This document shows positions 1-39,373 of a stretch of 39,373 nucleotides of DNA, piece by piece. The position numbers and the translations under genes were made by a program. The notes below the pieces were generated by a model. That model was not told the DNA's origin. It ran no database searches and worked only from the letters and a program-made list of their open reading frames with translations. Positions within the stretch are counted from its first letter, which is position 1; the number at the start of each line of letters is the position of its first letter. This DNA is from a virus (taxonomy: Duplodnaviria > Heunggongvirae > Uroviricota > Caudoviricetes). The stretch lies in IMG/VR virus record IMGVR_UViG_2534681996_000012. One strand, given 5' to 3'.

Positions 1-516
1 ATGAAATTTAAAAAATGTCTTCTGCCTGTGGCAATGTTAGCGTCATTCACTCTGGCAGGATGCCAGTCAAATGCTGATGATCATGCCGCCGATGTTTATC
101 AAACCGATCAACTGAATACCAAACAAGAAACTAAAACCGTTAATATTATTTCCATTCTTCCCGCAAAAGTTGCCGTAGACAACTCCCAAAATAAACGAAA
201 CGCACAAGCCTTCGGCGCGCTTATTGGTGCAGTCGCTGGCGGTGTTATTGGCCACAACGTCGGGTCTGGCAGCAATTCCGGAACGACGGCAGGTGCAGTT
301 GGCGGCGGAGCTGTTGGCGCGGCAGCGGGTTCTATGGTGAATGATAAAACCTTAGTGGAAGGTGTTTCTCTAACGTATAAGGAAGGCACCAAAGTGTATA
401 CCTCCACCCAGGTGGGTAAAGAGTGCCAGTTTACGACAGGTTTAGCCGTTGTTATTACCACGACGTATAACGAAACGCGTATTCAGCCAAATACCAAATG
501 TCCTGAAAAGAGCTAA
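1..516 (+). CDS. Lipoprotein with glycine-zipper (SlyB/YcfJ-like) region
   Basis: N-terminus MKFKKCLLPVAMLASFTLAGCQS carries a lipobox (LAGC); central Gly/Ala-rich stretch GALIGAVAGGVIGHNVGSG; ORF begins at window base 1. Confidence 0.6.
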   Translation: MKFKKCLLPVAMLASFTLAGCQSNADDHAADVYQTDQLNTKQETKTVNIISILPAKVAVDNSQNKRNAQAFGALIGAVAGGVIGHNVGSGSNSGTTAGAVGGGAVGAAAGSMVNDKTLVEGVSLTYKEGTKVYTSTQVGKECQFTTGLAVVITTTYNETRIQPNTKCPEKS

Positions 517-531
517 TGATCAGGAGGAGTC

Positions 532-1071
532 ATGAAGAAAGTTTTTCTTTGCGCCATCTTAGCCTCCTTAAGCTATCCGGCTATCGCCTCATCATTGCAG
601 GATCAACTCTCTGCTGTCGCAGAAGCGGAACAGCAAGGTAAAAATGAAGAGCAAAGGCAGCATGACGAATGGGTCGCGGAGCGCAACAGGGAAATCCAGC
701 AAGAGAAGCAACGTCGCGCAAACGCCCAGGCCGCCGCTAACAAAAGAGCGGCAACGGCAGCGGCAAATAAGAAAGCTCGTCAGGATAAACTGGACGCCGA
801 AGCCTCTGCGGACAAAAAACGCGATCAAAGTTATGAAGATGAGCTACGCAGCTTAGAGATTCAGAAACAAAAACTGGCGCTGGCGAAAGAAGAAGCCCGC
901 GTTAAGCGAGAAAACGAATTTATCGATCAGGAACTGAAGCACAAAGCTGCGCAAACCGATGTGGTGCAATCTGAAGCTGACGCAAACAGGAATATGACTG
1001 AGGGCGGTCGAGATCTGATGAAAAGCGTGGGCAAAGCAGAAGAGAACAAATCGGACAGCTGGTTTAATTAA
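532..1071 (+). CDS. Secreted charged coiled-coil protein, function unknown
   Basis: RBS AGGAGG upstream of ATG; signal-peptide-like N-terminus MKKVFLCAILASLSYPAIAS; K/E/R/A-rich body; followed by intrinsic terminator. Confidence 0.55.
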   Translation: MKKVFLCAILASLSYPAIASSLQDQLSAVAEAEQQGKNEEQRQHDEWVAERNREIQQEKQRRANAQAAANKRAATAAANKKARQDKLDAEASADKKRDQSYEDELRSLEIQKQKLALAKEEARVKRENEFIDQELKHKAAQTDVVQSEADANRNMTEGGRDLMKSVGKAEENKSDSWFN

Positions 1072-1114
1072 TCGATGTAAGTAACTTCAAGCCTATAATT
1101 CTTGAAGATAAAAA

Positions 1115-1141
1115 ACCCTCTGTAGTAACAGAGGGTTTTGT
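1115..1141 (+). terminator. Rho-independent terminator after the 532-1071 gene
   Basis: Stem ACCCTCTG / CAGAGGGT with 6-nt loop followed by TTTTG; preceded by inverted repeat CTTCAAG-N9-CTTGAAG at 1085-1107. Confidence 0.7.
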
Positions 1142-1288
1142 TCATTCATAGTGCAGGGTCAAATTATTCCCACTCAATTATTTACGGATACCATAACCAA
1201 TTGACTGATAACAACTTCCTGCAACATGATTTTCACCGTACCGTTTTATATACCGTCACCGGAAATCAGTACCATGAAAAATGCCATG

Positions 1289-1771
1289 CTATCTTGTCAG
1301 GGTGTCATACTGTTTTTCGCAGACTCTTCCGGCTTCGGCTGCCCGGTCAGCATACTCTGCCAGTTGTCTGTTTCTCTCGAGAGATTTGCTGAGCACGTCG
1401 GCAAGCAAAACTCCGGTGTCTGCGGCTGACGTCCCAGCGCCGACAATGGCGTTATACTGCCTGAGCTGCTCACGGATGGCAAAGAGTTGTTGCTGCAACC
1501 TGCCAGCGCGAGCGGCAGCATCAAGAGCATCATTGCGCGCCTGGTCGATTCTCTGCTGCGCTTCACGTTCATTGGTCACTTTCTCCTGTTCGTAGTACTG
1601 ACGAACTTTGTCTTCTTCGTCTTTGCGGTCTTCTTCCGCCTGCGCATACCCGGCATCGTACTGGCGACTGCCGTGTATATTCCAGGCAACCACTCCGACG
1701 ATGAACAGAGCAGCAAGCATCACCACGATAATCAGTTGTTTCCAATATGCTTTTACGAATGCCCAGATCAT
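1289..1771 (-). CDS. Rz-like i-spanin
   Basis: N-terminal TM segment ([18 protein letters not shown]) then charged coiled-coil; ATG overlaps endolysin stop (ATGA); last gene of lysis cassette. Confidence 0.7.
1297..1572 (-). CDS. Rz1-like o-spanin lipoprotein embedded in Rz in another frame
   Basis: ATG at 1572 with AGGAG 9 nt upstream; signal peptide [26 protein letters not shown] with lipobox; Pro-rich mature part; lies wholly inside the Rz ORF. Confidence 0.6.
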   Translation of the reverse strand: MNVKRSRESTRRAMMLLMLPLALAGCSNNSLPSVSSSGSITPLSALGRQPQTPEFCLPTCSANLSRETDNWQSMLTGQPKPEESAKNSMTP

Positions 1772-2397
1772 ATAGCCAGCACCTTACTGGCAGTGACGTA
1801 CCGCGAGCGCCGGTCGTCGATGCCGTTCCGGCCACCATTGATAATCAGAGTTACACGTGCAATATCACCGGTATACTTCATGCATCCTTTGCTGGCAAAG
1901 AACCACGCCGCGCTACGAGCCGCGTATTCGTCCTGCGCCAGCAGTTCAGGATTCTCCAGCAGGTCAACTTTCATACCGTTTCCGCAGTCACGATAGTTAT
2001 TCAAACCGGTAATCTGGATAAGCCCGCGCCCACGGTAATTCCAGCCATCGCCGGGAGCATTGTTACCCATGCGTTTGCTGTAAACCAGATTTGCGATCGC
2101 GCGCTGGCGCTCAAGTGGCAATGGTGGTTCACCAGCACGGCGCCCCAGTGCATTAGCCTGTCCCTGGGTGAGGCGTCCAGTCCTGACAAAGCTCGCCAGT
2201 CCGCTGACGCTGTAGTTGAAATTTTCCTGCAACCGGGTGAAGCCTCCAGACTCATGCCCGACCTGAGCAATAAACATTGCCTGATCTTCTGGTTTGCTGA
2301 TATCAAACTCTTTCATCGCAGAAGTTATATGCGAGAACCAGCGTGCGGCCAGCGCCTCGCTAATACCAGCAGCTCGTTGGAATTGTTTAATCTCCAT
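1768..2397 (-). CDS. Endolysin, glycoside hydrolase family 19 (chitinase-like lysozyme)
   Basis: Motifs [12 protein letters not shown] and [12 protein letters not shown] characteristic of GH19 phage endolysins; RBS GAGGT; between holin-like genes and Rz. Confidence 0.8.
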
Positions 2398-2695
2398 GTT
2401 TAGACCTCGTTATTTTGAAAATCTGAACAACGTTACCGCGAGTTTTAATAACCGCAGCTAGCATGACAGCGTTGATAATGACCTCAGATAAATCCACAGC
2501 CATTGGCGTACGTAACCAGATTGCATAGGCGACACGAACAGGAATACTGGCCGCAGCAACAATCAGGAAATAAGCAAGCCATCCTCCCCACCTTCGGTGT
2601 TGAGAGCCGTTACGCCGGAATGTGACAACGCGAATTGCTATGCCAGTGCAAATAACTGCATTGGTGATAAGCAAAAAAAACTCATGCGTTACCAT
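2387..2695 (-). CDS. Small membrane protein, holin/antiholin candidate
   Basis: Three hydrophobic segments and charged C-terminus; ATG 2695 with GGGGAG RBS; overlaps neighbours on both sides. Confidence 0.45.
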
Positions 2696-3086
2696 CGTCT
2701 TTTCTCCCCGGAATTAACTCGCGTGGATTATCGGAACGGTGATAAAGCCATATACCAATTCGCACAGCGACAATTGACGACACAAATGCGCCAGCAGAGA
2801 AGACGATCCCTTTCTCGAAAGAGTCCTGCGTGATGGTAGGGATCAGGCTGGCTACACCGATAAGGATGGATGCTGTAGGTTTGTAAAAGAGAAGGCCACA
2901 GAGAAAGCTAAGCATCGACAAGAGTACGCGACGACGAATGGGATACTCTACTGCAGAGGTAACAAAAATAACCGCTCCAGCCAAAGACCCCAAAGCAACC
3001 TCAGGAGGTGCTCCTGCTATAACCGCCACCAGAGAACTCATGCTAAGCCACTGATTTAAAGACTCACTGGTTATCTGAACTGACAT
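2682..3086 (-). CDS. Holin candidate
   Basis: ATG at 3086 preceded by GGTGG (track start 3095 is GTG); hydrophobic helices, charged C-terminal tail; first gene of lysis cassette. Confidence 0.55.
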   Translation of the reverse strand: MSVQITSESLNQWLSMSSLVAVIAGAPPEVALGSLAGAVIFVTSAVEYPIRRRVLLSMLSFLCGLLFYKPTASILIGVASLIPTITQDSFEKGIVFSAGAFVSSIVAVRIGIWLYHRSDNPRELIPGRKDDGNA

Positions 3087-3322
3087 AAAAACCACCGTTT
3101 AATGTGCATATGCCCCCCTAATTTAAGGGGTTCATCATACACAATAAACCACATGTGGTTAAACAGGTAATTCATTGTGATACTAATGTTAAACTCATTA
3201 CTGCCGAAAAAGTGTCACTGATTAAAACACGGTAGAGAAATTATTAACGAGTAATTTAGGCATAATTACAATATTTAAGTTATTAATTCACTGATTTAAT
3301 CAGTAAAAGATAGCTATAACAT

Positions 3323-3343
3323 ACCACCTCCCAAGGAGGTGGT
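3323..3343 (-). other. Perfect 9-bp stem-loop 26 nt downstream of tail-spike stop
   Basis: ACCACCTCC-CAA-GGAGGTGGT; on the minus strand followed by a moderately U-rich tract; possible attenuator or RNA-stability element between tail spike and lysis genes. Confidence 0.45.
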
Positions 3344-3368
3344 TTAGGAATAACAATAAAATATGTAC

Positions 3369-5384
3369 TTACGCACTTCGTAATAAATGTTTAGACATAG
3401 CAGCAATACAGAAACAAGATAAGTCAGCGTAATTTACACCATACATATCCGATTCTTTATCATAAGTAACCAGAGAATAGTCTGTAGGGTTAAGATTATA
3501 TTTCTCCATAATCAGCATTACTTCTTGAGCCATACATCCGAAGTGATACTTATCAGATTCTGCATCTGTCCATTTAAACTTTATCATGCTAATGGCTAAT
3601 TCTAGCCCTGCACTATACTCTGCCGTAGATATCTCATACACATCTTTACATCTACCGTCAGATGTTTGTATTACACCATTAGTTGCAAAGACAGTTTGCC
3701 ATCTACGACTAGATTGACCACAAGTTCTTTGATTATCTATCTGGGGGGCAACACTACCATCTATACGCAAATAGTTATCTTCCGCTTGTGCGCCTCCCAT
3801 AACACCTTCTAAAAAAGGCAATCCTTTGTGATTATTTACAATGAATTTATTGGAGGTATCTTCTGATATTCCGGTGCCAGCATCTGGACCTATAAAAATA
3901 TTACCATTTCCAGTTGGTAATTTTCTTCCTGCTCTTGCTCCTATCATAACATTCAGGTCACCTGAGGATAGGGAATTGAGAGCATCAACACCAATTGCTG
4001 TATTAAAATTACCTGTGAGAGTCCCAGTGTATGGGTTCTTAGTTGATGATACTCCTCGCAATGCTCCATTACCTATAGCTGTGTTATGATCACCTTGCTT
4101 TAACTCCCTACCAGCTGCATTACCAATAAGGGTATTTCCATTACATTTATCATACCCAAGACGTACACCTTGAGGGTCTGTGTAGATGCCAGTACGCATT
4201 CCTGCAGAGCGTCCTATTGCAACATTAGCTTCTCCAGAATGGAGTTGCTGCAAAGCTGACATACCAACTGCAACATTGAACCTACCATCCTTACACTCGT
4301 TTAGCGCATCCCTGCCAATACCAATCATGTTATTTCCAGTGGTGGCTTTCTTCAAAGCATTAATACCTATACTGATAATCTCTGTTCCAGAAAATGGCGA
4401 CTTATCTGTAAGATCATCTTCTAGAGTATCTCCTGACAAACCACCCACACCAACCACGATTGTGTTAGTGCCGCTAGTTATGTTGCGACCAGAACTTGGT
4501 CCAAGCAAAACCAATTGATTACCTTTACCAGAGTCAGTGTAATTTTTTGCGGCATCATAACCTAAAATAAGGTTGCTATGAGACTGAGCTACATTGGTAA
4601 ACGGAATTCGTTCCGCTCCTGTCTCTTTAATTATTTTTCCTGGGCCATAAAATCTTCCATTAATATCTTCCGGCAATAAATACGTGCCATCAGGAACATA
4701 AACACCTTGTGGCGAAGCAGATGCCGCGGCAATGAAAGCATCTGTATCATTTGTGACTCCATCACCTTTAGCGCCAAAGTCAAGAACACTGACAGTATCC
4801 CGCATCTTATCCTGAAACGTTCTATATACCGCGCCTGAACCATACTGAATAAACCAACCAAAACCACCAACAACCCCGGCGATTGCAGCATCGACATAAT
4901 TACGCATTGAGCGATTATTTACAGCGTCCTGCTCAAGTGATGGATCTGCAAGGTTAGAAATTCTGTTTTGCTTTGCATCGTAATATTTTGCAAGCAAAGA
5001 TGGTTTCATCAATGCACGTCTGAACCACCCAAAACATTGCTGGATCAGCATCGTCAGGTAGTCAAAGGCATCTTCATGCACTTCGGGGAAAAACTTTCCC
5101 TGATTGCGAAGGTCTGTCTCCTGCACTACATCAAGCACACGATCTATCGTAATTCGCCATCCAGCAGCAAGCGGCGACGGAAGAACAACAGAACCGCCAC
5201 TATAAGTGCCCGCCCCAGTTACCGTATAACCGGTATCCAGAACCAATTCTGTTACGTTCCCGTTCAGGTCAGACACCTGAACAACCAGGTCGGATTTTTT
5301 GAAAATACGGAAGGTATACGGAAATGATGTCGTAACGCCGTTACCTGTGTATTCGTTGTGGTCAACTTCGGTTGAGACCGTCAT
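3369..5384 (-). CDS. Tail spike/fibre: T7 gp17-like N-terminal adaptor, beta-helix depolymerase-like centre, C-terminal intramolecular chaperone (peptidase S74-like)
   Basis: N-terminus MTVSTEVDHNEYTGNGVTTSFPYTFRIF...LVVQV resembles T7 tail-fibre N-terminal domain; VLDFGAKGDGVTNDTDAF beta-helix signature; C-terminal region resembles autoproteolytic chaperone domains; RBS GGAG. Confidence 0.8.
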   Translation of the reverse strand: MTVSTEVDHNEYTGNGVTTSFPYTFRIFKKSDLVVQVSDLNGNVTELVLDTGYTVTGAGTYSGGSVVLPSPLAAGWRITIDRVLDVVQETDLRNQGKFFPEVHEDAFDYLTMLIQQCFGWFRRALMKPSLLAKYYDAKQNRISNLADPSLEQDAVNNRSMRNYVDAAIAGVVGGFGWFIQYGSGAVYRTFQDKMRDTVSVLDFGAKGDGVTNDTDAFIAAASASPQGVYVPDGTYLLPEDINGRFYGPGKIIKETGAERIPFTNVAQSHSNLILGYDAAKNYTDSGKGNQLVLLGPSSGRNITSGTNTIVVGVGGLSGDTLEDDLTDKSPFSGTEIISIGINALKKATTGNNMIGIGRDALNECKDGRFNVAVGMSALQQLHSGEANVAIGRSAGMRTGIYTDPQGVRLGYDKCNGNTLIGNAAGRELKQGDHNTAIGNGALRGVSSTKNPYTGTLTGNFNTAIGVDALNSLSSGDLNVMIGARAGRKLPTGNGNIFIGPDAGTGISEDTSNKFIVNNHKGLPFLEGVMGGAQAEDNYLRIDGSVAPQIDNQRTCGQSSRRWQTVFATNGVIQTSDGRCKDVYEISTAEYSAGLELAISMIKFKWTDAESDKYHFGCMAQEVMLIMEKYNLNPTDYSLVTYDKESDMYGVNYADLSCFCIAAMSKHLLRSA

Positions 5385-5488
5385 GTTAAATCTCCAGATA
5401 GTCGCAGCACCCGTTGCGCCGCATATCTGGTTATTCTATTACCTGAAAAACCACATATGGATAGAAATACTGTGAATATAAATAGATA

Positions 5489-5503
5489 TTACCTTTTAGG
5501 TAA
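5489..5503. promoter_or_regulatory. Operator-like palindrome TTACC-TTTTA-GGTAA in the tail-spike/accessory divergent region
   Basis: Perfect half-sites; 38 nt upstream of the LexA box. Confidence 0.5.
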
Positions 5504-5540
5504 TTTGCAAAACGTGCTGGATAGCAAACAAATTATTTGA

Positions 5541-5560
5541 TACTGTATAAATATACAGTT
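5541..5560 (+). promoter_or_regulatory. LexA (SOS) box
   Basis: TACTGTATAAATATACAGTT matches CTGT-N8-ACAG consensus with AT-rich centre (18/20 to TACTGTATATATATACAGTA); about 20 nt upstream of the 5581 ATG; degenerate half-box at 5470-5485. Confidence 0.8.
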
Positions 5561-5580
5561 ATTGCATGGAGAAGATTAAG

Positions 5581-5838
5581 ATGCAGCAGTATCACTATCC
5601 ACTGGAAGACGGATTTACCGAAAGGATTCACACGCCGGGAGGCGTCAAGTCACTGGTGGAGGGATCGCACTTGATGAAATTACTCCGGGATCTCGATAAG
5701 GATGGATTTAATGTCGATGGCCCACTTGCCGAACTGACTGCACTGATTAACTACGTCACCAGCTCACAGATGTCTATGCAGGATCTGCAAACACATCTCG
5801 ACTATTGTGCCGAACAATTACGAAAACAAACCAGATAA
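5581..5838 (+). CDS. Small protein sharing a C-terminal domain with the downstream Bro-N antirepressor; antirepressor-like regulator candidate
   Basis: ATG 5581 with GGAG 9 nt upstream (track start 5566 lacks RBS); IHTPGGVKSLVEGSHLMKLL...DLQTHLDYCAEQ aligns with IHSPSGVLGLTENSLLMNLL...DIQTHAEYIND of the 6152-6838 product. Confidence 0.55.
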   Translation: MQQYHYPLEDGFTERIHTPGGVKSLVEGSHLMKLLRDLDKDGFNVDGPLAELTALINYVTSSQMSMQDLQTHLDYCAEQLRKQTR

Positions 5839-5869
5839 GGTTTGCAATTGCCAAGTGGAGTGCTTATAT

Positions 5870-5884
5870 TTACCTTTGCGGTAA
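5870..5884. promoter_or_regulatory. Operator-like palindrome TTACC-TTTGC-GGTAA between the small LexA-controlled gene and the antirepressor
   Basis: Perfect half-sites; followed by hairpins and a weak terminator. Confidence 0.5.
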
Positions 5885-5978
5885 ATTTACATCGCACTCC
5901 TCTTGTGCCATAGTAATCGGGCACTGGCAAAATCCAGTGCCGGGATTGGCGTCCCGAGTTACTACAGAGGCACATATG

Positions 5979-5998
5979 CCGCATAAGCGGTTTTTTTT
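5979..5998 (+). terminator. Weak intrinsic terminator (short stem plus T8)
   Basis: CCGC-ATAA-GCGG followed by eight T; sits between the small LexA-controlled gene and the antirepressor. Confidence 0.45.
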
Positions 5999-6151
5999 AT
6001 GTGTAAAGCGCACCTATTCTATGGTGGGCTGTGTGGGGGCACCGAAAGGTGCGCCGGGTCCTTTGTAGCCGGTTACGCCAACCCTGCACAGTTCACCACC
6101 AACCGATTGGCGTCGGTAGTGGTGATTAACCTAACTACAAAGGTGATCACT

Positions 6152-6838
6152 ATGACTGCTAACGTAACCCCATCTGTTTTTCATTTTGAATCAGAAGCAA
6201 CCATTCGAGCCATTGTTATTGATGGAAATCCTTGGTTTGTTGCCAAAGACGTTATTAAAGCTCTTCAACTGACAAACCCCACTATGTCAATAAAATCTCT
6301 TGATGATGATGAAAGGGCTAAATTTAACTTAGGCCGTCAAGGCGAAACCAATATTATCAACGAGTCAGGCCTCTACACACTGATCCTCCGCTGCCGCGAT
6401 GCAGTAACACCAGGCACTATCCCCTACCGCTTTCGCAAATGGGTTACAGGTGAGGTACTTCCTCAGATCCGCCGCACCGGAAGTTACATTAAAAACTCGC
6501 TCCCGCAGGAAGAACGCATAAAGATGGTTGCCGACCAGGTAGCCAACGCCACGGCGTCAGCAGTGATGCAGGCAATGAAGATAGAGAACAAAACCTACAG
6601 CGCCCCGCTGAAGCCCGGCTACCGCAGCCTGATTCATTCTCCGTCTGGTGTTCTCGGCCTGACGGAGAACTCACTGCTGATGAATCTGCTGAACCAGTTA
6701 CAGGACGACGGGCACGACGTATCGGGCGCGGCGGCGGAGCTGACCACCATGTTCTGTTACATCGTTGGTGTGAGCAAATGCCTGCGTGATATCCAGACCC
6801 ACGCGGAGTACATCAACGACAAGGCAGGGTTCTTCTGA
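6152..6838 (+). CDS. Bro-N domain antirepressor-like protein
   Basis: N-terminal IRAIVIDGNPWFVAKDV...ESGLYTLILRC...FRKWVTGEVLPQIRRTGSY is a Bro-N signature; ATG 6152 with AAGGTGA 5 nt upstream; track extension to 5999 spans a terminator and is rejected. Confidence 0.75.
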   Translation: MTANVTPSVFHFESEATIRAIVIDGNPWFVAKDVIKALQLTNPTMSIKSLDDDERAKFNLGRQGETNIINESGLYTLILRCRDAVTPGTIPYRFRKWVTGEVLPQIRRTGSYIKNSLPQEERIKMVADQVANATASAVMQAMKIENKTYSAPLKPGYRSLIHSPSGVLGLTENSLLMNLLNQLQDDGHDVSGAAAELTTMFCYIVGVSKCLRDIQTHAEYINDKAGFF

Positions 6839-6847
6839 CGGGCGGCG

Positions 6848-6870
6848 GCACAGGGATGTGCCTTTAAAAT
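6848..6870 (+). terminator. Stem-loop after antirepressor gene
   Basis: GGCACA-GGGA-TGTGCC followed by TTTAAAAT. Confidence 0.4.
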
Positions 6871-6904
6871 AATCATTGGCGATGTGATGTAGATTCGCGT
6901 AATA

Positions 6905-6919
6905 TTACCTTAAAGGTAA
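6905..6919. promoter_or_regulatory. Operator-like palindrome TTACC-TTAAA-GGTAA upstream of the toxin/antitoxin-like pair
   Basis: Perfect half-sites, 43 nt upstream of the 6962 ATG. Confidence 0.5.
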
Positions 6920-6961
6920 ACCTGTTTTTATTTTATACCTGTAACTTACCGGAGATTAAAG

Positions 6962-7288
6962 ATGACAAAACTTGGATTCGTGATGAGAGGTCCGGTAAGA
7001 AGCGGAACTCATGCAAAGCGTAGCAAGAGTCGTATTTTTACTGGTAAGGTTGTAGCACGTAAATCAGCTATTGGCTCGTTCAATAGTGAAAATGCGGCAT
7101 TGCGCCATATTTTTATCAGCACAAAGCCAAGAGCATCCGCTGATGTGCATACAATGACTATTCCTATCACAAAGAATATAAAGCGGATAAAAAAGCTCTC
7201 ATCTGCAGAATCAAAAGAGATATCTTTCCGCCAGCTTAACTCATTAGAAACGCATATGAAGGAAGAGGAATTCGATGTTTTTGAGTGA
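6962..7288 (+). CDS. Basic small protein with acidic C-terminal tail; antitoxin candidate
   Basis: GGAG RBS; K/R-rich N-terminal half; C-terminus ...LETHMKEEEFDVFE; stop lies 12 nt after the downstream gene's ATG. Confidence 0.4.
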   Translation: MTKLGFVMRGPVRSGTHAKRSKSRIFTGKVVARKSAIGSFNSENAALRHIFISTKPRASADVHTMTIPITKNIKRIKKLSSAESKEISFRQLNSLETHMKEEEFDVFE

Positions 7289-7787
7289 GTATAGCGGGAA
7301 GGTTATACCTACTGGTGAGTTTAAAACTGATGACTTTCTGATTTCGCTAAAAGATGCTTTTAAACAACACTGGCGTCATGGTCATCATCCTGATCTGGGA
7401 AAAGATACTCTTTTTGAAAGACCAGACGAAGTATTAGGTTTCCATCTCAGAAAGGTTCATGTCAATATTGGTGAATATGCATCATATTCATACTCATGTA
7501 CTGAACAGTGTTGGGATGAGTGGTCATATGGATTGATTGATGAACAAGGAAATTACAGGCCAAAACCAACCAGTAACGCATATCTCATATATGCAGTCAA
7601 TGAAATAAGAGATGCAGCCTTACTAGCTTATTGGGACCCGCCCGCACACACCAAAGCTAACGCAAAAGTTTGGATGGATTCCGTATTGAATTTCACAAAA
7701 TTATTTCATGAACGAACGAATACAGCTCCACTTAGTAGAAATGTTTATCCGTGGGATTATTCGTACAAATCCAAAAAGCCTGCATAG
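7275..7787 (+). CDS. YafO-like toxin candidate (ribosome-dependent mRNA interferase family)
   Basis: Blocks DDFLISLKD, PDLGKDTLFERPD, FHLRKVHVNIG, AYLIYAV and ALLAYWDPPAH resemble the YafO signature as I recall it; GAGGAA RBS; AT-rich. Confidence 0.45.
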   Translation: MFLSEYSGKVIPTGEFKTDDFLISLKDAFKQHWRHGHHPDLGKDTLFERPDEVLGFHLRKVHVNIGEYASYSYSCTEQCWDEWSYGLIDEQGNYRPKPTSNAYLIYAVNEIRDAALLAYWDPPAHTKANAKVWMDSVLNFTKLFHERTNTAPLSRNVYPWDYSYKSKKPA

Positions 7788-7868
7788 TAGTTTTTTATGG
7801 ACGAAACAAAAGTCAGTGCTACACTCATTGACGCCACATTGAGGTGGATTATAGATGGAAATTTCACA

Positions 7869-8030
7869 ATGAAAAAAGCATTTGCTGCACTGTTCGTTTT
7901 GTTGTCTCTGGTAGCTTCAACTCAGGCCTTTGCCGGTCGTTGTCAGCACGACAGCGATACTGCCGCTGACGGCTCCCGCTGCGGTGGGCGTTCTGCGGAT
8001 TCCCGCCCGGGTGGCGGTGGCATTCGTTAA
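7869..8030 (+). CDS. Small secreted peptide (about 53 aa)
   Basis: Classic signal peptide MKKAFAALFVLLSLVASTQAFA then Cys/Gly/Asp-rich mature peptide; weak RBS; track start 7797 places the signal peptide internally so ATG 7869 is preferred. Confidence 0.4.
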   Translation: MKKAFAALFVLLSLVASTQAFAGRCQHDSDTAADGSRCGGRSADSRPGGGGIR

Positions 8031-8036
8031 AAACAA

Positions 8037-8052
8037 GGCCGCGAAAGCGGCC
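8037..8052. terminator. Bidirectional terminator hairpin between convergent accessory genes
   Basis: GGCCGC-GAAA-GCGGCC; TTGTTTTT follows on the minus strand and a T-rich tract 15 nt away on the plus strand. Confidence 0.6.
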
Positions 8053-8053
8053 T

Positions 8054-8065
8054 GTGACATGTCAC
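8054..8065. repeat. 12-bp perfect palindrome GTGACATGTCAC (copy 1), embedding the stop codon of the 8062-8358 gene
   Basis: Identical palindrome recurs at 28286-28297 in the same relationship to a stop codon and a terminator. Confidence 0.7.
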
Positions 8066-8358
8066 GTTCCTTTTCTGAATGATAGCCGTTCGAAAAATGA
8101 TGACATTCCACCGCAGACAATAGCAAAGATGATCCCACCAAAGAAGAGAAGGCCAGCCTGCCACCACTCCCACCGCCATACATCCACAGCGCCAACCATA
8201 CCAACAATCGCTCCAACAAATGGAATATAGCTCACGATGAAAGCAATGGGGGCTGCAATTATCCAGTGCAATCCCCACCATGATTCAAGCCCAGCCATAA
8301 TTGCTGCCAACTGAAAAAGACCAACGACGATATAAACAATGAATCCTATAGCTTGCAT
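8062..8358 (-). CDS. Small integral membrane protein, function unknown
   Basis: ATG 8358 with AGGTGA 5 nt upstream; three hydrophobic helices; lies between the last internal virion gene and the plus-strand accessory island. Confidence 0.5.
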   Translation of the reverse strand: MQAIGFIVYIVVGLFQLAAIMAGLESWWGLHWIIAAPIAFIVSYIPFVGAIVGMVGAVDVWRWEWWQAGLLFFGGIIFAIVCGGMSSFFERLSFRKGT

Positions 8359-8554
8359 GTAGTCACCTAATTTACCCAGTAAAAATAAGAGGCCTCCCCT
8401 CAATAAGGCTTGCAACAAGAACTACTCCCTGCACAACAAAGATGAACCAGCAAATAGCTTGAGTCTGAGGGTTAAGAAAATATTTGTAGCGGTCAATAAA
8501 TAACAATCCACCAGAAATTATCACACTCAAAATAATTAAAAACACAACACTTCC

Positions 8555-11029
8555 TTATTGCGGAGTGACATCCTGTGGTCGCCACCAGTATGTCTGGTTA
8601 AACTCTTTCTTCGAACGTTGCTCCATTTTACGCAAATAACCTGGTGAAAAATACTCCTGCATCTGGTTAAAGATCATGTGATCGAGAGCCGCCTTCAAGT
8701 ACCAGAGATTCGCACCAGGCATCAAACCTTTCCCCAGCTTCACCAGATCACCACCAGTCTGCTCACTCTTCCCTTCCACAGCATTTAACGGTATGCCCTG
8801 AGCAATCTTCACTACATCATCAACCAGACCAGCTACCGGGCCAAGCATCGACGCCAGCGCGCCGCTCCCGTACCTAGTGTGGTCAGAGAAAAGAAAATCA
8901 CCGTACAACCCAGCCCCGCCACCTTTTAAAAATGCATTTATCCAGAATTTAACCATGTGGTCACCGGTCATTTCCTTTGGATTTCTCCCATTAATAAGAT
9001 CAGTAATCTGCATGGAAAGAGCACCAAGCATGGTTGTGCTTGCTAAAAACGTTGCTATATATGCTGCACGCCCACCAGCAGACGGCATACCCATAGCGCG
9101 TGACCAGTGACGCATAACAACCGAGATAGGGAACGATTTAAACAGGAAAACACTTCTCGTTAATTCACCTTTCCATGTTCCACGCTGAAGACCAGACCCT
9201 ACGAACATCTGCTCACGTGCGCCCGGTGTAATAACAGCCATATCAACTTCTTCAGTTACGGCACCGAGCAGTTTACGCATTGCCTCAAATTTCACGCGTT
9301 CAGGCTCACCAAGATGTTTAACTGCTGAATCAGGGATACGCATAATGCTTTCCGGTGTCAGCATCGTATTATTACCGTTCCCCCAGTCCTCCTGTTGCGC
9401 CAACTTCCATACGCTCCAGTCTGTGTCAGTAATCCCTTTGCTTTTCAGGATACGAAAATCAGAGTCATCGAGGCGACGAAGGTCTGGTGTCCGTGACACT
9501 ACTTCTCCCAGGCTTCCCATCATGGTTACGCCATAGGCGCGCTTGTGCGCATCTGACCATGCTGTAAGCCCACTGGCACGCATTACCGCCGTTGCAGCCC
9601 AACGAGACACAGACGGCCCCATATTATCCATCGCCCAGCGGTTAACGCTGCCAAGTAGAGATTCCATCGCCAGGCCAGCGCGGCGCGCCCGCGCAAGCTC
9701 AGTACGGTTCGTTGGGTCCATAGCTTCAAGCTGGTTGCGAAATAACTGGTTCATTGGAAGGTTGGTAACCTTCGCAGACAGATACATGGTTCCAAGATCA
9801 GAGAACGATGACAGCAACGCGGATCCGAGTCTGCTGGCAACCAGCCAGTTGCGGATATTGTCAGACCATCGCGCGATGTGGGGATTCGCTACAGGCTGTG
9901 TTTTTCCGGAAATAAAGTTGTACAAGTTCTCTGTTTTGTTCGCCAGACGCTCGACGCTACCGGTTTTACTCGGGTTAGCTGTTGCCGTTTCTGCCTTAAC
10001 CTGATCAAGAAGGGAGCGGAAAACATGATCGGGGTTTGGACCATATGTTTCCACCAGAGCAATATCTTTACTGATACCTTCCAGGTGACCGACCATGATT
10101 TCCCATAGAGAGCGATCGCCATAAAGTTGCTGATATTGCAGATAGGAATCTGCATCTTTGAAATGTATCTGTCGTGATGCATTACCACGGTTAGCACGTG
10201 CGCCGGAAATTCGCATTCCGGTATCAGTAAGCTTATTCAGCCCACCAGTAGCGATCGTGTTATAAGCCTCTCCAAGAAATGCAGACAACTCGGCATCGTT
10301 CATCAGTTGTCCATCGGCTCGGGTATAATATTTGCGATCCAGCTTACCTATAACATCGCTAACCCATTTATCTTTTGATACCGCCCCAACCTTTTCCATA
10401 GAATGATGTTGAGGGATCCCCCAGTTTTCGAGATAGCCAATGTCCCCACCAGCATCATTAAACCGGCGGCGGAGTAGATCTGTCACTTCTCTCCACGCCT
10501 TAGCACCTTTTCTTGCTTTAGCATTGCCAGTATTTTGCCCTCGCATTTCATATACCAGGTCACGCACGCCCGCTTCATCTTCAAACAGGCCAAAAAAGCG
10601 AGGATCAACTGCTTCGAATGCCTCCTGCAATTGACTCAATGCATAATCACGGGTGGCTTTTGTTCTGGATTCAACAGAGAGGAAATTAGATTTACCGTCT
10701 GCATTAAAAGCAATAGTACGGTTAAGAGCGCCAAGTTTCCCATCAGCCCCTTGATAGCTATTGATAAATTTATCCAATCTCTGACGTGCGGCTATAGTGA
10801 GGGCCACACGACGTTTCTTTAATGCCGCTTCTCGCTGTAATTCTTCAGATGCCAATTGTGCTGCACGATATAGCCGCTCTGATTCGGAAAGTTGTCTCCA
10901 CGACATCGGGTCATCACGAGCAATGGAGCGCATATTTCGATAAATGCGGTCTTCAATGTTCTGTATTTCTCGCGCCGTTAACGTGCGCTGCGCCGCCTGC
11001 TGGACCGCTTGTATACATTCCTGTCTCAT
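8555..11029 (-). CDS. Internal virion (ejection) protein, C-terminal part of a gp16-like module
   Basis: 824 aa; position after the other internal virion proteins and before the tail spike. Confidence 0.55.
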   Translation of the reverse strand: MRQECIQAVQQAAQRTLTAREIQNIEDRIYRNMRSIARDDPMSWRQLSESERLYRAAQLASEELQREAALKKRRVALTIAARQRLDKFINSYQGADGKLGALNRTIAFNADGKSNFLSVESRTKATRDYALSQLQEAFEAVDPRFFGLFEDEAGVRDLVYEMRGQNTGNAKARKGAKAWREVTDLLRRRFNDAGGDIGYLENWGIPQHHSMEKVGAVSKDKWVSDVIGKLDRKYYTRADGQLMNDAELSAFLGEAYNTIATGGLNKLTDTGMRISGARANRGNASRQIHFKDADSYLQYQQLYGDRSLWEIMVGHLEGISKDIALVETYGPNPDHVFRSLLDQVKAETATANPSKTGSVERLANKTENLYNFISGKTQPVANPHIARWSDNIRNWLVASRLGSALLSSFSDLGTMYLSAKVTNLPMNQLFRNQLEAMDPTNRTELARARRAGLAMESLLGSVNRWAMDNMGPSVSRWAATAVMRASGLTAWSDAHKRAYGVTMMGSLGEVVSRTPDLRRLDDSDFRILKSKGITDTDWSVWKLAQQEDWGNGNNTMLTPESIMRIPDSAVKHLGEPERVKFEAMRKLLGAVTEEVDMAVITPGAREQMFVGSGLQRGTWKGELTRSVFLFKSFPISVVMRHWSRAMGMPSAGGRAAYIATFLASTTMLGALSMQITDLINGRNPKEMTGDHMVKFWINAFLKGGGAGLYGDFLFSDHTRYGSGALASMLGPVAGLVDDVVKIAQGIPLNAVEGKSEQTGGDLVKLGKGLMPGANLWYLKAALDHMIFNQMQEYFSPGYLRKMEQRSKKEFNQTYWWRPQDVTPQ

Positions 11030-11034
11030 TTAAT

Positions 11035-12837
11035 TTAACCTCTCAAGAAACACGCCACAGCGACATCAAACAGGCTGGAATCCTGTATTGCCTGCTCACT
11101 TTCCCTGTTCGCTTCATCCAGTACTTCACGCGCGCTGCGCGATTGTGGATTACCATCATCATCCAGCACGGTGATTATCATGTCAGGTGATTCAAGCAGC
11201 GAGTCTTCAGCTATGCGCAGATCAATATCTCCTGCCTGATCCGCCATCATTTTTTGTTCTGCCTGTTGCAATATTTTATCAGGCTCAAAAGGAGCTACTT
11301 CGTCTGGCGTCCTGACCTCTGCTGTTTTATAGAATGAAACAGCCTGAGCATTAAGTTCACTTTCTGCCTGCTGTCTCCGAGCCAGTTCTGCTCGAGCTTC
11401 AAAAAACTGACCGCCAGGCTCATGCGGTGCCAACGCGTTACGAGAAAATTCCAGGCGTTCTTGTGCCTCCCGGATTCGTTGGTCAATATCGCGAAGTCTG
11501 GCCTGTTTATCTGATCGAGCACGAGATAAAGCCTTACCGCTACCGGTTGGCTCTTCTGCAAGAATTTGTGCGCGCTGTTCAGTGAGATTTTCAATAATTC
11601 GTTGGCTATTAGCGATTTCAGACTGGTAAACCTGTCTATCTCCACGCGGCAAAAGCTGCGCGGCCTGTTCTTCAAGCAACCGATTTTCTATAGCGCGCGC
11701 CGTTACTCCATCATCTACAGATGACAGAGCCTCATTAACTGCCTGAGACAGCAGACTCTTGCGCCCAGGAATTTCACTGAAAGATGCAGACTCAACAATG
11801 CTGGCAACGTCTACAGGTCTCCCCTGGCTAACATCAGACATGGCTTTTCGCAGAGCCTGAATGTGCGAATTACGCGAAAGCACGTTGATCGGAACGCCGG
11901 GAGCAATATCAATTTCAGCATGATGAGCGGCATTCGCCGCCAGTGCAGCATCAATATCAACTGGTGAAAAATTTGGTGCGCTTGTAGACTCGCCGCGAGA
12001 GTTAATAAATCTGCCGACACCACCAAACGCCACCCCAAGAACAGCATCAATAGCAATTGCCTGTCGATCCAACACATCATACTGGTTAGCCATTTCGCTA
12101 TAGCCACCATCACGAAGCGTTTTTGCAGTAAGCCCACGCTGTGCCATACCGAACGCAATATTTGTACCTGCGGCATAGGCAATATCTGGCGTTGCACGTA
12201 CTGCTGTTGCTGCGGCGCGTCGCACTGAACTCTCACCCGTCCGCGCAAGCTGAGCCGCCACACCTTCCGCCAGCGCACCACCAGCACGTAACCCGAGGCT
12301 CATAGGGATCAGTGTTCCGGCACCAGCAGTAATGCCCTGCACTAATCCCGCTTCCTGCGCCGTCCTGAAATCAACACCCTGTGCTGTCAGCCGTTCAAAC
12401 TCAGAAAAACCCTGTAGCGAAGTTACCGCCGCCGCACCTCCGACAGGACCACCGAGCGTTGTACCGACAACAGCCTGCCCGCCCATATCGAACAACCCAT
12501 AAAGAACCTGCCCGGCGGTTCCGGTTGTCGCGGCATCAGGCGTCAGCCGCTTAACCTGCTGCTCTGCTAGTTTTCTCTGCTCGGCAATGTATGAAACTGA
12601 AGTATCATTGAGCGAGGTGTTTTCGTTAATAAACTGAGCAATCGGGGATACGATTTTATCCATCCCTGCCCATAGCAACTGATCTGGCTTTGCCACCAGC
12701 CCGGAGTACAAACCAGACAATGCCGCTCCTACAGCATTGTCGAAAAAACCAACATCGCTGTTAAAGCCCGCTGGATTTGATGCTGCTTCGTCAAGTTGCT
12801 GATTCTGGTTTACTGGATTAAGGCCAAAGTAACTCAT
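11035..12837 (-). CDS. Internal virion (ejection) protein
   Basis: 600 aa, Gly/Ala-rich; position in internal-core gene block; start overlaps upstream stop. Confidence 0.55.
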   Translation of the reverse strand: MSYFGLNPVNQNQQLDEAASNPAGFNSDVGFFDNAVGAALSGLYSGLVAKPDQLLWAGMDKIVSPIAQFINENTSLNDTSVSYIAEQRKLAEQQVKRLTPDAATTGTAGQVLYGLFDMGGQAVVGTTLGGPVGGAAAVTSLQGFSEFERLTAQGVDFRTAQEAGLVQGITAGAGTLIPMSLGLRAGGALAEGVAAQLARTGESSVRRAAATAVRATPDIAYAAGTNIAFGMAQRGLTAKTLRDGGYSEMANQYDVLDRQAIAIDAVLGVAFGGVGRFINSRGESTSAPNFSPVDIDAALAANAAHHAEIDIAPGVPINVLSRNSHIQALRKAMSDVSQGRPVDVASIVESASFSEIPGRKSLLSQAVNEALSSVDDGVTARAIENRLLEEQAAQLLPRGDRQVYQSEIANSQRIIENLTEQRAQILAEEPTGSGKALSRARSDKQARLRDIDQRIREAQERLEFSRNALAPHEPGGQFFEARAELARRQQAESELNAQAVSFYKTAEVRTPDEVAPFEPDKILQQAEQKMMADQAGDIDLRIAEDSLLESPDMIITVLDDDGNPQSRSAREVLDEANRESEQAIQDSSLFDVAVACFLRG

Positions 12838-15347
12838 TGCGGAATATCTCCGGAGAATCTCTGACGCTTCTGTGTCAGATCAAGAACAACAGGAGAACCA
12901 TCATCTTTCAGCAGATAACCAGTACCAAGTTTCACCAGGTACTGACTATCGCCGTAACTTTGCAAACCATACTGACCAGGCGGTGTTTTTATCCCGGTGC
13001 CGACCACTTGTTCATTCCAAGCCTGATTAACCTGCTTATCGAATTGCTCTGCAGACATTCCCCACGGCAAAAGGACATTCCCCATTCCGTTATAGTCATG
13101 CACGCCACCTGTAGCTACGTTAACAGCCTGCTTCCAGATATCAGTGTCAATTTCGCCTGATATCACGCCTTTTTTCGCCATCACACCAGCGTAATAGTCC
13201 TTTGCGATCTCGTATGCCATTGATGCCCCCTGAGCATCACCAGCAAATGCATCCTTCACCATGTCAGAAAACTCAAGGCGAAGATCAGCATCTTTAGGCA
13301 TCGGAATACCTTTCGCATCATCAGTACCTTTACGAGCCGCCGCGCCAGTAAGAATTGTCTGCGCAGCGGTTTCAGGAGACACGGAAACATCCGGATTAAA
13401 CCAGTTTTTTTCTGCCAAAATACCACCAGGCTTGTCCATCAGTATCCCGGCAACGGCAGCAGATGGAGCGTTGGCACTGATCTGCTGTAGTGCTGACATA
13501 TACACCTGCCCACCACCAGTGCTCTGCCTGATGGTATCGAGATATGCTGCCTGTTGGGAAACTGGAGCATCACGAAAGAAAACACCGATCTGATTGGCCT
13601 CGTCTTTGGAAAAGAACGTCAGTGGAGTGCCATATGACTTAGCAAGGTCACTGACCTGAGCAGCACGCAAGGCAACGCTCTGTCCAAAGTTATCCTTATT
13701 GCTCATGTCGATAGGCTTTGCCTGTCCGGCGGCAAGAGAGAACTGTACAGGATCAGCCTGTCGCTGCTTTATCACCTGACTTGCAGCCGACACAACGTTG
13801 TCATAAAGAGCGGCTCGTGCCGCATAACCCTCCCCTGTCTCACCAGTATCCGGGCGTAATTGCTCAACATATGCTGTAATGCTGCTTGTCGGCATGTTGC
13901 GGAAAGAGCCTATATACTGTCCGGCGATTTGCGTATTTCTGAACTCGGTATATCGCAGGTTTCCTTCTCTGACTCCATAAGCTGCAATAAAATCAGCCTC
14001 ACCAGGTGGGTTAGGAAATTCAACGCCCCGCATATACGCAGCTGTCGCATCGCGAACCTTGCTGTCAATCATCGTTTTATATTCAGCCTGCTGCTGCCGA
14101 CGCAGTTGATCCGCCTGTCGCATAAAACTTGCCTGCGCCTCAGGAGATGCCGCATCGAATGCTGCATTACCGGTATAGCGTTTGGTGTTGGTTGGAATTG
14201 TTGATAAACCAAGTGCTGCACTGACACCAGCAGTTAACTGCTGATCACTGTATGGCTGGCTACCGTTCTCATGATGGATAATGGCTGCACAAAGCGCCTT
14301 CAGGGTATCAGGATTTGATGCATCGAGAGGCTCATCAGCAGAAACGCCAAGTTGTTCGCACACTGCTTTGATATACGACATAGTGTCATTTTTATCAGTA
14401 GGCGGTGCCCAGCGATTAATTATCTCGCTGACGGTATCAATACCCTGCCGCTGATACGACATCAGGTTCCGCCCTAATGCACGAATCCCGTGTTCAGGTG
14501 TTTCGAATTTAGCAAATCTACCATCATCACCGGTCTGGCCTACCCACGGATTAGTTTTGCTGTATTCGAGATTTCCGGGGTTATTGTTGCGTATGCCACG
14601 GACACGCTCGGAAGAGCCACTATCTGTTACAGCACGGCGAGCTCCAGCAGCAGTATCACTTAACTCGCCATTACTTTGGATGAATGCGGTCGCATTGTTT
14701 GCCGACCACTGGGACAATGCTGCATCAGCAACCTTCTCTTTAAACTCGATTTTCTTGGTCTGTATTTGCTCGTCGCTCCAGCCATGTGCAGCACCGTACT
14801 CCTCAATTTGCTGGAAAGTTTGCTTATTAGCCAATACGTATGCGGCATTGTCGCCATACAATGCTGCGGCATTTTTACCATTGTTCAGCAGCGTCGCCTG
14901 AAACTGACCTTCTTCGTAGGCATTAATTTGCCCTATCTCGTGCCGCCCGGCCTGCGTAGTGAACTGAATGCGCTGCTGCTGCGCCTGCTGCATGAAAGCA
15001 TTACGAGCCTGTTCATCCGGCAGCGACATAGCCAGTTGTTCGACCTGAGCATCAAACTGCTGCGTATACTCATGGCCTTTTCCAATAGCATTTTTCCCTT
15101 TCAGGTTAAGCAAACCTGTTTCAGGGTTATTCAGCAGATCACTGCTTATCTGACTGAGGTTAAGAGATGCCTCCTGAGCCAGAGCGATATTGGCACGCTG
15201 TTTTGCCTGCCCCAAAACATCAATTGCCTCTGTCCCTGCCCGAACAAAAGCATCACCAATACCTGGCTGAGAAAACGTCTGCAAGCCTGCTGACTGAACT
15301 CCACGGCTCTCAACCTGGCGTCCGGATACTGTTGGTACGACTGGCAT
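12834..15347 (-). CDS. Internal virion (ejection) protein, possibly with a muralytic segment
   Basis: ATG 15347 with GGAGG upstream, overlapping upstream stop (TAATG); contains GIRNNNPGNLEYSK...FAKFETPEHGIRALGRNL reminiscent of virion peptidoglycan-hydrolase domains. Confidence 0.55.
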   Translation of the reverse strand: MPVVPTVSGRQVESRGVQSAGLQTFSQPGIGDAFVRAGTEAIDVLGQAKQRANIALAQEASLNLSQISSDLLNNPETGLLNLKGKNAIGKGHEYTQQFDAQVEQLAMSLPDEQARNAFMQQAQQQRIQFTTQAGRHEIGQINAYEEGQFQATLLNNGKNAAALYGDNAAYVLANKQTFQQIEEYGAAHGWSDEQIQTKKIEFKEKVADAALSQWSANNATAFIQSNGELSDTAAGARRAVTDSGSSERVRGIRNNNPGNLEYSKTNPWVGQTGDDGRFAKFETPEHGIRALGRNLMSYQRQGIDTVSEIINRWAPPTDKNDTMSYIKAVCEQLGVSADEPLDASNPDTLKALCAAIIHHENGSQPYSDQQLTAGVSAALGLSTIPTNTKRYTGNAAFDAASPEAQASFMRQADQLRRQQQAEYKTMIDSKVRDATAAYMRGVEFPNPPGEADFIAAYGVREGNLRYTEFRNTQIAGQYIGSFRNMPTSSITAYVEQLRPDTGETGEGYAARAALYDNVVSAASQVIKQRQADPVQFSLAAGQAKPIDMSNKDNFGQSVALRAAQVSDLAKSYGTPLTFFSKDEANQIGVFFRDAPVSQQAAYLDTIRQSTGGGQVYMSALQQISANAPSAAVAGILMDKPGGILAEKNWFNPDVSVSPETAAQTILTGAAARKGTDDAKGIPMPKDADLRLEFSDMVKDAFAGDAQGASMAYEIAKDYYAGVMAKKGVISGEIDTDIWKQAVNVATGGVHDYNGMGNVLLPWGMSAEQFDKQVNQAWNEQVVGTGIKTPPGQYGLQSYGDSQYLVKLGTGYLLKDDGSPVVLDLTQKRQRFSGDIPQ

Positions 15348-15892
15348 TATAATCCTCCGGGTAATCTGGTTCCTGCTGCTGCCCCGATTGGCGCAGGGGT
15401 GCTTTGAGTAAACGGACTCCACGTCCCACCAAACATCTGGTACGCACCGTATGCCTTCAGAGGCGCAGTGAGCAATGTTGTTGCTGCTCCCACATTCCCC
15501 TGTTTACGGGCTGAACTGGCTTCTGCTTTATAGTTGGCAGCCTGAACCTGATAACCGTAAGCCTCGCGTTGCGCGTTATTCACCGTCGTCAGCGAATCAA
15601 GAGCGCCAAACTGAGCAGTGTCACCAAATATATCCAGCGCGTTACCGGTAGATAAATCAGCGCCGGTAGCCCCCATTGTCGCCGCCTGTGTACCAAGCCG
15701 CTGTCGGGTCTCTCTGCGCCGTTGCTCAGCTTCAGCGTTACCCCTGTTTATTGCATCATTTGCCTGAGCTGTGGCTATATCTGCGTTCGCTTCTGCAACC
15801 TTCGAGGCATACTTTCCCTGTTGGTACTGGGTGTATGCCTGAATGCCACTCATGGCGAGCATTGCGCCACCAGCAATAACCGGATCGCACAT
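15347..15892 (-). CDS. Internal virion protein (gp14-like position)
   Basis: 181 aa, Ala/Gly/Gln-rich; position after tail tubular B. Confidence 0.5.
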   Translation of the reverse strand: MCDPVIAGGAMLAMSGIQAYTQYQQGKYASKVAEANADIATAQANDAINRGNAEAEQRRRETRQRLGTQAATMGATGADLSTGNALDIFGDTAQFGALDSLTTVNNAQREAYGYQVQAANYKAEASSARKQGNVGAATTLLTAPLKAYGAYQMFGGTWSPFTQSTPAPIGAAAGTRLPGGL

Positions 15893-16356
15893 TATTTTCT
15901 CTCCATGTGAAATCTGTGGAAATTAAGACCAAGAGCACCATAAGGCGCGGCTTCTTCAAGCCTGAATCCAAGCCAGTGCAGCCATGCTTTGGCAACATGG
16001 TTTCGCTCGTCGACATAGTTTTCCAGGCGCGGATAAACTGCCAGCATCTGCTGCAATACAGGGCGGCAGTGGCGAAGAAATGTCTTCTGATATTTTTCGA
16101 TACGGCTGGTTCCGACCAGCCAGGGCGTACCATTGCCACCGATCATTGACGCCGGAGATACGCCAAACATGGTTACCAGTTCTCCGTTCGCAAATCCTGA
16201 CCAGGCCATAGTCGCAGTACGCAGACCAACACGCAGCGCATCTTCGGTAGTCATCAGCGATACCGCATACAGTTCGTCAATATCAGCCTGACGAACATCC
16301 GGCAAAATCATCTGAAGATGCTCTTCGGTAGCGGGAATAATTTGAACGTCGATCAT
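15892..16356 (-). CDS. Virion-associated protein (gp13-like position)
   Basis: 154 aa directly downstream of tail tubular B with overlapping start/stop. Confidence 0.45.
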   Translation of the reverse strand: MIDVQIIPATEEHLQMILPDVRQADIDELYAVSLMTTEDALRVGLRTATMAWSGFANGELVTMFGVSPASMIGGNGTPWLVGTSRIEKYQKTFLRHCRPVLQQMLAVYPRLENYVDERNHVAKAWLHWLGFRLEEAAPYGALGLNFHRFHMERK

Positions 16357-18827
16357 CAGAATCCCCCAACAGTAAGGCGAGGAATAACGGCAAGAACAGA
16401 CAGCGGCAACGGGTCAAGCTGACGGATTTTTACACGTCCGTTTTTGCCCCAGTTACTGTCCAGTTTCACTTCTACTTTTCCGGTAGCATCATCAACAGGA
16501 TCATCGTAGAACTCGAATTCACGCTGTGGATATTCGTACCATTTACCGCCAGGCGTAGTCGCCCAGATGCCGCGACTGGCATTAACAACCAGAGTAACGG
16601 AGGGGATCACCTGTTTTTTGTCCAGCAGCGTTTCCTGTCCGTTAATGTTGATATCCAGTGTTTCGAATTCAGCAGTTATTGGCAGGCCGATGTGCACTAC
16701 AGCCCCCGGAGATTCCAGCGTGACGGCACCTCCGGAAACTACTTTCTGTGGTTCCACGTTCGCATCAGAGAGAATGTTTACGGTCTGGCCTTCAAGATGA
16801 GACAGGCCTCCAAATGTCCGGCGCGCCATCTGCCAGTTCGTGGTGCCCACATTCCTGAGGGATGGCGGGACGTTCCTGTTAGCACGAACCACTACAGCGG
16901 TATTACTGGTTACAGAAATAATGTCGCAACGTAATTCTTTTGACACCTCATCGCCAGTATCAGGATCAGTTCCGGTATAAGGGAACTGTAGTTGCGCGCC
17001 GACATCACTACTGGTGAAGTACGCACCACCAGAAACACTGATTGTATATTCCGCGCGGTAATCCCATTCGCCAGAACCACCAGTGATGATCATCGTTCTG
17101 TCAGACGTATTTCTTCCATCATAGCTAAGGCCAGAATCAACAAAGAAAGCATCTTCATCGCTGGTAAATAAACGGCTGGACAGTCGCTCGATGTATCTCA
17201 CTGTTTGCCCGTTAACGGTTCGGTTAACGACGAAATACACCGCATCTTCATTGCCTTCGCTGATACTGCATGTGCTTTCATATTTTCCGGTACTGGATTG
17301 TGGTGCCCATGCAAAAACCTGCTGATCACGCAAATAGGTCATCACCAGTAATTTACCGTCATCACGGATGCAGAAGGCGCTGGAGTAAGGGACTATTGAG
17401 AAGCACCAGTCAACAATGCTGTGCTTCTGAAAAAGATGATTGGCAAGGATAGTAAGGTCGTTCCCCTGATAGCCGTCAACATCGAATGAGTAGGCGAGAT
17501 CACGGACAACACTGCCTTTCTCCTGGACGAACAGAGCAATATTCGCCACGGCAATTGGTGGGACATTGCTCGAGCCATTTGATCCCTGAGAGCTGAATGC
17601 AAATGATGATGGGGTAAGCACTTTGTTCTGGTCGCCAGTGATGACGTACTCACCTCCGGAAGTCAGCGCCACCAGCGAACCAACATCAATCAGGTGACGG
17701 ATCTCATTAACCTGACGCCCGGCATAGGTGTAGATAATTCTGTCGTCATCCTGCGTAGGATTGCTTTTGCCAAAATCCTTATAATCCCCAGTACGGCTGG
17801 CCCAGATAGTCTGAGGGAACGCAGTCGATGCGGCGAAGTAAAGACGTTGTTGATAATAAACAACAGTGCCAGGATAACCATTAACACTGTTCCAGGCATA
17901 TTTAGCCCATTTATAGCTGGCATTATCCTCGCCAACGACCTGCGAAGGGATATAGGAAATCACCTCGGCAGTTGCAGTAGTGCCGTTTACAGCAGTGATA
18001 CGGGCAATGCCAAAACCACTGTGCAGATACTCCCACTCAATGCCAGTATCATCATCACCGGATCCGCCCCAGCCATCCCATGATGTGCCTTCTGTATGCG
18101 AAGGGCGCAAAGTGCCTGTTTTGCCTGCTGTAACGGCGCGATAGTAGTTACTGTCTGCACGGCGAATATCGCCAATCGACGTACTCTTACTGGTTTCCCA
18201 TACCGGCACTGAATCCACTGCAGGCTGTTCCAGATAGAACAATTTGCCTACCTGCTCCGCGCCAAAAATAGAGGCGCTTGCCGTTAACGTAATTGTCCCG
18301 GTGCTGGCGCTGGCATAAACCGTCACTGACTCGTCAATATTGATATCTTCAAATGGCCCGTTCTTCGTTACCACATCAACCAGTTGCCAGTTGTCATGCG
18401 CATAGCGGCGCAACTCTTTCGGCGGGTATGCCGGGTGAACCAGCGTAAGCACGTCGGCGCTTTGCGTAAATTTAATTCGGAACAGATCGGCTTCAGTATA
18501 TGGCGTGGCAATTTCATAAATAACATTGCTGCTGTTCAGCACCAACGCACCATCTTTGATAACGCGCATGTACTGGTGCCCGAACTCCAGAGCATAGGTC
18601 TGAACCGTCGAGAACTGGAACGGGATCAGGCGGCATTTCCGATTTGGGTATTTGGCGGCACCGACAAAACGCGTACCAGGTCGATTCTCAACGCCGCCAT
18701 ACTGCCGCACGATAAAGTTATCGCACTTGCGCAATGCCACCTGGTACTTCGCCATGTCGATACGACCGTACAACGACGGTCCAATCTCACCACCGGCAAA
18801 GCTGGGCTGGATCCAACTGATAGCCAT
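16356..18827 (-). CDS. Tail tubular protein B-like (nozzle)
   Basis: 823 aa; size and position match T7 gp12; N-terminus MAISWIQPSFAGGEIGPS resembles T7 gp12 MALISQSIKNLKGGIS. Confidence 0.65.
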   Translation of the reverse strand: MAISWIQPSFAGGEIGPSLYGRIDMAKYQVALRKCDNFIVRQYGGVENRPGTRFVGAAKYPNRKCRLIPFQFSTVQTYALEFGHQYMRVIKDGALVLNSSNVIYEIATPYTEADLFRIKFTQSADVLTLVHPAYPPKELRRYAHDNWQLVDVVTKNGPFEDINIDESVTVYASASTGTITLTASASIFGAEQVGKLFYLEQPAVDSVPVWETSKSTSIGDIRRADSNYYRAVTAGKTGTLRPSHTEGTSWDGWGGSGDDDTGIEWEYLHSGFGIARITAVNGTTATAEVISYIPSQVVGEDNASYKWAKYAWNSVNGYPGTVVYYQQRLYFAASTAFPQTIWASRTGDYKDFGKSNPTQDDDRIIYTYAGRQVNEIRHLIDVGSLVALTSGGEYVITGDQNKVLTPSSFAFSSQGSNGSSNVPPIAVANIALFVQEKGSVVRDLAYSFDVDGYQGNDLTILANHLFQKHSIVDWCFSIVPYSSAFCIRDDGKLLVMTYLRDQQVFAWAPQSSTGKYESTCSISEGNEDAVYFVVNRTVNGQTVRYIERLSSRLFTSDEDAFFVDSGLSYDGRNTSDRTMIITGGSGEWDYRAEYTISVSGGAYFTSSDVGAQLQFPYTGTDPDTGDEVSKELRCDIISVTSNTAVVVRANRNVPPSLRNVGTTNWQMARRTFGGLSHLEGQTVNILSDANVEPQKVVSGGAVTLESPGAVVHIGLPITAEFETLDININGQETLLDKKQVIPSVTLVVNASRGIWATTPGGKWYEYPQREFEFYDDPVDDATGKVEVKLDSNWGKNGRVKIRQLDPLPLSVLAVIPRLTVGGF

Positions 18828-19435
18828 CAGGACAACCTCGCAATGGTAAACTCATCAACCGGTGGCTGTGGTTCCTGTGATTCATTCTGGCTATGCGAGC
18901 CAGCACTAAGAATCACGCGATTGTACATATTGAGGGCAAACGTACCGAGGTCTGCATTCCCAGTCAGCGCCATGTTAATAGCTGCCGCAAGACGCCAGGC
19001 CAACGCCTCCATAAAAATGGCATCAAACATGTTCACATCTGTAACGCGAGAGACATACTTGAGCCATGCCTGAGGCTGATCTGTGTAGATCAACTTTCCT
19101 GTTCCGTTGGTGTCTGCACCAACTTCGTACTGAACGCGCATTGATGCTGTTGGATTGCGTACACCAGGAAGCATAATTTCAGTAATGCGCAGACAATCTG
19201 ACGGGTACTGGTACGCATATTCCCAGTCAGGCGGTGGATTGCTCGTATCTGCAAGCGCCACGCGTTTGGTAGCAAAGTTCCAGTCAAAATCAGAAAGCAC
19301 AGCATCACGGCAGGCCTCAAAGTGCAGCGAACATTCCCCCGCTTCCTTGCTGGCTTCCGTCAGGCTGTTAATGCTGCGGCTGTTGCCAATATTGGACAGC
19401 GCACGATTACAGATCTCTACTACAGAGGCCATCAC
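18827..19435 (-). CDS. Tail tubular protein A-like (gatekeeper)
   Basis: 202 aa; N-terminal VEICNRALSNIGNSRSINSLTE resembles T7 gp11 AVNDILASIGEPPVSTLE; precedes tail tubular B. Confidence 0.6.
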   Translation of the reverse strand: MMASVVEICNRALSNIGNSRSINSLTEASKEAGECSLHFEACRDAVLSDFDWNFATKRVALADTSNPPPDWEYAYQYPSDCLRITEIMLPGVRNPTASMRVQYEVGADTNGTGKLIYTDQPQAWLKYVSRVTDVNMFDAIFMEALAWRLAAAINMALTGNADLGTFALNMYNRVILSAGSHSQNESQEPQPPVDEFTIARLS

Positions 19436-19755
19436 TCACCTCCGTTACCGTACAGAGTTTCAGCCGCTGATTTTTCTACATCCCCGGAAACAGGAGCGAT
19501 CGCCATATCAGTGATCTGCAGATCGGCGCTGCGATTAACGCCATCGTCAGTTTCTCTGGCAGACAGGCCTCGAATAACAGCCTTTGCAGTTATCATCACT
19601 TCTGTTCCGACGCCCTTAGGTTGCGCCTTCAGCTTATTCAATGTGTCGTTATTCAGCGTGATGCACAGCCCCCACGGGTATTCATCGCGAGTTCTGGTTT
19701 CTCCGCTCTCATCCTGGTAGCTGTCAGTGCCGGTTTTGAGGTTTACGAGTTCCAT
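19432..19755 (-). CDS. Hypothetical virion-module protein
   Basis: ATG 19755 with AGGAG 6 nt upstream (track start 19761 is GTG). Confidence 0.5.
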   Translation of the reverse strand: MELVNLKTGTDSYQDESGETRTRDEYPWGLCITLNNDTLNKLKAQPKGVGTEVMITAKAVIRGLSARETDDGVNRSADLQITDMAIAPVSGDVEKSAAETLYGNGGE

Positions 19756-19766
19756 ATACACTCCTG

Positions 19767-19789
19767 CAATAAAGGGGCCGAAGCCCCTT
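19767..19789 (-). terminator. Intra-operon intrinsic terminator/attenuator
   Basis: On the minus strand GGGGC-TTCG-GCCCC followed by TTTATTG. Confidence 0.55.
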
Positions 19790-19805
19790 GTCTGATCCGC
19801 GAGGC

Positions 19806-20141
19806 TTACACGCCCAGTTCTTTACGCTTATCTGCGATCTTCTCGCGGAGCGTTTCGGCTTTGGCGTTATGGTGTGGCTTCTCGTTAAAGAGCAATTCGT
19901 ACTCTTCACGGAGCTTATCCAGTTCACCATCATCTGACACATCGTTGATGATTTTGGTGCTGATTGCTGCCATTGACACCTTTCCTGCAACTTTTGCTTT
20001 TGCCTGTCTGGCTGCATCGTTAACAGGTTCCAGTGCGCTACCAGGCTCACCTTCGTATTCGATTTCTGCCCCCTCCGGCCACAGAGTGTTATGGATATGA
20101 GAGAGGCGCAGAACGCGGTATCTTGGTTTCTCACCTGACAT
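19806..20141 (-). CDS. Hypothetical protein
   Basis: ATG 20141 with AAGGTGA 5 nt upstream (track start 20150 is GTG). Confidence 0.5.
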   Translation of the reverse strand: MSGEKPRYRVLRLSHIHNTLWPEGAEIEYEGEPGSALEPVNDAARQAKAKVAGKVSMAAISTKIINDVSDDGELDKLREEYELLFNEKPHHNAKAETLREKIADKRKELGV

Positions 20142-20151
20142 CGATATCACC

Positions 20152-20589
20152 TTAACCAGTTACTTTTGAGCGGATCGGATACGGCGTATTGGCATCAACA
20201 TCAAGACTGATACCAGCAGTGAATTCGCCAGCCGTTAGTGGGCCAGTTGCGACGGAGTAGTTAACACGCAGATATCGCTGAACACCGGCAGGCACCTTTG
20301 CAGAAACAACTCGTTTACCTGCTGTCAGGGCGGTCTTTGCCAGTGCGCCACTATCATAAATAGTGGTCCATGAGCTGTTATTCTCACTCGTCTGCAACTG
20401 GATGTTTACAGTTGCATCACCGCTTGCCGTGGCGGCTGTGCTAACCAGCACCCAAAACTCAAGCGGGTAACCCACGCCGATATCACGACGTTTTCCGTCA
20501 ATTGGACCGAGATCGATTACGTCAGTAGAAGCCGCGGTATCAGTTACCGCCTGTGCTTCGGAGAACATCAACAGTTTGTCGGTGATCAT
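20152..20589 (-). CDS. Hypothetical protein, possible capsid decoration/accessory protein
   Basis: ATG 20589 with GGAGAAAG RBS; immediately downstream of major capsid gene; Thr/Ser/Ala-rich. Confidence 0.45.
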   Translation of the reverse strand: MITDKLLMFSEAQAVTDTAASTDVIDLGPIDGKRRDIGVGYPLEFWVLVSTAATASGDATVNIQLQTSENNSSWTTIYDSGALAKTALTAGKRVVSAKVPAGVQRYLRVNYSVATGPLTAGEFTAGISLDVDANTPYPIRSKVTG

Positions 20590-20604
20590 CTTCTTTCTCC
20601 ATTA

Positions 20605-20624
20605 GTGGGTCTGTTACGACCCAC
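20605..20624 (-). other. 7-bp stem-loop 17 nt downstream of major capsid stop
   Basis: GTGGGTC-N6-GACCCAC; no U-tract, so more likely a processing/stability element than a terminator. Confidence 0.4.
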
Positions 20625-20640
20625 AGGTTAATAACAGGCG

Positions 20641-21633
20641 TTACACCACGCGGGCTTCTGTTTCCAGAAGCGCATCAGTTTCACGGATTGGTACACCACG
20701 GAATGACGTCCACCACTCGCCTTCAGTCTCTTTTACGCTAATCGCCAGAGATGTTTTCTCCAGAGACTGCAAATCAAGAGCCTGGCCTACAGTGCGGTTC
20801 ATGTAGAACACCGGGCGCCCCATGCCACGGTTTGGAATGCGATGCAGTGCTTTAACCATCAACTTCGCAATATTTGCGGCAGAGGAAGGTTCTGAAAGAT
20901 TGCTGACATCGATGTTTGCAATGCGAACAACATAACGCCAGTCACGCAGAGCAAGTCCGTTATCCCATTTGTAATGGGTACGGTAGCCTTCGTACTTGCC
21001 GCCATTAGCATCTTCCAGTGTCACCTGGCCTTTATCTTCCATCTGAATGCCAGCCTTCTGCCCTTTCGGGAAGATGCCATGCACGGTGTTTTCGCCCCAC
21101 ACCACTAACCAGATTGAGGTGTTATCTGTACCCGTGCCACCAGCATCAATGATGTTCTGAGCATTACCTGCAGACAGGCTGGAATAGCGGGAGGACAGTC
21201 CCATAAACTGCTGAGGGTTAACGCTGGAATCACCATAAAACAGCGTCTGCGCCATCTGCTGATTCATCGCTTCAATAAATGCGCGGTCTTCAGACAGGCG
21301 GAATTCGGCGGTATTGCCGTTCAGATCAGCCAGTGACTTATCGACTTCAGCATAGGTTTCCAGCATGCCAACGGAATCGGTTACCTGCACTGTGGTTGAT
21401 TTGCTTGGCTGTACGCCATAGTTCAGCAAACGCCAGGTAGCTGAAGGTAAACCAGAACGAATGGTGGTTCGGTGTCCGGTAGGAAGGTTCCCTTCGACAA
21501 AAGGCATATCCTGAAGGATCGGGTTAGTTTGACCGAGAAGCTCGATAATCTTATCGACTTTCCCGTTTGGATCGACGCGCTTACCCCAGTCAGCCAGCGT
21601 TAGCGCAGTTAAGCCTTTAACAGCCATTGTCAT
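20641..21633 (-). CDS. Major capsid protein
   Basis: 330 aa directly after scaffold gene; GAGAGGAA RBS (the second ATG at 21627 is better spaced). Confidence 0.75.
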   Translation of the reverse strand: MTMAVKGLTALTLADWGKRVDPNGKVDKIIELLGQTNPILQDMPFVEGNLPTGHRTTIRSGLPSATWRLLNYGVQPSKSTTVQVTDSVGMLETYAEVDKSLADLNGNTAEFRLSEDRAFIEAMNQQMAQTLFYGDSSVNPQQFMGLSSRYSSLSAGNAQNIIDAGGTGTDNTSIWLVVWGENTVHGIFPKGQKAGIQMEDKGQVTLEDANGGKYEGYRTHYKWDNGLALRDWRYVVRIANIDVSNLSEPSSAANIAKLMVKALHRIPNRGMGRPVFYMNRTVGQALDLQSLEKTSLAISVKETEGEWWTSFRGVPIRETDALLETEARVV

Positions 21634-21641
21634 TTCCTCTC

Positions 21642-22337
21642 TTATTTGCCATAGAGCACTTCGGCCGCACTACGCTGGCCTTCATTACCACCGGTGACCA
21701 TGCCATCTTCAGACATCGCCTTTCCGATTTTCACGAACGTTTTGACCAGATCAGGGTGATTACCCAGCCCGGTGGTGTTCAGATATTCTTTGAGTTCAGG
21801 TGTCCCGAACTGGTCAAGCGCACGCTGTGCGGCGCTAAGGTTAGAAATCAACTTGTCGCCACCGATTTCTTTGTCAGCTTTTACATCCGCAGCCCACTGC
21901 TCGGTTGTTTTCTGCCAGGCTTCTGCCTGGCGCTGCTGAACACCTGCCAGAATCTTCGGATAAGCATCAACCAGCTTTTGCGCTTGCTCGTTGGTCAGGT
22001 TAAGTTCTCGCGCCACCGGCTCGAATTCCTTCAACGCTTCTGTATCCAGCTCTACGCCTTCGGCAGCCTGAAACTCGTACTTCTCAGGCGCACCCTCTGG
22101 TTTATCGCCGTCCTTTTTTTCATCCTGCTTATCGTTTTCAGGCTTTTTGTCATCAGCAGGTTTATCGCCATCAGCAACAGGTTGTGGCTTATCACCTTCC
22201 TGTTGTGATGGATCACCAACTGGAGCAGGGTTATCACCTGCAGGCGCTGACGGTTCTGACGCAGCCGGAGCTGCTCCACCATCGACTGGTTGCTCATTGC
22301 AAAGACGGCGATACAGCAAACGCTCAAATAAATTCAT
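21642..22337 (-). CDS. Scaffolding protein
   Basis: ATG 22337 with AGGAG 5 nt upstream (track start 22343 is GTG); acidic Pro/Ala/Asp/Lys-rich low-complexity N-half, helical C-half; between portal and capsid. Confidence 0.65.
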   Translation of the reverse strand: MNLFERLLYRRLCNEQPVDGGAAPAASEPSAPAGDNPAPVGDPSQQEGDKPQPVADGDKPADDKKPENDKQDEKKDGDKPEGAPEKYEFQAAEGVELDTEALKEFEPVARELNLTNEQAQKLVDAYPKILAGVQQRQAEAWQKTTEQWAADVKADKEIGGDKLISNLSAAQRALDQFGTPELKEYLNTTGLGNHPDLVKTFVKIGKAMSEDGMVTGGNEGQRSAAEVLYGK

Positions 22338-22339
22338 GA

Positions 22340-22636
22340 TCACTCCTGTTCACTGGCCTCTTTGGCCATCTTCAAATACTGTTCAGGGCAATGCGCCATA
22401 ACGCGCTGAAACAGTTCCAGCGCCAGATTGCGTTGCCCCTCATTAAATGCCATTGCCATAGCATCCATCGGAGAGATAGCGGAAAACACCCGGCCTTTCT
22501 CCAGCACAGACCAGACAACGCGACGCCCATGTTCACTGCTCATGACAAAGCGAATGTCATCAATTTCACGCTGTGCCATGTCACGTTGCTTACGGGCGTT
22601 TTCTTCTTTCAGTTGATCGTCTTCGTAATCTGTCAT
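22340..22636 (-). CDS. Hypothetical 98-aa protein between portal and scaffold
   Basis: Overlaps portal stop and scaffold RBS. Confidence 0.5.
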   Translation of the reverse strand: MTDYEDDQLKEENARKQRDMAQREIDDIRFVMSSEHGRRVVWSVLEKGRVFSAISPMDAMAMAFNEGQRNLALELFQRVMAHCPEQYLKMAKEASEQE

Positions 22637-24312
22637 TGTGATTGCCCACCCTGACCACTAACTACATTCGCCATAGCTGACAAAACACTCGGATCCGAAG
22701 TTTTAGCTTCGCTTAGCGTTTTGGCACCCTGTGCCGCCGCCATCCCCATCGCCATCATTTGTTGCTGCTGTTGCTGCTGTGCCCGTTGCTGGCGAGCCTG
22801 CTCAACCTGTTCCTGCGGAACAATGACGGTTGGAGACACTCCGGACATATCAGCGAATGCATCGATCGCCTGATCAACGTTGAGTTTGTCGAGAGCTTCT
22901 GGTTTCGCTTGCGCAAGTTGACCAATGAAGTTAACCGTGGACGCCAGACTGGACAGGCCGATAGACTTCTGCGCCTGAGCCATGACGGAAATGTATTCGA
23001 CCTTCAGGGGCATACCTTCCATCGCGTCAGGCGGTGGCGGCAGCATGTTTTTACGCACCATCATCGAGAAAGCGCGGTCAATGAGAGGGTTAAGACATTC
23101 GTCGTTCAGACGCTCCAGAACCGGCCCCAACATCAGAAGCTTTTCTTCTTTCATTTCGATCACTGCTTCAACAGGCATCGAGCGGGTATTGATGTTCTGC
23201 AACATCATGAACAGATCGACAAAGTAGGCGCTGTTAATGATTTGGCGGGTGTCCTGAATGTCTGCTACCAGATCTGCTGTACTGGGGTTAACCAGATAAG
23301 CAGGCCTGAAACCATCCTGACCAGTAATCTGATCGATATACGTGATGTCGCCAGGAAGAAGAGAGGCGCGCTGATTCTTGAGGGAAGTCGGAGCAACCAT
23401 CGGCGGATTGGTGGCTTTATCAATCAACTGCGACTTGCGCTTCTGGAGAAGCTGCAATGCCTTAACAGGTCCAAGCGCCAGCATACCCGGGCATGATGAT
23501 CCATAAACATCTTCGCCGTTAACTTCCCAGCGCGGAGCCATAATTGGAAACTCATCGAATCCGGACTCACGCAACAACTTGTCGTTATCGCCGCCAACCT
23601 CGTAATAAACCGATTTGAATGGCTTGTTCTTGCTATCCAGCTTCGATGTATCGCGGTCAATGTTCGGGTAAACCGAATGCATAACTTCAATCCACTTCTC
23701 GTAGGTGCCGCTTTCCCACATGCTTTTTACGGATTCGCTGACGTTATTTAGCCCGAACTCCTGAACAAGCTGACGAACAGTCATAGAGAACTTGCGAAAA
23801 CAGGTGTCCACACTGCCACGAGGTGAGTTAGCCAGGTAGTAACTGCCTATCGGGAATGGCATTGTGCGAATGATGTCCTCGTCATCCTCCAGCACCGCCA
23901 TTGCACCAGTGCTGTATGTACCGAGGCTTCCGTATAACTGCGGCAGCGACTGGTAGAGATTCGACTTATTGAACATATCGTTCATACGGTTCTGCACCGC
24001 CTCAAGCCACAACTTAACAGGTCCATAATCCATCATTTCAGGATCTGGCGTAGCCAGGCGAAACCACGGACGCGCTGGGCTTGTGATGCCTGACATCATG
24101 CCGCTGGCGAGAGTGCGCGCCGCCATAGTCCCGGTCGAATCAATAATGCGTGTATTGCGTCGATCGTTACGGTTGACCTCAGAAGTCAGAAAGCGGGAAC
24201 CACGCGGGTTGATGTAATCACTCAACTCGCGCCAGTGCGGCTCGAACGACTGACGCTCGCTTTCAAGTTGTGCGAACTGTTTGTTCAATCGCTCTTTAGT
24301 TGTTTCCGCCAT
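22633..24312 (-). CDS. Portal (head-to-tail connector) protein
   Basis: 559 aa; GGAG RBS; Gln/Ala/Met-rich C-terminal tail as in T7 gp8; located between terminase and scaffold. Confidence 0.8.
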   Translation of the reverse strand: MAETTKERLNKQFAQLESERQSFEPHWRELSDYINPRGSRFLTSEVNRNDRRNTRIIDSTGTMAARTLASGMMSGITSPARPWFRLATPDPEMMDYGPVKLWLEAVQNRMNDMFNKSNLYQSLPQLYGSLGTYSTGAMAVLEDDEDIIRTMPFPIGSYYLANSPRGSVDTCFRKFSMTVRQLVQEFGLNNVSESVKSMWESGTYEKWIEVMHSVYPNIDRDTSKLDSKNKPFKSVYYEVGGDNDKLLRESGFDEFPIMAPRWEVNGEDVYGSSCPGMLALGPVKALQLLQKRKSQLIDKATNPPMVAPTSLKNQRASLLPGDITYIDQITGQDGFRPAYLVNPSTADLVADIQDTRQIINSAYFVDLFMMLQNINTRSMPVEAVIEMKEEKLLMLGPVLERLNDECLNPLIDRAFSMMVRKNMLPPPPDAMEGMPLKVEYISVMAQAQKSIGLSSLASTVNFIGQLAQAKPEALDKLNVDQAIDAFADMSGVSPTVIVPQEQVEQARQQRAQQQQQQQMMAMGMAAAQGAKTLSEAKTSDPSVLSAMANVVSGQGGQSQ

Positions 24313-24326
24313 TTCAATGACTCCGG

Positions 24327-24533
24327 TTACTGACCAAGCAGCGTTTTACCGCTGGTATTAGCGGTTGATGTGTCGCCCTGAGAACCGGTAAGCAGCGTAG
24401 AACTACGACCAGCAGCAGCGCGACGGCGACGTGTTTCTTCGTCGCGGGCATCAACAACGGCGGCATCCTGCTCCTGTGGTGCTGCCTGAACTTCTGGTGT
24501 TGCAGGCACTGATGGTGAGCTACCCATGCACAT
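24327..24533 (-). CDS. Hypothetical small protein upstream of portal
   Basis: ATG 24533 with GGAG 9 nt upstream; its translation-initiation region TCAATGACTCCG is duplicated in front of the portal ATG. Confidence 0.4.
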   Translation of the reverse strand: MCMGSSPSVPATPEVQAAPQEQDAAVVDARDEETRRRRAAAGRSSTLLTGSQGDTSTANTSGKTLLGQ

Positions 24534-24623
24534 ATCAATGACTCCGTACGCAATTAAATTATTACCAATTTAACCACATATGATTTATTTATCGTAGACA
24601 GTTGACATTTAACGCACGAATTA

Positions 24624-24638
24624 TTACCTTTCAGGTAA
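24624..24638 (+). promoter_or_regulatory. Operator-like palindrome TTACC-TTTCA-GGTAA downstream of a TTGACA hexamer
   Basis: TTGACA at 24602-24607; palindrome sits where a -10 element would be; upstream of tRNA-Arg. Confidence 0.5.
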
Positions 24639-24960
24639 CCAAAGAGTTCATTCCGGTTACTAACCTGACTGGCTTGTCGTTAAATTGAACAGGTGGAGTG
24701 AGCTTTTATTTTGAGCAGTACGGCGTATGGCACATGCGCCGATAGCGGTCTGGATACGTTTAAGGGGCACCCTCCCTTGCTCGGGCAAACGAACCAGGTA
24801 GCCGGAATGTGCAAGTCGAGCGGTTTTATTCCGCGCACGGGGATTCACCATCCCGGCGATTCGGTGTGACGCCTCGGAAGAGACGAGGGTACAACGATGA
24901 GAGCATTTATGGAGCCGCGACAAAGTGTGGCGCCTTAACAGGCTAAGTGCTCTCAGCGTT

Positions 24961-25037
24961 GTGGCATTAGCTCAGTTGGACAGAGCAACCGCCTTCTAAG
25001 CGGTTGGTCGCAGGTTCGAATCCTGCATGCCACGCCA
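24961..25037 (+). tRNA. tRNA-Arg (anticodon UCU)
   Basis: Cloverleaf folds by hand: acceptor GTGGCAT/ATGCCAC, D-stem GCTC/GAGC, anticodon stem ACCGC/GCGGT with loop CTTCTAA, T-arm GCAGG-TTCGAAT-CCTGC, discriminator G and encoded CCA. Confidence 0.85.
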
Positions 25038-25200
25038 GAATCACACCTGAGGACCGTGATGCCAGAAGTTCCAGGGGCTTGGCGGTGATGGTTTCCCTTG
25101 AAGGACTACCACCGCCCTTTTTACAGCAGGACGCCATTGCGATGACTTCATGCTGTAAACCAGTACAGCCACGGAAGGCGGAACTCATTGCTTCCAGTTC

Positions 25201-25225
25201 GCCCGGTTCGTCCGGGCATTTTTTT
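25201..25225 (+). terminator. Rho-independent terminator downstream of the tRNA
   Basis: GCCCGG-TTCGT-CCGGGC followed by ATTTTTTT. Confidence 0.75.
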
Positions 25226-25230
25226 GCCTG

Positions 25231-25259
25231 ATGACCACAAATTACCTTAAAGGTATAAT
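25231..25259 (+). promoter_or_regulatory. Sigma70-like promoter (ATGACC-17-TATAAT) overlapped by operator-like TTACC-TTAAA-GGTAT
   Basis: Perfect -10 TATAAT at 25254-25259; operator variant at 25242-25256. Confidence 0.55.
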
Positions 25260-25284
25260 CATGAAAAACTTTAAGGTAATTAGT

Positions 25285-26109
25285 ATGTTCGAATCGTTCA
25301 AAGAGCTGTTTTTATCTACTGCCAATACTGCCGTGCATCGAGCTAAAAACCCTGTGCTTGGTGCTTTTGTTATGTCCTGGTGCGCCTTCAACTGGAAATC
25401 ACTTCTTTATCTATTTTTTAGCAAATCAAATATAATAGATAAAATTTCATACATCTCAGATAACAGCACATGGAAAACTGTTATGTTTTATCCATGCTTA
25501 TCTGTAATTACTATCTGCTGCCTATTACCATGGGTAAACAATATCATTAACGTATGGCAAGCAAAGCCTCTTGATAATAATGACTCAATCGAAAATCACC
25601 GGAAGGCAAGAAAAATACAACGTGAAACACGGCTACAGAGATTGCTGGCTAAAAAAGACATTACTTACGAAAAAGTAAAAACAGGCGCTGAAAAAAACAT
25701 TCAAGACATGAAAGAGGAAATAATTCTTTCAAAAGACAGAATGGGACAACTCACATCTGAATTGAAAGAGAGGGAGACAGAACTGCGCGCAGAACAAGCT
25801 CGTATTTTAGAATTATCTAAGGTTATTGATGAAACAACATCTAAACTAGAAAATCTAGAAAAAGCTCACAAAAATTTAAAAAACGAATATGAGTCCTATA
25901 AGAAAAACATTCCTTTGGCAACAAATAATACAATTGCTAATGGGCTTGTAGGTCTAAAATCATTACAAGACCTTAATGAGTCCGTAAAGAAACTTGGCGT
26001 TACTGGAATTAACAATCCAGAAATCAATACATTATTGAATAATCCTCTAGTAAATATAAATGGTGGTTTAAATTCCACCTATCAAAGAAAATTAAAAACA
26101 CAAAAGTAA
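25285..26109 (+). CDS. AT-rich accessory protein: two N-terminal TM helices plus long C-terminal coiled coil
   Basis: ATG 25285 with AAGGT 7 nt upstream (track start 25231 lies upstream of the predicted promoter); hydrophobic segments VLGAFVMSWCAFNWKSLLYLFF and VMFYPCLSVITICCLLPW; K/E-rich heptad-like C-half; stop 3 nt from the convergent terL stop. Confidence 0.55.
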   Translation: MFESFKELFLSTANTAVHRAKNPVLGAFVMSWCAFNWKSLLYLFFSKSNIIDKISYISDNSTWKTVMFYPCLSVITICCLLPWVNNIINVWQAKPLDNNDSIENHRKARKIQRETRLQRLLAKKDITYEKVKTGAEKNIQDMKEEIILSKDRMGQLTSELKERETELRAEQARILELSKVIDETTSKLENLEKAHKNLKNEYESYKKNIPLATNNTIANGLVGLKSLQDLNESVKKLGVTGINNPEINTLLNNPLVNINGGLNSTYQRKLKTQK

Positions 26110-26112
26110 AAA

Positions 26113-27582
26113 TCATTCAAATGGGTCATAGTCTGTTATAGCCCTGCCCTGCTGCTGCCGTGGGTCATTAGTTTTCTTGGCTACCGGGAAAGCAAACGTC
26201 AGCAGTAGCGCATCGCCTTTACCCGGCGAACGCCCAAGCCGCTCTTTGATATCTTCCTTCGGTTCGATAACGATTTTACCGTCCACACGAACTTTGTACT
26301 CTGCCGCCGACAGGTCATCCGCTGTTTCCTGGTCATCCAGCATCCCGCCGAGCCTCAGCCATGTCTTGCATGAGTTGAACATCTCCCCGCGCTTGTTAAG
26401 CATCTGCGGGTCAGTAGACGCGCCACCGAACGGAACAAGTTGCCATGTACGGCCCCAGCCATCACCGATTGACTTCAGACCGGTTCCGTAACCGAAGTCG
26501 ATGAACACCGCGTCAGCCTGATACTGGTCTTCAAAGTCAGCGATACGCTTCGCCATAATCAGATCGTCGGTGGTCTTGTTACCAGTCCATAGCACCTTAC
26601 TGTGCAGCCCCTGCCGCAGGTATATCACAGCGTCATCAACGCCGGAGTATGCCGGGTCAACGCCGATTATCACCGGAGCATGTGCCACCTGCGCAGCGGT
26701 GACCACCCGTTTCATTGCCTCGTCAGTAAGTCCGGTAGGGATAAACTGCAATTCAGATGCATCCGGGAATATGCCGCGCACACGGATTTTAACGAAGTCG
26801 CTGTCTTCCCCGTAGTCATCAACCCATTTCTGCAACTGCTGTTTGTTGGTGCCTTCCACCGTCCGGCTGTCAATCTGCGCAGTTTTCCAGCGGTGTTTAT
26901 ATTTGCGGAAACATTCGCGGAAACGCCCGGTGTTACGTGTAGGGTTTCCGAACGCCACCCAGATAATCTCAGTGTCTTCGTCCGTTAGCGCCCCCTCAGC
27001 AACTTCCCACACCAGATCCGCAATGTTCGACGCTTCATCGAATACCACGATGATGCGTTTGCGCTCGTTGTGTAGTCCGGCGAATGCCTCAGTGTTGTGC
27101 TCAGACCAGGGGATTGCGTCAGCTCGCCACCGCTTGTCGTGCCCAGGATCATTGCTGTACATCGCGGTAGCGGTACAGGTAAACCAGTCTTTCGTGATAG
27201 CAAGGTTCGACCACTTGATAATTTCCGGCCAGGTCTTCGTTCGTAGCTGGTTGTCGGTGTTGGCGGTCACCACGACCTTACAATCCTCGCAAGTGGACAT
27301 GCCCCAGTTGATCAGCATTGAGATGAATGCGGATTTACCAATACCGTGACCAGAAGCGCGTGCCAGCATAAGCGGCTGATAGCGCGTCTCTGGATTCTGC
27401 AGGTGATCACGTATCTCTCGGAACGCATCAGCCTGCCACTGACGTGGGCCGGTAGCATGTGCCAGTTCAGTCCCCTCTTCCCCCCACGGGAACGCATAGA
27501 GGGCATAGCCAAGCGGATCGTGAGTGAACCCTGCAATATCCTCGATCAACTGCTCTTCAGGAGATAACGCTGTATCTGTCAC
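26113..27582 (-). CDS. Terminase large subunit
   Basis: 489 aa; P-loop-like SGHGIGKS; C-terminal nuclease-like region VIIGVDPAYSGVDD; overlaps small-subunit gene by 4 nt. Confidence 0.9.
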   Translation of the reverse strand: MTDTALSPEEQLIEDIAGFTHDPLGYALYAFPWGEEGTELAHATGPRQWQADAFREIRDHLQNPETRYQPLMLARASGHGIGKSAFISMLINWGMSTCEDCKVVVTANTDNQLRTKTWPEIIKWSNLAITKDWFTCTATAMYSNDPGHDKRWRADAIPWSEHNTEAFAGLHNERKRIIVVFDEASNIADLVWEVAEGALTDEDTEIIWVAFGNPTRNTGRFRECFRKYKHRWKTAQIDSRTVEGTNKQQLQKWVDDYGEDSDFVKIRVRGIFPDASELQFIPTGLTDEAMKRVVTAAQVAHAPVIIGVDPAYSGVDDAVIYLRQGLHSKVLWTGNKTTDDLIMAKRIADFEDQYQADAVFIDFGYGTGLKSIGDGWGRTWQLVPFGGASTDPQMLNKRGEMFNSCKTWLRLGGMLDDQETADDLSAAEYKVRVDGKIVIEPKEDIKERLGRSPGKGDALLLTFAFPVAKKTNDPRQQQGRAITDYDPFE

Positions 27583-28172
27583 TGATTACCATCCTGACGT
27601 TCTTTGAGTCGCTTCCTGGCTGCTGCTATGCGATCAGCAATTGTCACATTCACATTAACATCCAGACGTTCTTTGAACGCGTTGACATCAACATGCTTAC
27701 CAATCAGCTCAAGGTTCTTCACCTTGTCAGGCCATTTAATTTTTTTGAGGATTGTCTCTATCGAATCCTCGTTCATGTTCATGATGGTCGATGACAGATC
27801 AAAGCCACTAAGCGTAGTGCGCCAGATTTTCGGCCACTCACGGATTGGTTTAAGGCTCCCATCGTCGTTGAGGATGTCGATCACGTCCATCTGGTCGATC
27901 TCCACCAGGCGCATGAGAACGTAATCAGCACTGACGCGCATTCGTTTGTTGCGCTCCTCCATCAACTCGGCAATCCGTTTTTGAATGCGTTCATCGCGCA
28001 TCATGACACTGGCTTTAACTGCCGCTGTATTTGGGGAGAATCCTGCGTTAATCGCTGCCTGAGTCTGGTTTTCAGGCGTTTTGATGTATGACTGGCAATA
28101 AGCCTCCTGCATTGCTGTTAGTGGCTTAAATTGCGTTGATTTGCGTTTATAGGTTTTAGGTTCAGCAGGCAT
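27579..28172 (-). CDS. Terminase small subunit
   Basis: Basic N-terminal region; ATG 28172 with GGTGG 5 nt upstream; track start 28253 is TTG and would place a terminator hairpin inside the ORF. Confidence 0.6.
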   Translation of the reverse strand: MPAEPKTYKRKSTQFKPLTAMQEAYCQSYIKTPENQTQAAINAGFSPNTAAVKASVMMRDERIQKRIAELMEERNKRMRVSADYVLMRLVEIDQMDVIDILNDDGSLKPIREWPKIWRTTLSGFDLSSTIMNMNEDSIETILKKIKWPDKVKNLELIGKHVDVNAFKERLDVNVNVTIADRIAAARKRLKERQDGNQ

Positions 28173-28182
28173 CATAACCACC

Positions 28183-28214
28183 GTGGTAATAGTTACCGTT
28201 GTGGTAATAGTACC
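28183..28214 (-). promoter_or_regulatory. Tandem direct repeats GTGGTAATAGT(T)ACC just upstream of the terS RBS
   Basis: Two copies 18 bp apart, each containing GGTAA-TAG-T(T)ACC; sit between a terminator and the first late gene. Confidence 0.4.
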
Positions 28215-28217
28215 ATG

Positions 28218-28244
28218 CAAAATAAAGCCGCCATAGTTGGCGGC
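28218..28244 (-). terminator. Intrinsic terminator upstream of the late (packaging) operon
   Basis: On the minus strand GCCGCCA-ACTA-TGGCGGC followed by TTTATTTT. Confidence 0.65.
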
Positions 28245-28285
28245 AGTATTCAAAACCCATCAAATTCATCATGCATAATCTACTC

Positions 28286-28297
28286 GTGACATGTCAC
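28286..28297. repeat. 12-bp perfect palindrome GTGACATGTCAC (copy 2), embedding the stop codon of the 28294-28635 gene
   Basis: Same palindrome as 8054-8065; TGA stop occupies the same positions within it. Confidence 0.7.
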
Positions 28298-28635
28298 ACT
28301 ATTAATTTCGTTTCATGCCAGCCTTTAGTCACCCAGCATTGCGAGTCACCATTACACGGGCATGAATTAACTGGAACTCTCTCGCCGCACTTACCGCAAC
28401 ATTTTCTGCTGATCGATTTTATACGCCCGCGCACGCGTGCATCATCCTGGCGGATCAGTAACGCTATATACTCACCAAATTCGTAAGGCGCACGCCCGGG
28501 GCGACGCGTGGCACAGTTACGCTCCAGCATTTCAATTTCCTGAGCATCAAGCACAATTTCCAGCTTACGCACACCAGATGCAGCTTGTCTGGCTCTCTGA
28601 GCGGCTTTGCGCTCTGCTGCTGATTTAGCCATCAA
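28294..28635 (-). CDS. Small basic protein with C-terminal Cys-rich zinc-finger-like motif; late regulator candidate
   Basis: CCGKCGERVPVNSCPCNGDSQCW; last early-region gene immediately upstream of the terminator and terS. Confidence 0.4.
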   Translation of the reverse strand: MMAKSAAERKAAQRARQAASGVRKLEIVLDAQEIEMLERNCATRRPGRAPYEFGEYIALLIRQDDARVRGRIKSISRKCCGKCGERVPVNSCPCNGDSQCWVTKGWHETKLIV

Positions 28636-28906
28636 TATTCACCTTTATCGCGTACACCTTTACCGGTTTATCGCCGAAGTGGGGATGTGTGATTGTCTTG
28701 ATTTCATATCCGTTATACGGGACGTCAATTCTGCGGCTGGAATCGTCGCGCTTCGGATATCCCTTTGTGATAATCAGGCGGTCATACTCCCGGAACATAA
28801 TTCGCTTATTCCAGTAGTCATTACACAGGCGATACTCTTCCGTTTTCTCTCCGCGAATCATGGCATCGAAGTATTCACCTTTGACGGCAAGTTGCAGGTT
28901 AGCCAC
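28625..28906 (-). CDS. Hypothetical protein
   Basis: 93-aa ORF in tightly packed minus-strand early-region array. Confidence 0.45.
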   Translation of the reverse strand: MANLQLAVKGEYFDAMIRGEKTEEYRLCNDYWNKRIMFREYDRLIITKGYPKRDDSSRRIDVPYNGYEIKTITHPHFGDKPVKVYAIKVNIDG

Positions 28907-29450
28907 GGTTAACCTCCTGCGGCGGTTCTGGTAGTGGTATCCAATTGATTACATCGCATTCAGGTATGCTGATATCATCACCAAGCCACCCTTGACCTTC
29001 AGACCAGCATTGCACGTAATACCCGTATTCTGTGTTCACTACGCACCACTGCCCGTCATCCGGCATTCGCTCACTACAACTTATCCAACCATCCGGAGTT
29101 ACCGGAGAGTTGCCAGACAACGCGTTCTGCAACCGTTCAAGCTTAACGTATTCCTGAACCCTGTTTCCGTCGCACGCTTGAATCCATTGCGCGGCCTTTT
29201 GCGCATCAGTGTGAAAGGCACAAGTGCGACCGTCATCAAATTGCATTTCGTAGAGGTCAGCAACCTGTTCAAACTGCGTGTGTGGCAACTTGTAAGTTTG
29301 GCTTACAGTCTCGACTTCCAGCGATGCCAGTGCAATTCGTGCCAGTTCCCTAAGATTTTCGCTATATGGTGAAGTATTATCACGATTGATTATGTGATTA
29401 GCTGTATCTATGAGAACTTGCTTTTGTTCTTCTCTGGTCATAGTGGTCAT
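28899..29450 (-). CDS. Hypothetical protein, DUF551-like C-terminus
   Basis: C-terminal NWIPLPEPP motif recalled from DUF551 phage proteins. Confidence 0.45.
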   Translation of the reverse strand: MTTMTREEQKQVLIDTANHIINRDNTSPYSENLRELARIALASLEVETVSQTYKLPHTQFEQVADLYEMQFDDGRTCAFHTDAQKAAQWIQACDGNRVQEYVKLERLQNALSGNSPVTPDGWISCSERMPDDGQWCVVNTEYGYYVQCWSEGQGWLGDDISIPECDVINWIPLPEPPQEVNRG

Positions 29451-29451
29451 A

Positions 29452-29751
29452 TCACATCACCCTGAAGCCGTTGCATTTACGTAAGAAATCGCAGATATAG
29501 CCCTTCATTTTTTCATGCCAATCTCGATCATTCCCATTGCACCAACCATCAGGTGGAGTCCAGTTTTCTATCAGAGCAACCATTTTCTTTGCTTTCGCCG
29601 GAGTAGCTGTTGCGGTATCGCAGTAATGACGAGTGTCAACCAACGCATCCATACCATCGATATCAAGTACGCAAAACCATGTGTGATTCGGCATTCCAAC
29701 AGATGGTATTTGTTGCCCACGTCGACGTTTATCAATAAGACATACAGTCAT
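29452..29751 (-). CDS. Hypothetical protein
   Basis: 99-aa ORF, overlapping starts/stops with neighbours. Confidence 0.4.
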   Translation of the reverse strand: MTVCLIDKRRRGQQIPSVGMPNHTWFCVLDIDGMDALVDTRHYCDTATATPAKAKKMVALIENWTPPDGWCNGNDRDWHEKMKGYICDFLRKCNGFRVM

Positions 29752-30293
29752 GGTTCCACCTTCTCTATTTGCTTAAGACCGTCTCTCACTGCATTAAGTA
29801 CGCGTTCCAGATACTGGTATTTCGGGTTTGGTGCCGTTGGCCAGTCGGCATACCACGGATCATCACCAAAGAGATTCAGCAGTTTGTTACCGACACCGAA
29901 ACAACAGCAGCTTTCTTTTACGTCATCGGCGTTTTCCGCCTCGTCCCACATTTCTCGAGCCTGTACCGCGTCGATTTCTCTCTCTCTTCGTAACTTTATG
30001 ATTTCTGACTTCACGAAAAGCAGATTTGCATCGTTGTCATCGTCGACCGTGCTTCGCAGTTGAGGGTCGAAATAGCCGATTAGATACTCGTTGCTGACCC
30101 GCTTAATGAACGTCTGCACATCATCACCGCCCATAGCAAACCAAGCCGCAGTCCACGCTTTTCCGTAGCAGGTGATGGTGATTCTTCCCTTACCAGGTTC
30201 GTAGTTTTCAATCATCACTCTAACCGGATCTAGTCGCTCTGCACCGGTTATAACGAATGACAACACATCAATCTTTTCAACCGTTACACTCAC
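29748..30293 (-). CDS. Hypothetical protein
   Basis: 181-aa ORF in nin-like region. Confidence 0.45.
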   Translation of the reverse strand: MSVTVEKIDVLSFVITGAERLDPVRVMIENYEPGKGRITITCYGKAWTAAWFAMGGDDVQTFIKRVSNEYLIGYFDPQLRSTVDDDNDANLLFVKSEIIKLRREREIDAVQAREMWDEAENADDVKESCCCFGVGNKLLNLFGDDPWYADWPTAPNPKYQYLERVLNAVRDGLKQIEKVEP

Positions 30294-30817
30294 TGGTTGC
30301 CTCCTTTGCGAAGCTCAGCGGCGAAGGCTACTGCGTGATCATGATGTTCAAGTGTGTATGCACACTCCGCAAACATCTCCACGCCCTGCGCTCGTACTTC
30401 AGCCAGGAAAGCATCGGTGGCTGGAATGGGCTTTTGTGGTGATATAGCAATGCGAATTGTCTCAAGGTCTGGATCTGTTTCCGCTGCTGGCACCTTGATA
30501 TAACCCATCTGCACCCCATTCATGATGAACCTGCGACGGTCATCACATATCGCCTTAAGCCCCGCATTCTCCGCTGCCAGCGCCGAAAACTTCTCGTGTG
30601 CCAACTTAACAGCCGCATCAGCCTGCTTAATTGATTCAATCGCTTTCTGGTGGTCTTCGGCCAGCGCATTAGCACGCACCAGTTGCACTTCCAGTTGCGT
30701 TGCCAAATCGCTGAGCAGCTTTGCCACACTACGCATATCAACGGCACCACATTCAGCTTTCAGTTCCGAAGCCATCTCATGCCCGGCGGAAACTAACCCT
30801 TTGATATTACTTTCCAT
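30290..30817 (-). CDS. Hypothetical protein
   Basis: 175-aa ORF in nin-like region. Confidence 0.45.
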   Translation of the reverse strand: MESNIKGLVSAGHEMASELKAECGAVDMRSVAKLLSDLATQLEVQLVRANALAEDHQKAIESIKQADAAVKLAHEKFSALAAENAGLKAICDDRRRFIMNGVQMGYIKVPAAETDPDLETIRIAISPQKPIPATDAFLAEVRAQGVEMFAECAYTLEHHDHAVAFAAELRKGGNQ

Positions 30818-30878
30818 CTTTACCCTCGCTTATCCACATAACTTATTGATTACATTGATAACTAAAAAGATCGTCGAT

Positions 30879-31223
30879 TCAGAACTCTTCGATGTTCCAG
30901 CCACCACCTGCTTTCTTTGGTTTAACCGTTACCCCGATGATTCGGAACGGATACTGATCTGCGGCGACTTTGGTTTTCACCCTGGCGTCGTCGGTCCAGA
31001 AACCTTTCACTTCGTGCAGTTCCATCTCGCCGGTGGCGAGCATCACAGCAAAATCGGGCGTATAGAACGTGTTGTCAGCTAACCGCAGCTTGATACCCTC
31101 AAATCGATACCAGGCTATTTCCCCTGCACGTTTACGCAGCTCAAGGTGCTGGCAATACGCAGATTCTGTTTTGTTCATCTGGCCTGTTTTGAGTCGACCA
31201 AGAGCCTGTATCTGTTTTCTCAT
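30879..31223 (-). CDS. Hypothetical protein, DUF1064-like
   Basis: 114 aa; YTPDF motif; RBS overlapped by operator-like palindrome. Confidence 0.4.
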   Translation of the reverse strand: MRKQIQALGRLKTGQMNKTESAYCQHLELRKRAGEIAWYRFEGIKLRLADNTFYTPDFAVMLATGEMELHEVKGFWTDDARVKTKVAADQYPFRIIGVTVKPKKAGGGWNIEEF

Positions 31224-31226
31224 GAT

Positions 31227-31241
31227 TTACCCCTGAGGTAA
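31227..31241. promoter_or_regulatory. Operator-like palindrome TTACC-CCTGA-GGTAA overlapping the RBS of the 30879-31223 gene
   Basis: Perfect half-sites; imperfect copy TTATC-TAACA-GGTAA at 31289-31303. Confidence 0.5.
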
Positions 31242-31340
31242 TTAAAAACCACATAAGACACGAAATCAATAGATTTTAGAATACTTTATTATCTAACAGG
31301 TAATTATCGAAACGTAAAAAAATGCGCTATCGCGCTGGTA

Positions 31341-32141
31341 TTACTTGATAAATCCTGCCGCCTTTCCTCGCCTGTATTCCTCCATCAGCCACTGCGCCGG
31401 TGTTATTCCCCCAAGGGTGGCGGCGTTAGGCATGCACCCGAAACTTCGCCCTGGTGGATGGTAAACGTCTCTCCCTGTGTCCGGAGGCGTACTCATGGGT
31501 TCTGGCTTTGCCTGTATGCTGATCACCGGATCGGGTATCTGCTGTCCGGAAGCCACCTTTTTCGCCCAATCATCGAGCAGCCTGCGCGCGTGTTTCTCAA
31601 CCTCTATCTCGCTAAGCTGGCGCTGATACATTGCACGGCGGGTATCACATACGACCCAGTACATAACCGGATGCCGCCACGGGAATCTTTCGGGACCACC
31701 AGGATATAAACTTTTTTCCTTGCTGTACCGGTGAAACTCCGTCATCACATCGTCAATGGTGACGCCAAGAACCATCTTGCTGTCTTTGCACCACTTGATG
31801 AATTGCCCTGGCGACGGCCAGAACGGAGAATCACTGGCGCGGGCGTGGCGCATACCAGCAGAAACCTGTTCACGGGTTCGGATCCCCCCTTCGGCAAACG
31901 CAGCAATCCACTGCTGTTTTGCAGCAACTTCCTGCTCTGGCGTCTTCAGGTTGGTTACCACTGCCGCCGGAAACAGTTGTTTCAACTGTTTGAAAAGGGC
32001 ATCAACAAGCCTCTCTGCTGACATGTTCACTACGTTGTCATTGTTGACGTACTGATGCTCATAACCTGACATGCGAGAAAGGGCTTCTCCGTCACGGTTT
32101 TGTATTGCGGTAAAAACGTTGTTCACAAGAAATCCTCCCAT
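31341..32141 (-). CDS. Replication protein, lambda P-like (helicase loader)
   Basis: QWIAAFAEGGIRTREQVSAGMRHARASDSPFWPSPGQFIKWC parallels lambda P QWVLAFRENGITTMEQVNAGMRVARRQNRPFLPSPGQFVAWC; start may be GTG 32126. Confidence 0.75.
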   Translation of the reverse strand: MGGFLVNNVFTAIQNRDGEALSRMSGYEHQYVNNDNVVNMSAERLVDALFKQLKQLFPAAVVTNLKTPEQEVAAKQQWIAAFAEGGIRTREQVSAGMRHARASDSPFWPSPGQFIKWCKDSKMVLGVTIDDVMTEFHRYSKEKSLYPGGPERFPWRHPVMYWVVCDTRRAMYQRQLSEIEVEKHARRLLDDWAKKVASGQQIPDPVISIQAKPEPMSTPPDTGRDVYHPPGRSFGCMPNAATLGGITPAQWLMEEYRRGKAAGFIK

Positions 32142-32938
32142 GCTTCAGGGCTGTTCCAGTGCGGAACGTTGTTATCAGGTAATGTTGATTGCTTCTGTCT
32201 GCTAATCTGCAGCCGCCTTGCCAGCTTCTGCTCCCACTGCGCCTGATGGTATGCCTTACCCTCAGCCATCCAGTAAATTCTGAACTCTGCAAGTTCCTGT
32301 GCCGTTGGCAGACTGTCCAGGTAGATCCCCTGCAATGAGCTTTTCCGAAGAAAGTCATCTGATGGTTGCCATTGTTCATGCATGACAAATTTGCCTAATT
32401 GCCCTGGCCCACCAGGAGGAACAAAGTTATTCATCACGGCGTTGTTTGCGCCGGGGTCATGAGGCACAGAATCCCCGGTTTTTGTCCTGCTCTCCCTCTC
32501 TTGGTTAAATGACTGGTTATATGACTGGTTCTGGATCCCGTTTTTGGGATCATTCAACATCCCGTTTTTGGGATCATTCAACATCCCGTTTTTGGGTATA
32601 TTCCCGTTTTCGGTAACATTACCGTTTTCGGGTTCATTGCCCCCCTCCCGGTTGCCTTTAATGTTCCCGTTTTTGGTTATATTAAGAGAGAAAACCCGCA
32701 CTCTTTTTGTCGCTCCCTTTCTCTCTCCGGTATCTGAAATAAGCCCCATTTTCATGAGCGATATAAGCCCGGCCTGCACGGTTTTTTTATTCAGGCAAGT
32801 GTCTTTAACGAGGCGTTCTATGCTGGGGTAGCAGAGGTTATATTCATCGGCTCTGTCAGCCATCGAGAGCAGTATGAGCTTTAATGATGAGCTACCTGGA
32901 TCTGTCTCCCAGGCCCAATCTGTTGCATGTCTGCTCAT
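32123..32938 (-). CDS. Replication initiator, lambda O-like, with internal origin iterons
   Basis: GGAG RBS; N-terminal HTH-like region; Asn/Gly/Pro-rich repeats encoded by DNA iterons; directly upstream of P-like gene. Confidence 0.7.
   Translation of the reverse strand: MSRHATDWAWETDPGSSSLKLILLSMADRADEYNLCYPSIERLVKDTCLNKKTVQAGLISLMKMGLISDTGERKGATKRVRVFSLNITKNGNIKGNREGGNEPENGNVTENGNIPKNGMLNDPKNGMLNDPKNGIQNQSYNQSFNQERESRTKTGDSVPHDPGANNAVMNNFVPPGGPGQLGKFVMHEQWQPSDDFLRKSSLQGIYLDSLPTAQELAEFRIYWMAEGKAYHQAQWEQKLARRLQISRQKQSTLPDNNVPHWNSPEAWEDFL
32537..32676. repeat. Origin-like iterons (six copies of CCCGTTTT(T)(C)GG) inside the O-like gene
   Basis: Two perfect 24-bp tandem copies CCCGTTTTTGGGATCATTCAACAT at 32537 and 32561, then shorter copies at 32585, 32603, 32622, 32666. 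Confidence 0.7.
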
Positions 32939-32953
32939 GATTAATCTCCGCTA

Positions 32954-33154
32954 TCAGCTTGAATGTTGTGGGGAGGAATTAATCATGATCTGCTTAATCT
33001 CAGCCCTGATGCGACGGTTTGATTCCATGGTGCACTCAACACAGTGTCCGTTGTAAACCCAACGTTCACTGTCATGTCCGTGCTTACATGGTTTTCCGGT
33101 GTAGTAGCGTTTAAGTCCGCGCTTTGCGGCATCAATACGTGTAATGATTTCCAT
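32954..33154 (-). CDS. Small Cys/His-rich protein (zinc-ribbon-like), start uncertain
   Basis: GKPCKHGH...HCVEC motif; candidate ATGs at 33154 and 33190; track start 33217 would include a terminator hairpin. Confidence 0.35.
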   Translation of the reverse strand: MEIITRIDAAKRGLKRYYTGKPCKHGHDSERWVYNGHCVECTMESNRRIRAEIKQIMINSSPQHSS

Positions 33155-33203
33155 GGTAAGCCCTGTTATTAGCATTGGGATTACGGTCATTTTGTGCTGA
33201 CAC

Positions 33204-33234
33204 AAAAAAAAGATCAACCAGATTTGGTTTTTTA
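33204..33234. terminator. Terminator-like hairpin with T/A tracts on both sides, downstream of the Cro-like gene
   Basis: AACCA-GATT-TGGTT flanked by A8 upstream and T5 downstream; operator variant TTACC-TTTGA-GGTGC follows at 33235-33249. Confidence 0.5.
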
Positions 33235-33304
33235 TTACCTTTGAGGTGCGAATAGATATGAAAAGACCGCCGGGTGGCGGTCTACAGAGGGTTGTGGCTG
33301 GATA

Positions 33305-33535
33305 TCATGAGTAGAAGAAGTATGCCAGTTCTGCTTTTGAGCGCAGCCATTGTCTTGTTTTACAGGCTTTAAAAAGCCCATTCATCAATACTTTACCTGG
33401 CATTTTGCGCTTACCTGTTAAGTGAGTCTGGATATAGTGACTCGTCGTTCCGGCTTCCTGTGCGAAGGCTTCACGCTCATCCGGAGTAAGTGCAAGCCAG
33501 TGCTTTTTGAAATCGAAATGTCCGTTATCGCTCAT
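33305..33535 (-). CDS. Cro-like HTH regulator
   Basis: 76 aa, divergent from the repressor gene across an operator-bearing intergenic region; HTH-like segment EREAFAQEAGTTSHYIQTHLTG. Confidence 0.5.
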   Translation of the reverse strand: MSDNGHFDFKKHWLALTPDEREAFAQEAGTTSHYIQTHLTGKRKMPGKVLMNGLFKACKTRQWLRSKAELAYFFYS

Positions 33536-33571
33536 AGCTATTGCCTGATATTTATTTCAGATAATAAATAT

Positions 33572-33634
33572 TCACCCATAAGGTAACAAAAATCAAGGAT
33601 AGTTACCTATGGGGTGCATTTACCTGTTGGGTAA
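33572..33634. promoter_or_regulatory. Immunity-region operator cluster (three TTACC-N5-GGTAA-type sites) with divergent promoters
   Basis: TCACC-CATAA-GGTAA 33572-33586, TTACC-TATGG-GGTGC 33603-33617, TTACC-TGTTG-GGTAA 33620-33634; plus AT-rich inverted repeat TATTTAT-N8-ATAAATA at 33549-33570. Confidence 0.6.
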
Positions 33635-33689
33635 TATTGCTTTAAATTGAATCATCTACTGATTCATATACGAGGCGATTTTCCAGAAA

Positions 33690-34274
33690 ATGAAAAGTAT
33701 CCAGGACGTCCGCAGGCAAAATCTCAACGACTTGATCGACCGTGAATTCAATGGTGTTCAGACGCGGATGGCAGAAAAACTTGGAACTCAGGCAAATCTG
33801 GTAAACCGCTGGGCTCTTGGCAAGAAGGTTATCGGCGACCAGGTTGCGCGAAAAATTGAAGCTGCCGCCAATAAACCCCGTAACTGGCTTGATATCGATC
33901 GCTCGCTTTCTCAGGAAGGTTTTCAGCCTGTCGGCCCAAGCGACATTGGTCAGCTGGCGGCTCACAACCTGGAACGCTGGATGAGCGAAAGCCGCGACCT
34001 TTCAACACAGGGAAAACTTCACCGCGCATCCGGCGTCGCCCAGGTGACAATCAGCCGCCTGTTAAACAATGAGGTCAGCGTTTCCATTTCCACCCTGGAG
34101 AATGTTGCATCCGCATTCGGGCGTCACGGCTATGAATTACTGATTCACCCGCACGACCCTGCGACCATCAACTATGACCGCTCGCGCTACGCATTGTTAC
34201 CCGAAACCGAGAAAGCAAAGATCGAAAGTTACATTGAATTTGTCATCAACCAGAACGAAAAAAACAAACAATAA
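33690..34274 (+). CDS. Prophage repressor, tandem HTH domains, no LexA-like peptidase domain
   Basis: Two XRE-type HTH-like segments (MAEKLGTQANLVNRWALGKK and LHRASGVAQVTISRLLNNE); no Ala-Gly cleavage site or Ser/Lys dyad; followed by terminator and operator-controlled promoter. Confidence 0.65.
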   Translation: MKSIQDVRRQNLNDLIDREFNGVQTRMAEKLGTQANLVNRWALGKKVIGDQVARKIEAAANKPRNWLDIDRSLSQEGFQPVGPSDIGQLAAHNLERWMSESRDLSTQGKLHRASGVAQVTISRLLNNEVSVSISTLENVASAFGRHGYELLIHPHDPATINYDRSRYALLPETEKAKIESYIEFVINQNEKNKQ

Positions 34275-34294
34275 AATCATATTTTTCAGTAAGT

Positions 34295-34320
34295 AAGCCG
34301 CCTTCTGGCGGCTTTTTTAT
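34295..34320 (+). terminator. Rho-independent terminator after repressor gene
   Basis: AAGCCGCC-TTCT-GGCGGCTT followed by TTTTTTATT. Confidence 0.75.
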
Positions 34321-34331
34321 TGTCTACACAA

Positions 34332-34408
34332 TTACCTTAAGGGTAATTTTTTTAACTCATATCTATTGACACCAAACCAAATACGCATAATCATTACCTC
34401 AACGGTAA
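34332..34408 (+). promoter_or_regulatory. Early-left promoter (TTGACA ... CATAAT) flanked by two perfect operator palindromes
   Basis: TTACC-TTAAG-GGTAA at 34332-34346; TTGACA 34366-34371; CATAAT 34386-34391; TTACC-TCAAC-GGTAA at 34394-34408. Confidence 0.6.
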
Positions 34409-34427
34409 CAGACCGAGGTAACAAGTT

Positions 34428-34580
34428 ATGCAGTGGAAAATCATCAACGGTTGGTACTGCGTTACTGCATGCGGATTCATGAGCTGGAAGTTCCGCACCT
34501 TACAGGAAGGCATTAAGTGGGCTTTCGTCAGCAAAGAAGCTCGCGATGTGGCCAACGATAACGAGATATGGGAGGGCTGA
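34428..34580 (+). CDS. Small 50-aa ORF, first gene of early-left operon
   Basis: GAGGT 9 nt upstream of ATG; stop 2 nt before the next gene's ATG; Trp/Cys-containing hydrophobic N-terminus; below the track's length cut-off. Confidence 0.35.
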   Translation: MQWKIINGWYCVTACGFMSWKFRTLQEGIKWAFVSKEARDVANDNEIWEG

Positions 34581-34582
34581 TA

Positions 34583-34882
34583 ATGAACGTTAATCAGCAG
34601 CAAAATCTTCAAAAAATCATGCTGGCATTCGACAAGGACTACCGCCTGTCAGAGCAGCTATATGACCGACAAGTTGAACTGATCGAGAGCATCCGGCTTC
34701 ATCAACTAGCCTCAACTTTCGACGCTGTAACAGGTAAAGGCGTTCGCCAGGAAGTACTGGAGGCCGCTAAAGACAGTCCAGAGTTCGAAGAACTGATGGA
34801 TTCCTACCGGCGCGAGGCAATGGCAATTATCGCGCGCTGGGATCTGGCTGATCAGCTTGATGGGCAGAGGGACGCGGCATGA
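34583..34882 (+). CDS. Hypothetical protein
   Basis: ATG 34583 with GGAGG 6 nt upstream (track start 34568 lacks RBS); stop overlaps next start. Confidence 0.5.
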   Translation: MNVNQQQNLQKIMLAFDKDYRLSEQLYDRQVELIESIRLHQLASTFDAVTGKGVRQEVLEAAKDSPEFEELMDSYRREAMAIIARWDLADQLDGQRDAA

Positions 34883-35700
34883 AACCGGGAATTTATTTCG
34901 ACATCAGCAACGAAGACTACCACGCCGGGGACGGCGTGAGTAAGTCGCAACTGGACATGGTTGCCAAGAATCCGGCGCTTCTTAAATGGGTTCAGGCAGC
35001 ACCAGAAGACGAAGAGAAAAAGTCTGCACTGGATATGGGAACCGCATTGCACTGTCTGCTTCTGGAGCCTGGAGAGTTCGACAAACGCTTCATTGTTTCG
35101 CCGAAATTCGATCGTCGGACGAAACAAGGTAAAGCTGACGAAGAGGCATTTCTTCGTGATGTGGCGGATATGGGGATTACGGTACTTGATGCCGAGCAGT
35201 GGCGGAAACTGGAGCTGATGCGTGATAGCGCAATGGCTCACCCGGCGGCACGCTGGATGTTGGAAGCACCTGGTTACTGCGAAGCATCAATGTACTGGAA
35301 CGATGAAGAGACGGGTGAGTTGTGCCGAATTCGTCCAGACAAATGGCTGAACGAGCACAACGTGATCGTCGACGTGAAAAAGGTTGCAGATATGGACCGT
35401 TTTGCACGCCACATCGAGGAGTTCCGCTACCACGTGCAGGACGCAATGTACCGCGAAGGCGCAATGAGGGTTACTGGTCAGCCACATGGTTTTTTCTTTC
35501 TTGCCGTGAGCGAAAGCATTGATTGTGGTCGGTATCCGGTACGCGTGTTCGAGCTGGATGCGCCGGATGTCGATGCCGGGCACGCTCTGTTCCGCCGGGA
35601 TCTGAATACCTATCACGAATGCCGCATCAACGATGAATGGGGCGGAGTGGAAATTATTAAACGCCATGACTGGGCACGTAAACAGGATATGTACGTATGA
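34879..35700 (+). CDS. PD-(D/E)XK-type nuclease (recombination exonuclease candidate)
   Basis: Motif ...RPDKW...IVDVKK consistent with a D...(D/E)xK active site; translationally coupled to the RecT-like gene. Confidence 0.55.
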   Translation: MKPGIYFDISNEDYHAGDGVSKSQLDMVAKNPALLKWVQAAPEDEEKKSALDMGTALHCLLLEPGEFDKRFIVSPKFDRRTKQGKADEEAFLRDVADMGITVLDAEQWRKLELMRDSAMAHPAARWMLEAPGYCEASMYWNDEETGELCRIRPDKWLNEHNVIVDVKKVADMDRFARHIEEFRYHVQDAMYREGAMRVTGQPHGFFFLAVSESIDCGRYPVRVFELDAPDVDAGHALFRRDLNTYHECRINDEWGGVEIIKRHDWARKQDMYV

Positions 35701-36578
35701 GCAATGATATCGCAATCACATCACAACCAGGCGCAACTGTAGGCACTGCTGCGGCAATCTTCAGCCCCGAGGGCATGAATCAACTGGTGCGTTTCGCGGA
35801 GTTGATGTCACAAAGCAAAGCGACTGTACCGGAACATCTTGAAGGCAAACCTGCCGATTGCCTGGCGGTGACCATGCAGGCGGCACAGTGGGGAATGAAC
35901 CCTTTCGCCGTGGCGCAGAAAACGCATGTGGTAAACGGAAAGTTAGGCTACGAAGCACAGTTGGTAAACGCGGTCGTATCCTCTTCCAGCCTGCTGGCGA
36001 CACGCCTGAATTATCGCTGGAGCGGTGACTGGTCGAATGTTAACGGCAAAACAGATAAATCACCGAATCTGACGGTAACTGTGTCAGCAGTTCTTAAAGG
36101 AGAAGCAGAACCACGTGAGCTTACCATCAGTATGGCGCAAGCAGGAGTGCGTAACTCTCCATTGTGGGAACAGGATCCGCGCCAGCAACTTGCCTATCTT
36201 TGCACGAAACGATGGGCTCGCTTGCACGCTCCTGATGTACTTCTCGGTGTTTACACCCCTGACGAATTACAGGAAACGGCACCGCGCGTTGAGCGAGACA
36301 TTACTCCGCAAACGACCACTGCTGCGGGAATGAACAGTCTGATCAACGCTAAACAAGTGAAAAAGCCTGATGAGCAAACGCGTAAAGCGGATAGCCGTGA
36401 TCCAGAAGAAATGCTAATGGCCTTTACCAGCGCAGCGATGAATTACAGCACTGTCTCCGAACTGGATAAAGCTTACAAATACATTGCACAAAAACTTTCA
36501 GATGATGACGAACTGCTGGCAAAAGCCACCGACGTTTACAGCGTTCGTCGGGAAGAATTAAACGAAACATCTATGTAA
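35697..36578 (+). CDS. RecT/Redbeta-like single-strand annealing protein
   Basis: Central region GMNPFAVAQKTHVVNGKLGYEAQLVNAV resembles RecT-family core; ATGA overlap with upstream nuclease gene. Confidence 0.55.
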   Translation: MSNDIAITSQPGATVGTAAAIFSPEGMNQLVRFAELMSQSKATVPEHLEGKPADCLAVTMQAAQWGMNPFAVAQKTHVVNGKLGYEAQLVNAVVSSSSLLATRLNYRWSGDWSNVNGKTDKSPNLTVTVSAVLKGEAEPRELTISMAQAGVRNSPLWEQDPRQQLAYLCTKRWARLHAPDVLLGVYTPDELQETAPRVERDITPQTTTAAGMNSLINAKQVKKPDEQTRKADSRDPEEMLMAFTSAAMNYSTVSELDKAYKYIAQKLSDDDELLAKATDVYSVRREELNETSM

Positions 36579-36627
36579 CCACCACCGCGGCGCCACGCGC
36601 GCCGCACTGCAACCAAGAGAGGTATTT

Positions 36628-36876
36628 ATGAAAGGTGCATTAGGTAAGAAGGAACTCCTGGCGGTGGTGCCACTGTCATGGAGCACTATCGACCGTATGG
36701 AGCGCGCAGGGGAATTTCCTAAACGCTGGTATATCACCGATAAACGCTGCGCATGGAACCGTGATGAAGTTGAGCGTTGGCTTGATGAACGTCAGGCAGC
36801 AAGCCCGGCAGAGTTCCAGGGTAAAAAACCTCCTGTTCAGCAACGTGTATATCGTCCCGTGAGCAACGCGGCATGA
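36628..36876 (+). CDS. AlpA/excisionase-like small DNA-binding protein
   Basis: 82 aa; LLAVVPLSWSTIDRMERAGEFP...WNRDEVERWLDERQ resembles AlpA-type HTH; GAGAGG RBS. Confidence 0.5.
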   Translation: MKGALGKKELLAVVPLSWSTIDRMERAGEFPKRWYITDKRCAWNRDEVERWLDERQAASPAEFQGKKPPVQQRVYRPVSNAA

Positions 36877-36985
36877 GTGTGCTGCTAAGGCACTGGAGCA
36901 AATGGTCAGGATGGTACTTATTCCTGGCCTCTGTTTCTGCATGGCTTTATCTGCTGGCATTAATTTTCAGAGAGGGTTGGATTAA

Positions 36986-37285
36986 GTGAGAAAGTTAAGC
37001 CGACTTGAAAAATATCACATGAACAAGGTTTCAATGCGCAGCCCTTCAAAGGTTGTTGCCGTTACTCCTGCGGCGATAGAGATCGAAAAACGCGCGATTG
37101 AAAGAGAGAAAAAAGGGCAGTTCCGCATTGCCGCCCACCTTTGGCTTCAGTGTATGGATGTTGCTTCTGGTGATGTTGAGCGTGCAAGGATCGCGGTTCG
37201 CAGGGACCAATGTATCACAAAAGGTAACGGCCTTCGCCGTGGCGACTATAGCGGTATAGGATGTTGCGGGGTGGTTTATGACTAA
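36986..37285 (+). CDS. Hypothetical protein
   Basis: GTG start with AGAGGG 9 nt upstream; stop overlaps methyltransferase start. Confidence 0.4.
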   Translation: MRKLSRLEKYHMNKVSMRSPSKVVAVTPAAIEIEKRAIEREKKGQFRIAAHLWLQCMDVASGDVERARIAVRRDQCITKGNGLRRGDYSGIGCCGVVYD

Positions 37286-37928
37286 GAAATACACACTAAT
37301 CTATGCAGATCCACCCTGGGTATACCGGGACAAAGCCGCAGATGGTAATCGCGGTGCCGGTTTTAAATATCCGGTTATGAGTGTGATGGATATCTGCCGC
37401 CTTCCTGTGTGGGATTTGGCCGATGAAAACTGTCTGTTGGCCATGTGGTGGGTGCCAACACAACCACTCGAAGCACTAAAAGTTGTTGAAGCCTGGGGAT
37501 TCCGTCTGATGACCATGAAGGGATTCACGTGGATAAAATGTGGTAGTCGACAACCAGATAAACTGGTTATGGGTATGGGTCACATGACTCGCGCCAATAG
37601 TGAAGATTGCCTGTTTGCAGTAAAGGGAAAACTACCTCCGCGCATTAATGCAGGGATCGTTCAGTCATTTACCGCACCGCGGCTTGAGCATTCAAGAAAA
37701 CCAGATGTCGTTCGTGAAAAACTTGTGCAATTGTTAGGCGATGTTTCTCGCATTGAACTGTTCGCCCGCCAGTCGTCTCATGGCTTCGATGTTTGGGGTA
37801 ATCAGTGCGAAGACCCGGCAGTGCAACTACACCCTGGATACGCGTTGGATATTGCCAGATTAACAAATGCATTCAGCAATGCTCCGCTGTCACCAACAGA
37901 CAACCAGGGGCGGGAGCGTGCAGCATGA
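37278..37928 (+). CDS. N6-adenine DNA methyltransferase, MT-A70 family (orphan)
   Basis: Catalytic DPPW motif in LIYADPPWVY; GGGGTGG RBS; no adjacent restriction enzyme gene. Confidence 0.8.
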   Translation: MTKKYTLIYADPPWVYRDKAADGNRGAGFKYPVMSVMDICRLPVWDLADENCLLAMWWVPTQPLEALKVVEAWGFRLMTMKGFTWIKCGSRQPDKLVMGMGHMTRANSEDCLFAVKGKLPPRINAGIVQSFTAPRLEHSRKPDVVREKLVQLLGDVSRIELFARQSSHGFDVWGNQCEDPAVQLHPGYALDIARLTNAFSNAPLSPTDNQGRERAA

Positions 37929-38119
37929 ACCGGGCATCACCAGCAGATTTAAGGAAATGCCTTGAAACTGCAAACATGCTTGCACACAGCGGGATCAGGT
38001 TTGTTCCAATTCCCGCTGTCACCGATGCTGAATTTGCAACGCTGTCAGCAATATTCGCAGACAAAATTGAATCACTGGCAGCAGAAGCCGAGATGGAAGA
38101 AAATCAGCAGAATAATTAA
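37925..38119 (+). CDS. Hypothetical small protein
   Basis: ATG 37925 overlaps methyltransferase stop (ATGA); track start 37805 is a less likely in-frame extension. Confidence 0.4.
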   Translation: MNRASPADLRKCLETANMLAHSGIRFVPIPAVTDAEFATLSAIFADKIESLAAEAEMEENQQNN

Positions 38120-38122
38120 ACG

Positions 38123-39373
38123 TTATTCCCCCGCCATCCACTTCTCAAACTTCGACGGGGAGAACGGAATCAGATCCGTATGCTCCCCGTCAATCCAAGA
38201 ATCAATCATATCGGCCCACTGCTGCAACATGTAGGCGCGCTGTCTGGCGTATTCCGCTTTGTTATATACGGCGCGCACACCTTTCTGCTCATGTGCCAGA
38301 GCCTTTTCAATCCAGTCTGAAGGATAACCAGCCTCATGCAACAACGTACTGGCTGTACGGCGCATATCGTGTACGGTGAAGTCCTGAATATGCTCACCAT
38401 CTTCATTTATTATTTTCACCGTTCTGTCGATCAGAGAGTTCAGTGCGGCATTAGATAATGGCTTCCGGAAATTGTAACGACCAGGAACCAGGTATTCACT
38501 TCCACCAGCGCACATCTGCAACCCGACCAATATATCCTGTGCCTGTTTAGGCAGGTAAATAACGTGCGCCCGGCTTCCTTTCATGCGGTCTGAAGGAATT
38601 GTCCATGTCCATTTTTTAAAATCTATTTCATCCCACGTTGCATTGGTGAATTCGCCCTTACGAACCATAGTGATAAGCACCAGTTTTAAAGCCATTTTCA
38701 TAGTGCCCATAGCACCAATGGCATCCAGCGTGCGGAAGAACAGGCCAATTTCTTCTGGTGTCAGTGTTCGCTCTCGTGGTTTAAATATGGCGATAGACGA
38801 AGGTTTAATGTCAGCCGCAGGATTAAACAAACCATGACCACGGTCATTGGCGTGACGGTATACGCTACTGATGATCTCCCTGGCCTGCACTGCTGTTGCC
38901 CGGCCACCGCGTTCGACAATCCGGTCACACAAATCACGAACCATCGATGTGGTAATTTCAGCCATCATTTTATTGCCAAGAACCGGAAGTATGTCACGGT
39001 CGATCACCGCCTGTTTCATTGCGCGGGTACTGTCAGCCAGGATGACGTGTTTCATATAACTGTCGGTATGTACCGCAAACGTCTCGGCACCACGAATCTT
39101 TTTGATACCGTCACGTTTAGCCGCAGCCGGTGACTGGCCTGCTTTAAGCAGCTTCTTTGCAGCAATCAGTTCTTCTCGCGCTTCTGCCAGGCTGATACCG
39201 TCACGCCCATACTGCCCGATTACCAGCGTTTCGCGGCGACCGTTGATACGGTAGTCGTAGCGAAACGAGACCGTGCCTGACGTAAGCACAGCTACATACA
39301 GCCCGTCACGATCGGAGACCTTGTACAGTTTGTCCTGCGGCTTGAGGTTTTTTAATTTTGTATCGGTAAGCAC
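38123..39373 (-). CDS. int: Tyrosine integrase, P4-like (N-terminus runs off the window edge)
   Basis: N-terminal LTDTKLKNLKP arm-binding-type sequence; C-terminal catalytic HDMRRT and GVRAVYN (Tyr); ORF open to base 39373. Confidence 0.9.
   Translation of the reverse strand: MLTDTKLKNLKPQDKLYKVSDRDGLYVAVLTSGTVSFRYDYRINGRRETLVIGQYGRDGISLAEAREELIAAKKLLKAGQSPAAAKRDGIKKIRGAETFAVHTDSYMKHVILADSTRAMKQAVIDRDILPVLGNKMMAEITTSMVRDLCDRIVERGGRATAVQAREIISSVYRHANDRGHGLFNPAADIKPSSIAIFKPRERTLTPEEIGLFFRTLDAIGAMGTMKMALKLVLITMVRKGEFTNATWDEIDFKKWTWTIPSDRMKGSRAHVIYLPKQAQDILVGLQMCAGGSEYLVPGRYNFRKPLSNAALNSLIDRTVKIINEDGEHIQDFTVHDMRRTASTLLHEAGYPSDWIEKALAHEQKGVRAVYNKAEYARQRAYMLQQWADMIDSWIDGEHTDLIPFSPSKFEKWMAGE

Follow-up and report, generated by a model that had tools for sequence, protein, structure and literature searches.

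The DNA stretch analysed here (the window; 39,373 nucleotides) opens with two host genes, followed by a prophage of which the left attachment site and the integrase gene lie within the window.

1-516 (+): yfgH, host gene outside the prophage
532-1071 (+): yfgI, host gene outside the prophage
~1160-1176: attL core, identical at 16 of 17 positions to the attP/attB core published as attgagtgggaatgatt (reverse complement)
38123-39373 (-): P4-type tyrosine integrase, 416 aa (Pfam Arm-DNA-bind_3, Phage_int_M, Phage_integrase)

Positions 1-1071 share 98.8% identity with E. coli NZ_CP178552 across yfgH-yfgI, and the window's first 20 kb, which take in both genes, match 5421 of 5426 E. coli genomes. 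The attL core is one base off the canonical core (sequence from PMC9782041), and phage matches begin at position 1162; the prophage, first thought to start at 1289, actually starts at attL, and attR falls past the end of the window. Judging from the genomic context in L001, where the common core occurs at both prophage ends, at the guaA stop codon, attR and guaA are placed just past that end. E. coli WWCOL-236 shows the same yfgI/guaA insertion site, and the phiV10 homologue of the integrase is annotated as cd00801 INT_P4.

Virion and lysis genes

27579-28253 (-): terminase small subunit, terS (Pfam Terminase_2, 1.4e-29)
26113-27582 (-): terminase large subunit, terL (phrog_2)
24327-24533 (-): small gp3-like gene upstream of the portal gene
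22633-24312 (-): portal (Pfam PF12236 Head-tail_con, T7 gp8 family, 1.6e-187)
22340-22636 (-): Bbp19-like protein (Pfam)
21642-22343 (-): protease in the scaffold position (phrog_458)
20641-21633 (-): major capsid protein, GP7 family (Pfam; BPP-1 and epsilon15 structures)
20152-20589 (-): Bbp16 cement protein (Pfam)
19806-20150 (-): 114-aa head-region protein
19432-19761 (-): gp10-type capsid staple (Pfam; PF21628, PF21190, PF20911 and PF25181 for the head genes jointly)
18827-19435 (-): portal-tail adaptor (tubular tail protein A, T7 gp11 counterpart; fold match)
16356-18827 (-): tail nozzle (tubular tail protein B, T7 gp12 counterpart; PDB 8ck1_A, published profiles)
15892-16356 (-): internal virion protein, 154 aa, IVP-A position
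15347-15892 (-): internal virion protein, 181 aa, T7_gp14 family (Pfam PF24072, 2.5e-7)
12834-15422 (-): internal virion protein, 862 aa, lytic transglycosylase domain (epsilon15 gp15)
11035-12837 (-): internal virion protein, 600 aa (epsilon15 gp16)
8555-11029 (-): internal virion protein, 824 aa (epsilon15 gp17, IVP-D homologue)
3369-5384 (-): tailspike (Pfam PF12708, PF13884)
2682-3095 (-): membrane protein/holin (Pfam; Phage_holin_8 / Phage_holin_3_7 in the cassette)
2387-2695 (-): holin (same Pfam families)
1768-2397 (-): GH19 endolysin (Pfam Glyco_hydro_19)
1289-1771 (-): Rz-like i-spanin (Pfam DUF2514)
1297-1572: Rz1-like ORF embedded in the i-spanin gene

The gene coordinates agree with the minus-strand order proposed by the first-pass annotation (terS, terL, portal, scaffold position, capsid, adaptor, nozzle, internal virion proteins, tailspike, lysis), except that two plus-strand islands (5.4-8.0 kb and 24.6-26.1 kb) interrupt it and that the supposed scaffold bears the database name protease. 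The layout of the lysis cassette is identical in phiV10 and epsilon15. Sequence and alignment with epsilon15 make the ATG at 28175 the likely true start of terS.

How far, then, does this virion resemble that of T7? The sequence resemblance once claimed for gp11, gp12 and the gp17 N-terminus did not hold up: BLASTP returned E values of 26, 3.4 and 0.075, respectively, phmmer found no match to any of the three, and pairwise comparison of the portal with T7 gp8 was not significant. What likeness there is emerges at the level of profiles and folds. The portal, a member of the T7 gp8 family, matches the Carin-1 portal (8ck0_A, 6.1e-179), and a Foldseek search with the AF2 model of the adaptor (pLDDT 86.6) retrieved Carin-1 8ck1_E (1.2e-15) and, ranked behind Carin-1 and LME-1, T7 gp11 (7box_N, 9.7e-6, TM 0.60); the epsilon15 record likewise cites an HHpred match of its adaptor to T7 tail tubular protein A. 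The nozzle, with no direct sequence match to T7 gp12, is tied to it through a solved homologue (8ck1_A, 'Tail Nozzle', 3.6e-217; also LME-1 orf18, 5e-16) and through the published HMM-HMM match between the epsilon15 gp12 and T7 gp12 groups (E < 1e-10; PMC4819975). Across the ejection region (8555-16356), for which the epsilon15 homology assignments follow PMC4819975, PHROGs labels read 'internal virion protein', 'head protein' and 'virion structural protein', and the transglycosylase domain of the 862-aa protein matches 9vvp_L and 7q47. The tailspike combines an N-terminal particle-binding part (aa 1-~180), a pectate-lyase-type receptor-binding/depolymerase part and a C-terminal S74 chaperone domain; the N-terminal part finds the tailspike chain of Carin-1 (8ck1, 3.4e-35), and a fold search with it led to T7 gp17 N-terminal chains, a 78-residue core superposing at 1.9-2.6 A. 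The tails of LME-1 and Carin-1 have themselves been described as T7-like (PMC12407071).

Portal, adaptor, nozzle, ejection proteins and tailspike anchor thus belong to an ancient T7-type 'transient tail' lineage, and T7 likeness is limited to these parts and to the profile or fold level; since pairwise similarity to T7 gp8, gp11, gp12 and gp17 is absent, any shared ancestry must be old rather than recent. The proposal of a T7-like virion module fails, by contrast, for the capsid, the cement and staple proteins, the protease and the terminase. Unlike that of T7, the capsid is of the epsilon15/BPP-1 family with cement and staple proteins (BPP-1 3j4u, 9.5e-129; epsilon15 3j40, 2e-85), and in Hardies et al. 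the terminase and capsid of epsilon15 fall among siphovirus lineages (PMC4819975). Only in the exchangeable receptor-binding domain of the tailspike is there a strong link to an Autographiviridae phage: residues 177-671 are 82% identical to the tailspike of a Vectrevirus.

Early genes, operators and islands

5489-5503: operator, first plus-strand island
5541-5560: LexA box TACTGTATAAATATACAGTT, first island
5566-5838 (+): 90-aa gene, candidate SOS-induced small antirepressor (epsilon15 gp19 / phiV10 p24 homologue, phrog_450)
5870-5884: operator overlapping a promoter-like site (promoter scan)
5921-5997: isrK-family sRNA, first island (Rfam)
6017-6103: C4 antisense RNA, first island (Rfam)
6152-6838 (+): Bro-N antirepressor gene (Pfam Bro-N, 7.8e-20)
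6905-6919: operator, accessory island
6962-7288 (+): 108-aa gene, accessory island
7275-7787 (+): YafO-like 170-aa gene, accessory island
7797-8030 (+): 77-aa membrane protein, accessory island
24624-24638: operator, second plus-strand island, inside the late region
24961-25037 (+): tRNA-Arg(UCU) (ARAGORN, Rfam)
25242-25256: operator within a promoter-like site, second island
25261-26109 (+): 282-aa low-GC gene (GC 0.39; phrog_4780)
28175-28189 and 28193-28207: two operators abutting the terS start
28244-28227 (-): intrinsic terminator (terminator scan)
28175-28635: junction upstream of terS, containing the palindrome TGACATGTCAC
28294-28635 (-): 113-aa Cys-rich 'transcriptional regulator' (phrog_536)
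28625-31303 (-): Nin-like region (ASCH-like 93 aa, DUF551, DUF7739, two unassigned proteins, DUF1064; phiV10 annotation)
30879-31223 (-): DUF1064 resolvase-like protein of that region
31227-31303: two operators, Nin-like region
31341-32141 (-): lambda-P family helicase loader (Pfam PF06992, 1.7e-56)
32123-32938 (-): initiator with HTH_36 and DnaT domains (PF17948, PF13730; PHROG 'replication initiation protein / O-like')
32535-32684: iteron array inside the initiator gene
32954-33217 (-): 87-aa gene, immunity region
33283-33264: terminator (terminator scan)
33305-33535 (-): Cro-like gene, divergent from the repressor (Pfam HTH_3 and related families)
33572-33586 and 33620-33634: OR operators (motif match)
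33589-33561: PR-like promoter (promoter scan)
33690-34274 (+): two-HTH repressor (Pfam HTH_3 and related; phrog_35 cited for the region)
34295-34314: terminator (terminator scan)
34332-34346 and 34394-34408: OL operators (motif match)
34366-34394: PL-like promoter (promoter scan)
34568-38119 (+): early-left operon, opening with a 104-aa gene (Pfam)
34879-35700 (+): PD-(D/E)XK exonuclease
35697-36578 (+): RecT
36628-36876 (+): AlpA-type regulator / excisionase candidate
36986-37285 (+): PerC-like activator
37278-37928 (+): MT-A70 adenine methylase (Pfam; PADLOC MTase_II)
ending at 38119 (+): DUF1382 protein

Pfam and motif counts bear out the early-region content first described, namely a repressor/Cro switch, a lambda-P protein, iterons, an exonuclease with RecT and the P4-type integrase. 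Only the P half of the 'O/P-like' replication pair stands, the O-like protein being an HTH_36 and DnaT initiator and not Pfam lambda O; five exact YCCGTTTTYGG iterons (0.12 expected) all fall within 32537-32676. The repressor lacks an S24 autocleavage domain, a protein of the lambda O family is missing, and antiterminator families of the Q type were not detected; 'lambdoid' is for these reasons only a loose fit.

As the first-pass annotation held, there is no phage RNA polymerase gene: tblastn with T7 gp1 over all six frames of the window gave a best E of 0.64, a Pfam scan of the large ORFs (at least 489 aa, plus the 416-aa integrase) found no RNA polymerase family, and the flanks of a homologous insertion are the host genes yfgI and guaA. 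Transcription must consequently use host RNA polymerase, presumably with sigma-70. The operator TTACC-N5-GGTAA occurs 13 times against 0.59 expected, at module junctions as had been proposed, and in the epsilon15 record homologous junctions carry the same motif, labelled there as a repressor site. Sigma-70-like promoter matches overlap five of the 13 operators, although promoter and terminator scans overall showed no enrichment over shuffles.

From these elements we infer a regulatory model, including the promoter controlled by each operator. The two-HTH repressor, lacking autocleavage, would bind TTACC-N5-GGTAA at OR and OL; its further targets would be the sites that precede terS and the portal operon, the nin region, the accessory islands and the antirepressor genes, so that every operon would be directly silenced in the lysogen; overexpression of the homologous ZX5 repressor has been tested and has effects (PMC9782041). 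Once repression is lifted, leftward transcription from PR would cover cro, the iteron-bearing gene of the DnaT-type initiator, P and the nin genes.

What might trigger it? The LexA box, with two mismatches to the 20-nt consensus against zero such sites expected, is conserved in epsilon15 and phiV10, and the isrK and C4 RNAs score above their Rfam gathering thresholds (RF01394, 74.2 bits; RF01695, 79.5 bits). Together with two antirepressor candidates, these elements suggest SOS induction by antirepression. DNA damage would remove LexA from the near-consensus SOS box and allow expression of the 90-aa protein, a putative antirepressor by virtue of a weak match (3.5e-7) to the C-terminus of antirepressor family phrog_1760; the second antirepressor, Bro-N, would be gated by the isrK and C4 small RNAs. 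Overexpressed, the ZX5 Bro-N protein promotes the lytic cycle (PMC9782041), and a DNA-damaging microcin induces Uetakevirus prophages 21- to 47-fold (bioRxiv 10.64898/2026.05.26.727859).

Entry into the late operon would have to pass the terminator upstream of terS or restart after it. The junction (28175-28635; folding z-score -3.2) is conserved in epsilon15, where the sequence record marks both a terminator and a repressor site. The two operators abutting the terS start sit downstream of the terminator, an unusual position for promoter control, and the 113-aa Cys-rich regulator, which has no characterised homologue, is the best candidate for the late-entry step.

As for the island genes, the 170-aa product matches YafO weakly (E = 9.5e-4, under the Pfam cut-off), and a related prophage carries the annotation 'YafO family toxin'. 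Beyond phrog_4780, the 282-aa protein gave only coiled-coil-type noise.

Relatives and rival readings

Identity, gene content, motif enrichment, RNA family matches and fold matches are established here directly. The prophage shares 97.4-98.0% nucleotide identity with phiv142-3, HEMP4, PAS61, ZX5 and phiV10, and equally with O157 typing phages 9 and 10 (in each case over 86-89% of window 8000-30000); PAS61 and phiv142-3 match its right half at 98% identity over 85%, and identity to Salmonella epsilon15 and its relatives is ~76%. These values (97-98% over 85-89% of length for the Escherichia phages) place it in Uetakevirus, and gene for gene it is collinear with phiV10 and epsilon15 as annotated in their records, both classified in Uetakevirus. 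We are thus highly confident that this is an apparently intact Uetakevirus prophage (phiV10/epsilon15 group, temperate podoviruses) with a P4-type integrase at the guaA 3' end of an E. coli-type chromosome; nothing found argues against it. Short-tailed morphology and integration at guaA are reported for close relatives, and the original call of a temperate short-tailed phage is borne out.

Could this copy nevertheless be a defective or cryptic remnant unable to make particles? The question concerns its state and not its kind, and the answer is very probably no. The one-base deviation in attL, the position of attR outside the window and the replacement of several segments relative to reference phages would fit such decay; yet all phiV10 backbone genes are present as uninterrupted ORFs of expected length, neither IS elements nor truncations were seen, and near-identical prophages are inducible, spontaneously or chemically (PMC9782041; bioRxiv 10.64898/2026.05.26.727859). 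The replaced segments (tailspike receptor domain, accessory islands, part of the nin region, RecT variant) amount to 11-15% of length against any single sequenced phage, none of which is a complete match.

That this is a new or recent chimera, with a virion module of the Autographiviridae (T7 family) joined to lambdoid early genes and the RNA polymerase lost, is very improbable. The order portal, scaffold position, capsid, adaptor, nozzle, internal proteins and fibre position does parallel T7 genes 8-17, several proteins are T7-type by profile or fold, and the receptor domain is shared with a true Autographiviridae phage; but that link is confined to an exchangeable domain, pairwise similarity to the T7 proteins is missing, capsid, cement and protease are of another lineage, as are terminase and capsid of epsilon15 in published trees (PMC4819975), and the entire architecture, early region included, is kept at 97-98% in isolated phages and ~76% in epsilon15. 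The whole-genome comparison first suggested as a check did yield temperate relatives with a T7-type tail (phiV10, epsilon15), and in doing so replaced the newly seen mosaic with a collinear member of the long-known Uetakevirus. A T7-built short tail combined with dependence on host RNA polymerase is already documented in that genus, which makes the finding right in outline and ordinary; the T7-epsilon15 tail relationship was published earlier (Hardies 2016, PMC4819975), as was the cryo-EM of Carin-1 and LME-1.

A P22-like (Lederbergvirus) prophage, likewise a temperate podovirus with tailspikes, antirepressor region and lambdoid early genes, would account for the Terminase_2-type terS, the head-binding tailspike N-terminus and an antirepressor under antisense-RNA control, but has next to no chance of being correct, given a portal of the T7 gp8 and not the P22 family, a capsid of the epsilon15 GP7 family, an adaptor and nozzle that match Carin-1, LME-1 and T7 and not P22 gp4/gp10, and nucleotide matches that go to Uetakevirus genomes; like the recent joining of modules, it is contradicted by the results here. 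Among 5426 complete E. coli genomes, ~330 (~6%) carry 80% or more of the right half of this Uetakevirus prophage.

A Uetakevirus prophage inserted at guaA

The element is a member of the known genus Uetakevirus, a prophage type that is common and already well described, and it is placed there by nucleotide similarity, collinear gene order, integration at guaA and an epsilon15-type head. Between window positions 8000 and 30000 it is 97.4-98.0% identical, over 86-89% of the length, to phiv142-3, HEMP4, O157 typing phages 9 and 10, PAS61, vB_EcoP_ZX5 (ZX5) and phiV10; Enterobacter phage Tyrion follows at 81.5% identity, and Salmonella epsilon15 with its relatives at ~76%. PAS61 and phiv142-3 also match the right half of the window (98% identity over 85%), and collinearity holds gene for gene with phiV10 (NC_007804.2) and epsilon15 (AY150271.2), both recorded as Uetakevirus. 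At least 80% of the left half is present in ~195 complete E. coli genomes and at least 80% of the right half in ~330 of 5426 (about 6%).

The phages of the phiV10 group (phiV10, phiv142-3, ZX5, PAS61, HEMP4 and O157 typing phages 9 and 10) share with the window the gene order, the guaA site and the att core, with 97-98% identity over most of the genome, as well as the two-HTH repressor, the DnaT-type initiator with the lambda-P family protein, the P4-type integrase, the virion genes and the lysis cassette. They differ in the receptor domain of the tailspike (of the pectate-lyase/S74 type in the window), in the island between terL and portal (a tRNA-Arg and a 282-aa gene in the window), in a YafO-like gene pair present in the window and in parts of the nin region, which are replaced; in addition, phiV10 carries oac (an O-acetyltransferase gene) beside the tailspike, where the window is missing any O-antigen-modifying gene, and its record has a single fused RecE-RecT in place of separate exonuclease and RecT genes. 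Epsilon15, the type of the group, is collinear and shares the att core, but its ~76% nucleotide identity extends over about half of the late region only, and it has O-antigen polymerase serotype-conversion genes, a cytosine methylase, a RuvC-type resolvase and a different tailspike. A short-tailed virion with six tailspikes has been demonstrated in relatives (PMC9782041). A P22-like identity was also considered and rejected.

Host yfgH and yfgI occupy the first 1071 bases of the window, and position 1162 is the first base that matches sequenced phages. In E. coli WWCOL-236, yfgH/yfgI are followed by a homologous prophage whose integrase end adjoins guaA; a script comparing the two flanks found the core AATCATTCCCACTC common to both prophage ends, overlapping the guaA stop codon, although a repeat search within each att flank separately returned nothing. 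The attL copy of this core lies in the window at ~1160-1176, with one mismatch (16 of 17 bases). The attP/attB core of phiV10, epsilon15 and ZX5 is attgagtgggaatgatt, at the guaA 3' end (PMC9782041), and integration through it is indicated here by the attL match together with the homologous prophage between yfgI and guaA. Given the phage matches from 1162 and the core at ~1160-1176, the prophage spans ~1160 to just past the end of the window; attR is absent because the start codon of the integrase gene marks the exact end of the window. This P4-type integrase combines an N-terminal arm-binding domain (PF13356 Arm-DNA-bind_3, DUF4102, 3.9e-20) and PF22022 with a tyrosine recombinase catalytic domain (PF00589, 1.4e-19), and its phiV10 homologue carries an INT_P4 annotation.

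A T7-type tail on a head of another lineage

The late genes, all on the minus strand, are broken up by two plus-strand islands and run in the following order.

Minus strand: terS, Pfam Terminase_2
Minus strand: terL, PHROG terminase large subunit
Minus strand: portal, PF12236 Head-tail_con (T7 gp8 family), 1.6e-187
Minus strand: Bbp19-like protein
Minus strand: 233-aa protein, called protease by PHROGs and by the reference records
20641-21633, minus strand: major capsid protein, epsilon15 GP7 family
Minus strand: Bbp16 cement protein
Minus strand: gp10-type staple protein
Minus strand: 202-aa 'tail protein' (the adaptor, counterpart of T7 gp11)
Minus strand: 823-aa 'tail protein' (the nozzle, counterpart of T7 gp12)
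Minus strand: two small 'internal virion proteins'
Minus strand: 862-aa, 600-aa and 824-aa proteins
Minus strand, after a plus-strand island: tailspike
Minus strand: two holin-type proteins
Minus strand: GH19 endolysin
Minus strand: Rz/Rz1-type spanins

The first-pass annotation had read this inventory correctly in substance and had described the virion module as T7-like, with sequence resemblance to T7 gp11, gp12 and the gp17 N-terminus. At the sequence level this resemblance is absent, since comparison with the actual T7 proteins (taken from NC_001604) gave no significant pairwise match: BLASTP of T7 proteins against their window counterparts returned E = 26 for gp11, 3.4 for gp12, 0.075 for gp17 and 0.051 for gp8, a phmmer search of all the window proteins with 24 T7 proteins turned up nothing convincing, and T7 gp8-gp12, gp13-17, gp18, gp19 and the replication proteins found no significant pairwise match among all window proteins by BLASTP or phmmer, with one weak exception. 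Aligning shallow family profiles with single T7 sequences in hhalign yielded E = 0.93 (adaptor), 0.46 (nozzle) and 0.013 (tailspike N-terminus), the last alignment being colinear but not decisive. The weak exception is T7 gp3 endonuclease I, similar to a DUF1064 protein (30879-31223, minus strand; phmmer 7.8e-5 in a 51-protein search) that PHROGs label a Holliday junction resolvase.

The kinship appears at the level of profile and fold. Besides the portal, one of the small internal virion proteins belongs to a T7 Pfam family (T7_gp14), and a lytic transglycosylase is present among the ejected proteins, here as in T7. The AlphaFold model of the adaptor (202 aa, pLDDT 86.6) retrieved the Carin-1 connector first (1.2e-15), then the LME-1 adaptor and then T7 gp11, for which several entries score about 1e-5 (7box_N, 9.7e-6) with a TM of about 0.6 and 12% identity. 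The tailspike N-terminal model, confident only at residues 10-88, retrieved the Carin-1 tailspike first and chains of the T7 gp17 N-terminus next, with a 78-residue core superposing at 1.9-2.6 A. The nozzle (823 aa) matches the Carin-1 'Tail Nozzle' chain 8ck1_A at 3.6e-217; it has no direct sequence match to T7 gp12, and a PDB profile search with the nozzle alignment did not reach gp12, so that the link to gp12 is drawn from 8ck1_A and the literature (PMC4819975).

In Carin-1 (Cobetia; 8CK0/8CK1), the portal (6e-179), adaptor (3.5e-26), nozzle and tailspike N-terminus (3.4e-35) are sequence homologues of those in the window, and matches to LME-1 (Legionella; 9EFK) are weaker. Both phages have other hosts and other non-structural genes, the relatedness being limited to the virion module. 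Their tails closely resemble the T7 tail complex, and the solved structures show the T7 arrangement of a 12-mer portal, a 12-mer adaptor, a 6-mer nozzle and six trimeric fibres (PMC12407071). For epsilon15 itself, Hardies et al. (PMC4819975) reported that the gp12 groups of epsilon15 and T7 match each other strongly by HMM-HMM comparison, and the GenBank record notes that gp11 hit T7 tail tubular protein A in HHpred.

The head is a different matter. In Pfam its proteins fall into the GP7-family capsid (PF20911, 2e-149), gp10 staple (PF21628, 7e-52) and Bbp16-type cement (PF21190, 5e-47) families, the capsid protein has no phmmer match to T7 gp10, and T7 gp9, gp10, gp18 and gp19 together retrieved nothing among the window proteins. 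Hardies et al. (PMC4819975) group the terminase and the capsid of epsilon15 with siphovirus lineages. The portal, tail and ejection proteins are therefore of the ancient T7-type lineage, whereas the head is of another and the packaging machinery, per the same authors, is likewise of a non-T7 lineage. The label T7-like stands for the former set but not for the capsid, which is of the BPP-1/epsilon15 family. As a separate observation, the capsid is nearer to that of Bordetella phage BPP-1 (3j4u, 9.5e-129) than to epsilon15 gp7 (3j40, 2e-85), though epsilon15 is in the same genus. Sequence search of the PDB returned nothing for terL and the 600-aa and 824-aa internal proteins, and Pfam and NCBIfam nothing for the nozzle, the adaptor, terL and the 600-aa, 824-aa and 862-aa proteins.

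Could the element nevertheless be an Autographiviridae phage? What it shares with T7 is the order portal, scaffold-position gene, capsid, adaptor, nozzle, internal virion proteins and fibre, the portal and gp14 Pfam families, the gp11 fold and the gp17 N-terminal fold, so that the portal, adaptor and nozzle are of T7 type at the profile or fold level only. In contrast to T7, it is temperate, has a tailspike instead of a fibre and places its terminase genes upstream of the portal, not at the genome end; its capsid, protease and terminase belong to different lineages, the protein taken for a scaffold being annotated as a protease; and it has neither a T7-type DNA polymerase nor a primase-helicase (T7 gp4 and gp5 found no match among the window proteins by phmmer). 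A single-subunit RNA polymerase is also missing, as had been claimed: tblastn with T7 RNA polymerase as query reached no better E than 0.64 in any of the six frames, and the open reading frames of at least 416 aa are all structural, terminase or integrase genes, none matching an RNA polymerase family. Nor does such a gene lie just outside the window, because the neighbours on both sides of the homologous insertion in E. coli WWCOL-236 are host genes. A recent Autographiviridae chimera was considered and rejected.

The tailspike is the place where a T7-family phage does come into view. Only its N-terminal ~230 residues are common to other Uetakevirus tailspikes, and residues 177-671 (3369-4856, minus strand) are 82% identical to a tailspike of lytic Vectrevirus phages (Autographiviridae), e.g. 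vB_EcoP-G3A1. Judged from these alignments, this is a typical receptor-domain exchange and the sole strong sequence link to a T7-family phage. The observation made at first reading is thus largely correct, and its interpretation is right in part and not new, a T7-type tail without a phage RNA polymerase having been documented; indeed, the prophage type, the attachment site, the virion and the distant T7-tail kinship are all already in the literature and database annotation. As a well-resolved example, the element shows that common temperate E. coli phages carry the T7-type portal, adaptor, nozzle and ejection ensemble, and that this ensemble greatly exceeds the T7 transcription strategy in age and in spread.

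Early region and a proposed multi-operator circuit

A repressor/Cro switch, an exonuclease/RecT pair and a P4-type integrase, as proposed from the sequence, were all recovered by Pfam and other searches.

194-aa repressor: two HTH domains, without an S24 peptidase domain
76-aa Cro-like gene: divergent from the repressor
32537-32676, inside the initiator gene (HTH_36 and DnaT domains): iterons
Lambda-P family protein: PF06992, 1.7e-56
34879-36578, plus strand: PD-(D/E)XK exonuclease and RecT, two separate genes
Further early genes: AlpA-like and PerC-like regulators, MT-A70 methylase

Of the lambda O/P-like replication genes with iterons that had been claimed, the lambda-P family protein is present, as are the iterons, of which five exact copies of YCCGTTTTYGG (0.12 expected) all lie within the initiator gene; the initiator matches HTH_36 and DnaT and not Pfam Phage_rep_O, and its N-terminus matches PHROGs labelled 'O-like'. 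Replication pairs a lambda-P family protein with a DnaT-type initiator. Part of the RecT gene (35719-36330) cannot be aligned to the closest E. coli prophage.

The likeness to lambda comprises divergent repressor and Cro-like genes with operators, the lambda-P family protein, iterons inside the initiator gene, a recombination pair in the leftward operon and a nin-like region ahead of the late genes. Unlike that of lambda, the repressor gave no Peptidase_S24 match and so lacks a LexA-like autocleavage domain. Other differences are that a DnaT domain forms the C-terminal part of the initiator, that the searches detected neither a Q nor an N family protein (for Q-type antiterminators, Pfam, PHROG and NCBIfam gave none for the genes lying between P and terS), that operators are distributed across all junctions, and that the P4-type integrase is transcribed opposite to the recombination genes.

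These operators, with the motif TTACC-N5-GGTAA, occur in 13 copies at no more than one mismatch, against 0.59 expected.

5489, 5870, 6905, 24624, 25242, 28175, 28193, 31227, 31289, 33572, 33620, 34332, 34394: starts of the operators, 15 nt each

Four flank the repressor: two on the side of the Cro-like gene, in the interval separating these genes, and two downstream, before the leftward early operon. The remaining nine occupy junctions: one each upstream of the tailspike/90-aa gene pair, the Bro-N region, the YafO-like pair and the portal operon, one inside a promoter-like site before the 282-aa gene, a pair separating P from the nin genes and a pair abutting the terS start. The junction motif noted earlier is accordingly present, but it is not new, the same motif being annotated at homologous places in the epsilon15 record as a repressor binding site. 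Sigma-70-like hexamer pairs overlap 5 of the 13 operators, which a rough estimate of about 4e-4 under random placement makes unlikely by chance; overlaps of this kind are, however, inflated by intergenic AT-richness, and the promoter scan was not enriched overall. Because the promoter and terminator scans as a whole were not enriched over shuffles, only sites coinciding with operators or conserved junctions were used. A promoter-like site on the plus strand (31255-31282), flanked by two operators (31227-31303), would read antisense into the P gene.

How might an SOS signal reach a repressor that is unable to cleave itself? The following features bear on this question.

5541-5560: near-consensus LexA box TACTGTATAAATATACAGTT (0 expected), directly upstream of the 90-aa gene
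5566-5838, plus strand: 90-aa gene, phrog_450, with a weak family link to antirepressor C-termini
5921-5997, plus strand: isrK-family sRNA (Rfam 74 bits, above the gathering threshold)
6017-6103, plus strand: C4 antisense RNA (Rfam 79.5 bits, above the gathering threshold)
6152-6838: Bro-N antirepressor gene, with the tandem isrK and C4 RNAs just upstream

The LexA box is conserved before the homologous gene in epsilon15 (at 19841, before the gp19 homologue) and in phiV10 (at 20822). The 90-aa gene is a candidate for an SOS-induced antirepressor acting on a repressor without an S24 domain. The placement of isrK/C4 RNAs directly upstream of an antirepressor-type (Bro-N) gene resembles P1/P7 immI (C4 RNA-ant) and the Salmonella Gifsy-1 isrK locus, although here the set lies in a podovirus late region. 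In ZX5, overexpression of the repressor homologue blocks the lytic cycle and the Bro-N protein promotes it (PMC9782041), and in gut isolates a DNA-damaging microcin gave 21- to 47-fold induction of Uetakevirus prophages (bioRxiv 10.64898/2026.05.26.727859). SOS-triggered antirepression is proposed on the strength of these ZX5 effects and microcin induction, together with the missing autocleavage domain, the LexA box and the isrK/C4 RNAs with Bro-N.

A conserved junction separates the last nin-region gene from terS, at the entry to the ~27-kb late region that dispersed operators guard.

28170-28300, minus strand: late junction, in which two operators abut the probable start of terS (28175); it also holds an intrinsic terminator (28244-28227) and the palindrome TGACATGTCAC
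Just upstream: gene for a 113-aa Cys-rich protein, phrog_536 'transcriptional regulator'

The predicted RNA of the junction folds better than shuffled sequence (z = -3.2), and the terminator/operator arrangement upstream of terS is conserved in epsilon15, where the terminator is annotated. The 113-aa protein is a possible, if somewhat doubtful, candidate for the late switch, be it as activator or as antiterminator.

These elements may, though this is somewhat less likely than not, work as one circuit, in which a single non-cleavable repressor would guard every operon directly through about 13 dispersed operators, induction would depend on the SOS-controlled 90-aa antirepressor, backed by the RNA-gated Bro-N antirepressor, and the late operon would be opened by the small Cys-rich regulator at the conserved terminator/operator junction upstream of terS. 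Such regulation, which would differ from both lambda and T7 in its multi-operator repressor, dual antirepressors and Cys-rich late regulator, is put forward tentatively from sequence features. If true, it would let the host polymerase express a T7-type virion module in a phage that has neither Q nor an RNA polymerase of its own. The circuit has some ecological relevance, since tailspike exchange tracks the host O-antigen type and DNA-damaging bacteriocins induce these prophages in gut isolates.

Accessory islands

Two plus-strand islands interrupt the late genes.

24961-25037, plus strand: tRNA-Arg(UCU), between terL and portal, on the strand opposite to them
25261-26109, plus strand: 282-aa gene of low GC (0.39), between terL and portal
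6962-7288 and 7275-7787, plus strand: overlapping gene pair, the second a weak YafO-toxin match (E = 9.5e-4, below the Pfam cut-off)

The database matches of the 282-aa gene are of the coiled-coil type only, and PADLOC and NCBIfam, which returned a methyltransferase match and coiled-coil noise among the accessory genes, assigned no defence system to it or to the YafO-like pair. An operator falls within a good -10/-35 match ending 2 nt before the ATG of the 282-aa gene. The overlapping pair, absent from the closest E. coli prophage compared, may encode a toxin and its antitoxin, as its YafO-like second gene would suggest.

Follow-up and report, generated by a model that had tools for sequence, protein, structure and literature searches.

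A 14-bp imperfect palindrome beside Rep operators at the heads of transcription units in a phiV10/epsilon15-like prophage: a predicted promoter-proximal protein-binding site

The stretch of DNA analysed here (the window; 39,373 nucleotides) is a prophage of the phiV10/epsilon15-like type (Uetakevirus) with its late genes on the minus strand. The operator of its repressor Rep, TTACC-N5-GGTAA, occurs 13 times in the window against 0.59 expected, and the epsilon15 GenBank record annotates the same sites as repressor binding sites, which bears out the reading of the pentamers TTACC and GGTAA as operator half-sites in a first-pass annotation of this DNA. What stays constant beside these operators is an imperfect palindrome of 14 bp, AWYCA-N4-TGGTT (in summary form AACCA-N4-TGGTT). 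The relevant features, with strand where assigned, are:

3134-3146, minus strand: tandem -10-like hexamers TATTGT-G-TATGAT, directly after site 1
3147-3160: site 1, AACCACATGTGGTT, a perfect palindrome heading the lysis cassette, whose genes are on the minus strand
3166-3170, minus strand: Rep half-operator TTACC, 5 bp from site 1 on the side opposite the lysis genes
5433-5443, minus strand: GGTAATAGAAT, half-site GGTAA(T) overlapping -10-like TAATAG and TAGAAT, 5 bp after site 2
5449-5462, minus strand: site 2, ATCCATATGTGGTT, head of the tailspike gene
5489-5503: full Rep operator TTACCTTTTAGGTAA, tailspike junction
5829-5842: site 6, AACCAGATAAGGTT, abutting the -35 of the leftward promoter TTGCAA-17-TATATT
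5870-5884: Rep operator downstream of that promoter, isrK/C4/ant region
24556-24566, minus strand: GGTAATAATTT, half-operator and -10-like hexamers, 5 bp after site 3
24572-24585, minus strand: site 3, AATCATATGTGGTT, head of the gp3/portal/structural unit
24624-24638: full Rep operator overlapping the -10 of the leftward promoter TTGACA-17-TACCTT
31227-31241: full Rep operator over the p45 ribosome-binding site, 5 bp after site 4
31247-31260, minus strand: site 4, TGTCTTATGTGGTT, head of the p45 (DUF1064)/nin-like unit, only the right half conserved
31289-31303: distal Rep operator with one mismatch, 62 bp centre-to-centre from 31227-31241
33216-33229: site 5, AACCAAATCTGGTT (minus strand), head of the p42/replication unit
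33235-33249: operator-like TTACCTTTGAGGTGC, 5 bp from site 5
34375-34388: site 7, AACCAAATACGCAT, a half copy within the spacer of PL (early promoter, TTGACA-17-AATCAT)
34394-34408: Rep operator at PL, 5 bp beyond the half copy

AWYCA-N4-TGGTT is found at five distinct loci of the window (seven strand hits versus 0.46 expected), and a weight matrix built from other genomes recovers six loci versus 1.1 expected, with no locus in the unrelated phages ZF40 and AH07. All copies fall within the non-coding 7.4% of the prophage, that at 5829-5842 partially overlapping a gene by running into its last codons. Joined to a pentamer, TGGTT-N5-GGTAA has four hits and TGGTT-N5-TTACC two (0.03 expected for each), and AACCACAT occurs five times against an expectation of 1.6. 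The first-pass annotation had described four copies of a longer composite, TTACC-N5-AACCACATRTG, at transcription-unit junctions. The four stretches are present at the coordinates given there and all lie at unit heads (lysis, tailspike, gp3/portal and nin-like p45), but only three match exactly (minus strand, 3150-3170; plus strand, 5439-5459 and 24562-24582; 0.06 expected from shuffles, none of 100 of which reached four). The fourth, 31237-31257, does not match even with two mismatches allowed: its pentamer is GGTAA instead of TTACC, the right half of the complete operator at 31227-31241, and AACCACATAAG forms its core. This site shares the core, here beside a full operator, but not the composite. 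Missed altogether were the copies at 33216-33229 and 5829-5842 and the half copy at 34375-34388.

At the lysis head, the homologs of site 1 are AACCATATATGGTT in phiV10 and Tyrion, TTCCATATGTGGTT in epsilon15 and about 20 variants among 50 IMG/VR junctions, and the final T of both hexamers is unchanged across 50 distinct junctions; the half-operator at 3166-3170 is not conserved in epsilon15 or phiV10, a GGTAA or AGTAA pentamer often standing at N4-N6 instead in other phages (24 of 46 junctions). Site 2 is constant apart from position 9 in 52 distinct relatives, the spacer of 5 bp between it and the equally invariant GGTAATAGAAT being variable, and the operator at 5489-5503 corresponds to 19895-19911 of epsilon15, annotated there as a repressor binding site. 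Site 3 is almost identical across phiV10, epsilon15, SPN1S, Tyrion and BUCT711, and GGTAATAATTT lies some 25 nt ahead of the gp3 start codon. The operator at 24624-24638, centred 62 bp from the hybrid site TTACC-N5-AACCA, sits on a leftward promoter that leads to a tRNA-Arg cassette and is conserved in epsilon15, SPN1S, Tyrion and BUCT711.

Site 4 falls within the spacer of a promoter-like TTGATT-17-TTTAAT, and TTGATT together with the motif is unchanged in 66 distinct relatives; the distal operator at 31289-31303 has its counterpart in the annotated repressor site at 35906-35922 of epsilon15. Site 5, directly beyond the cro-trailing terminator and overlapping a -35-like TTGATC, is kept in phiV10, epsilon15, SPN1S, Tyrion and BUCT711, with all four bases at position 9 among 38 relatives. 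Site 6 has counterparts in phiV10 (20539-20552) and Tyrion (21435-21448), and the promoter that it abuts leads through the Rep operator at 5870-5884 to the isrK/C4 RNAs and the ant gene. The homolog of site 7 in the Tyrion PL is a full palindrome; the PL promoters of epsilon15 and SPN1S have none.

This distribution does not agree with the earlier proposal that the motif marks late or middle promoters made necessary by opposite-strand cassettes interrupting the late operon. The p42/replication unit, too, has a copy at its head, another abuts the leftward isrK/ant promoter and a half copy sits in the PL spacer; site 1 follows the tailspike gene with no cassette between, sites 4 and 5 come after terminators within the early-right operon, and in TL-2011b the lysis-head motif is still present behind a co-directional oac gene. 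What holds of that interpretation is the operators, the unit heads and the conservation; the late specificity falls away, and interruption by a cassette is no general rule.

Conservation in related phages, on which the first-pass annotation had staked its motif, was found at the homologous junctions of phiV10, epsilon15, SPN1S, Tyrion and BUCT711, as well as in some 50 distinct variants from metagenomes, counts that overstate the evidence because related sequences are not independent. Across the six sequenced phages compared (phages of Escherichia, Salmonella, Enterobacter and Klebsiella), the palindrome heads the lysis, tailspike, gp3/portal, p45 and p42 units. In BUCT711 the lysis genes are fused 7 nt behind the tailspike gene, and that junction carries no motif. 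In a recombinant (L146) the upstream sequence differs, with the breakpoint immediately ahead of site 2, and the GGTAATAGAAT block is retained with the tailspike gene: the palindrome stays with its downstream gene. The homology of phiV10 to the window stops at 3163, at site 1. Breakpoints at the edges of these two sites, in a phage that encodes RecT and an exonuclease, could suggest that the conserved block is mainly a module boundary for recombination that swaps tailspike, O-antigen-conversion and antirepressor cassettes and has no regulatory role. We regard this as the least probable explanation: any conserved functional island should show breakpoints, the p42, p45 and PL copies are not beside variable cassettes, and an invariant GG beside an unconstrained centre within 14 bp is the mark of protein recognition, not of a recombination substrate.

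Among 40 variants, the GG at positions 11-12 is unchanged in all and C4 in 39, while position 9 can be any of the four bases. Of the two halves the right is strong and the left degenerate, and it is always the strong one that lies nearer the gene. An invariant GG around a free centre looks like the footprint typical of a protein site. Operators of the phage 434 type, which are bound by helix-turn-helix dimers and clustered in the immunity region, are similarly 14-bp dyads with the outer 4-5 bp conserved and a sequence-free centre; the palindromes described here, in contrast, are scattered among unit heads, and the immunity switch has none.

A host-factor site (IHF or DnaA), or an RNA-level hairpin or RNase III site, has a slim chance of accounting for the element. 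TGTGGTTAA differs at one position from the reverse complement of a DnaA box, but many variants have TATGGTT, which breaks the CACA core of that box. The palindrome is able to fold as a hairpin, yet its pair 2-13 is broken in 19 of 40 variants with no compensation, minimum-energy folds use it in one of four contexts (-3.7 to -6.3 kcal/mol), no site matches an Rfam family and none is listed by the terminator scan. The epsilon15 record does have IHF and RNase III sites annotated in the same junctions, but the IHF sites do not coincide with the motif.

The relation of the palindrome to Rep raises a further alternative. It lies typically exactly 5 bp from an operator half-site, and therefore on the same helix face; six of seven copies have an operator or half-operator at exactly N5, with a centre-to-centre distance of about 19.5 bp, near the 18 bp that separate the tandem Rep operators before terS. 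The palindrome could thus be an auxiliary operator of Rep itself, serving only to silence the units in the lysogen, with a Rep tetramer placing one pair of DNA-binding domains on TTACC-N5-GGTAA and the other pair, or a C-terminal second helix-turn-helix, on the adjacent AACCA-N4-TGGTT. Rep has a second, canonical HTH_3 domain (residues 106-147) and is homologous to SPC32H Rep (5D50/5D4Z), which, according to a passage in PMC9638917 that cites Kim et al. 2016, reportedly binds DNA as a tetramer with domain pairs in trans. In Psychrobacter phage pOW20-A, Cro and the N-terminal domain of Rep have homologs and the operators, TACC-N5-GGTA, are the same; the C-terminal domain of its repressor is different, and the motif is absent. 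That the motif sits within the PL and P45 spacers would also suit a repressor.

The flanking pentamers are the operators of epsilon15/SPC32H-type phages (ATTACC-N5-GGTAAT) or halves of them, and operator and palindrome share a 5-bp half-site, a roughly 10-bp period and an ACC...GGT core, with inner spacings of 5 and 6, respectively. They differ in length (15 versus 14 bp) and in half-site sequence and spacing, and the palindrome is unannotated in the epsilon15 record. Its consensus is stably kept apart from that of the operator, and PR/PRM, the main switch region, has two Rep operators and lacks the palindrome. The C-terminal domain of Rep is only 40-44% identical between the E. coli and the Salmonella/Klebsiella types and its recognition helix differs, whereas the motif is unchanged; 18 of 46 lysis-head variants have no adjacent half-site, and a purely symmetric operator does not predict a consistently stronger gene-proximal half. 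We consider the auxiliary-operator reading unlikely on balance.

The sites also have a promoter-like context. The threshold of a sigma-70 scan was reached only at PL and at the lysis head (TTAACC-17-TATGAT, a promoter-like site); the tailspike and gp3 heads were below it. PL and P45 share a geometry of -35, N3, motif and -10, the last T of the -10 being the first base of the operator, and at the p42 and isrK promoters the motif overlaps (or, at isrK, abuts) the -35. Relative to the best -10-like hexamer, and dependent on our choice of hexamers, the motif centre is not uniform: about -20 at PL, P45 and lysis, about -27 to -30 at tailspike and gp3 and about -41 at p42 and isrK. Non-random sequence, conservation and promoter-like context therefore point to a predicted protein-binding site near the putative promoters at unit heads.

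In their target promoters, lambda Q and Pseudomonas aeruginosa AlpA recognise elements placed between the -35 and the -10, and both depend on a -10-like pause element immediately beyond (PMC7969949, PMC9371919). The palindrome resembles these elements at PL, P45 and the lysis head, where it lies between -35 and -10 at the head of a terminator-containing unit and adjoins a -10-like repeat. It might be a loading site for a processive antiterminator that binds within the promoter, engages a polymerase paused at that repeat and makes it read through terminators both within units and between them; terminators do occur within the units or at their ends. The two conserved tandem hexamers of the lysis head would fit; however, such hexamers occur there only, and the second, which would lie at about -5 to +1, is earlier than known pause elements. 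Q binding elements are not typically symmetric palindromes, and they serve one promoter instead of five to seven. Nothing Q-like was found among the proteins of the early and nin regions, and the 82-aa AlpA-family protein of the phage is of the excisionase type, not the ~150-aa P. aeruginosa AlpA. This makes antiterminator loading improbable.

We conclude that the palindrome is most likely a promoter-level control site heading almost every transcription unit. Our preferred reading, to which we give a probability of roughly 0.55, is that a dimeric DNA-binding protein recognises it within composite promoter/operator modules that Rep would shut and a phage regulator would set. A module would consist of one or two Rep operators or a half-operator, the palindrome and a -10-like sequence directly downstream, and such modules would start nearly every transcription unit of phiV10/epsilon15-type phages. 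In the lysogen, Rep would keep every module closed; once Rep is inactivated, a phage-encoded regulator on the palindrome would set the promoter activity of the unit. We infer from sequence all three of transcription start at the modules, sign of regulation and identity of the binder; no candidate regulator could be tied to the palindrome, and Cro and p55 look unlikely in that role.

Where the palindromes are best and a usable -35 is lacking, at the lysis, tailspike and gp3/portal heads, we incline to positive control; the PL and P45 promoters have a good -35 of their own, and the element lies within their spacer. In the late promoters of phage P1, activated by Lpa, a short palindrome centred near -22 accompanies the -10 hexamer, the -35 hexamer is lacking, and several late units begin with this arrangement. 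The arrangement here is alike in repeating a palindrome with a -10 at several unit heads; the sequence is unrelated, and the palindrome is also in early promoters and beside repressor operators. Several points count against the regulator reading. Repressors, more typically than activators, have their sites in a promoter spacer, and the Tyrion PL, with a consensus -35 and a full palindrome, makes it harder to argue that the palindrome stands in for an absent -35. The non-uniform motif position, the motif-less PL of epsilon15 and SPN1S and the subthreshold tailspike and gp3 heads weigh in the same direction.

The ends of units are marked separately, by terminators and by a second palindrome, GTGACATGTCAC, which fits a genome of discrete units each needing its own start.

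The 14-bp imperfect palindrome A-W-Y-C-A-N4-T-G-G-T-T is a conserved, putatively protein-binding element that is coupled to operators of the prophage repressor (Rep) at the heads of transcription units. Positions 1162-39373 of the window align to Escherichia phage phiV10, of the epsilon15-related genus Uetakevirus, in reverse orientation, with 88-98% identity and some cassettes swapped, which places both the early-right genes and the late block from terS to lysis on the minus strand. Three leftward cassettes occupy the plus strand:

Plus strand: tRNA-Arg cassette
Plus strand: p24/isrK/C4/ant cassette
Plus strand: PL operon

The remaining stretch, 1-1161, is host-like DNA with two lipoprotein-like genes, and guaA adjoins a Klebsiella relative. 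Between terL and gp3 (24640-26185), the place of phiV10 p03/p04 is taken by a tRNA-Arg(TCT) together with a coiled-coil membrane protein of 292 aa.

The consensus matches five distinct loci (seven strand hits) in the window against 0.46 hits expected, and a weight matrix built from other genomes only recovers six window loci against 1.1 expected; the same matrix returned zero loci on two unrelated control phages, ZF40 and AH07. All seven copies, listed below, lie in non-coding DNA, which makes up 7.4% of the prophage, and in six of the seven an operator or half-operator (TTACC or GGTAA alone) stands exactly 5 bp away.

3147-3160, late-gene orientation: lysis head, AACCACATGTGGTT
5449-5462, late-gene orientation: tailspike head, ATCCATATGTGGTT
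24572-24585, late-gene orientation: gp3/portal head, AATCATATGTGGTT
31247-31260, late-gene orientation: p45 head, TGTCTTATGTGGTT
33216-33229: p42/replication head, directly past the terminator behind cro
5829-5842: abutting the -35 of the Rep-controlled leftward promoter of isrK, C4 and the Bro-N antirepressor
34375-34388: half copy in the PL spacer

Two further matches fall within genes and may be chance occurrences or internal sites: TGGTT-N5-GGTAA at 18368-18382, in a tail gene, and AATCACACATGGTT at 29675-29688, in a gene of the nin region.

The first-pass annotation had described a composite, TTACC-N5-AACCACATRTG, at four transcription-unit junctions. The sequence of all four stretches is as it reported, and three of them match the composite exactly, against 0.06 matches expected; the fourth does not match even when two mismatches are allowed. 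In place of TTACC it has GGTAA, which forms the right half of a complete operator (31227-31241), and AACCACATAAG is its core. The annotation's expectation of conservation at homologous junctions was borne out, and the last three copies in the list above are ones that it missed. Its reading of TTACC/GGTAA as an operator half-site is correct, as follows from three findings: the Rep operator TTACC-N5-GGTAA occurs 13 times in the window with at most one mismatch (0.59 expected), GenBank labels the homologous epsilon15 sites, ATTACC-N5-GGTAAT, as places where the repressor binds, and the window repressor is homologous to SPC32H Rep, whose structure has been solved. The flanks thus belong to the Rep operator family but the core does not: AWYCA-N4-TGGTT lacks the 15-bp operator dyad, and its match to the operator is limited to the flanking pentamers.

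The phages phiV10, epsilon15, SPN1S, Tyrion (Enterobacter) and BUCT711 (Klebsiella) all carry the motif at the homologous junctions, amid diverged non-coding DNA. Fifty distinct IMG/VR lysis-head sequences hold about 20 motif variants, and among the 40 distinct variants from all junctions the GG is invariant, C4 nearly so and TGGTT almost fixed, while the left half drifts and all four bases occur at the central position 9. Judged from sequence variation, this is the pattern of a site read by a protein, one of its halves being strong. The relatives compared were the best 80 loci per junction, most of which have protein identities above 92%; all of them keep the motif, and none among these is a distant relative with an altered motif that could be used for covariation. 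A hairpin or RNase III element was rejected, since only 21 of the 40 variants preserve pair 2-13 (broken in the other 19 without compensation) and 31 preserve pair 5-10. The invariant right half and drifting left half likewise speak against a structured RNA, and Rfam returned no family match at any motif site. Nor are the sites intrinsic terminators: the terminator scan lists none of them, and their stems consist of just 5 bp rich in A/T.

The element also travels with the gene behind it. At the tailspike head of 52 close relatives, the motif and a block, GGTAATAGAAT, are invariant and the five bases between them vary. In L146, a recombinant relative, an unrelated co-directional coding sequence lies upstream and the breakpoint falls immediately before the motif, so that the tailspike gene has retained both the motif and GGTAATAGAAT. 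In BUCT711 only 7 nt separate the tailspike gene from the lysis genes behind it, and no motif is found at that place; in TL-2011b, oac is co-directional with its own promoter-like sequence and the lysis head keeps the motif. These four observations tie the element to the downstream rightward gene.

Promoter context was assessed with a sigma-70 criterion of -35 and -10 hexamers 16-18 bp apart and at least 9 of 12 matches. This threshold is reached at the lysis head (TTAACC-17-TATGAT, 9/12), at PL (TTGACA-17-AATCAT, 10/12) and at the isrK promoter (TTGCAA-17-TATATT, 9/12). The candidate promoter of the p45 unit, P45 (TTGATT-17-TTTAAT), falls below it, and its TTGATT is invariant among 66 relatives; at the tailspike and gp3 heads the promoter scan found -10-like hexamers only, without a -35. 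Directly past the motif, the lysis head carries a tandem -10-like sequence, TATTGT-G-TATGAT, in which the final T of each hexamer is invariant in 50 junctions. PL and P45 share one geometry, namely a -35 (TTGACA or TTGATT), three bases, the 14-mer, and a -10 whose last T starts an operator. Both have a second operator upstream, and the two operators of each pair are exactly 62 bp apart centre to centre (34332-34408 at PL, 31227-31303 at P45). The distance from the full operator to the hybrid TTACC-N5-AACCA at the gp3 junction (24562-24638) is also 62 bp centre to centre; there the last GGTAA and the distal operator are spaced as they are in P45, and where the proximal TTACC would be stands the motif's right half. 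Operator pairs elsewhere are spaced by 48 bp (PR) and 18 bp (before terS). The motif and the -35 overlap in the promoters of p42 and isrK. The element is always promoter-proximal with respect to the predicted hexamers, and its offset from them is not uniform. From the first-pass proposal that the sites mark late or middle promoters, the promoter-proximal position at unit heads stands and late-specificity does not: the element is not late-specific. The observation itself is confirmed and extended, and its interpretation is partly supported. For phiV10, epsilon15 and SPC32H-type phages, we found no description of middle or late transcription timing in the accessible literature and no transcript maps in the literature searched.

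In placement, the element resembles the sites of lambda Q and Pseudomonas aeruginosa AlpA, where the factor binds between -35 and -10 beside a -10-like repeat (PMC7969949, PMC9371919). By sequence geometry it lies between the hexamers at PL, P45 and the lysis head, but not at p42 or isrK. Only the lysis head has the tandem -10-like repeat, whose second hexamer would fall at about -5 to +1; known pause elements occupy -1 to +5 or positions farther downstream (PMC9371919). Searching the small proteins of the early and nin regions against Pfam, PHROG and NCBIfam gave no Q- or AlpA-like antiterminator. In its details the motif seems not to fit this class.

Late promoters of phage P1 consist of a -10 and a palindrome near -22, have no -35 and are served by the activator Lpa. 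They would be the nearest architectural analogue, the likeness being one of geometry only. The motif is undescribed in the literature searched, a search that did not extend to the primary papers on epsilon15 and SPC32H, and a full-text search for the motif strings gave unrelated primers only. The vB_EcoP_ZX5 paper has four predicted promoters and gives no motif, and the features marked at these junctions in the GenBank record of epsilon15 are sites for the repressor, IHF, RNase III and integrase, the motif not being among them.

As to what might bind the palindrome, Rep itself is a serious candidate, through its second, C-terminal helix-turn-helix, which is canonical; SPC32H Rep is reported to bind DNA as a tetramer (PMC9638917). 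The same C-terminal domain, however, is only 40-44% identical across phages with an identical motif, and the PR/PRM switch lacks the motif. Psychrobacter phage pOW20-A has a homolog of the Rep N-terminal domain (38% identity) and operators of the form TACC-N5-GGTA, without the motif. This phage is a distant myovirus of marine Psychrobacter whose operators lie at PL and PR (8760-8805 and 9640-9710) and whose repressor has a C-terminal domain that differs from that of Rep. The Cro-like p41 is an unlikely binder, since pOW20-A combines a Cro homolog (48% identity) and the same operators with no motif. The 'transcriptional regulator' p55/gp49, encoded just before terS, was rejected as the favourite, because its homologs in ZF40 and AH07 occur without the motif and the family co-occurs with a palindrome of its own, GTGAC-N2-GTCAC. 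The zinc-finger domain of p42/gp40 is common in unrelated lytic phages, which makes the distribution of this protein uninformative, and it was set aside. An AlpA-like protein acting as excisionase on motif arrays at attP was likewise discarded, no arrays being found there. Across five phages the best-conserved small regulators are this AlpA-like protein (78-100%), p39, p24, a PerC-like protein and p55; none of them was tied to the motif. Among host factors, the IHF sites annotated in epsilon15 (2918-2940 and 19910-19932) lie beside the motif, and the test on WATCAANNNNTTR and overlap was negative; by eye, against their consensus sequences, sigma-54, sigma-E, CRP/FNR, RutR, PdhR, ArgR, DnaA and IHF showed no fit.

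A second palindrome, GTGACATGTCAC, is exact over 12 bp and was found at the following places:

8054-8065: abutting the bidirectional terminator at the end of the structural operon
28286-28297: overlapping the stop codon of p55; the terminator ahead of terS follows about 40 nt later
phiV10: 2262 and 19493
epsilon15: 2142, 19517 and 39612

Relatives have a third copy abutting the terminator behind terL. In the unrelated phages ZF40 (14944), AH07 (22826) and N15 (9270), each with a p55-family gene, GTGAC-N2-GTCAC lies across or right after the stop codon of that gene; in four unrelated phage groups the p55/gp49-family stop codon is embedded in such a copy. GTGACATGTCAC is probably the p55 binding site. 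It is similar to matS but has a 2-nt centre. Given its position at terminators, unit ends appear to carry a mark of their own, in keeping with a genome made up of separate units that each require a start.

We put at roughly 15% the probability of a wider reading, in which two DNA marks and two phage proteins would provide phiV10/epsilon15-type phages, as temperate podoviruses, with an undescribed start/stop insulation of transcription units. The start mark would be AACCA-N4-TGGTT fused to Rep operators at every unit head; its binder would be a small and highly conserved early regulator that either makes up for the lack of a -35 or loads onto RNA polymerase. The stop mark would be GTGACATGTCAC at the bidirectional terminators of unit ends, bound by the p55/gp49-family protein. 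Phages of the phiV10, epsilon15 and SPC32H type are models for serotype conversion, repressor/antirepressor switching and O157 detection. A conserved site at every unit head, coupled to repressor operators, offers a direct experimental handle in the form of five short DNA sites, and bears on how prophage cargo is silenced or turned on together with the phage, this cargo including the tRNA, the genes for O-antigen modification, and the antirepressor and its isrK/C4 RNAs. Were the element the site of a spacer-located activator, or of a second DNA-reading surface of Rep, promoter control would be unusual either way.

Several features of the surrounding units were also recorded. The terS start region is as follows:

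28173-28253, minus strand: terS start region, homologous to phiV10 41-120

With the terS start annotated in phiV10 (TTG, position 41), the gene would contain both a terminator (28227-28244) and a tandem pair of Rep operators (28175-28207); an ATG directly after the tandem operators (about 28175, minus strand) agrees with the terS starts of epsilon15 and Tyrion. In the antirepressor cassette, Rfam matches to the Hfq-binding RNA isrK (5921-5997, 74 bits) and the C4 antisense RNA (6017-6103, 79.5 bits) fall within the Bro-N antirepressor (ant) ORF, in its 5' portion, and the leader ahead of it, preceded by a Rep-controlled promoter (5842-5870) and an operator (5870-5884); position 5999, annotated as the start of ant, is probably too early. 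Just upstream of p24, the first gene of this cassette, lies a LexA box, TACTGTATAAATATACAGT (5541-5559), that is kept in phiV10, epsilon15, Tyrion and about 50 relatives. Finally, the leader of the lysis unit (3096-3133, minus strand) contains a stem-loop, GAACCCC...GGGGGGC, whose pairing is preserved with different sequence in epsilon15 and phiV10 (GAACTCACC...GGGGGTTC), and at which an RNase III site is annotated in epsilon15.

Follow-up and report, generated by a model that had tools for sequence, protein, structure and literature searches.

How does a prophage respond to DNA damage when its repressor has no domain with which to cleave itself? The question is raised by a phiV10/epsilon15-like podophage (Uetakevirus) of E. 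coli, whose DNA was analysed as one stretch of 39,373 nt (the window). Prophages of this kind are inducible, since mitomycin C induces ZX5, which has the same repressor as the window, about 100-fold, and a DNA-damaging microcin induces Uetakevirus prophages. A sequence-only reading had proposed that a LexA box, a small gene and a Bro-N gene form a single SOS-controlled island directed against a repressor lacking a peptidase domain, with an operator palindrome in the same intergenic region. All five elements lie where it had placed them. Its core idea, i.e. induction by an antirepressor released from LexA rather than by RecA-stimulated repressor cleavage, is right, as indicated by orthology to the experimentally solved Rep/Ant pair of Salmonella phage SPC32H, yet it has already been published for that phage (Kim & Ryu 2013; Kim et al., 2016). 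Judging by its genes and sites, the switch is the E. coli-phage version of the SPC32H switch, and the Bro-N gene belongs to a separate module.

A repressor without a peptidase domain

33690-34274, + strand: rep, non-cleavable repressor of 194 aa, matching chain A of PDB 5D50, without an S24 domain

Rep matches chain A of PDB 5D50 ('Repressor') from SPC32H with E=4e-42 over aa 1-190, and the structure of the C-terminal domain (5D4Z) with E=4e-20. Pfam places an HTH_3 domain at aa 106-147 and a sub-threshold HTH-like YdaS match at aa 21-61. The repressor had been said to lack a peptidase domain, and a Pfam HMM search indeed returned no S24 match even at E<=0.1. Rep aligns over its full length to the 199-aa SPC32H Rep, so that no space remains for such a domain. 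The repressors of phiV10 and ZX5 have the same sequence as Rep (100% identity); identity to SPC32H Rep is 41.8%, the N-terminal domain being better conserved (52%) than the C-terminal one (38%).

Could Rep nevertheless follow the lambda route, cleaving itself under RecA stimulation, with the LexA box a mere incidental feature? The general prevalence of that mechanism speaks for it, and nothing further. With no S24 match at the above threshold, all 194 aa aligned to a two-domain protein and a LexA box that is conserved and has a chance expectation of 0 (see below), this reading is so improbable as to be nearly negligible. SPC32H Rep itself is reportedly left uncleaved upon SOS induction.

A LexA box over the putative promoter of a small antirepressor gene

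5518-5546, + strand: putative ant promoter (-35 TGGATA at 5518-5523, 17-nt spacer, -10 TACTGT at 5541-5546)
5541-5560, no strand assigned: LexA box TACTGTATAAATATACAGTT, 18/20 match to the E. coli consensus, unique and conserved
5581-5838, + strand: ant, small antirepressor of 85 aa (ATG at 5581, stop at 5838), ortholog of SPC32H Ant

The product of the small gene matches chain E of 5D50 ('Anti-repressor protein', SPC32H) with E=1.2e-46 over aa 2-84, shares 74 of 85 residues with SPC32H Ant (87%) and belongs with phrog_450 (E=2e-47). Its gene is preceded by a ribosome-binding site (GGAG, 8 nt upstream of the ATG) and sits outside the immunity region, pointing away from the tailspike gene (3369-5384, minus strand). 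The arrangement is the same in SPC32H, where the orthologous gene, labelled 'ant' in the record, also adjoins the tailspike gene. The SOS-controlled antirepressor, as far as orthology can tell, is the product of this small gene and not, as had been suggested, that of the Bro-N gene.

Compared with the E. coli 20-nt consensus TACTGTATATATATACAGTA, the LexA box is the sole site with three mismatches or fewer in the 39 kb, shuffled sequences being expected to hold 0.00, and it lies 20 bp upstream of ant. The looser pattern CTGT-N8-ACAG occurs three times in the window (0.55 expected); its occurrences at 20611 and 25153 were rejected as LexA sites, having a GC-rich interior and more than three mismatches to the 20-nt consensus. 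In eight related phages of E. coli, Enterobacter and Salmonella, the LexA box and a Rep operator upstream of it (5489-5503, discussed below) occupy identical alignment columns, while the bases between the two, and those within the spacers, vary.

The promoter that this box would control was deduced from the same conservation. The -35 and -10 hexamers are invariant in nine of nine phages, the spacer between them varying in sequence and fixed at 17 nt in length, and the -10 TACTGT coincides with the first six bases of the LexA box. We infer from this pattern, and from the geometry of the phage 186 p95 promoter, that the LexA box overlaps the ant promoter through its -10 element. The generic promoter scan did not report this promoter, whose proposed -35 TGGATA is weak. 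Another candidate -35, TTGCAA at 5505-5510, was dropped because in no lineage does a conserved -10 lie 16-18 nt downstream of it.

A natural variant bears on the role of the box. SPC32H and its lytic variant SPC32N differ by two bases across a 6-kb stretch, and the SPC32N change in the orthologous LexA box is a C to A substitution in its CAG arm, at the equivalent of window position 5556. Changing one base of the LexA site is reported to make Ant synthesis constitutive. LexA-controlled antirepression is also mentioned in a review, with reference to Kim & Ryu (2013). Not every member of this domain family is under such control, as there is no LexA box near a standalone 95-aa homologue in Klebsiella.

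According to a secondary source, DNA is bound by a Rep tetramer, which the Ant tetramer splits into dimers. That the Ant–Rep contact has been kept in the window, where Ant is 87% but Rep 42% identical to the SPC32H proteins, is something that we infer. One may therefore ask whether the small gene has ceased to be an antirepressor in this E. coli lineage as Rep diverged, induction proceeding through the Bro-N protein or by another route and the LexA box being vestigial or in control of something else. In line with this, the C-terminal domain of Rep, said to be the Ant-binding part in SPC32H, is the one that is merely 38% identical, and the study of ZX5 covered the Bro-N protein only. However, the LexA box, the promoter hexamers, the ribosome-binding site and Ant are all under strong purifying conservation across phages of the three host groups, which argues against a vestige. 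The island is present at a coverage of at least 80% in 237 of 5426 complete E. coli genomes (about 4%), and these phages are still induced by DNA damage, with a repressor that lacks a cleavage domain. A loss of the antirepressor role thus appears very improbable, and a small Ant still directed at Rep is the reading retained here.

Rep operators

5489-5503, no strand assigned: Rep operator TTACCTTTTAGGTAA, perfect motif, between the divergent tailspike gene and ant
5870-5884, no strand assigned: Rep operator TTACCTTTGCGGTAA, perfect motif, abutting the -35 of the isrK promoter
6905-6919, no strand assigned: Rep operator, perfect motif, preceding the accessory genes 6962-7288 and 7275-7787
33572-33634, no strand assigned: operator cluster between rep and cro (33572-33586, 33603-33617 and 33620-33634)

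The motif TTACC-N5-GGTAA has nine perfect sites in the window (0.00 expected), those between rep and cro included; a spacing of N4 gave chance hits only. The rep-cro region of SPC32H holds an equivalent cluster of three sites with the same motif. The palindrome noted previously in the ant intergenic region is one of these sites (5489-5503) and is conserved, with invariant half-sites and a variable inner 5 nt in nine aligned phages. A convergence of SOS and immunity inputs at the ant promoter, as had been proposed, is plausible, but the centre of this operator lies some 57 bp before the inferred start of ant transcription, and it may control ant, the divergent tailspike promoter or both. On the minus strand, the promoter scan detected no sigma-70 promoter that could serve the tailspike gene. 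Visual inspection points to a conserved TAGAAT/TACAAT at 5438-5433 with a weak -35 as a candidate, and only as that, for the tailspike promoter.

A probable second antirepressor gene behind a C4 antisense RNA

5886-5914, + strand: isrK/C4/bro-N promoter (TTTACA, 17 nt, TG-n-CATAGT)
5921-5997, + strand: isrK RNA (Rfam RF01394, 74.2 bits against a gathering score of 50)
5946-5952 and 5962-5970, + strand: isrK segments a1 (TTGGCGT) and b1 (CTACAGAGG), complementary to C4 and covarying with it
5978-5997, + strand: intrinsic terminator with a 5-bp stem, isrK 3' end
6017-6103, + strand: C4 antisense RNA (Rfam RF01695, 79.5 bits against a gathering score of 45, full length)
6060-6068 and 6075-6081, + strand: C4 segments b2 (loop, CCTTTGTAG) and a2 (ACGCCAA)
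6107-6146, + strand: C4 target in the bro-N leader, with a' (TTGGCGT, 6107-6113) and b' (CTACAAAGG, 6135-6143)
6152-6838, + strand: bro-N::ant-like gene, 228 aa (Pfam Bro-N, E=5e-20)
6203-6463, + strand: Bro-N domain (aa 18-104)
6590-6820, + strand: Ant-like domain (aa 147-223)

Between the two genes lie two RNAs that score in Rfam, isrK and C4, and a terminator (5978-5997), all of which the earlier reading had overlooked. The isrK promoter was found by the promoter scan (score 9/12, with an extended TG) and its predicted start falls at about the 5' end of isrK (5921). It is conserved in five phages including TL-2011b, in which about 1 kb has been inserted between the ant and bro-N modules, the insertion ending just upstream of this promoter. 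The perfect Rep operator that abuts its -35 is conserved too: in five phages the half-sites are kept and the inner bases differ (TTTGC, GCAAA or TCACA). In a Stx phage, the Rfam family c4-a1b1 coincides with isrK.

Exact complementarity extends over 7 nt between a2 and a' and over 9 nt between b2 and b', and the predicted fold of C4 presents b2 in a hairpin loop. The b' segment overlaps the Shine-Dalgarno sequence of bro-N (AAGGTGA, 6140-6146), which lies 8 nt before the ATG. When the pairings were examined at eight loci by a search for exact complementary k-mers, b2/b' and a2/a' were found to covary in a compensatory manner across variant types at seven of them, with changes among the window, Tyrion, phiV10/ZX5/TL-2011b, APSE-7 and a Stx phage; at the remaining locus a2/a' pairs and b2/b' does not. 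RNAduplex, run on whole RNAs, returned long duplexes and was uninformative.

The region between C4 and the bro-N start holds no icd-like ORF with a ribosome-binding site. An ORF at 5999-6151, in frame with bro-N and overlapping C4, is probably untranslated because it has no Shine-Dalgarno sequence and covarying 1-nt indels break the frame in relatives. For these reasons, and because of the overlap with C4, the 279-aa ORF that starts at 5999 was also rejected as the true extent of bro-N.

The Bro-N protein and Ant are related. The C-terminal domain of the former matches SPC32H Ant (5D50_E, E=1.9e-13) and shares 40% identity with the small Ant of the window itself, of which it is a paralog, and phrog_450 matches both proteins. 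A homologue search with this domain returned mostly short or partial proteins, hence no useful census of domain fusions. The nearly identical ORF4 of ZX5, which differs by one residue in the Ant-like region, has been overexpressed, whereupon lysogeny was reduced, the prophage titre was about 100-fold lower and rep transcription was cut by 75%. The Bro-N::Ant-like protein most likely binds Rep through its Ant-like domain, as its kinship with Ant suggests. The gene is dispensable, given that it is frameshifted in phiV10 and missing from Salmonella members such as SPC32H and 65FD.

It could still be asked whether 5541-6838 is one LexA-controlled operon in which the SOS antirepressor that matters is the Bro-N protein, with the small gene an accessory or leader. 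The terminator scan found nothing between the end of ant (5838) and isrK, and the isrK terminator has a stem of just 5 bp, its Gifsy-1 counterpart being read through, so some LexA-controlled transcription could reach bro-N. The Ant-like domain and the lysis-promoting ZX5 homologue would also fit. However, the ortholog of the structurally solved Ant is the small protein and not the Bro-N protein, the LexA box and the small ant occur without bro-N in the phages SPC32H, 65FD and VB_ST_E15, and bro-N is broken in phiV10. In addition, bro-N is equipped with a conserved set of signals of its own (promoter, operator, terminator and translational block by C4), and the two modules are separated by the insertion in TL-2011b. 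We consider the one-operon reading unlikely. The single island of the earlier reading does not stand, and the bro-N gene, with its own promoter and Rep operator, a preceding terminator and a C4/isrK gate, is a module separate from the SOS-controlled ant.

Comparison with known systems

The closest known system is that of SPC32H (PDB 5D50 and 5D4Z), likewise a Uetakevirus. Ant and the two-domain Rep without S24 are orthologous in the two phages, as are the LexA box, down to the base mutated in SPC32N, and its place in the ant promoter; gene position, with ant divergent from the tailspike gene, and the operator motif are the same. The differences are the host, E. coli here, the mere 42% identity of Rep, and what lies downstream of ant: SPC32H has neither the isrK-C4-bro-N::ant-like module nor the two additional Rep-controlled accessory genes present in the window.

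Resemblance to the Tum system of coliphage 186 and to the Gifsy antirepressors GfoA, GfhA and GftA, which the earlier reading had invoked, is found at the level of function. In all of them a small antirepressor gene lies outside the immunity region and has a LexA box across its promoter, and a non-cleaved repressor is inactivated by binding of the antirepressor, as it would be here by analogy. The annotated p95 promoter of 186 even has the same geometry, its -10 consisting of bases 1-6 of the LexA site. At the level of sequence the likeness to Tum fails: in a single pairwise BLASTP comparison Ant and Tum gave 16.5 bits (E=0.059), and Ant lacks the DinI-like half of Tum, with no DinI match in Pfam. 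The Gifsy proteins are likened to Ant by their logic. On this evidence Ant would work like Tum without being a member of the Tum family.

P22 also has a second immunity region, immI (mnt-arc-ant, with the sar RNA), which lies among the late genes, adjoins the tailspike gene and encodes an antirepressor. P22 ant is controlled by the Mnt and Arc proteins and partly by a small antisense RNA, sar, and the c2 repressor is itself RecA-cleavable. The locus described here differs in its regulators, in its Ant family and in having a repressor unlike c2.

For the bro-N module, the model is the immI region of P1 and P7 (c4 - icd - ant1/2; Citron & Schuster 1990). In both cases one transcript holds C4 and its target, a2 and b2 of C4 pair with a' and b' over a ribosome-binding site that governs antirepressor synthesis, copies of the target (a1/b1) lie upstream, and specificity variants covary, as between P1 and P7. 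The immI promoter is controlled by the repressor; here a Rep operator adjoins the promoter and control by Rep is predicted. In contrast to immI, there is no icd-like leader ORF, b' covering the Shine-Dalgarno sequence of the antirepressor gene itself, the antirepressor is a fusion of Bro-N to a domain like SPC32H Ant, and the repressor is Rep rather than C1. The order of elements is that of isrK-orf45-anrP in Gifsy-1 (Hershko-Shalev et al., 2016) and isrK-C4-BRO in APSE, i.e. isrK, a leaky terminator, a C4-like structured leader and an antirepressor or Bro-N gene, and IsrK of Gifsy-1 likewise pairs with the downstream leader. Unlike in Gifsy-1, the ORF overlapping C4 is probably not translated here, and a connection with AntQ is not evident.

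A model for the locus

The reading that accounts for the locus as a whole, and that we hold to be highly probable, is that of an SOS-gated small Ant module and a C4/isrK-gated bro-N module, both acting against a non-cleavable Rep.

Module A (5489-5838) would be the SOS switch. In a lysogen, LexA would occupy 5541-5560 and cover the ant -10; upon DNA damage, LexA would cleave itself and the 85-aa Ant would be produced. Ant would then bind Rep and dismantle its DNA-binding tetramer, so that Rep-controlled lytic promoters would fire. The promoter hexamers, and the idea that LexA binds the box and Ant binds Rep, are extrapolated here from the work on SPC32H and from conservation.

Module B (5870-6838) would be a second antirepressor module of the P1 immI type, comprising in order the operator-abutted promoter, isrK, a leaky terminator, C4 and the bro-N::ant-like gene. 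The b2 loop and a2 of C4 are predicted to pair with b' and a' of the same transcript, which would cover the Shine-Dalgarno sequence and block translation, and a1 and b1 of isrK may serve as decoy copies of the C4 target sequences. The Bro-N::Ant-like protein might then provide a Rep-gated and RNA-gated reinforcement of induction, or an anti-immunity function upon infection.

The two modules might also form one coupled circuit. Read-through from ant would supply a1/b1 decoys that titrate C4 and Ant would lift Rep off the isrK promoter, SOS thereby unlocking both transcription and translation of bro-N::ant. We advance this tentatively, rating its chances as rather low. Alternatively, the Bro-N-fused Ant could be an antirepressor of broader specificity, directed against related prophages.

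Implications

The locus is an ordinary example of a known system, and no principle is discovered here, since publications on SPC32H already cover the mechanism, the structures and a naturally occurring operator mutant. The analysis gives names to genes that are still 'hypothetical' in most records, and the two-antirepressor layout is modestly interesting. To our knowledge, a locus with two paralogous antirepressor domains, one gated by LexA and the other by an antisense RNA, has not been described before, and it is the paired Ant paralogs that may deserve an experimental study on a small scale. Should the two modules prove to be coupled, the Bro-N-fused paralog would be a feed-forward amplifier that makes induction irreversible, the locus would be a compact case of protein and RNA logic layered upon a single lysis-lysogeny switch, and repressor binding would be a function for the C-terminal domain of the widespread Bro-N 'antirepressor' class. 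For phiV10-like prophages at large, the locus accounts for a response to DNA damage despite a repressor that is unable to cleave itself.

The repressor and antirepressor of a Uetakevirus

The window is a temperate podophage that resembles phiV10 and epsilon15 and falls in the genus Uetakevirus. The elements on which its induction would depend are a repressor gene and module A, made up of a LexA box and a small gene, ant.

5489-5503, operator palindrome predicted for the repressor, TTACCTTTTAGGTAA
5541-5560, LexA box TACTGTATAAATATACAGTT, 20 bp upstream of ant, matching 18 of the 20 nt of the E. coli LexA consensus
5581-5838, plus strand, ant, 85 codons, preceded by a GGAG ribosome-binding site
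33690-34274, plus strand, repressor gene (Rep), with an HTH_3 match at residues 106-147 and a weak HTH-like match at residues 21-61 (Pfam)

The single solved structure matching the 85-aa product is PDB 5D50 chain E, 'Anti-repressor protein' (E=1.2e-46, PDB search), and the full length of Rep aligns with chain A, 'Repressor', of that entry (E=4e-42, PDB search), a further match being 5D4Z, the repressor C-terminal domain; these are the Rep-Ant complex entries of Salmonella phage SPC32H. In the SPC32H GenBank record the ortholog of the 85-aa gene is labelled 'ant' and has the equivalent position, diverging from the tailspike gene. Over the 6 kb compared, SPC32H and its sequenced lytic sibling SPC32N show two differences; one of them alters the CAG arm of the LexA box ahead of ant, where a C in SPC32H is an A in SPC32N (CTGTATGTTTATACAG to CTGTATGTTTATAAAG), at the base equivalent to window position 5556. 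SPC32H Rep is reportedly left uncleaved upon SOS induction and inactivated by the small Ant, whose promoter is said to overlap a LexA site in which one base change makes Ant constitutive. A review cites Kim and Ryu (J Virol 2013) for exactly the LexA-controlled Ant mechanism, and structural work from 2016, as summarised in a later paper, describes a DNA-binding Rep tetramer that is split into dimers by a tetrameric Ant. In every respect that sequence can test, the window locus agrees with the SPC32H Rep/Ant system, orthology extending to Ant, Rep, the LexA box and gene position. Between the Salmonella lineage (SPC32H, loci L010/L012) and that of E. coli, identity is 87% for Ant but only 42% for Rep (52% in the N-terminal and 38% in the C-terminal domain), an unexpected asymmetry for proteins that must bind each other. 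Ant could recognise a small conserved patch of Rep, or act across heteroimmune relatives.

The sequence-only reading had described Rep as a tandem-HTH protein lacking an autocleavage domain, and both points are borne out: two HTH matches were obtained, and no peptidase S24 domain was found in Rep even at E<=0.1 (Pfam). A lambda-type model with a cleavable repressor therefore fails its defining test. The likeness to Gifsy antirepressors and to Tum of phage 186, also put forward in that reading, holds for function, as the window locus works like them; no sequence similarity was found between Ant and Tum, which places Ant outside the Tum family.

The LexA box and the ant promoter

The LexA box, correctly located upstream of the small gene at first reading, is the sole site within three mismatches in the window, zero such sites being expected from shuffled sequences. 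When the tailspike-ant intergenic region was aligned across nine phages of E. coli, Enterobacter and Salmonella, four blocks proved invariant, i.e. the operator half-sites (ATTACC ... GGT), TGCTGGATAG, the LexA arms (TACTGT ... ATACAGT, the SPC32N mutation excepted) and the ribosome-binding site, variation falling on the inside of the operator and of the LexA box and on a 17-nt stretch from TGGATA to TACTGT. Because invariant blocks flank this stretch, we infer an ant promoter with TGGATA (5518-5523) as -35 and TACTGT (5541-5546), the first six bases of the LexA box, as -10. Its geometry is exactly that of p95, an SOS promoter annotated in coliphage 186. Since a generic promoter scan did not report these hexamers, they are treated here as a candidate promoter, relative to which the predicted Rep operator would be centred near -57; this operator (5489-5503) is about equidistant from a candidate leftward tailspike promoter. 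Just upstream of it, at 5471-5486, lies a degenerate LexA-like sequence with one arm mutated (CTGTGAATATAAATAG), which is not kept in Salmonella or Enterobacter relatives and is probably due to chance.

Dispersed operators

The operator palindrome that had been noticed in the ant intergenic region belongs to a recurrent motif, TTACC-N5-GGTAA, with nine perfect copies in the window versus zero expected. Perfect and near-perfect sites start at 5489, 5870, 6905, 24624, 25242, 28175, 28193, 31227, 31289, 33572, 33603, 33620, 34332 and 34394. One perfect copy sits with two imperfect ones in a cluster between the Rep gene and a divergent cro-like gene, and most predicted Rep operators adjoin promoter-like hexamers. 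Such dispersal is reminiscent of how C1 operators are spread through phage P1, and unlike the one immunity region of lambda-style phages. The motif is also present in SPC32H, at six sites in the rep region and at ant.

Two of these sites lie in front of possible further targets. At 24603-24608 there is a perfect -35 hexamer (TTGACA), with a Rep operator 17 nt later (24624-24638), and in the ~320 nt beyond no convincing ORF was found before a tRNA-Arg(TCT) gene (24961-25037); the tRNA and its long leader may be Rep-controlled. Behind the predicted operator at 6905-6919 are two overlapping genes (6962-7787), which may form a Rep-repressed toxin or defence pair: one product, of 108 aa, falls in PHROG 5933, a family of unknown function, and the other, of 170 aa, matches YafO toxin below threshold and has a TL-2011b homolog annotated as a YafO-family toxin.

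A probable second, RNA-gated antirepressor

Module B, downstream of ant, comprises the following, of which the isrK/C4 part was overlooked in the sequence-only reading and the Bro-N gene was rightly recognised.

5870-5884, perfect Rep operator, abutting the -35 of the isrK promoter
5886-5914, promoter upstream of isrK (TTTACA, 17 nt, extended -10 TG-n-CATAGT), its predicted start coinciding with the isrK 5' end
5921-5997, coding strand, between ant and the Bro-N gene, isrK RNA (Rfam, 74 bits)
5978-5997, plus strand, intrinsic terminator ending isrK, the only plus-strand one of the region
6017-6103, coding strand, between ant and the Bro-N gene, C4 antisense RNA (Rfam, 79.5 bits)
6152-6838, Bro-N gene, 228 aa (Pfam Bro-N, E=5e-20)

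Both proteins match PHROG family 450, the small Ant with E=2e-47 and the Bro-N protein, over residues 145-226, with E=6e-36; the two are 40% identical over 78 residues when compared directly (E=2e-15), and the C-terminal domain of the Bro-N protein matches SPC32H Ant in the PDB (E=1.9e-13). By these matches the two antirepressor domains are paralogous, so that the 228-aa protein joins a Bro-N domain to an Ant paralog (Bro-N::Ant). ZX5 has a repressor 100% identical to Rep and a homolog of this protein whose Ant-like region differs by a single residue; overexpression of that homolog has been reported to lower prophage titre ~100-fold and repressor transcription by 75%.

The C4 hairpin loop b2, CCTTTGTAG (6060-6068), is exactly complementary to b', CTACAAAGG (6135-6143), which overlaps AAGGTGA, the Shine-Dalgarno sequence, 8 nt ahead of the Bro-N start codon, and a2, ACGCCAA (6075-6081), is complementary to a', TTGGCGT (6107-6113). 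The same two target sequences are held by isrK (a1, 5946-5952; b1, 5962-5970), and the Rfam family for C4 a1/b1 targets overlaps isrK in a Stx phage. Comparison of segment/target pairs across eight loci revealed that the two change together, except in one (L009), where a2/a' pairing is present and b2/b' pairing was not found. The presence and covariation of the gate are therefore documented at the level of sequence.

C4 segments and their targets in the window and related loci
b2/b'; window, Tyrion; C4 CCTTTGTAG; target CTACAAAGG
b2/b'; phiV10, ZX5, TL-2011b; C4 CCTTTTAG; target CTAAAAGG
b2/b'; APSE-7; C4 TCCTTGTTAG; target CTAACAAGGA
b2/b'; a Stx phage; C4 TCCTTTTTC; target GAAAAAGGA
a2/a'; Tyrion; C4 AGACCAA; target TTGGTCT
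a2/a'; APSE-7; C4 GTCTCAA; target TTGAGAC

Module B follows the logic of phage P1 immI, in which antirepressor synthesis needs a ribosome-binding site that is blocked by C4 RNA derived from the very transcript that carries it; the RNA hallmarks of immI are all found in module B, but an icd-like leader ORF is missing. The order isrK-then-antirepressor, with a read-through terminator, is that of Gifsy-1. Taken with the Rep operator, this gating suggests that the Bro-N gene is controlled by Rep and antisense RNA. Hence the SOS-controlled antirepressor island proposed at first reading stands for ant, an SPC32H Ant ortholog with its LexA box, and not for the Bro-N gene, which would escape direct control by LexA.

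Between the window and phiV10, ZX5 and TL-2011b, matching one-base deletions distinguish b2 (6060-6068) and b' (6135-6143), and the Bro-N domain has its N-terminal part exchanged as well, which suggests that the window carries a different immI-type specificity, as P1 versus P7. An ORF from 5999 (5999-6151) overlaps C4 and continues in frame with bro-N to give 279 aa; it has no ribosome-binding site, is broken in relatives by covarying single-base indels and, although labelled 'ash family protein' in the ZX5 record (L002 3735-3848), is most likely a spurious call over structured RNA.

The isrK promoter and operator half-sites are kept in five phages, including TL-2011b, in which a ~1 kb minus-strand pseudogene-like insert (L006 2059-3147) lies between ant and the isrK promoter and ends just upstream of the latter, so that modules A and B can be physically uncoupled. 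The Bro-N module is dispensable, and is absent from SPC32H, 65FD and VB_ST_E15. In phiV10 (L001 3840-4519) a frameshift divides the bro-N::ant-like gene between p23 (194 aa) and p22 (29 aa), which truncates the Ant-like domain. In Klebsiella and related chromosomes (L013-L015, 2165-3373) the Bro-N-type Ant domain has a homolog that stands alone, as a 95-aa protein; its gene lies in a small islet, preceded by an AlpA-like gene and adjoining a HicA/HicB-like pair. No LexA box was found near it, and the islet may be a satellite or prophage remnant using an Ant-like protein.

Proposed mechanism and significance

In the scheme that we infer, LexA would occupy 5541-5560 and block the ant promoter until DNA damage removes it, whereupon Ant would be made and Rep tetramers dismantled. 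Rep-controlled promoters would fire next, that of isrK among them, with C4 restraining translation of Bro-N::Ant until outcompeted, and the Ant-like domain of the latter would then bind Rep. Induction of relatives with an identical repressor by mitomycin C and by a DNA-damaging microcin is consistent with this LexA-Ant-Rep model. Read-through of ant transcripts into the isrK decoy might couple both modules, although this is speculative.

The core finding is correct, yet already published for the genus Uetakevirus. In the literature searched, no description was found of an SOS-gated Ant that is accompanied by an RNA-gated paralog fused to Bro-N. The window adds to this group an E. coli member with genes for the most part annotated as hypothetical, and the island is present at a coverage of at least 80% in 237 of 5426 complete E. 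coli genomes.

Follow-up and report, generated by a model that had tools for sequence, protein, structure and literature searches.

Mycobacteriophage L5, with its gp71 stoperators, and Streptomyces phage phiC31, with its CIR sites, are temperate phages silenced in the lysogen by many copies of a repressor site. The stoperators of L5 are asymmetric and form orientation-dependent roadblocks inside transcribed regions. In P1, the immI operon is controlled by C1 and has the layout c4 antisense RNA-icd-ant. For epsilon15, Kropinski et al. reportedly predicted repressor-binding sites in 2007 (Virology 369:234), and the Rep-Ant antirepression switch of SPC32H is said to have been described by Kim & Ryu in 2013 and Kim et al. 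in 2016 (PDB 5D50, 5D4Z). A later paper citing this work describes SPC32H Rep as a tetramer that binds to palindromic sites on DNA (PMC9638917). In vB_EcoP_ZX5, holin and endolysin transcripts fell by more than 99.9% when Rep was overexpressed (PMC9782041). The C1 repressor of P1 has 22 dispersed operators and controls many separate units (PMC8546580). In the isrK-orf45-anrP locus of Gifsy-1, the isrK sRNA with its own terminator precedes an antirepressor-like gene, and read-through yields the mRNA (PMC4825925).

The DNA analysed here (the window, 39,373 nucleotides) is a phiV10/epsilon15-like (Uetakevirus) prophage at guaA of E. coli PCN033. With a probability of roughly 85%, the palindrome A-TTACC-N5-GGTAA-T (15-17 bp) is the operator of the Uetakevirus repressor Rep (33690-34274), serving dispersed control with Ant-driven release. 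What the analysis shows directly is how often and where the motif occurs, its synteny, its overlap with promoters, the protein homologies, and that the half-site travels with the Rep N-terminal domain. That the palindrome is the phage immunity operator was already the view of the first-pass annotation, and the GenBank annotation of epsilon15, Rep homology and synteny all agree with it. The call is correct but already known, because the epsilon15 record AY150271.2 annotates the motif as repressor-binding. Seven sites in that record are labelled 'protein_bind: repressor' with reference to lysogeny, including those before terS, gp3/portal, tailspike and RuvC; this annotation is itself a prediction.

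A perfect site was defined as exact TTACC-N5-GGTAA, and 100 dinucleotide shuffles of the window served as the null. The exact scan revealed nine perfect sites (5489, 5870, 6905, 24624, 28193, 31227, 33620, 34332 and 34394), compared to none in the 100 shuffles. The palindrome reported earlier is thus real, but its perfect copies had been counted as eight, 28193 being overlooked. Allowing up to one mismatch gave 13 sites in the window (25242, 28175, 31289 and 33572 in addition to the perfect ones), whereas the shuffles averaged 0.59 and never exceeded 3. The earlier list also lacked 28175, which forms a pair with 28193 before terS, and 31289, which is paired with 31227 as its distal member. Non-coding DNA makes up just 7.8% of the prophage, but 11 of these 13 sites are in DNA annotated as such. 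The remaining two are inside an over-long PGAP start of terS, a start without counterpart in homologues. Two-mismatch matches number 29 in the window, 27 of them coding. By statistics alone, 33235 and 33603 (two mismatches each) cannot be told from background; synteny supports both as putative operators, and the 17 bp from 33603 to 33620 recur in the perfect pairs of epsilon15 and SPC32H. The motif is not equally frequent in host DNA: 100 kb of flanking PCN033 chromosome contained no perfect site and seven with one mismatch. A further operator is located upstream of int at 39416, just past the window end.

These data bear on the idea that the motif is a by-product: a repeat owed to chance or base composition, a terminator with a weak hairpin, or a methyltransferase/restriction target. 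The phage does encode an MT-A70 methylase (37278-37928), and the palindromes are able to form small hairpins. However, the hairpins reach only -1 to -5.4 kcal/mol with a T-run after just one, and all 13 sites are non-coding (13/13), whereas a methylation target would be expected in genes too. Together with the shuffles and the host control, the non-coding placement and the weak hairpins effectively refute this reading, which we regard as exceedingly improbable.

A motif scan of related prophages located the palindrome at matching syntenic positions in six relatives, whose hosts belong to four genera (phiv142-3, epsilon15, phiV10, SPC32H, Tyrion and KpBUCT711). The 66 perfect sites of the seven genomes, window included, yield the extended consensus A-TTACC-wwWww-GGTAA-T, with A or T as centre base in 65 of 66. 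Checked against the annotation tables, 61 are cleanly intergenic; the other five fall in doubtful 5' extensions or tiny ORFs. The immunity region comprises the following features:

33235..33249, no strand assigned: degenerate operator (two mismatches), immediately beyond the cro-like terminator, with the replication genes downstream
33305..33535, minus strand: cro-like small regulator of 76 aa, divergent from rep (phrog_35 'transcriptional repressor', E 5.6e-13)
33572..33634, no strand assigned: OR cluster of 33572 (one mismatch), 33603 (two) and 33620 (perfect)
33690..34274, plus strand: Rep, the prophage repressor (match to PDB 5D50_A, SPC32H repressor, E 4e-42)
34332..34408, plus strand: OL pair, 34332 and 34394, 62 bp apart

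In Pfam searches Rep contained two HTH domains only (HTH_3 and YdaS-like) and no S24 peptidase domain was found. The protein is 100% identical to phiV10 p40 and to Rep of vB_EcoP_ZX5. Its recognition-helix segment NLVNRW is invariant in four aligned Uetakevirus Reps with an overall identity of only 42-78%. The cro-like protein had no Pfam match. As noted in the first pass, three sites (33572, 33603, 33620) lie between the divergent repressor and cro-like genes; they are spaced by 31 and 17 bp, and 33572 sits in the spacer of a PR-like promoter (TTGTTA-17-TATTAT, 33589-33561, minus strand). Among 62 distinct relatives, the variable positions within the OR sites comprise six in spacers and none in a half-site. 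The corresponding OR sites of epsilon15 (33341, 33358, 33388) were found by our scan and are unannotated in its record. The two OL sites bracket the early-left promoter (TTGACA-17-AATCAT, 34366-34394), again in line with the earlier description. Their 62-bp spacing is kept in epsilon15, phiV10, SPC32H and Tyrion, whereas KpBUCT711 has 63 bp. At the position of 33235, phiv142-3, phiV10, Tyrion and KpBUCT711 carry a one-mismatch site, and about 60% of distinct relatives have the half-site GGTAC (one mismatch).

Further operators accompany the antirepressor and accessory genes:

5489..5503, no strand assigned: perfect operator in the divergent region between tail fibre (minus) and ant (plus)
5543..5558, plus strand: perfect LexA box CTGTATAAATATACAG, directly 5' of ant, conserved in a six-phage alignment
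5581..5838, plus strand: Ant, small SPC32H-type antirepressor (PDB 5D50_E 'Anti-repressor protein', E 1.3e-46)
5870..5884, plus strand: perfect operator heading the second antirepressor module
5921-5997, plus strand: isrK-like sRNA (Rfam RF01394, 74.2 bits, gathering-score match)
6017-6103, plus strand: C4-like antisense RNA (Rfam RF01695, 79.5 bits, gathering-score match)
6152-6838, plus strand: Bro-N antirepressor-like gene downstream of the isrK/C4-like RNAs (Pfam 7.8e-20; PHROG 'anti-repressor Ant')
6905..6919, plus strand: operator directly after TTGGCG-18-TAATAT, before the pair 6962-7288 and YafO-like 7275-7787
24624..24638, no strand assigned: perfect operator between gp3/portal (minus) and the tRNA-Arg/accessory gene (plus)
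25242..25256, plus strand: one-mismatch operator within the promoter ATGACC-17-TATAAT of the membrane/coiled-coil gene 25261/25285-26109

The antirepressor had earlier been placed in the Bro-N gene, but the characterised antirepressor corresponds to the small gene 5581-5838, and Bro-N belongs to a second module. The operator at 5489 is invariant across six phages in the alignment, its epsilon15 counterpart being annotated at 19895-19911 (tailspike). The 5870 operator begins on the final base of TTGCAA-17-TATATT and abuts the -35 of TTTACA-17-CATAGT; identical sites occur in phiV10 (20497) and phiv142-3 (5138), with equivalents in Tyrion and KpBUCT711. The operator at 24624 overlaps the -10 of a rightward promoter with its -35 TTGACA at 24602-24607. 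Together with GTCAA it is invariant in the six aligned phages, and the epsilon15 counterpart is annotated at 2931-2947. In the position of 25242, phage EC.W1-9 carries a perfect TTACCTTGAAGGTAA before a homologous cassette, and KpBUCT711 a two-mismatch version.

Homology with HEMP4, TL-2011b and phiv142-3 ends at 6920, the right edge of the 6905 operator, and the cargo beyond differs. The dispersed copies might therefore chiefly be module-boundary junctions for homologous cargo swaps, with regulation secondary. The 25242 cassette likewise starts about 16 bp before its site, and sites come after terminators, at unit boundaries. However, a 15-bp stretch in which the 5-bp spacer is free to vary offers very little length for homologous exchange, and the same junction carries different spacers in different phages. 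The fixed -10 register, the 62-bp pairs and conservation confined to half-sites rather indicate protein binding. We consider junctions as the chief role very unlikely, although the junction and operator ideas are not mutually exclusive.

Operators were also located in the middle and late regions:

28175..28207, minus strand: terS pair, 18 bp apart, between the terminator 28244-28227 and the terS start
31227..31303, minus strand: middle-operon pair, distal 31289-31303 and proximal 31227-31241

The middle pair flanks TTGATT-17-TTTAAT, with the DUF1064 ATG at 31223 directly after it (manual minus-strand reading); its 62-bp spacing is kept in 6/6 relatives, even with RuvC as the downstream gene. 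The true start of terS is likely ATG 28172. The stretch from the terminator to the two terS operators showed no strong sigma-70 promoter; the equivalent epsilon15 site (12-27) is annotated as repressor-binding. The portal and tail-fibre late promoters have their full operator some 60-80 bp ahead of the probable start, where it overlaps the divergent promoter instead. The lysis-cassette promoter of the window has no full operator.

The first-pass annotation had proposed an accessory regulon released at induction. Indeed, 5870, 6905, 24624 and 25242 coincide in part with promoter cores and are found again in relatives whose cargo differs. However, operators also occur at terS, the middle operon and int, and others adjoin the late promoters of portal and tail fibre. 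With predicted operators at almost every promoter, the pattern would correspond to genome-wide silencing rather than an accessory regulon; the accessory-regulon proposal is thus supported in part. An anti-defence or host-takeover role is without support, PADLOC giving weak coiled-coil matches only. That the accessory genes are silent in the lysogen does not follow from an operator alone: relatives keep a site with zero or one mismatch adjoining O-antigen conversion genes, which their records describe as acting in lysogens. For this reason, some sites may be weak, activating or serving the opposite promoter.

Four geometries were observed. At PL (34394), the middle promoter (31227), 5870, 6905 and 24624, the operator starts from the last -10 base and covers about -7 to +8. 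At PR (33572) it lies in the spacer and overlaps the -35, and at 25242 and int the right half-site overlaps the -10. PL and the middle promoter have a second operator 62 bp upstream, which fits a tetramer holding two sites.

Another regulator might read most sites and Rep only OR/OL, the dispersed copies then providing lytic-cycle control (turn-down or activation). The 76-aa cro-like protein could fill this role, as could a middle/late factor, for instance the regulator-like protein 28294-28632. Cro-type proteins and repressors usually have operators in common, and the cro-like gene has a PHROG match annotated 'transcriptional repressor'. Moreover, the terS pair lacks a clear promoter and lies downstream of the regulator-like gene and terminator, and the late-promoter operators are far upstream, a position typical of activators. 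However, the half-site accompanies the Rep N-terminal domain even in unrelated Pseudomonas phages, its copies there being confined to the flanks of the repressor gene. In one of these, PseuP_224, the cI N-terminal domain is 39% identical to that of Rep while the cro-like protein is unrelated to that of the window; 19 related viral contigs show the same pattern, with TTACC-N4-GGTAA at the cI gene only. Dispersed and OR/OL sites also follow one consensus, centre A/T included, and the -7 to +8 placement at five promoters is a repressing one. We judge a different reader for most sites to be unlikely.

For Rep as the common reader, we infer occupancy and repression at the individual sites as well as the induction sequence. 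In the lysogen, the N-terminal HTH domains of Rep would bind paired half-sites at about ten loci. As every operator occludes part of a promoter core, we propose that binding would shut the promoters directly. By homology to SPC32H, DNA damage would cause LexA to leave the box at 5543-5558, and Ant (5581-5838) would be produced and strip Rep off the DNA. All Rep-controlled units would then fire jointly: early-left, early-right, middle and terS, along with the accessory units isrK/C4/Bro-N, the YafO-like pair and tRNA-Arg with the membrane protein.

Compared to known systems, the window resembles epsilon15 in having TTACC-N5-GGTAA at OL, terS, gp3/portal, tailspike/ant and the RuvC or DUF1064 unit. 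It differs in its phiV10-type Rep (only 42% identical overall), in extra accessory-promoter sites (5870, 6905, 25242) absent from epsilon15, and in lacking the site that adjoins the lysis cassette there. SPC32H shares Rep and Ant homologues, the LexA box at ant, a peptidase-free Rep and the same operator motif and layout. Its Rep is 42% identical overall (N-terminal domain ~53%) and its Ant ~87% (counted from the alignment), and it lacks the isrK/C4/Bro-N second antirepressor module. An isrK-family sRNA upstream of an antirepressor-like gene is common to the window and Gifsy-1; in the window, however, the promoter adjoins a Rep operator, and isrK is separated from the Bro-N gene by a C4-like RNA. 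The window yielded no AntQ-type antiterminator partner. P1 likewise has one primary repressor with scattered operators, and a repressor-controlled promoter followed by a C4-family RNA and an antirepressor gene. However, P1 has asymmetric 17-mer operators, and its C1 bears no relation to Rep, while the window has palindromic sites and a Rep of the HTH tetramer type; P1 is moreover a plasmid prophage with a dedicated late activator. With L5 and phiC31 the window shares many copies of one repressor site spread over a temperate phage genome. In contrast to L5, the window has palindromic sites, most of which coincide with promoter cores; only the terS pair, placed behind a terminator, resembles a roadblock. 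PseuP_224, with lambda-type OL/OR, shares with the window the TTACC/GGTAA half-sites and homology in the repressor N-terminal domain; its half-sites lie on both sides of the repressor gene. It differs in its 4-bp instead of 5-bp spacer and its Q antiterminator for late genes. All four of its sites (4/4) are at cI, with none elsewhere in 43 kb, and the genome-wide spread is therefore specific to Uetakeviruses.

The first 1280 bases of the window are E. coli chromosome with yfgH and yfgI, and the prophage extends from ~1289 to the window end, where its integrase gene is truncated. The integration site is the 3' end of guaA. The full window is identical to positions 2711007-2750379 of E. coli PCN033 (NZ_CP006632.1). 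The part that was compared, the right-hand 9.4 kb (30000-39373), shares ~98% identity with Escherichia phage phiv142-3 and 97% with phiV10, both epsilon15-like podoviruses of the genus Uetakevirus.

The palindrome TTACC-N5-GGTAA (here termed operator, with sites named by start coordinate) occurs in nine perfect copies in the window and in none of 100 dinucleotide-preserving shuffles. When one mismatch was allowed, 13 sites were found (nine perfect, four one-mismatch) against a shuffle mean of 0.59. The non-coding share of the prophage is only 7.8%, yet all 13 sites are non-coding after correction of the terS start, where an over-long PGAP call was replaced by ATG 28172, the start used in homologues. 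Matches with two mismatches lay within genes in 27 of 29 cases, and this class was therefore regarded as background. The first-pass annotation had listed eight perfect sites; 28193 is the ninth, and 28175 and 31289 had also been overlooked. Two of its entries, 33235 and 33603, fall into the two-mismatch class and are supported by synteny, as relatives have better sites at these positions. The 100 kb of PCN033 chromosome flanking both sides contain no perfect site, so that an equal frequency in host DNA, which would have spoken against an operator, is not observed.

Pooling of 66 perfect sites from seven genomes, including the window, gave the consensus A-TTACC-wwWww-GGTAA-T, with A or T as the centre base in 65 of the 66. 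The 17-bp palindrome ATTACC-N5-GGTAAT, which characterizes the Uetakevirus Rep operator, is present in the window. Selection on the half-sites was assessed at OR, the sites between the repressor gene rep and the divergent cro-like gene, using the 80 loci returned by a viral-contig scan; their N-terminal domain is 100% identical throughout, which made them uninformative on diversity. Among the 62 distinct phiV10-type OR regions, six variable positions inside the three OR sites fell in the spacer and none in a half-site. Readings of the palindrome as a hairpin or as a methylation target were rejected.

The same sites were found in relatives.

Operators in related genomes (perfect copies; copies with at most one mismatch)
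epsilon15: 11; 15
phiV10: 8; 14
SPC32H: 10; 18
phiv142-3: 10; 15
Klebsiella phage BUCT711: 9; 13
Enterobacter phage Tyrion: 9; 15

Their syntenic positions are common to these genomes. Three sites separate rep from the divergent small gene, and another two or three follow rep. Pairs precede the DUF1064 or RuvC unit (the middle operon; spacing 62 bp) and terS (spacing 18 bp). Single sites lie in the gap from gp3/portal to the accessory region and in that from tail fibre/tailspike to the antirepressor gene ant, and a GGTAT-bearing site is found ahead of int. In the window, sites cluster on both sides of rep (OR: 33572, 33603 and 33620; OL: the 62-bp pair 34332 and 34394), a layout that is the same in six relatives. 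Klebsiella-type Uetakeviruses have in addition one TTACC-N4-GGTAA as a third OL operator beside the N5 sites, at ~+766 from the rep start (loci L110-L170; 7262 in L005). The one-mismatch int operator (GGTAT) is located 43 bp past the window end (39416-39430 in the compared locus L007), where it overlaps a TATACT -10-like hexamer; the identical mismatch is kept in all seven genomes.

Part of this system is already annotated. The epsilon15 record (AY150271.2) contains seven features labelled 'protein_bind: repressor; lysogeny' (12, 2931, 19895, 32479, 32554, 32616 and 35906), each exactly on a palindrome, dispersed ones included. Window sites 28193, 24624, 5489 and 31227/31289 are the counterparts of epsilon15 sites 12, 2931, 19895 and 35906. 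A full-text literature search with the motif letters gave no relevant match. The operator finding is already known: the annotated epsilon15 sites and the Rep/Ant switch of SPC32H are the same system, and the window shows all of its features that can be assessed from sequence.

Most operators lie on predicted promoter cores.

Predicted promoters and their operators
PL (early-left promoter): TTGACA-17-AATCAT, site 34394, operator directly after the -10
Middle promoter, minus strand: TTGATT-17-TTTAAT, site 31241-31227, operator directly after the -10
Promoter at 5870: TTGCAA-17-TATATT, operator directly after the -10
Promoter at 6905: TTGGCG-18-TAATAT, operator directly after the -10
Promoter at 24624: TAGACA-18-AATTAT, operator directly after the -10
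PR (early-right promoter): TTGTTA-17-TATTAT, operator 33572 fills the spacer
Promoter at 25242: right half-site overlaps the -10 (GG-TATAAT)
int promoter: right half-site overlaps the -10 (GG-TATACT)

In five cases the first T of TTACC is also the last base of the -10 hexamer, which places the operator at ~-7 to +8. A second operator lies 62 bp upstream at PL and at the middle promoter. A possible alternative promoter for 24624 is TTGACA-17-TACCTT, with a -35 that does not vary among six phages. By their geometry, the operators at these promoters occupy predicted repressing positions. The terS pair is located between a terminator and the start codon; a search for a clear sigma-70 promoter there returned only weak candidates (TTGCAT-17-GGTAAC), and the pair may act either on a weak promoter or as a roadblock. 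PGAP starts terS at TTG 28253 (gene 27579-28253), and translation from this codon would read through the terminator and both operators; the true start is therefore most likely ATG 28172, the PGAP start being mis-called. The last gene before this terminator and the terS operators, 28294-28632 (-), matches PHROG 536 'transcriptional regulator' and no Pfam family, and it occupies the place expected of a late (Q-like) regulator.

The product of 33690-34274, Rep, matches the crystallised SPC32H repressor (5D50_A, E = 4e-42). Its Pfam content is restricted to HTH families, without a self-cleavage (S24) domain. A paper citing the SPC32H work describes Rep as a tetramer on palindromic sites that is disassembled by Ant (PMC9638917). 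Overall Rep identity across Uetakeviruses is just 42-78%, and the N-terminal domain of the window Rep is 53-89% identical to those of relatives; within this domain the segment NLVNRW is invariant, matching the shared operator. The cI of Pseudomonas siphophage PseuP_224 has an N-terminal domain 39% identical to that of Rep; no similarity was seen between its divergent cro-like protein and that of the window. In PseuP_224, TTACC-N4-GGTAA is found on both sides of cI and is absent from the rest of the 43-kb genome. In 19 related viral contigs N4 sites lie at -73, -34 and ~+830 from the gene start, and no sites with other spacers were found. This Pseudomonas clade uses N4 only and carries a 6-residue insertion behind the recognition helix of its N-terminal domain. 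The pattern in PseuP_224 and the 19 contigs indicates that the half-site travels with the Rep N-terminal domain, a co-occurrence that indirectly supports Rep as the protein reading the sites. When the Rep N-terminal domain was used on its own in a remote-homologue search, the only matches were fragments of Rep itself. The sole expression data found come from phage vB_EcoP_ZX5, whose Rep is 100% identical: Rep overexpression abolished holin and endolysin transcripts, as a direct or indirect effect (PMC9782041).

The predicted antirepression functions are listed next.

Features of the putative antirepression region
5543-5558: perfect LexA box, CTGT-N8-ACAG
5566/5581-5838: ant, small SPC32H-type antirepressor
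5870-5884: operator
5921-5997 (+): isrK-family sRNA, Rfam gathering-score match, 74.2 bits
6017-6103 (+): C4-family antisense RNA, RF01695, 79.5 bits
6152-6838: Bro-N/Ant-family gene, a second, separate antirepressor-like gene
6905-6919: operator

The ant product matches SPC32H Ant (5D50_E, E = 1.3e-46) and is ~87% identical to it by count from the alignment, whereas Rep reaches only 42%. The more diverged part of Rep is its C-terminal half, which has diverged far more than Ant and is reportedly the part bound by Ant. From these similarities we infer that Ant binds Rep and frees it from DNA. The LexA box lies 23 nt ahead of the ant start and is conserved in six phages. Operator 5489 is upstream of the likely ant -35, and Rep cannot sensibly block ant, since ant must be expressed with Rep still bound. 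Further LexA-core matches, at 20611 and 25153, lie in the range expected by chance (three found, 0.55 expected; one shuffle reached three); the latter (25153-25168, CTGT-N8-ACAG core, CTGTAAACCAGTACAG) falls in the stretch from tRNA-Arg to its terminator.

Site 5870 had been noted at first pass and is real, but it heads an isrK/C4/Bro-N module that had been overlooked. From a predicted promoter (TTTACA-17-CATAGT), transcripts would begin at 5921, where the isrK match starts. The immI operon of P1 is controlled by the C1 repressor, and its order of primary-repressor operator, C4-family RNA and ant gene is found again in the window. The module also resembles the Gifsy-1 isrK-anrP locus (PMC4825925).

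A second conserved element, TTACC-N5-AACCACAT, was found at late units. Read in gene direction, the element is CATATGTGGTT-N5-GGTAAT with a -10-like hexamer behind it. Its perfect copies number exactly three, and each closely precedes a late unit.

Copies of the CATATGTGGTT-N5-GGTAAT element
3153-3170 (-): lysis
5439-5456 (+): tail fibre
24562-24579 (+): gp3/portal

This block, which includes one Rep half-site, shows no variation among six phages from four host genera. It is probably a late promoter or a late-factor site, and the embedded half-site hints at dual control of the three late promoters by Rep and a putative late factor. At the portal and tail-fibre loci a full operator lies 60-80 bp upstream of the late start, where it overlaps the divergent promoter or faces it. 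Before the lysis cassette (3095-3368) no full operator was found, only the half-site within the different conserved element. Helical phasing was tested for the distal operators and for the half-site of the late element. Each of the spacings (62, 50 and 53 bp) is conserved, but their phase is not consistent, and the looping argument was therefore dropped for the late promoters.

In epsilon15, phiV10, SPC32H and Tyrion, the region that separates the lysis cassette from a divergent O-antigen modification gene holds a site with zero or one mismatch (24704 in L002, 24692 in L003, 24782 in L004 and 26408 in L006). This site is absent from genomes without that gene, the window included. The O-antigen genes are described in their records as lysogenic-conversion or superinfection-immunity functions. 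Because such conversion genes adjoin an operator in relatives, a nearby operator does not prove silence in the lysogen.

The sites reported at first pass in front of the accessory genes were confirmed and are found again in relatives. Operators are not confined to accessory cassettes: the middle operon, terS and int have them as well, and two late promoters have one nearby. The suggestion that the accessory genes are silent in the lysogen is favored by their operator-bearing promoters and weakened by the O-antigen sites. The cargo behind such promoters includes a YafO-like toxin pair, a tRNA and the isrK/C4/Bro-N module. Homology with HEMP4, TL-2011b and phiv142-3 ends at 6920, the right edge of operator 6905-6919; mosaic breakpoints relative to these three phages (window 6919/6920; 2572-2586 in locus L172) lie exactly at the operator right edge. 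The cargo beyond 6920 varies, with two different small-protein/YafO-family toxin pairs and, in phiv142-3, small ORFs. In TL-2011b a promoter sequence and an operator (TTACCTCAAGGGTAA) of its own accompany a different small-protein/YafO pair. For the membrane/coiled-coil gene 25261-26109, the EC.W1-9 homologue has a perfect operator in front and the Klebsiella version a 2-mismatch site. The N-terminus MFE(S/Q)FKE shared by homologues suggests that this gene truly begins at ATG 25285. PADLOC gave weak coiled-coil matches (LmuB, DruC) for its product, which were judged not meaningful.

Taken together, we tentatively propose, with a probability of about one in three, that Rep control has spread from OL/OR to nearly all units, including cargo slots and dually controlled late promoters. 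In Uetakeviruses a lambda-type repressor would have spread to almost every transcription unit, so that one protein would silence the entire prophage directly. Interchangeable cargo, such as different YafO-type toxin pairs or membrane/coiled-coil proteins, would be accepted by two conserved promoter 'slots' under Rep control, of which one follows the Bro-N gene and the other tRNA-Arg. If so, these 'morons' would be induction-specific rather than lysogen-expressed genes. If Rep truly controls these promoters, the accessory genes could not be counted as lysogenic-conversion functions, being expressed only at induction, which would bear on the reading of prophage 'moron' and toxin-antitoxin annotations.

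The finding explains the silencing of a prophage type common in E. coli, Salmonella and Klebsiella, an explanation that has already been documented publicly for epsilon15 and SPC32H. The additions made here are modest: the link between N-terminal domain and half-site, the Uetakevirus-specific spread, and the operator-bearing cargo slots. Spread over the whole genome is specific to Uetakeviruses, since the related PseuP_224 has a Q antiterminator and retains the classical OL/OR layout. The stoperators of L5 are asymmetric, have one orientation relative to transcription and act as intragenic roadblocks. The window sites, in contrast, are palindromic, all intergenic and mostly on promoter cores, and their likeness to L5 is therefore smaller than that to P1, where the C1 repressor with 22 dispersed operators follows a similar working principle (PMC8546580).

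Follow-up and report, generated by a model that had tools for sequence, protein, structure and literature searches.

The described counterpart of the small protein considered here is Ant of Salmonella phage SPC32H (Kim & Ryu 2013; Kim et al. 2016). Structures are available of its complex with Rep, a hetero-octamer (PDB 5D50), and of the Rep C-terminal domain (PDB 5D4Z). Its gene is LexA-controlled (Kim & Ryu 2013, as cited in PMC7380047), the protein is described in PMC9638917 as a tetramer, and Ant is reported to bind the C-terminal domain of Rep, the Rep tetramer being dissociated (Kim et al. 2016, as quoted in PMC9638917 and PMC9986798). Tum (186), GfoA/GfhA/GftA (Gifsy) and AntC (N15) are likewise small LexA-repressed antirepressors, encoded outside the immunity region and directed against an uncleavable repressor (PMC3121763). 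Antirepressor genes preceded by regulatory RNAs are known from immI of P1/P7 (c4, icd, ant) and from isrK-orf45-anrP of Gifsy-1, where IsrK activates translation of the downstream antirepressor (PMC4825925). Among the larger Bro-N proteins, relatives of the one reported below include the 'anti-repressor' ORF4 of Escherichia phage vB_EcoP_ZX5 (ZX5), phiV10 gp23 and Tyrion gp20. When GST-tagged ORF4 was overexpressed during infection, the prophage titre fell from 10^9 to 10^6 (about 1000-fold) and repressor mRNA was cut by 75% (PMC9782041). That report describes ORF4 by its Bro-N domain only and annotates the small ant gene of ZX5 as hypothetical; the terms 'SPC32H' and 'LexA' are both absent from the text (0 occurrences each), and an Ant-like C-terminal domain and IsrK/C4 RNAs are also unmentioned there.

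The window, that is the whole stretch of 39,373 nucleotides that was analysed (IMG/VR record IMGVR_UViG_2534681996_000012), is a phiV10/epsilon15-like (Uetakevirus) genome. A small gene next to the tailspike gene is followed in this window by a gene for a Bro-N protein, and the resemblance between the small protein and the Bro-N protein C-terminus is real. The probable explanation, in our view, is that the locus encodes two antirepressors which have one effector domain in common and are differently controlled: an SOS-induced Ant and a Bro-N::Ant fusion behind an IsrK/C4 RNA switch, connected by feed-forward. The parts are mostly known already; every component has a characterised relative, and no new kind of mechanism was revealed. 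The two genes and the elements in front of the first are as follows.

5489..5503, no strand: palindrome TTACCTTTTAGGTAA, putative Rep and/or Cro operator, about 90 nt 5' of the small ant start (motif count and position)
5543..5558, no strand: perfect LexA (SOS) box CTGTATAAATATACAG, ending 22 nt 5' of the small ant ATG (motif scan and conservation)
5581..5838, + strand: ant, SPC32H-type antirepressor of 85 aa, a free-standing type A Ant domain (5D50_E and phrog_450 matches)
6152..6838, + strand: Bro-N::Ant antirepressor of 228 aa (PF02498, 5D50_E match, orthology to ZX5 ORF4)

The start of ant at ATG 5581, as given in the earlier note, agrees with a GGAG 9 nt upstream and with the size of its relatives (85-86 aa); 120 close free-standing homologues were found, mostly of this same length. 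The small protein matched PDB chain 5D50_E at E = 1.3e-46 (residues 7-89 against 3-85 of 86) and is about 87% identical over its full length to this chain, which is SPC32H Ant. Values of dN/dS against phages of other genera (0.03-0.06) indicate purifying selection. On these sequence comparisons the small protein is an orthologue of SPC32H Ant and a genuine small antirepressor, which bears out the suggestion of a mini-antirepressor made in the earlier note. The gene also resembles the SPC32H/65FD type in its tailspike-adjacent position, in the distance between the LexA box and the start codon and in the Rep family of the phage. In the Salmonella epsilon15-like phage 65FD, the one relative of the SPC32H type that was examined, the small ant gene is present without a Bro-N gene, and small Ant thus functions alone; unlike 65FD, the window adds a fused Ant paralogue and an RNA switch.

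The LexA box in front of ant, which the earlier note took for granted, is real and is the sole AT-rich CTGT-N8-ACAG within the window. It was found at -37/-38 from the small ant ATG in six related phages, and in two Klebsiella loci its CTGT was changed to ATGT. The box sequence predicts SOS/LexA control of this ant gene. A convincing sigma-70 promoter for ant was found neither on visual inspection nor in the consensus scan. The regulatory logic of small Ant is that of Tum, GfoA and AntC. However, no family shared with these proteins was found in Pfam, PHROG and NCBIfam scans, and they are therefore considered analogues and not family members. The C-terminus of Gifsy-1 AnrP was compared with a 73-aa ORF downstream of dinI, guessed to be GfoA, without a significant match (E = 8.3).

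ATG 6152, which follows a Shine-Dalgarno sequence (SD) AAGGTG at 6140-6145, is the most likely start of the Bro-N gene, and not the ATG 5999 chosen by the ORF finder. The product of this gene is not a free-standing protein of about 86 aa but a 228-aa fusion, composed of a Bro-N domain as in the phage antirepressors of PF02498 and phrog_130 (aa 18-104, nt 6203-6463; PF02498, E = 5.2e-20), a helical linker and a type B Ant domain (aa 143-228, nt 6578-6835). The C-terminus matched 5D50_E at E = 1.9e-13 (residues 147-223 against 3-79). ZX5 ORF4 is the orthologue at the same locus and is 82% identical overall: the first 70 residues are mosaic, at 65% identity, and a single amino-acid difference was found after residue 70. 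Since ZX5 also carries small ant, the ZX5 experiment cannot separate the two antirepressors.

The gapless C-terminal alignment announced in the earlier note was reproduced by BLASTP, in which the product of 5566/5581-5838 and the Bro-N protein had 33 identities in 78 residues (42%, E = 1e-16). With tblastn, each domain recovered from the whole window two copies only (5581-5835 and 6578-6835), with cross-matches of E = 2e-13 and 4e-18, nothing else below E about 1, and thus no third copy. Both sequences matched phrog_450, phrog_15539 and phrog_1760 in addition to 5D50_E, while no NCBIfam model matched either protein. Types A and B form two distinct subfamilies, each separately conserved, around a common core motif (Y, IH.P.GV, S.L, DG..V, AE, Y, TH); in some lineages both types have an identical DGHDVSGAAAEL segment at their centre. 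Given this separation and the 42% identity, the two domains are old paralogues and not the products of a recent partial duplication. No signal of co-evolution within phages was detected: a type A domain was no more similar to the type B domain of its own phage than to those of other phages. What had been described as a copy of a domain of the full-length protein is thus indeed a free-standing version of the Bro-N C-terminal domain, but not a derivative of a 'full-length' reference: the small protein is the archetype, and 65FD has it without a Bro-N gene.

The Ant domain family is tiny, with 64 representatives among 1.84 billion proteins, and its members are either free-standing or C-terminal to Bro-N, AntA, pRha or ORF6N. 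Bro-N can be regarded as an exchangeable module at the N-terminus, as the type B domain is preceded by AntA, pRha or ORF6N in other proteins. Each type B genomic context that was opened was either a satellite or an epsilon15-like prophage encoding a Rep of 194 aa, and an epsilon15-type Rep was present in the same element in every context whose flank reached rep. The tandem layout of small ant and Bro-N cassette was found in phages of E. coli, Klebsiella, Salmonella and Enterobacter, covering four genera, and in 236 of 5426 complete E. coli genomes (about 4%). From these comparisons and the ZX5 ORF4 experiment we infer that the Bro-N protein is a second antirepressor, whose type B C-terminal 86 residues would engage Rep.

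The gap between the two genes contains an IsrK-like sRNA and a C4 antisense RNA, which are absent from the earlier note. The Bro-N gene, which has no LexA box of its own, is part of a separate inserted mobile cassette with its own promoter and IsrK/C4 switch, consisting of the following elements.

5870..5884, no strand: Rep-type palindrome TTACCTTTGCGGTAA, abutting the -35 of the IsrK promoter (motif and conservation)
5886..5914, + strand: predicted promoter of the IsrK/C4/Bro-N cassette, with -35 TTTACA (5886-5891), a 17-nt spacing and extended -10 TGcCATAGT (-10 at 5909-5914) (scan and conservation)
5921..5997, + strand: IsrK-like sRNA with boxes a1 (5946-5952) and b1 (5962-5970) (Rfam RF01394)
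6017..6103, + strand: C4-type antisense RNA with loop boxes b' (6060-6068) and a' (6075-6081) (Rfam RF01695)
6107..6143, + strand: C4 target boxes a2 (TTGGCGT, 6107-6113) and b2 (CTACAAAGG, 6135-6143) (complementarity and covariation)

Both promoter hexamers were invariant in six phages from four genera, as was TTACC..GGTAAATTTACA in the adjoining palindrome, and transcription is predicted to start at about 5921, where the IsrK model match has its position 1. Another promoter predicted by the scan, TTTGCA...TATATT at 5841-5870, was conserved nowhere outside E. coli, and the invariant TTTACA/CATAGT was preferred. The IsrK match reached 74.2 bits (gathering score 50) and that of C4 79.5 bits (gathering score 45), while the c4-a1b1 model RF03163 scored 44.3 bits, just under its threshold of 46.7. 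An intrinsic terminator is predicted at the end of IsrK (stem 5978-5991 plus a T run), and none was predicted between the small ant stop and this terminator. IsrK and C4 above their gathering scores, in this order upstream of the antirepressor gene, were also found in six related loci; C4 RNA occurred in every locus with a Bro-N gene and was absent from 65FD.

The b2 box overlaps the SD of the Bro-N gene, which lies 7 nt before ATG 6152. For a'-a2 and b'-b2 together, 90.5% of cells were paired and 6 pairs were changed on both sides; the covariation score was reached by none of 500 shuffles, and all slid controls were far lower. The a1-a' pairing was 100%, with compensatory changes in 5 of the 7 pairs. 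Compensatory covariation thus extends three ways over a1, a' and a2 and is also seen in b'/b2, the target boxes co-varying across four genera. A block of the Bro-N ribosome-binding site by C4 is strongly supported by this covariation.

As in immI of P1/P7 and in Gifsy-1, the same RNA families occur in the order a1/b1 (IsrK), C4, a2/b2 and antirepressor gene, one target box covers a ribosome-binding site, and the specificity of the boxes changes in concert from phage to phage. Unlike in those systems, C4 appears to block the ribosome-binding site of the antirepressor itself and not that of an upstream icd or orf45, and the cassette stands directly behind a LexA-controlled paralogue with a repressor palindrome at its promoter. 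The form of an icd/orf45-like upstream ORF is not conserved between the window and ZX5: here an ORF that opens at ATG 5999 continues in frame into the Bro-N gene and has no obvious SD, whereas ZX5 has a separate 37-aa 'ash family' ORF ending 5 nt before the start, with the upstream frame closed. The antirepressors also differ, that of Gifsy-1 (AnrP) being of ORF6N type and the one described here consisting of Bro-N and an Ant-type C-terminal domain.

The presumed target of both Ant domains is encoded at the other end of the listed features, together with further palindromes of the type noted above.

6905..6919, no strand: third local Rep-type palindrome TTACCTTAAAGGTAA, 5' of ORFs 6962-7288 and 7275-7787 (motif)
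33572..33634, no strand: Rep-type palindromes clustered between cro and rep, putative primary operators (motif)
33690..34274, + strand: rep, two-domain repressor of 194 aa (PDB matches)

The rep ORF matched the 'Repressor' chain 5D50_A at E = 4e-42 and the C-terminal domain 5D4Z_A at E = 4e-20. Unlike small Ant, this Rep is only distantly conserved: it is about 42% identical to the Rep of the SPC32H/65FD type, as measured against 65FD. Between E. coli and Salmonella phages, small Ant was 87% conserved and Rep only 42%. The motif TTACC-N5-GGTAA was counted 13 times in the window against 0.59 expected. Of eight related loci, six had a TTACCTTTTAGGTAA-type palindrome at the corresponding place (-88 to -92); in phiV10 and L008 it was present with a single mismatch. 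An equivalent of the cro-rep cluster, a triple palindrome, is present in 65FD at 26105-26166. From this distribution, TTACC-N5-GGTAA is the putative operator of Rep; these sites might also be bound by Cro.

These data can be assembled into a model. In the lysogen, LexA would occupy the box at 5543-5558, and upon DNA damage its cleavage would allow Ant to be made. The Ant tetramer would then bind the Rep C-terminal domain and split the DNA-binding Rep tetramer into inactive dimers, a step shown in SPC32H and transferred to this phage by orthology. The Bro-N gene belongs to a mobile cassette of the P1-immI or Gifsy-1 isrK-anrP type, in which a promoter is followed by an IsrK-like sRNA (a1/b1) and by C4, whose loops would pair with a2/b2, b2 covering the Bro-N ribosome-binding site. 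With Rep probably at the promoter and C4 at the ribosome-binding site, the Bro-N gene would therefore be held off twice in the lysogen. Small Ant produced during the SOS response would cause Rep to leave its operators, including 5870-5884, and the IsrK promoter would fire; the a1/b1 decoy would titrate C4, Bro-N::Ant would be translated and more Rep would be neutralised. The proposed outcome is a feed-forward lock on induction. In P1 and P22, immI is a second immunity determinant on infection. The same cassette might here provide an SOS-independent trigger, or a second immunity determinant on infection. A wider and tentative reading, which is possible but for which we would claim no more than a minority chance, is that the Ant fold of about 85 residues is a portable anti-Rep module, used free under LexA or fused behind Bro-N, AntA, pRha or ORF6N, and that its paralogues act here in series as an irreversible protein-plus-RNA latch that can also be tripped without SOS.

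Other readings of the second domain have to be considered. The type B domain may be aimed at a diverged Rep of heteroimmune epsilon15-like prophages, or at another repressor, and so serve as a weapon of anti-immunity or cross-talk, used in superinfection or for the co-induction of neighbouring prophages. Types A and B are kept apart as subfamilies across genera, the high variability of Rep (42% identity) implies several Rep specificities, and trans-acting antirepressor cross-talk is documented for Gifsy/Fels prophages (PMC3121763). Type B is moreover shuffled among N-terminal modules and genome positions, and one copy resides in a P4-like satellite, which would need its helper derepressed. Such a target is nevertheless unlikely, given that overexpression of ZX5 ORF4 lowered lysogeny of ZX5 itself, that the cassette promoter carries an operator-type palindrome of the phage's own, that an epsilon15-type Rep was found in the same element wherever the flank extended far enough, and that both Ant types retain the core motif. 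A direct interaction of the two proteins is less probable still. Because Ant works as a tetramer (as described in PMC9638917), small Ant and the Bro-N C-terminal domain could modulate each other through mixed oligomers, one being a competitive inhibitor or tuner of the other; their conserved core, with DGHDVSGAAAEL identical in some lineages, and the adjacency of the genes, with no terminator predicted before that of IsrK, are in line with this idea. However, small Ant functions in phages that have no Bro-N partner, type B domains are also encoded at other loci and in other elements where no type A gene adjoins them, 42% is a low identity for domains that would have to co-assemble, and the two genes have separate and different control systems. 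The role of competitive modulator of the full-length protein, which had been offered as the second option for the small protein, found no evidence, in view of the solitary gene in 65FD and of the separate controls of the cassette.

It is also conceivable that the Bro-N C-terminus is a decaying remnant of recombination between ant and a Bro-N moron, with the protein acting through Bro-N only, for instance by DNA binding or host takeover. The domain is interrupted by a frameshift in phiV10, and fragments exist elsewhere, one example being the apparently 5'-truncated copy L005. An AF2 monomer built from a 20-sequence alignment was confident for Bro-N and gave a low pLDDT (35-70) for the Ant-like domain; Foldseek of this model against PDB yielded no match at E <= 0.001, 5D50 not being recovered, and only a weak Ski/Dachshund-like resemblance for the Bro-N part. 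The AF2 and Foldseek outcomes were used as evidence neither for nor against the assignment of this protein. Such decay is highly improbable, since few parts of the protein are as conserved as the C-terminal domain (20 homologues, 69-89% identity) and this domain recurs behind four unrelated N-terminal modules, as expected of a selected functional unit. Its dN/dS of 0.02-0.23, with dS saturated between genera, indicates purifying selection. The phiV10 frameshift does imply that a temperate phage can be viable without the second antirepressor. The preferred explanation remains that of two Ant paralogues, separately controlled, which would both act on Rep.

Several consequences follow for this group of prophages. 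The annotation of phrog_450, and of hundreds of 'hypothetical' proteins of 85-86 aa encoded next to the tailspike gene in epsilon15/phiV10-like prophages, can be corrected to that of the structurally solved Ant. In a common group of Bro-N 'anti-repressors', whose only studied member was described by Bro-N alone, the C-terminal third likely has a role in repressor binding. Should the portable-module reading be true, the repressor-binding part would be identified for the whole class of large 'Bro/Ant/Rha' antirepressors. In the roughly 4% of complete E. coli genomes that carry the tandem layout, two paralogous antirepressors, which respond to SOS/LexA and to IsrK/C4 inputs, respectively, probably act against a single repressor. 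The tandem cassette thus represents a tractable system in which to study how prophages combine DNA-damage and non-SOS induction signals.

The likeness between the small protein and the C-terminus of the Bro-N protein is real and far above chance. The coordinates that the earlier note gave for the gene pair were correct, and its gapless C-terminal alignment was borne out by BLASTP (33 identities over 78 residues, 42%, E = 1e-16). A tblastn comparison of either domain with all six frames of the window returned two copies only and no third. The dN/dS values were 0.02-0.23 for the Bro-N C-terminal domain and 0.03-0.06 for the small gene, with synonymous sites saturated between genera; selection maintains both Ant copies. 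The features concerned are the following:

5543-5558: LexA box, CTGTATAAATATACAG, sequence match
5581-5838, + strand: small ant gene, 85 aa; GGAG 9 nt 5' of ATG
5908-5960: a1/b1 element inside IsrK, Rfam 44.3 bits (gathering threshold 46.7)
5921-5997: IsrK-like sRNA, Rfam 74 bits (gathering threshold 50)
6017-6103: C4 antisense RNA, Rfam 79.5 bits (gathering threshold 45)
6152-6838, + strand: Bro-N gene, likely start ATG 6152, stop at 6838, 228 aa
5489, 5870, 6905, 24624, 25242, 28175/28193, 31227/31289, 33572/33620, 34332/34394: palindrome sites, often pairs 18-62 bp apart

Among PDB sequences the small protein had one match, over its whole length, to 5D50 chain E 'Anti-repressor protein' (E = 1.3e-46), part of the Rep-Ant complex from Salmonella phage SPC32H. 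A partner is encoded in the window by ORF 33690-34274 (194 aa), which matched 5D50 chain A 'Repressor' (E = 4e-42) as well as 5D4Z, a structure of the C-terminal domain of Rep (E = 4e-20). According to summaries of the SPC32H work in later papers (PMC9638917, PMC9986798), Rep is a tetramer on palindromic DNA, and PMC7380047 has Ant produced upon LexA cleavage. The LexA control assumed earlier for the small gene is matched by a box at 5543-5558. Six relatives among E. coli, Salmonella and Enterobacter phages keep it at -37/-38 relative to the start codon, and in the two Klebsiella loci ATGT replaces CTGT. By the DNA of this region, the window is a phiV10/epsilon15-like Uetakevirus. With the 5D50 match, the Rep partner and the LexA box, the 'mini-antirepressor' proposed before is the canonical antirepressor of these phages: its antirepressor identity stood, but it is not novel, being already known as the Ant of this group. 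Of the traits that define the SPC32H Ant family, it has all that could be tested. Database names for this protein are mostly hypothetical, phrog_450 being of 'unknown function'. The small Ant is ~87% identical between E. coli and Salmonella phages, yet its target Rep only 42% (window versus L007, on the Salmonella side); either the antirepressor may be broadly cross-reactive, or rep alleles may often be swapped.

In the longer protein, the Bro-N domain covers residues 18-104 (PF02498, 5e-20) and residues ~143-228 match Ant (5D50_E, 1.9e-13). Its orthologue in Escherichia phage vB_EcoP_ZX5, ORF4, is 82% identical overall, with a single amino-acid difference past residue 70. When this 'ORF4 anti-repressor' was overexpressed, the titre of prophage fell from 10^9 to 10^6 and the mRNA of the repressor by 75%, in a paper covering the Bro-N domain only, where SPC32H, LexA and the small gene are unmentioned (PMC9782041). 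Across 20 homologues (69-89% identity) many invariant positions fall in the C-terminal domain, over which the AF2 model was unreliable. We infer that the C-terminus is the repressor-binding part, mainly because the Ant fold behaves as an interchangeable unit linked with this family of Rep. In the phiV10 reference (NC_007804, 3340-4019) the Bro-N gene is frameshifted in its Ant-like domain and annotated as gp23 (194 aa) and gp22 (29 aa), either by sequencing error or because this second antirepressor has been knocked out naturally, in which case it would be dispensable.

A profile run exhaustively against 1.84 billion representative proteins returned just 64 relatives of the Ant domain, free-standing (82-95 aa) or C-terminal to Bro-N, AntA (PF08346), Phage_pRha (PF09669) or ORF6N (PF10543). 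Ant homologues fall into two types, A (...NYVTSSQMSMQDLQTHLDYCAEQLRKQTR, free-standing only) and B (...CYIVGVSKCLRDIQTHAEYINDKAGFF), with a common invariant core (Y4, H17, P19, G21, L25, S29, L35, D41, G42, V45, A50, E51, Y58, T71, H72). All type B contexts that could be examined were of three kinds: epsilon15-like prophages with the same tandem layout, epsilon15-like prophages with the gene between methylase and integrase, downstream of a 194-aa Rep, and a P4-like satellite. It is from these contexts and the interchangeable N-terminal partners that modular behavior is concluded. At the satellite edge, the 95-aa type B copy (L005/L006 10001-10288, Raoultella/Klebsiella-type metagenome contigs) looks 5'-truncated, since linker-coding sequence extends upstream of its ATG. 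Between methylase and integrase, other epsilon15-like prophages carry type B either fused as AntA::Ant or free-standing, in a copy of 97 aa (L015 10001-10490; L016 10001-10294). The small type A Ants of Klebsiella (L011/L012 9422-9682) have the central segment DGHDVSGAAAEL, as in type B, in place of DGFNVDGPLAEL, suggesting paralogue recombination or retention of an ancestral segment.

The 314-nt spacer between the two genes holds the Rfam elements in the same arrangement as the P1/P7 immI region and Gifsy-1 isrK-orf45-anrP. Loop box a' of C4 (6075-6081) is complementary to a1 (5946-5952) and a2 (6107-6113), and loop box b' (6060-6068) to b1 (5962-5970) and b2 (6135-6143), the latter overlapping the Bro-N Shine-Dalgarno. 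When six phages of four genera were aligned, the a boxes changed together at all three sites (GGCGT/ACGCC, GGTCT/AGACC, GAGAC/GTCTC, TGCAC/GTGCA), and the b boxes likewise co-varied in the two E. coli variants. For a'-a2 and b'-b2, 90.5% of cells were paired and six pairs had changed on both sides, shuffles and slid registers all being far lower; a1-a' was 100% paired, with 5/7 pairs compensatory. Occlusion of the Bro-N ribosome-binding site by C4, with decoy boxes on IsrK, is strongly supported by this covariation. Both RNAs are present in every locus with the Bro-N gene, and neither was found in Salmonella phage 65FD, which has the small ant only; RNAs and Bro-N gene thus form a single inserted cassette.

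An ORF from ATG 5999, just past the IsrK terminator, spans the C4 RNA and reads in frame into the Bro-N gene (5999-6151), so that many database entries, P0200 among them, show a protein of 279 aa; ZX5 has a 37-aa ORF of its own here, an 'ash family protein'. The 5999 ORF is probably an artefact of annotating across an RNA gene; otherwise it would be an orf45/icd analogue. The C4 module is widespread beside other antirepressor genes, as region 6018-6126 has matches at ~85% identity in >100 lambdoid E. coli phages, Stx1/Stx2-converting ones included, which mostly leave it without annotation or name it 'hypothetical protein'.

For the palindrome TTACC-N5-GGTAA, 0.59 sites would be expected in the window and 0.62 in 65FD, but 13 and 19 are present. 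In both phages they cluster between cro and rep and again immediately 3' of rep; the motif is common to the two although their Reps are only 42% identical. A copy lies ~90 nt 5' of small ant in 6/8 related loci examined, and that at 5870-5884 lies directly against the -35 of a promoter that is invariant (TTTACA, 17 nt, TGcCATAGT) whose predicted start is position 1 of the IsrK model. From this distribution we infer that the palindromes are operators of Rep, possibly also of Cro, and that Rep would repress the cassette; the scattered sites suggest a many-operator repressor regime. A phage tRNA-Arg (anticodon TCT, 24961-25037) stands between the structural and terminase regions; close to it are a sequence that fits CTGT-N8-ACAG, at 25153-25168, and at 25242 one of the Rep-type palindromes. 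Behind another such palindrome, 3' of the Bro-N gene, two overlapping + strand ORFs, 6962-7288 (phrog_5933) and 7275-7787 (sub-threshold YafO-toxin match, PF13957, E = 9.5e-4; phrog_1651), with a similar pair in L008 and L011, are a candidate toxin-antitoxin or defence moron riding with the cassette.

The arrangement (at least 80% of it) is common in E. coli, being carried by 236/5426 complete genomes. Its parts are already known (SPC32H Ant family, ZX5 ORF4 orthologue, Rfam C4 and IsrK members) and it is rated a combination of known kinds; in the literature searched, no description was found of the two antirepressors as paralogues, of the Ant domain as a more widely used module, or of a LexA-controlled copy in series with an RNA/Rep-controlled one.

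By orthology with SPC32H, LexA cleavage yields small Ant, which inactivates Rep. As the predicted cassette promoter would be held off by Rep, loss of Rep would turn the cassette on; IsrK would then titrate C4, and Bro-N::Ant would bring a second wave of anti-Rep activity. Three other readings were ranked lower. The type B domain may be aimed at a different repressor (cross-talk), against which stands its tie to this Rep family; the two proteins, with their shared core, may modulate each other through mixed tetramers; or the Bro-N C-domain may be a decaying remnant, a reading that its dN/dS range speaks against. The preferred series, from small Ant through the cassette to Bro-N::Ant, would act as a feed-forward lock. 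Through the three-way box covariation, phages would differ in RNA specificity and so be heteroimmune, as P1 and P7 are, and the cassette could also serve as an SOS-independent trigger or a secondary immunity determinant during infection.

Follow-up and report, generated by a model that had tools for sequence, protein, structure and literature searches.

The closest described relatives of the arrangement reported here are the immI (second immunity) loci of phages P1 and P7, in which the c4 RNA blocks translation of ant at a ribosome-binding site (RBS) (PMC12197685). In our reference layout, taken from the GenBank annotation of the P1 genome and from reviews, P1 immI is composed of the operator Oc4, the promoters P2c4 and P1c4, the sites a1 and b1, the C4 RNA, the sites a2 and b2 (the latter positioned over the icd RBS), icd and ant. 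In the isrK-orf45(STnc1160)-anrP locus of Gifsy-1, read-through of IsrK is combined with activation of the antirepressor AnrP in trans, with the processed RNA STnc1160 mapping downstream of IsrK; that study likened IsrK to seqA/CI of P4 and not to a1b1/C4 of P1 (Hershko-Shalev 2016, PMC4825925). Small antirepressors under LexA control have been described as GfoA/GftA of the Gifsy phages, Tum of 186 and AntC of N15 (PMC3121763). In P22 immI (mnt-arc-ant), beside the tailspike gene, ant translation is blocked by sar, a cis-antisense RNA from the opposite strand.

Given these precedents, we analysed a 313-nt untranslated spacer upstream of a phage antirepressor gene and compared it with these systems. 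The window is the whole stretch of 39,373 nt deposited as IMG/VR record IMGVR_UViG_2534681996_000012, and the region around the spacer is 92-96% identical to the epsilon15-like E. coli podoviruses phiV10, TL-2011b and vB_EcoP_ZX5. After the tail-spike gene, the plus strand carries a LexA box, a 90-aa gene (p90), the spacer and a Bro-N antirepressor gene (ant), with the spacer covering 5839-6151, the extent given in the initial annotation, between a TAA stop (5836-5838) and the ant ATG (6152) (Table 1). Judged from its sequence, the spacer is a real, conserved and functional control region of a known type, composed of two already-described phage regulatory RNAs. Taken as a whole, it is in all likelihood best explained as the RNA control region of a P1-type immI module in an epsilon15-like E. 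coli prophage.

Table 1. Features of the spacer locus and associated elements in the window (strand: +, -, or. where the element is not assigned to one strand).
Feature	Position	Strand	Remarks
Tail-spike gene	3369-5384	-	left of spacer locus
Operator-palindrome copies	5489, 5870, 6905, 24624, 25242, 28175, 28193, 31227, 31289, 33572, 33620, 34332, 34394	.	motif count
Repressor operator copy TTACCTTTTAGGTAA	5489-5503	.	38 nt upstream of LexA box
LexA box TACTGTATAAATATACAGT	5541-5559	.	upstream of p90
p90, 90-aa gene	5566-5838	+	stand-alone paralogue of Ant C-terminal domain; 42% identity over 78 aa
Promoter-like site TTGCAA-17-TATATT	5842-5870	+	promoter scan; counterpart of P1 P2c4/P51a
Repressor operator TTACCTTTGCGGTAA	5870-5884	.	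counterpart of P1 Oc4/Op51
Promoter-like site TTTACA-17-CATAGT, TG extension	5886-5914	+	promoter scan; counterpart of P1 P1c4/P51b
IsrK-like small RNA and a1b1 leader	5921-5998	+	RF01394; hairpin 1 5921-5940, hairpin 2 5941-5956, terminator 5978-5998
a1 target UUGGCGU	5946-5952	+	mostly in hairpin 2 loop of IsrK-like RNA; exact complement of a'
b1 target CUACAGAGG	5962-5970	+	complement of b', one G-U pair
C4 antisense RNA, Rfam match extent	6017-6103	+	RF01695
b' CCUUUGUAG	6060-6068	+	loop of C4 hairpin 2; P(unpaired) 0.85 in mature C4
a' ACGCCAA	6075-6081	+	single strand between hairpin 2 and closing stem; P(unpaired) 1.00 in mature C4
a2 target UUGGCGU	6107-6113	+	in small potential hairpin CCGA/UCGG; exact complement of a'
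AGUGGUGAUUA segment	6118-6128	+	pairs with C4 3' strand UCACCAC or with ant Shine-Dalgarno/AUG region
b2 target CUACAAAGG	6135-6143	+	complement of b'; overlaps Shine-Dalgarno AAGGUG 6140-6145
Antirepressor gene ant, 228 aa	6152-6838	+	Bro-N (Pfam, E 5e-20) and C-terminal phrog_450 domain; phrog_130 'anti-repressor Ant', E 5e-56
Third operator copy	6905-6919	.	upstream of orf108
Candidate prophage repressor, 194 aa, HTH_3	33690-34274	+	operator pairs at 33572/33620 and 34332/34394 flank gene
Records with overlapping annotations	L088 763-936; L092 705-797; L001 3578-3645; L089 325-1473; L090 331-1473		

Membership of both RNA families is directly supported by the Rfam scan. The 5' RNA matches the full-length isrK model (RF01394) at 5921-5997 with 74.2 bits against a curated gathering threshold of 50, and in this fit to the full model it resembles the short RNA of Gifsy-1. 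A permissive scan also matched c4-a1b1 (RF03163) at 5908-5960, although its 44.3 bits fall slightly short of the gathering score, 46.7 (P1 c4-a1b1 scores 51.0 bits); this match overlies the 5' half of isrK, with both hairpins and the -10-like 5' flank aligned. Rfam returns the same three matches in the same order on P1, where the isrK match is sub-threshold and is accounted for by the hairpin and T-run that follow P1 b1, an element also present after b1 here. That isrK and c4-a1b1 cover identical bases both here and in P1 points to a single element, such that Salmonella IsrK is apparently equivalent to the leader carrying a1/b1 in the C4 system of P1. The second RNA matches the C4 model over positions 1-87 of 87 (79.5 bits; gathering threshold 45). 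From the ends of P1 C4, mature C4 is predicted to span 6023-6100, and the predicted C4 3' end lies 49 nt from the ant ATG, a gap that contains no ORF.

The IsrK-like RNA begins with the hairpins GCACTGG/CCAGTGC (5921-5927/5934-5940) and CGGGA/TCCCG (5941-5945/5952-5956; five pairs and the 6-nt loop TTGGCG) and ends in an intrinsic terminator with the stem GCCGC-ATAA-GCGGT (5978-5991) and a T8 run (5991-5998), visible as a U-rich tail on the RNA, the one feature here that bears on Hfq binding; all three had been noted in the initial annotation and are exact. The GCACC-GAAA-GGTGC hairpin exists as well, at 6039-6052 and not at 6028-6044, about 11 nt from its first placement. It is enclosed, together with a second hairpin (6053-6057/6069-6073), by a 17-bp closing stem (6022-6038/6082-6098). 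The earlier description of the spacer as densely structured was correct, but it overlooked this closing stem and the second hairpin, which unite 6017-6103 as a single RNA; the suggestion of a small RNA also holds, yet there are two RNAs, both from known families (IsrK/c4-a1b1 and C4). Folding is stronger than expected by chance, with z-scores of -2.84 (5921-5998), -4.32 (6023-6100) and -3.32 (6101-6170).

Both folds are conserved in relatives, in which compensatory changes are observed directly. In the IsrK fold, 9 of 17 pairs show double changes; none of 500 shuffles came as high on four of five covariation measures and a single one did on the fifth, and all slid controls were exceeded. The C4 fold shows double changes in 14 of 27 pairs, with 99.5% of cells paired, all five measures above every one of 500 shuffles and, again, all slid controls exceeded. 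Its 3' CCACC is invariant (14/14 sequences).

The C4 fold presents its two pairing sites as C4 of P1/P7 does, with b' in the loop of hairpin 2 and a' in the single strand that follows, and the targets are likewise duplicated upstream and downstream, the downstream b site lying on an RBS. Every RNA element of P1/P7 immI is found here in the same order and orientation. The pairing sequences themselves differ (a'/b' ACGCCAA/CCUUUGUAG here, CUGUCAA/UCACUAAC in P1), as do the cargo and the host replicon, an epsilon15-like integrating podovirus as opposed to a plasmid prophage. The exact complementarity of a' to both of its targets is observed, and duplex energies are predicted at -9.3 kcal/mol for the a pairings and -12.6 to -13.3 kcal/mol for the b pairings. 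In P1, b2 covers the icd RBS; here icd is absent and b2 covers the RBS of ant itself, AAGGTG at 6140-6145, which had been recognized from the start. With neither icd nor an orf45-like ORF in between, b2 would act on the ant RBS directly.

Changes in the pairing sites were followed in a close-relative set of 79 IMG/VR loci, whose encoded Ant proteins are at least 81% identical, and in the wider diversity recovered by a distant blastn search. Four specificity classes can be told apart among the 79 close relatives; a change in a1/a'/a2 or in b1/b'/b2 always involves all three sites of the set, classes I and III differing in b alone and classes III and IV in a alone. Across 17 allele sets, comprising 7 core alleles of a and 14 different sequences of the b' loop, all three places change together: every a' has an exact 7-nt complement both upstream and downstream, and every b' has a 6-12-nt complement (G-U allowed) on both sides. 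Duplexes between C4 and the upstream region average -25.3 kcal/mol for cognate and -15.8 kcal/mol for non-cognate combinations, with 15 of 17 cognates ranked first. The corresponding ranking for the downstream region is noisy because a single duplex cannot bridge the 22-nt gap between a2 and b2 and because the a allele is shared by many loci, and for the same reason a longest-run statistic (G-U allowed) separates cognate from non-cognate combinations only moderately. Whole-length RNAduplex of C4 against its flanks merely unfolded C4 and was uninformative; loop-restricted and motif tests were used instead. We regard the exact allele table as the decisive evidence for co-varying specificity sites.

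The promoter and operator layout is also directly observed. With at most 1 mismatch allowed, the window contains 13 copies of the motif TTACC-N5-GGTAA where 0.59 would be expected, and 0 of 100 shuffles reached this count. The copy at 5870-5884, whose initially annotated coordinates are exact, sits between two promoter-like sites and has a counterpart in almost all relatives at a position near -282 relative to ant; some of these relatives (among IMG/VR loci L004-L082) have a second operator about 93 nt upstream of that counterpart. The -10 hexamer of the upstream site, TTGCAA-17-TATATT, abuts this operator, and in a divergent class of relatives a comparable -35/-10 pair is apparently kept at the place of 5842-5870, in an alignment judged by eye. 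For the downstream site, TTTACA-17-CATAGT, the predicted transcription start is at about 5921 and coincides with position 1 of the isrK model; in 14 of 14 diverse loci that position is preceded at 7 nt by a -10-like hexamer, itself preceded at 17 nt by a TTGAC-like -35 hexamer.

Pairs of copies of this palindrome flank the gene of a 194-aa HTH protein, whose homologues in phiV10 and epsilon15 are the putative repressors of those phages (the phiV10 homologue is annotated as a two-HTH putative repressor). This protein is presumed to bind the 5870 operator and to be the target of the antirepressors; a Pfam search found no Peptidase_S24 match in it. In P1, too, the main-repressor operator is positioned at the promoters (P51a/P51b) and further copies are scattered round the genome, although the operator there is an asymmetric 17-mer bound by C1 and here a palindrome. 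Elsewhere in the window, a tRNA-Arg gene (anticodon TCT, 24961-25037) lies between the operator copies at 24624 and 25242, and a second LexA-like box, CTGT-N8-ACAG, is found just downstream of it at 25153-25168.

The antirepressor encoded downstream is a Bro-N protein without detectable similarity to P1 Ant1 (BLASTP, E 0.11). Its Shine-Dalgarno and AUG are predicted to lie in a hairpin (6118-6153) even without C4, with a P(unpaired) of 0.19 for the Shine-Dalgarno and the 5' half of b2 in the loop, and this arrangement is seen in most of 14 loci. C4 is for this reason perhaps not the sole block to translation, and the short RNA may remodel the leader rather than titrate C4. Beyond ant, after the third operator, orf108 (phrog_5933) and the overlapping orf170 (phrog_1651; weak YafO_toxin match, E 9.5e-4) occupy part of 6905-7787, and this pair is missing from the equivalent place in phiV10.

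The gene on the other side of the spacer, p90, aligns with residues 143-220 of Ant (E 1e-16), and both proteins match phrog_450; the phage carries two related antirepressor modules, p90 and Ant, under different controls. A perfect CTGT-N8-ACAG box is found within 130 nt upstream of 70 of 76 p90 homologues. From this LexA box we infer an SOS promoter for p90, although a scan around the box found no consensus sigma-70 promoter. The small LexA-controlled antirepressors (PMC3121763) provide the closest comparison: like them, p90 combines a perfect conserved LexA box with homology to an antirepressor domain and a location away from the immunity region, and the candidate repressor has no Peptidase_S24 match. 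The likeness is drawn from context and Ant-domain homology and concerns a neighbour gene of the spacer; unlike in those phages, the SOS gene here is directly upstream of a second, antisense-controlled antirepressor. P1, for its part, has no such LexA-controlled paralogue of the Ant C-terminal domain just upstream of its module. In part of the relatives among loci L004-L082, the p90 homologue is about 1.4 kb upstream of ant, not about 0.6 kb, with extra DNA inserted before the RNA module.

By analogy with P1 and Gifsy-1, we infer how these elements would act together, including the transcript ends, cleavage by RNase P, repression, the block of translation and the action of the short RNA as a sponge. 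Transcription would start at about 5921 or upstream, from the two promoters flanking the prophage-repressor operator. The first 77 nt would form two hairpins and the intrinsic terminator, the a1 site being exposed for the most part by a hairpin loop and b1 by the unpaired stretch that directly follows, and transcripts stopping at T8 would constitute the IsrK-like small RNA. Read-through transcripts would contain C4, which, as in P1, would be excised by RNase P at its 5' end and by 3' trimming. Mature C4 is predicted to pair with a2 and b2 of the ant leader through the a' strand and the b' loop of hairpin 2, and with b2 over the Shine-Dalgarno, antirepressor translation would be blocked in the lysogen. 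The a1/b1 copy, either in the free short RNA or in cis, would compete for the same C4 surfaces, such that an excess of short RNA would release ant translation and Ant would then inactivate the repressor. The Gifsy-1 locus shares several of these features: an intrinsic terminator with read-through into the antirepressor gene, shown in Gifsy-1 and predicted here, and a stable processed RNA, again predicted here, between the short RNA and the antirepressor and complementary to the short RNA. It differs in having orf45, no ORF of this kind being conserved here, and no antQ or isrJ context was seen.

Several other readings of the spacer were weighed against this antisense model. The release step could be a remodelling of the Gifsy-1 type and not a titration, a live rival or complement to simple titration that we consider possible, though on balance improbable. 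The read-through mRNA would be self-locked, its Shine-Dalgarno/AUG hairpinned by the GUGGUGAUUA segment; the short RNA would bind the C4 domain within the unprocessed mRNA, and the C4 3' strand would capture GUGGUGA and so open the RBS. The leader hairpin described above is what such a lock would look like, and GGUGGUGA downstream of C4 can form an alternative 8-bp helix with the C4 3' strand, tracking changes of that strand in YYZ-2008 and pPE4 and present in P1 in its own complementary version. The counterparts of these helices in Gifsy-1 may be the alternative structures A and B revealed there by genetics, with IsrK in trans activating translation at least 100-fold (PMC4825925); co-expression of STnc1160 failed to counteract IsrK there, a poor fit to a pure sponge model (PMC4825925). 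Arguing against remodelling here are the lack of a conserved ORF, the very stable C4 fold (-44.7 kcal/mol), which would be formed before GUGGUGA is transcribed, and the number of independent events, two or three, behind the covariation of the alternative helix. In P1, mutants in c4 derepress ant, which argues for C4 in trans as the main block and against remodelling.

The initial annotation had offered, as one possibility, an attenuator controlling read-through from the SOS promoter, and as the main mechanism this does not hold: the spacer has conserved promoters of its own, the module occurs elsewhere without a LexA box (none within about 600-700 nt upstream in most other phages), and control is predicted to be exerted by antisense pairing in trans at the antirepressor RBS. 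A weaker form of the idea survives, in that the T8 terminator probably divides transcription between a short RNA and a longer read-through product. Termination might further be assisted by C4, as in CI/seqA of P4, with C4 pairing to nascent a1/b1, promoting termination at T8 and thereby autoregulating itself, limiting ant transcription and attenuating SOS read-through. That b1 ends 7 nt before the terminator stem, that a weak hairpin, GGCA-CAUA-UGCC (5969-5980, found by eye), overlaps b1 and the 5' arm of the terminator, and that no terminator is predicted between the LexA-controlled gene and T8 would suit such a role, which the IsrK authors raised as a possibility for STnc1160. We nevertheless consider it unlikely, since the candidate anti-terminator has just 4 bp and is missing from the minimum-energy and centroid folds, and since the interval has its own conserved promoters and most other phages lack the LexA box; a permissive Rfam scan of the spacer matched no cis-regulatory family. 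Least probable by far is that the spacer encodes a small protein, either an icd- or orf45-like ORF or an N-terminally extended Ant, translated in coupling with ant. The ATG at 5999 is in frame with ant with no stop between in this window, and icd in P1 and orf45 in Gifsy-1 occupy the equivalent place, each coupled in translation to the antirepressor gene. This ATG, the only candidate for an orf45-like ORF between the short RNA and ant, is not conserved as a reading frame, however: in relatives it closes after 2 codons or, where the frame is a different one, after 24. It is preceded by no Shine-Dalgarno, its translation and that of an 87-aa TTG ORF have no Pfam match, and what is conserved in the sequence, through compensatory changes, is the RNA structure. 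A P22-like sar/arc/mnt system, despite the shared position beside a tailspike gene and the shared use of an RNA against ant translation, was rejected: a permissive Rfam scan of both strands (E up to 10) found no sar, the promoter scan found no minus-strand promoter in 5300-7100, and no mnt or arc was noticed on a look through the ORF list for 3500-9000.

Returning to the antisense model, its connection to the SOS response can be stated tentatively. No terminator is predicted between 5838 and 5978, so SOS transcripts would run into T8 and carry a1/b1 in their 3' part. It is conceivable, if rather doubtful, that the SOS response and the antisense lock are wired in series and that the read-through mRNA also works as a three-partner structural switch. 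If so, the p90 mRNA would end at T8 with a1/b1 in its 3' UTR, and DNA damage would supply two things at once, the small antirepressor p90 and a surge of decoy RNA for C4; through this decoy, the lock on translation of the larger Bro-N antirepressor would be opened in a feed-forward commitment step. In the switch, the C4 3' strand would choose between the C4 5' strand and GUGGUGA, and the Shine-Dalgarno would be a second possible partner of GUGGUGA; the potential for this three-partner arrangement is conserved in most of the 14 loci.

The block is widespread. The distant blastn search recovered it in 235 phage records, including Stx phages, APSE of Hamiltonella and phages of Klebsiella, Yersinia, Salmonella and Actinobacillus; the tandem of isrK and C4 was present in 12 of 12 diverse phage loci examined, and 940 of 5426 complete E. 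coli genomes contain a match to the block. In Stx2_EH0505, a Stx2a phage, a match to the Rfam family sRNA-Xcc1 (RF02221, 75.7 bits; locus L093, 1343-1426) lies about 560 nt downstream of C4. Deposited CDSs or a 'similar to SF0880' feature sit atop the C4/IsrK RNA genes in some records, for example orf34 of VT2-Sakai and ORF30 of pPE4, and the antirepressor CDSs of PhiR47_1 and 118970_sal3 start about 350 nt upstream of isrK (Table 1). Both the CDSs over C4/IsrK and the early antirepressor starts are probably mis-annotations. In phiV10-, Stx- and other phage records the block either carries no annotation or is wrongly entered as small CDSs; its correct annotation is of value in itself.

The RNA families and their arrangement are known, and the basic picture established for P1 is unchanged by the present findings; what differs from P1 immI is the cargo and the absence of icd. 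The apparent equivalence of IsrK and a1b1 joins the literature on dual-function sRNAs with that on antisense immunity. Finally, the many a and b alleles reassorted among near-identical phages suggest diversifying selection on immunity specificity at the RNA level, which bears on cross-talk between prophages and on the induction of Stx phages.
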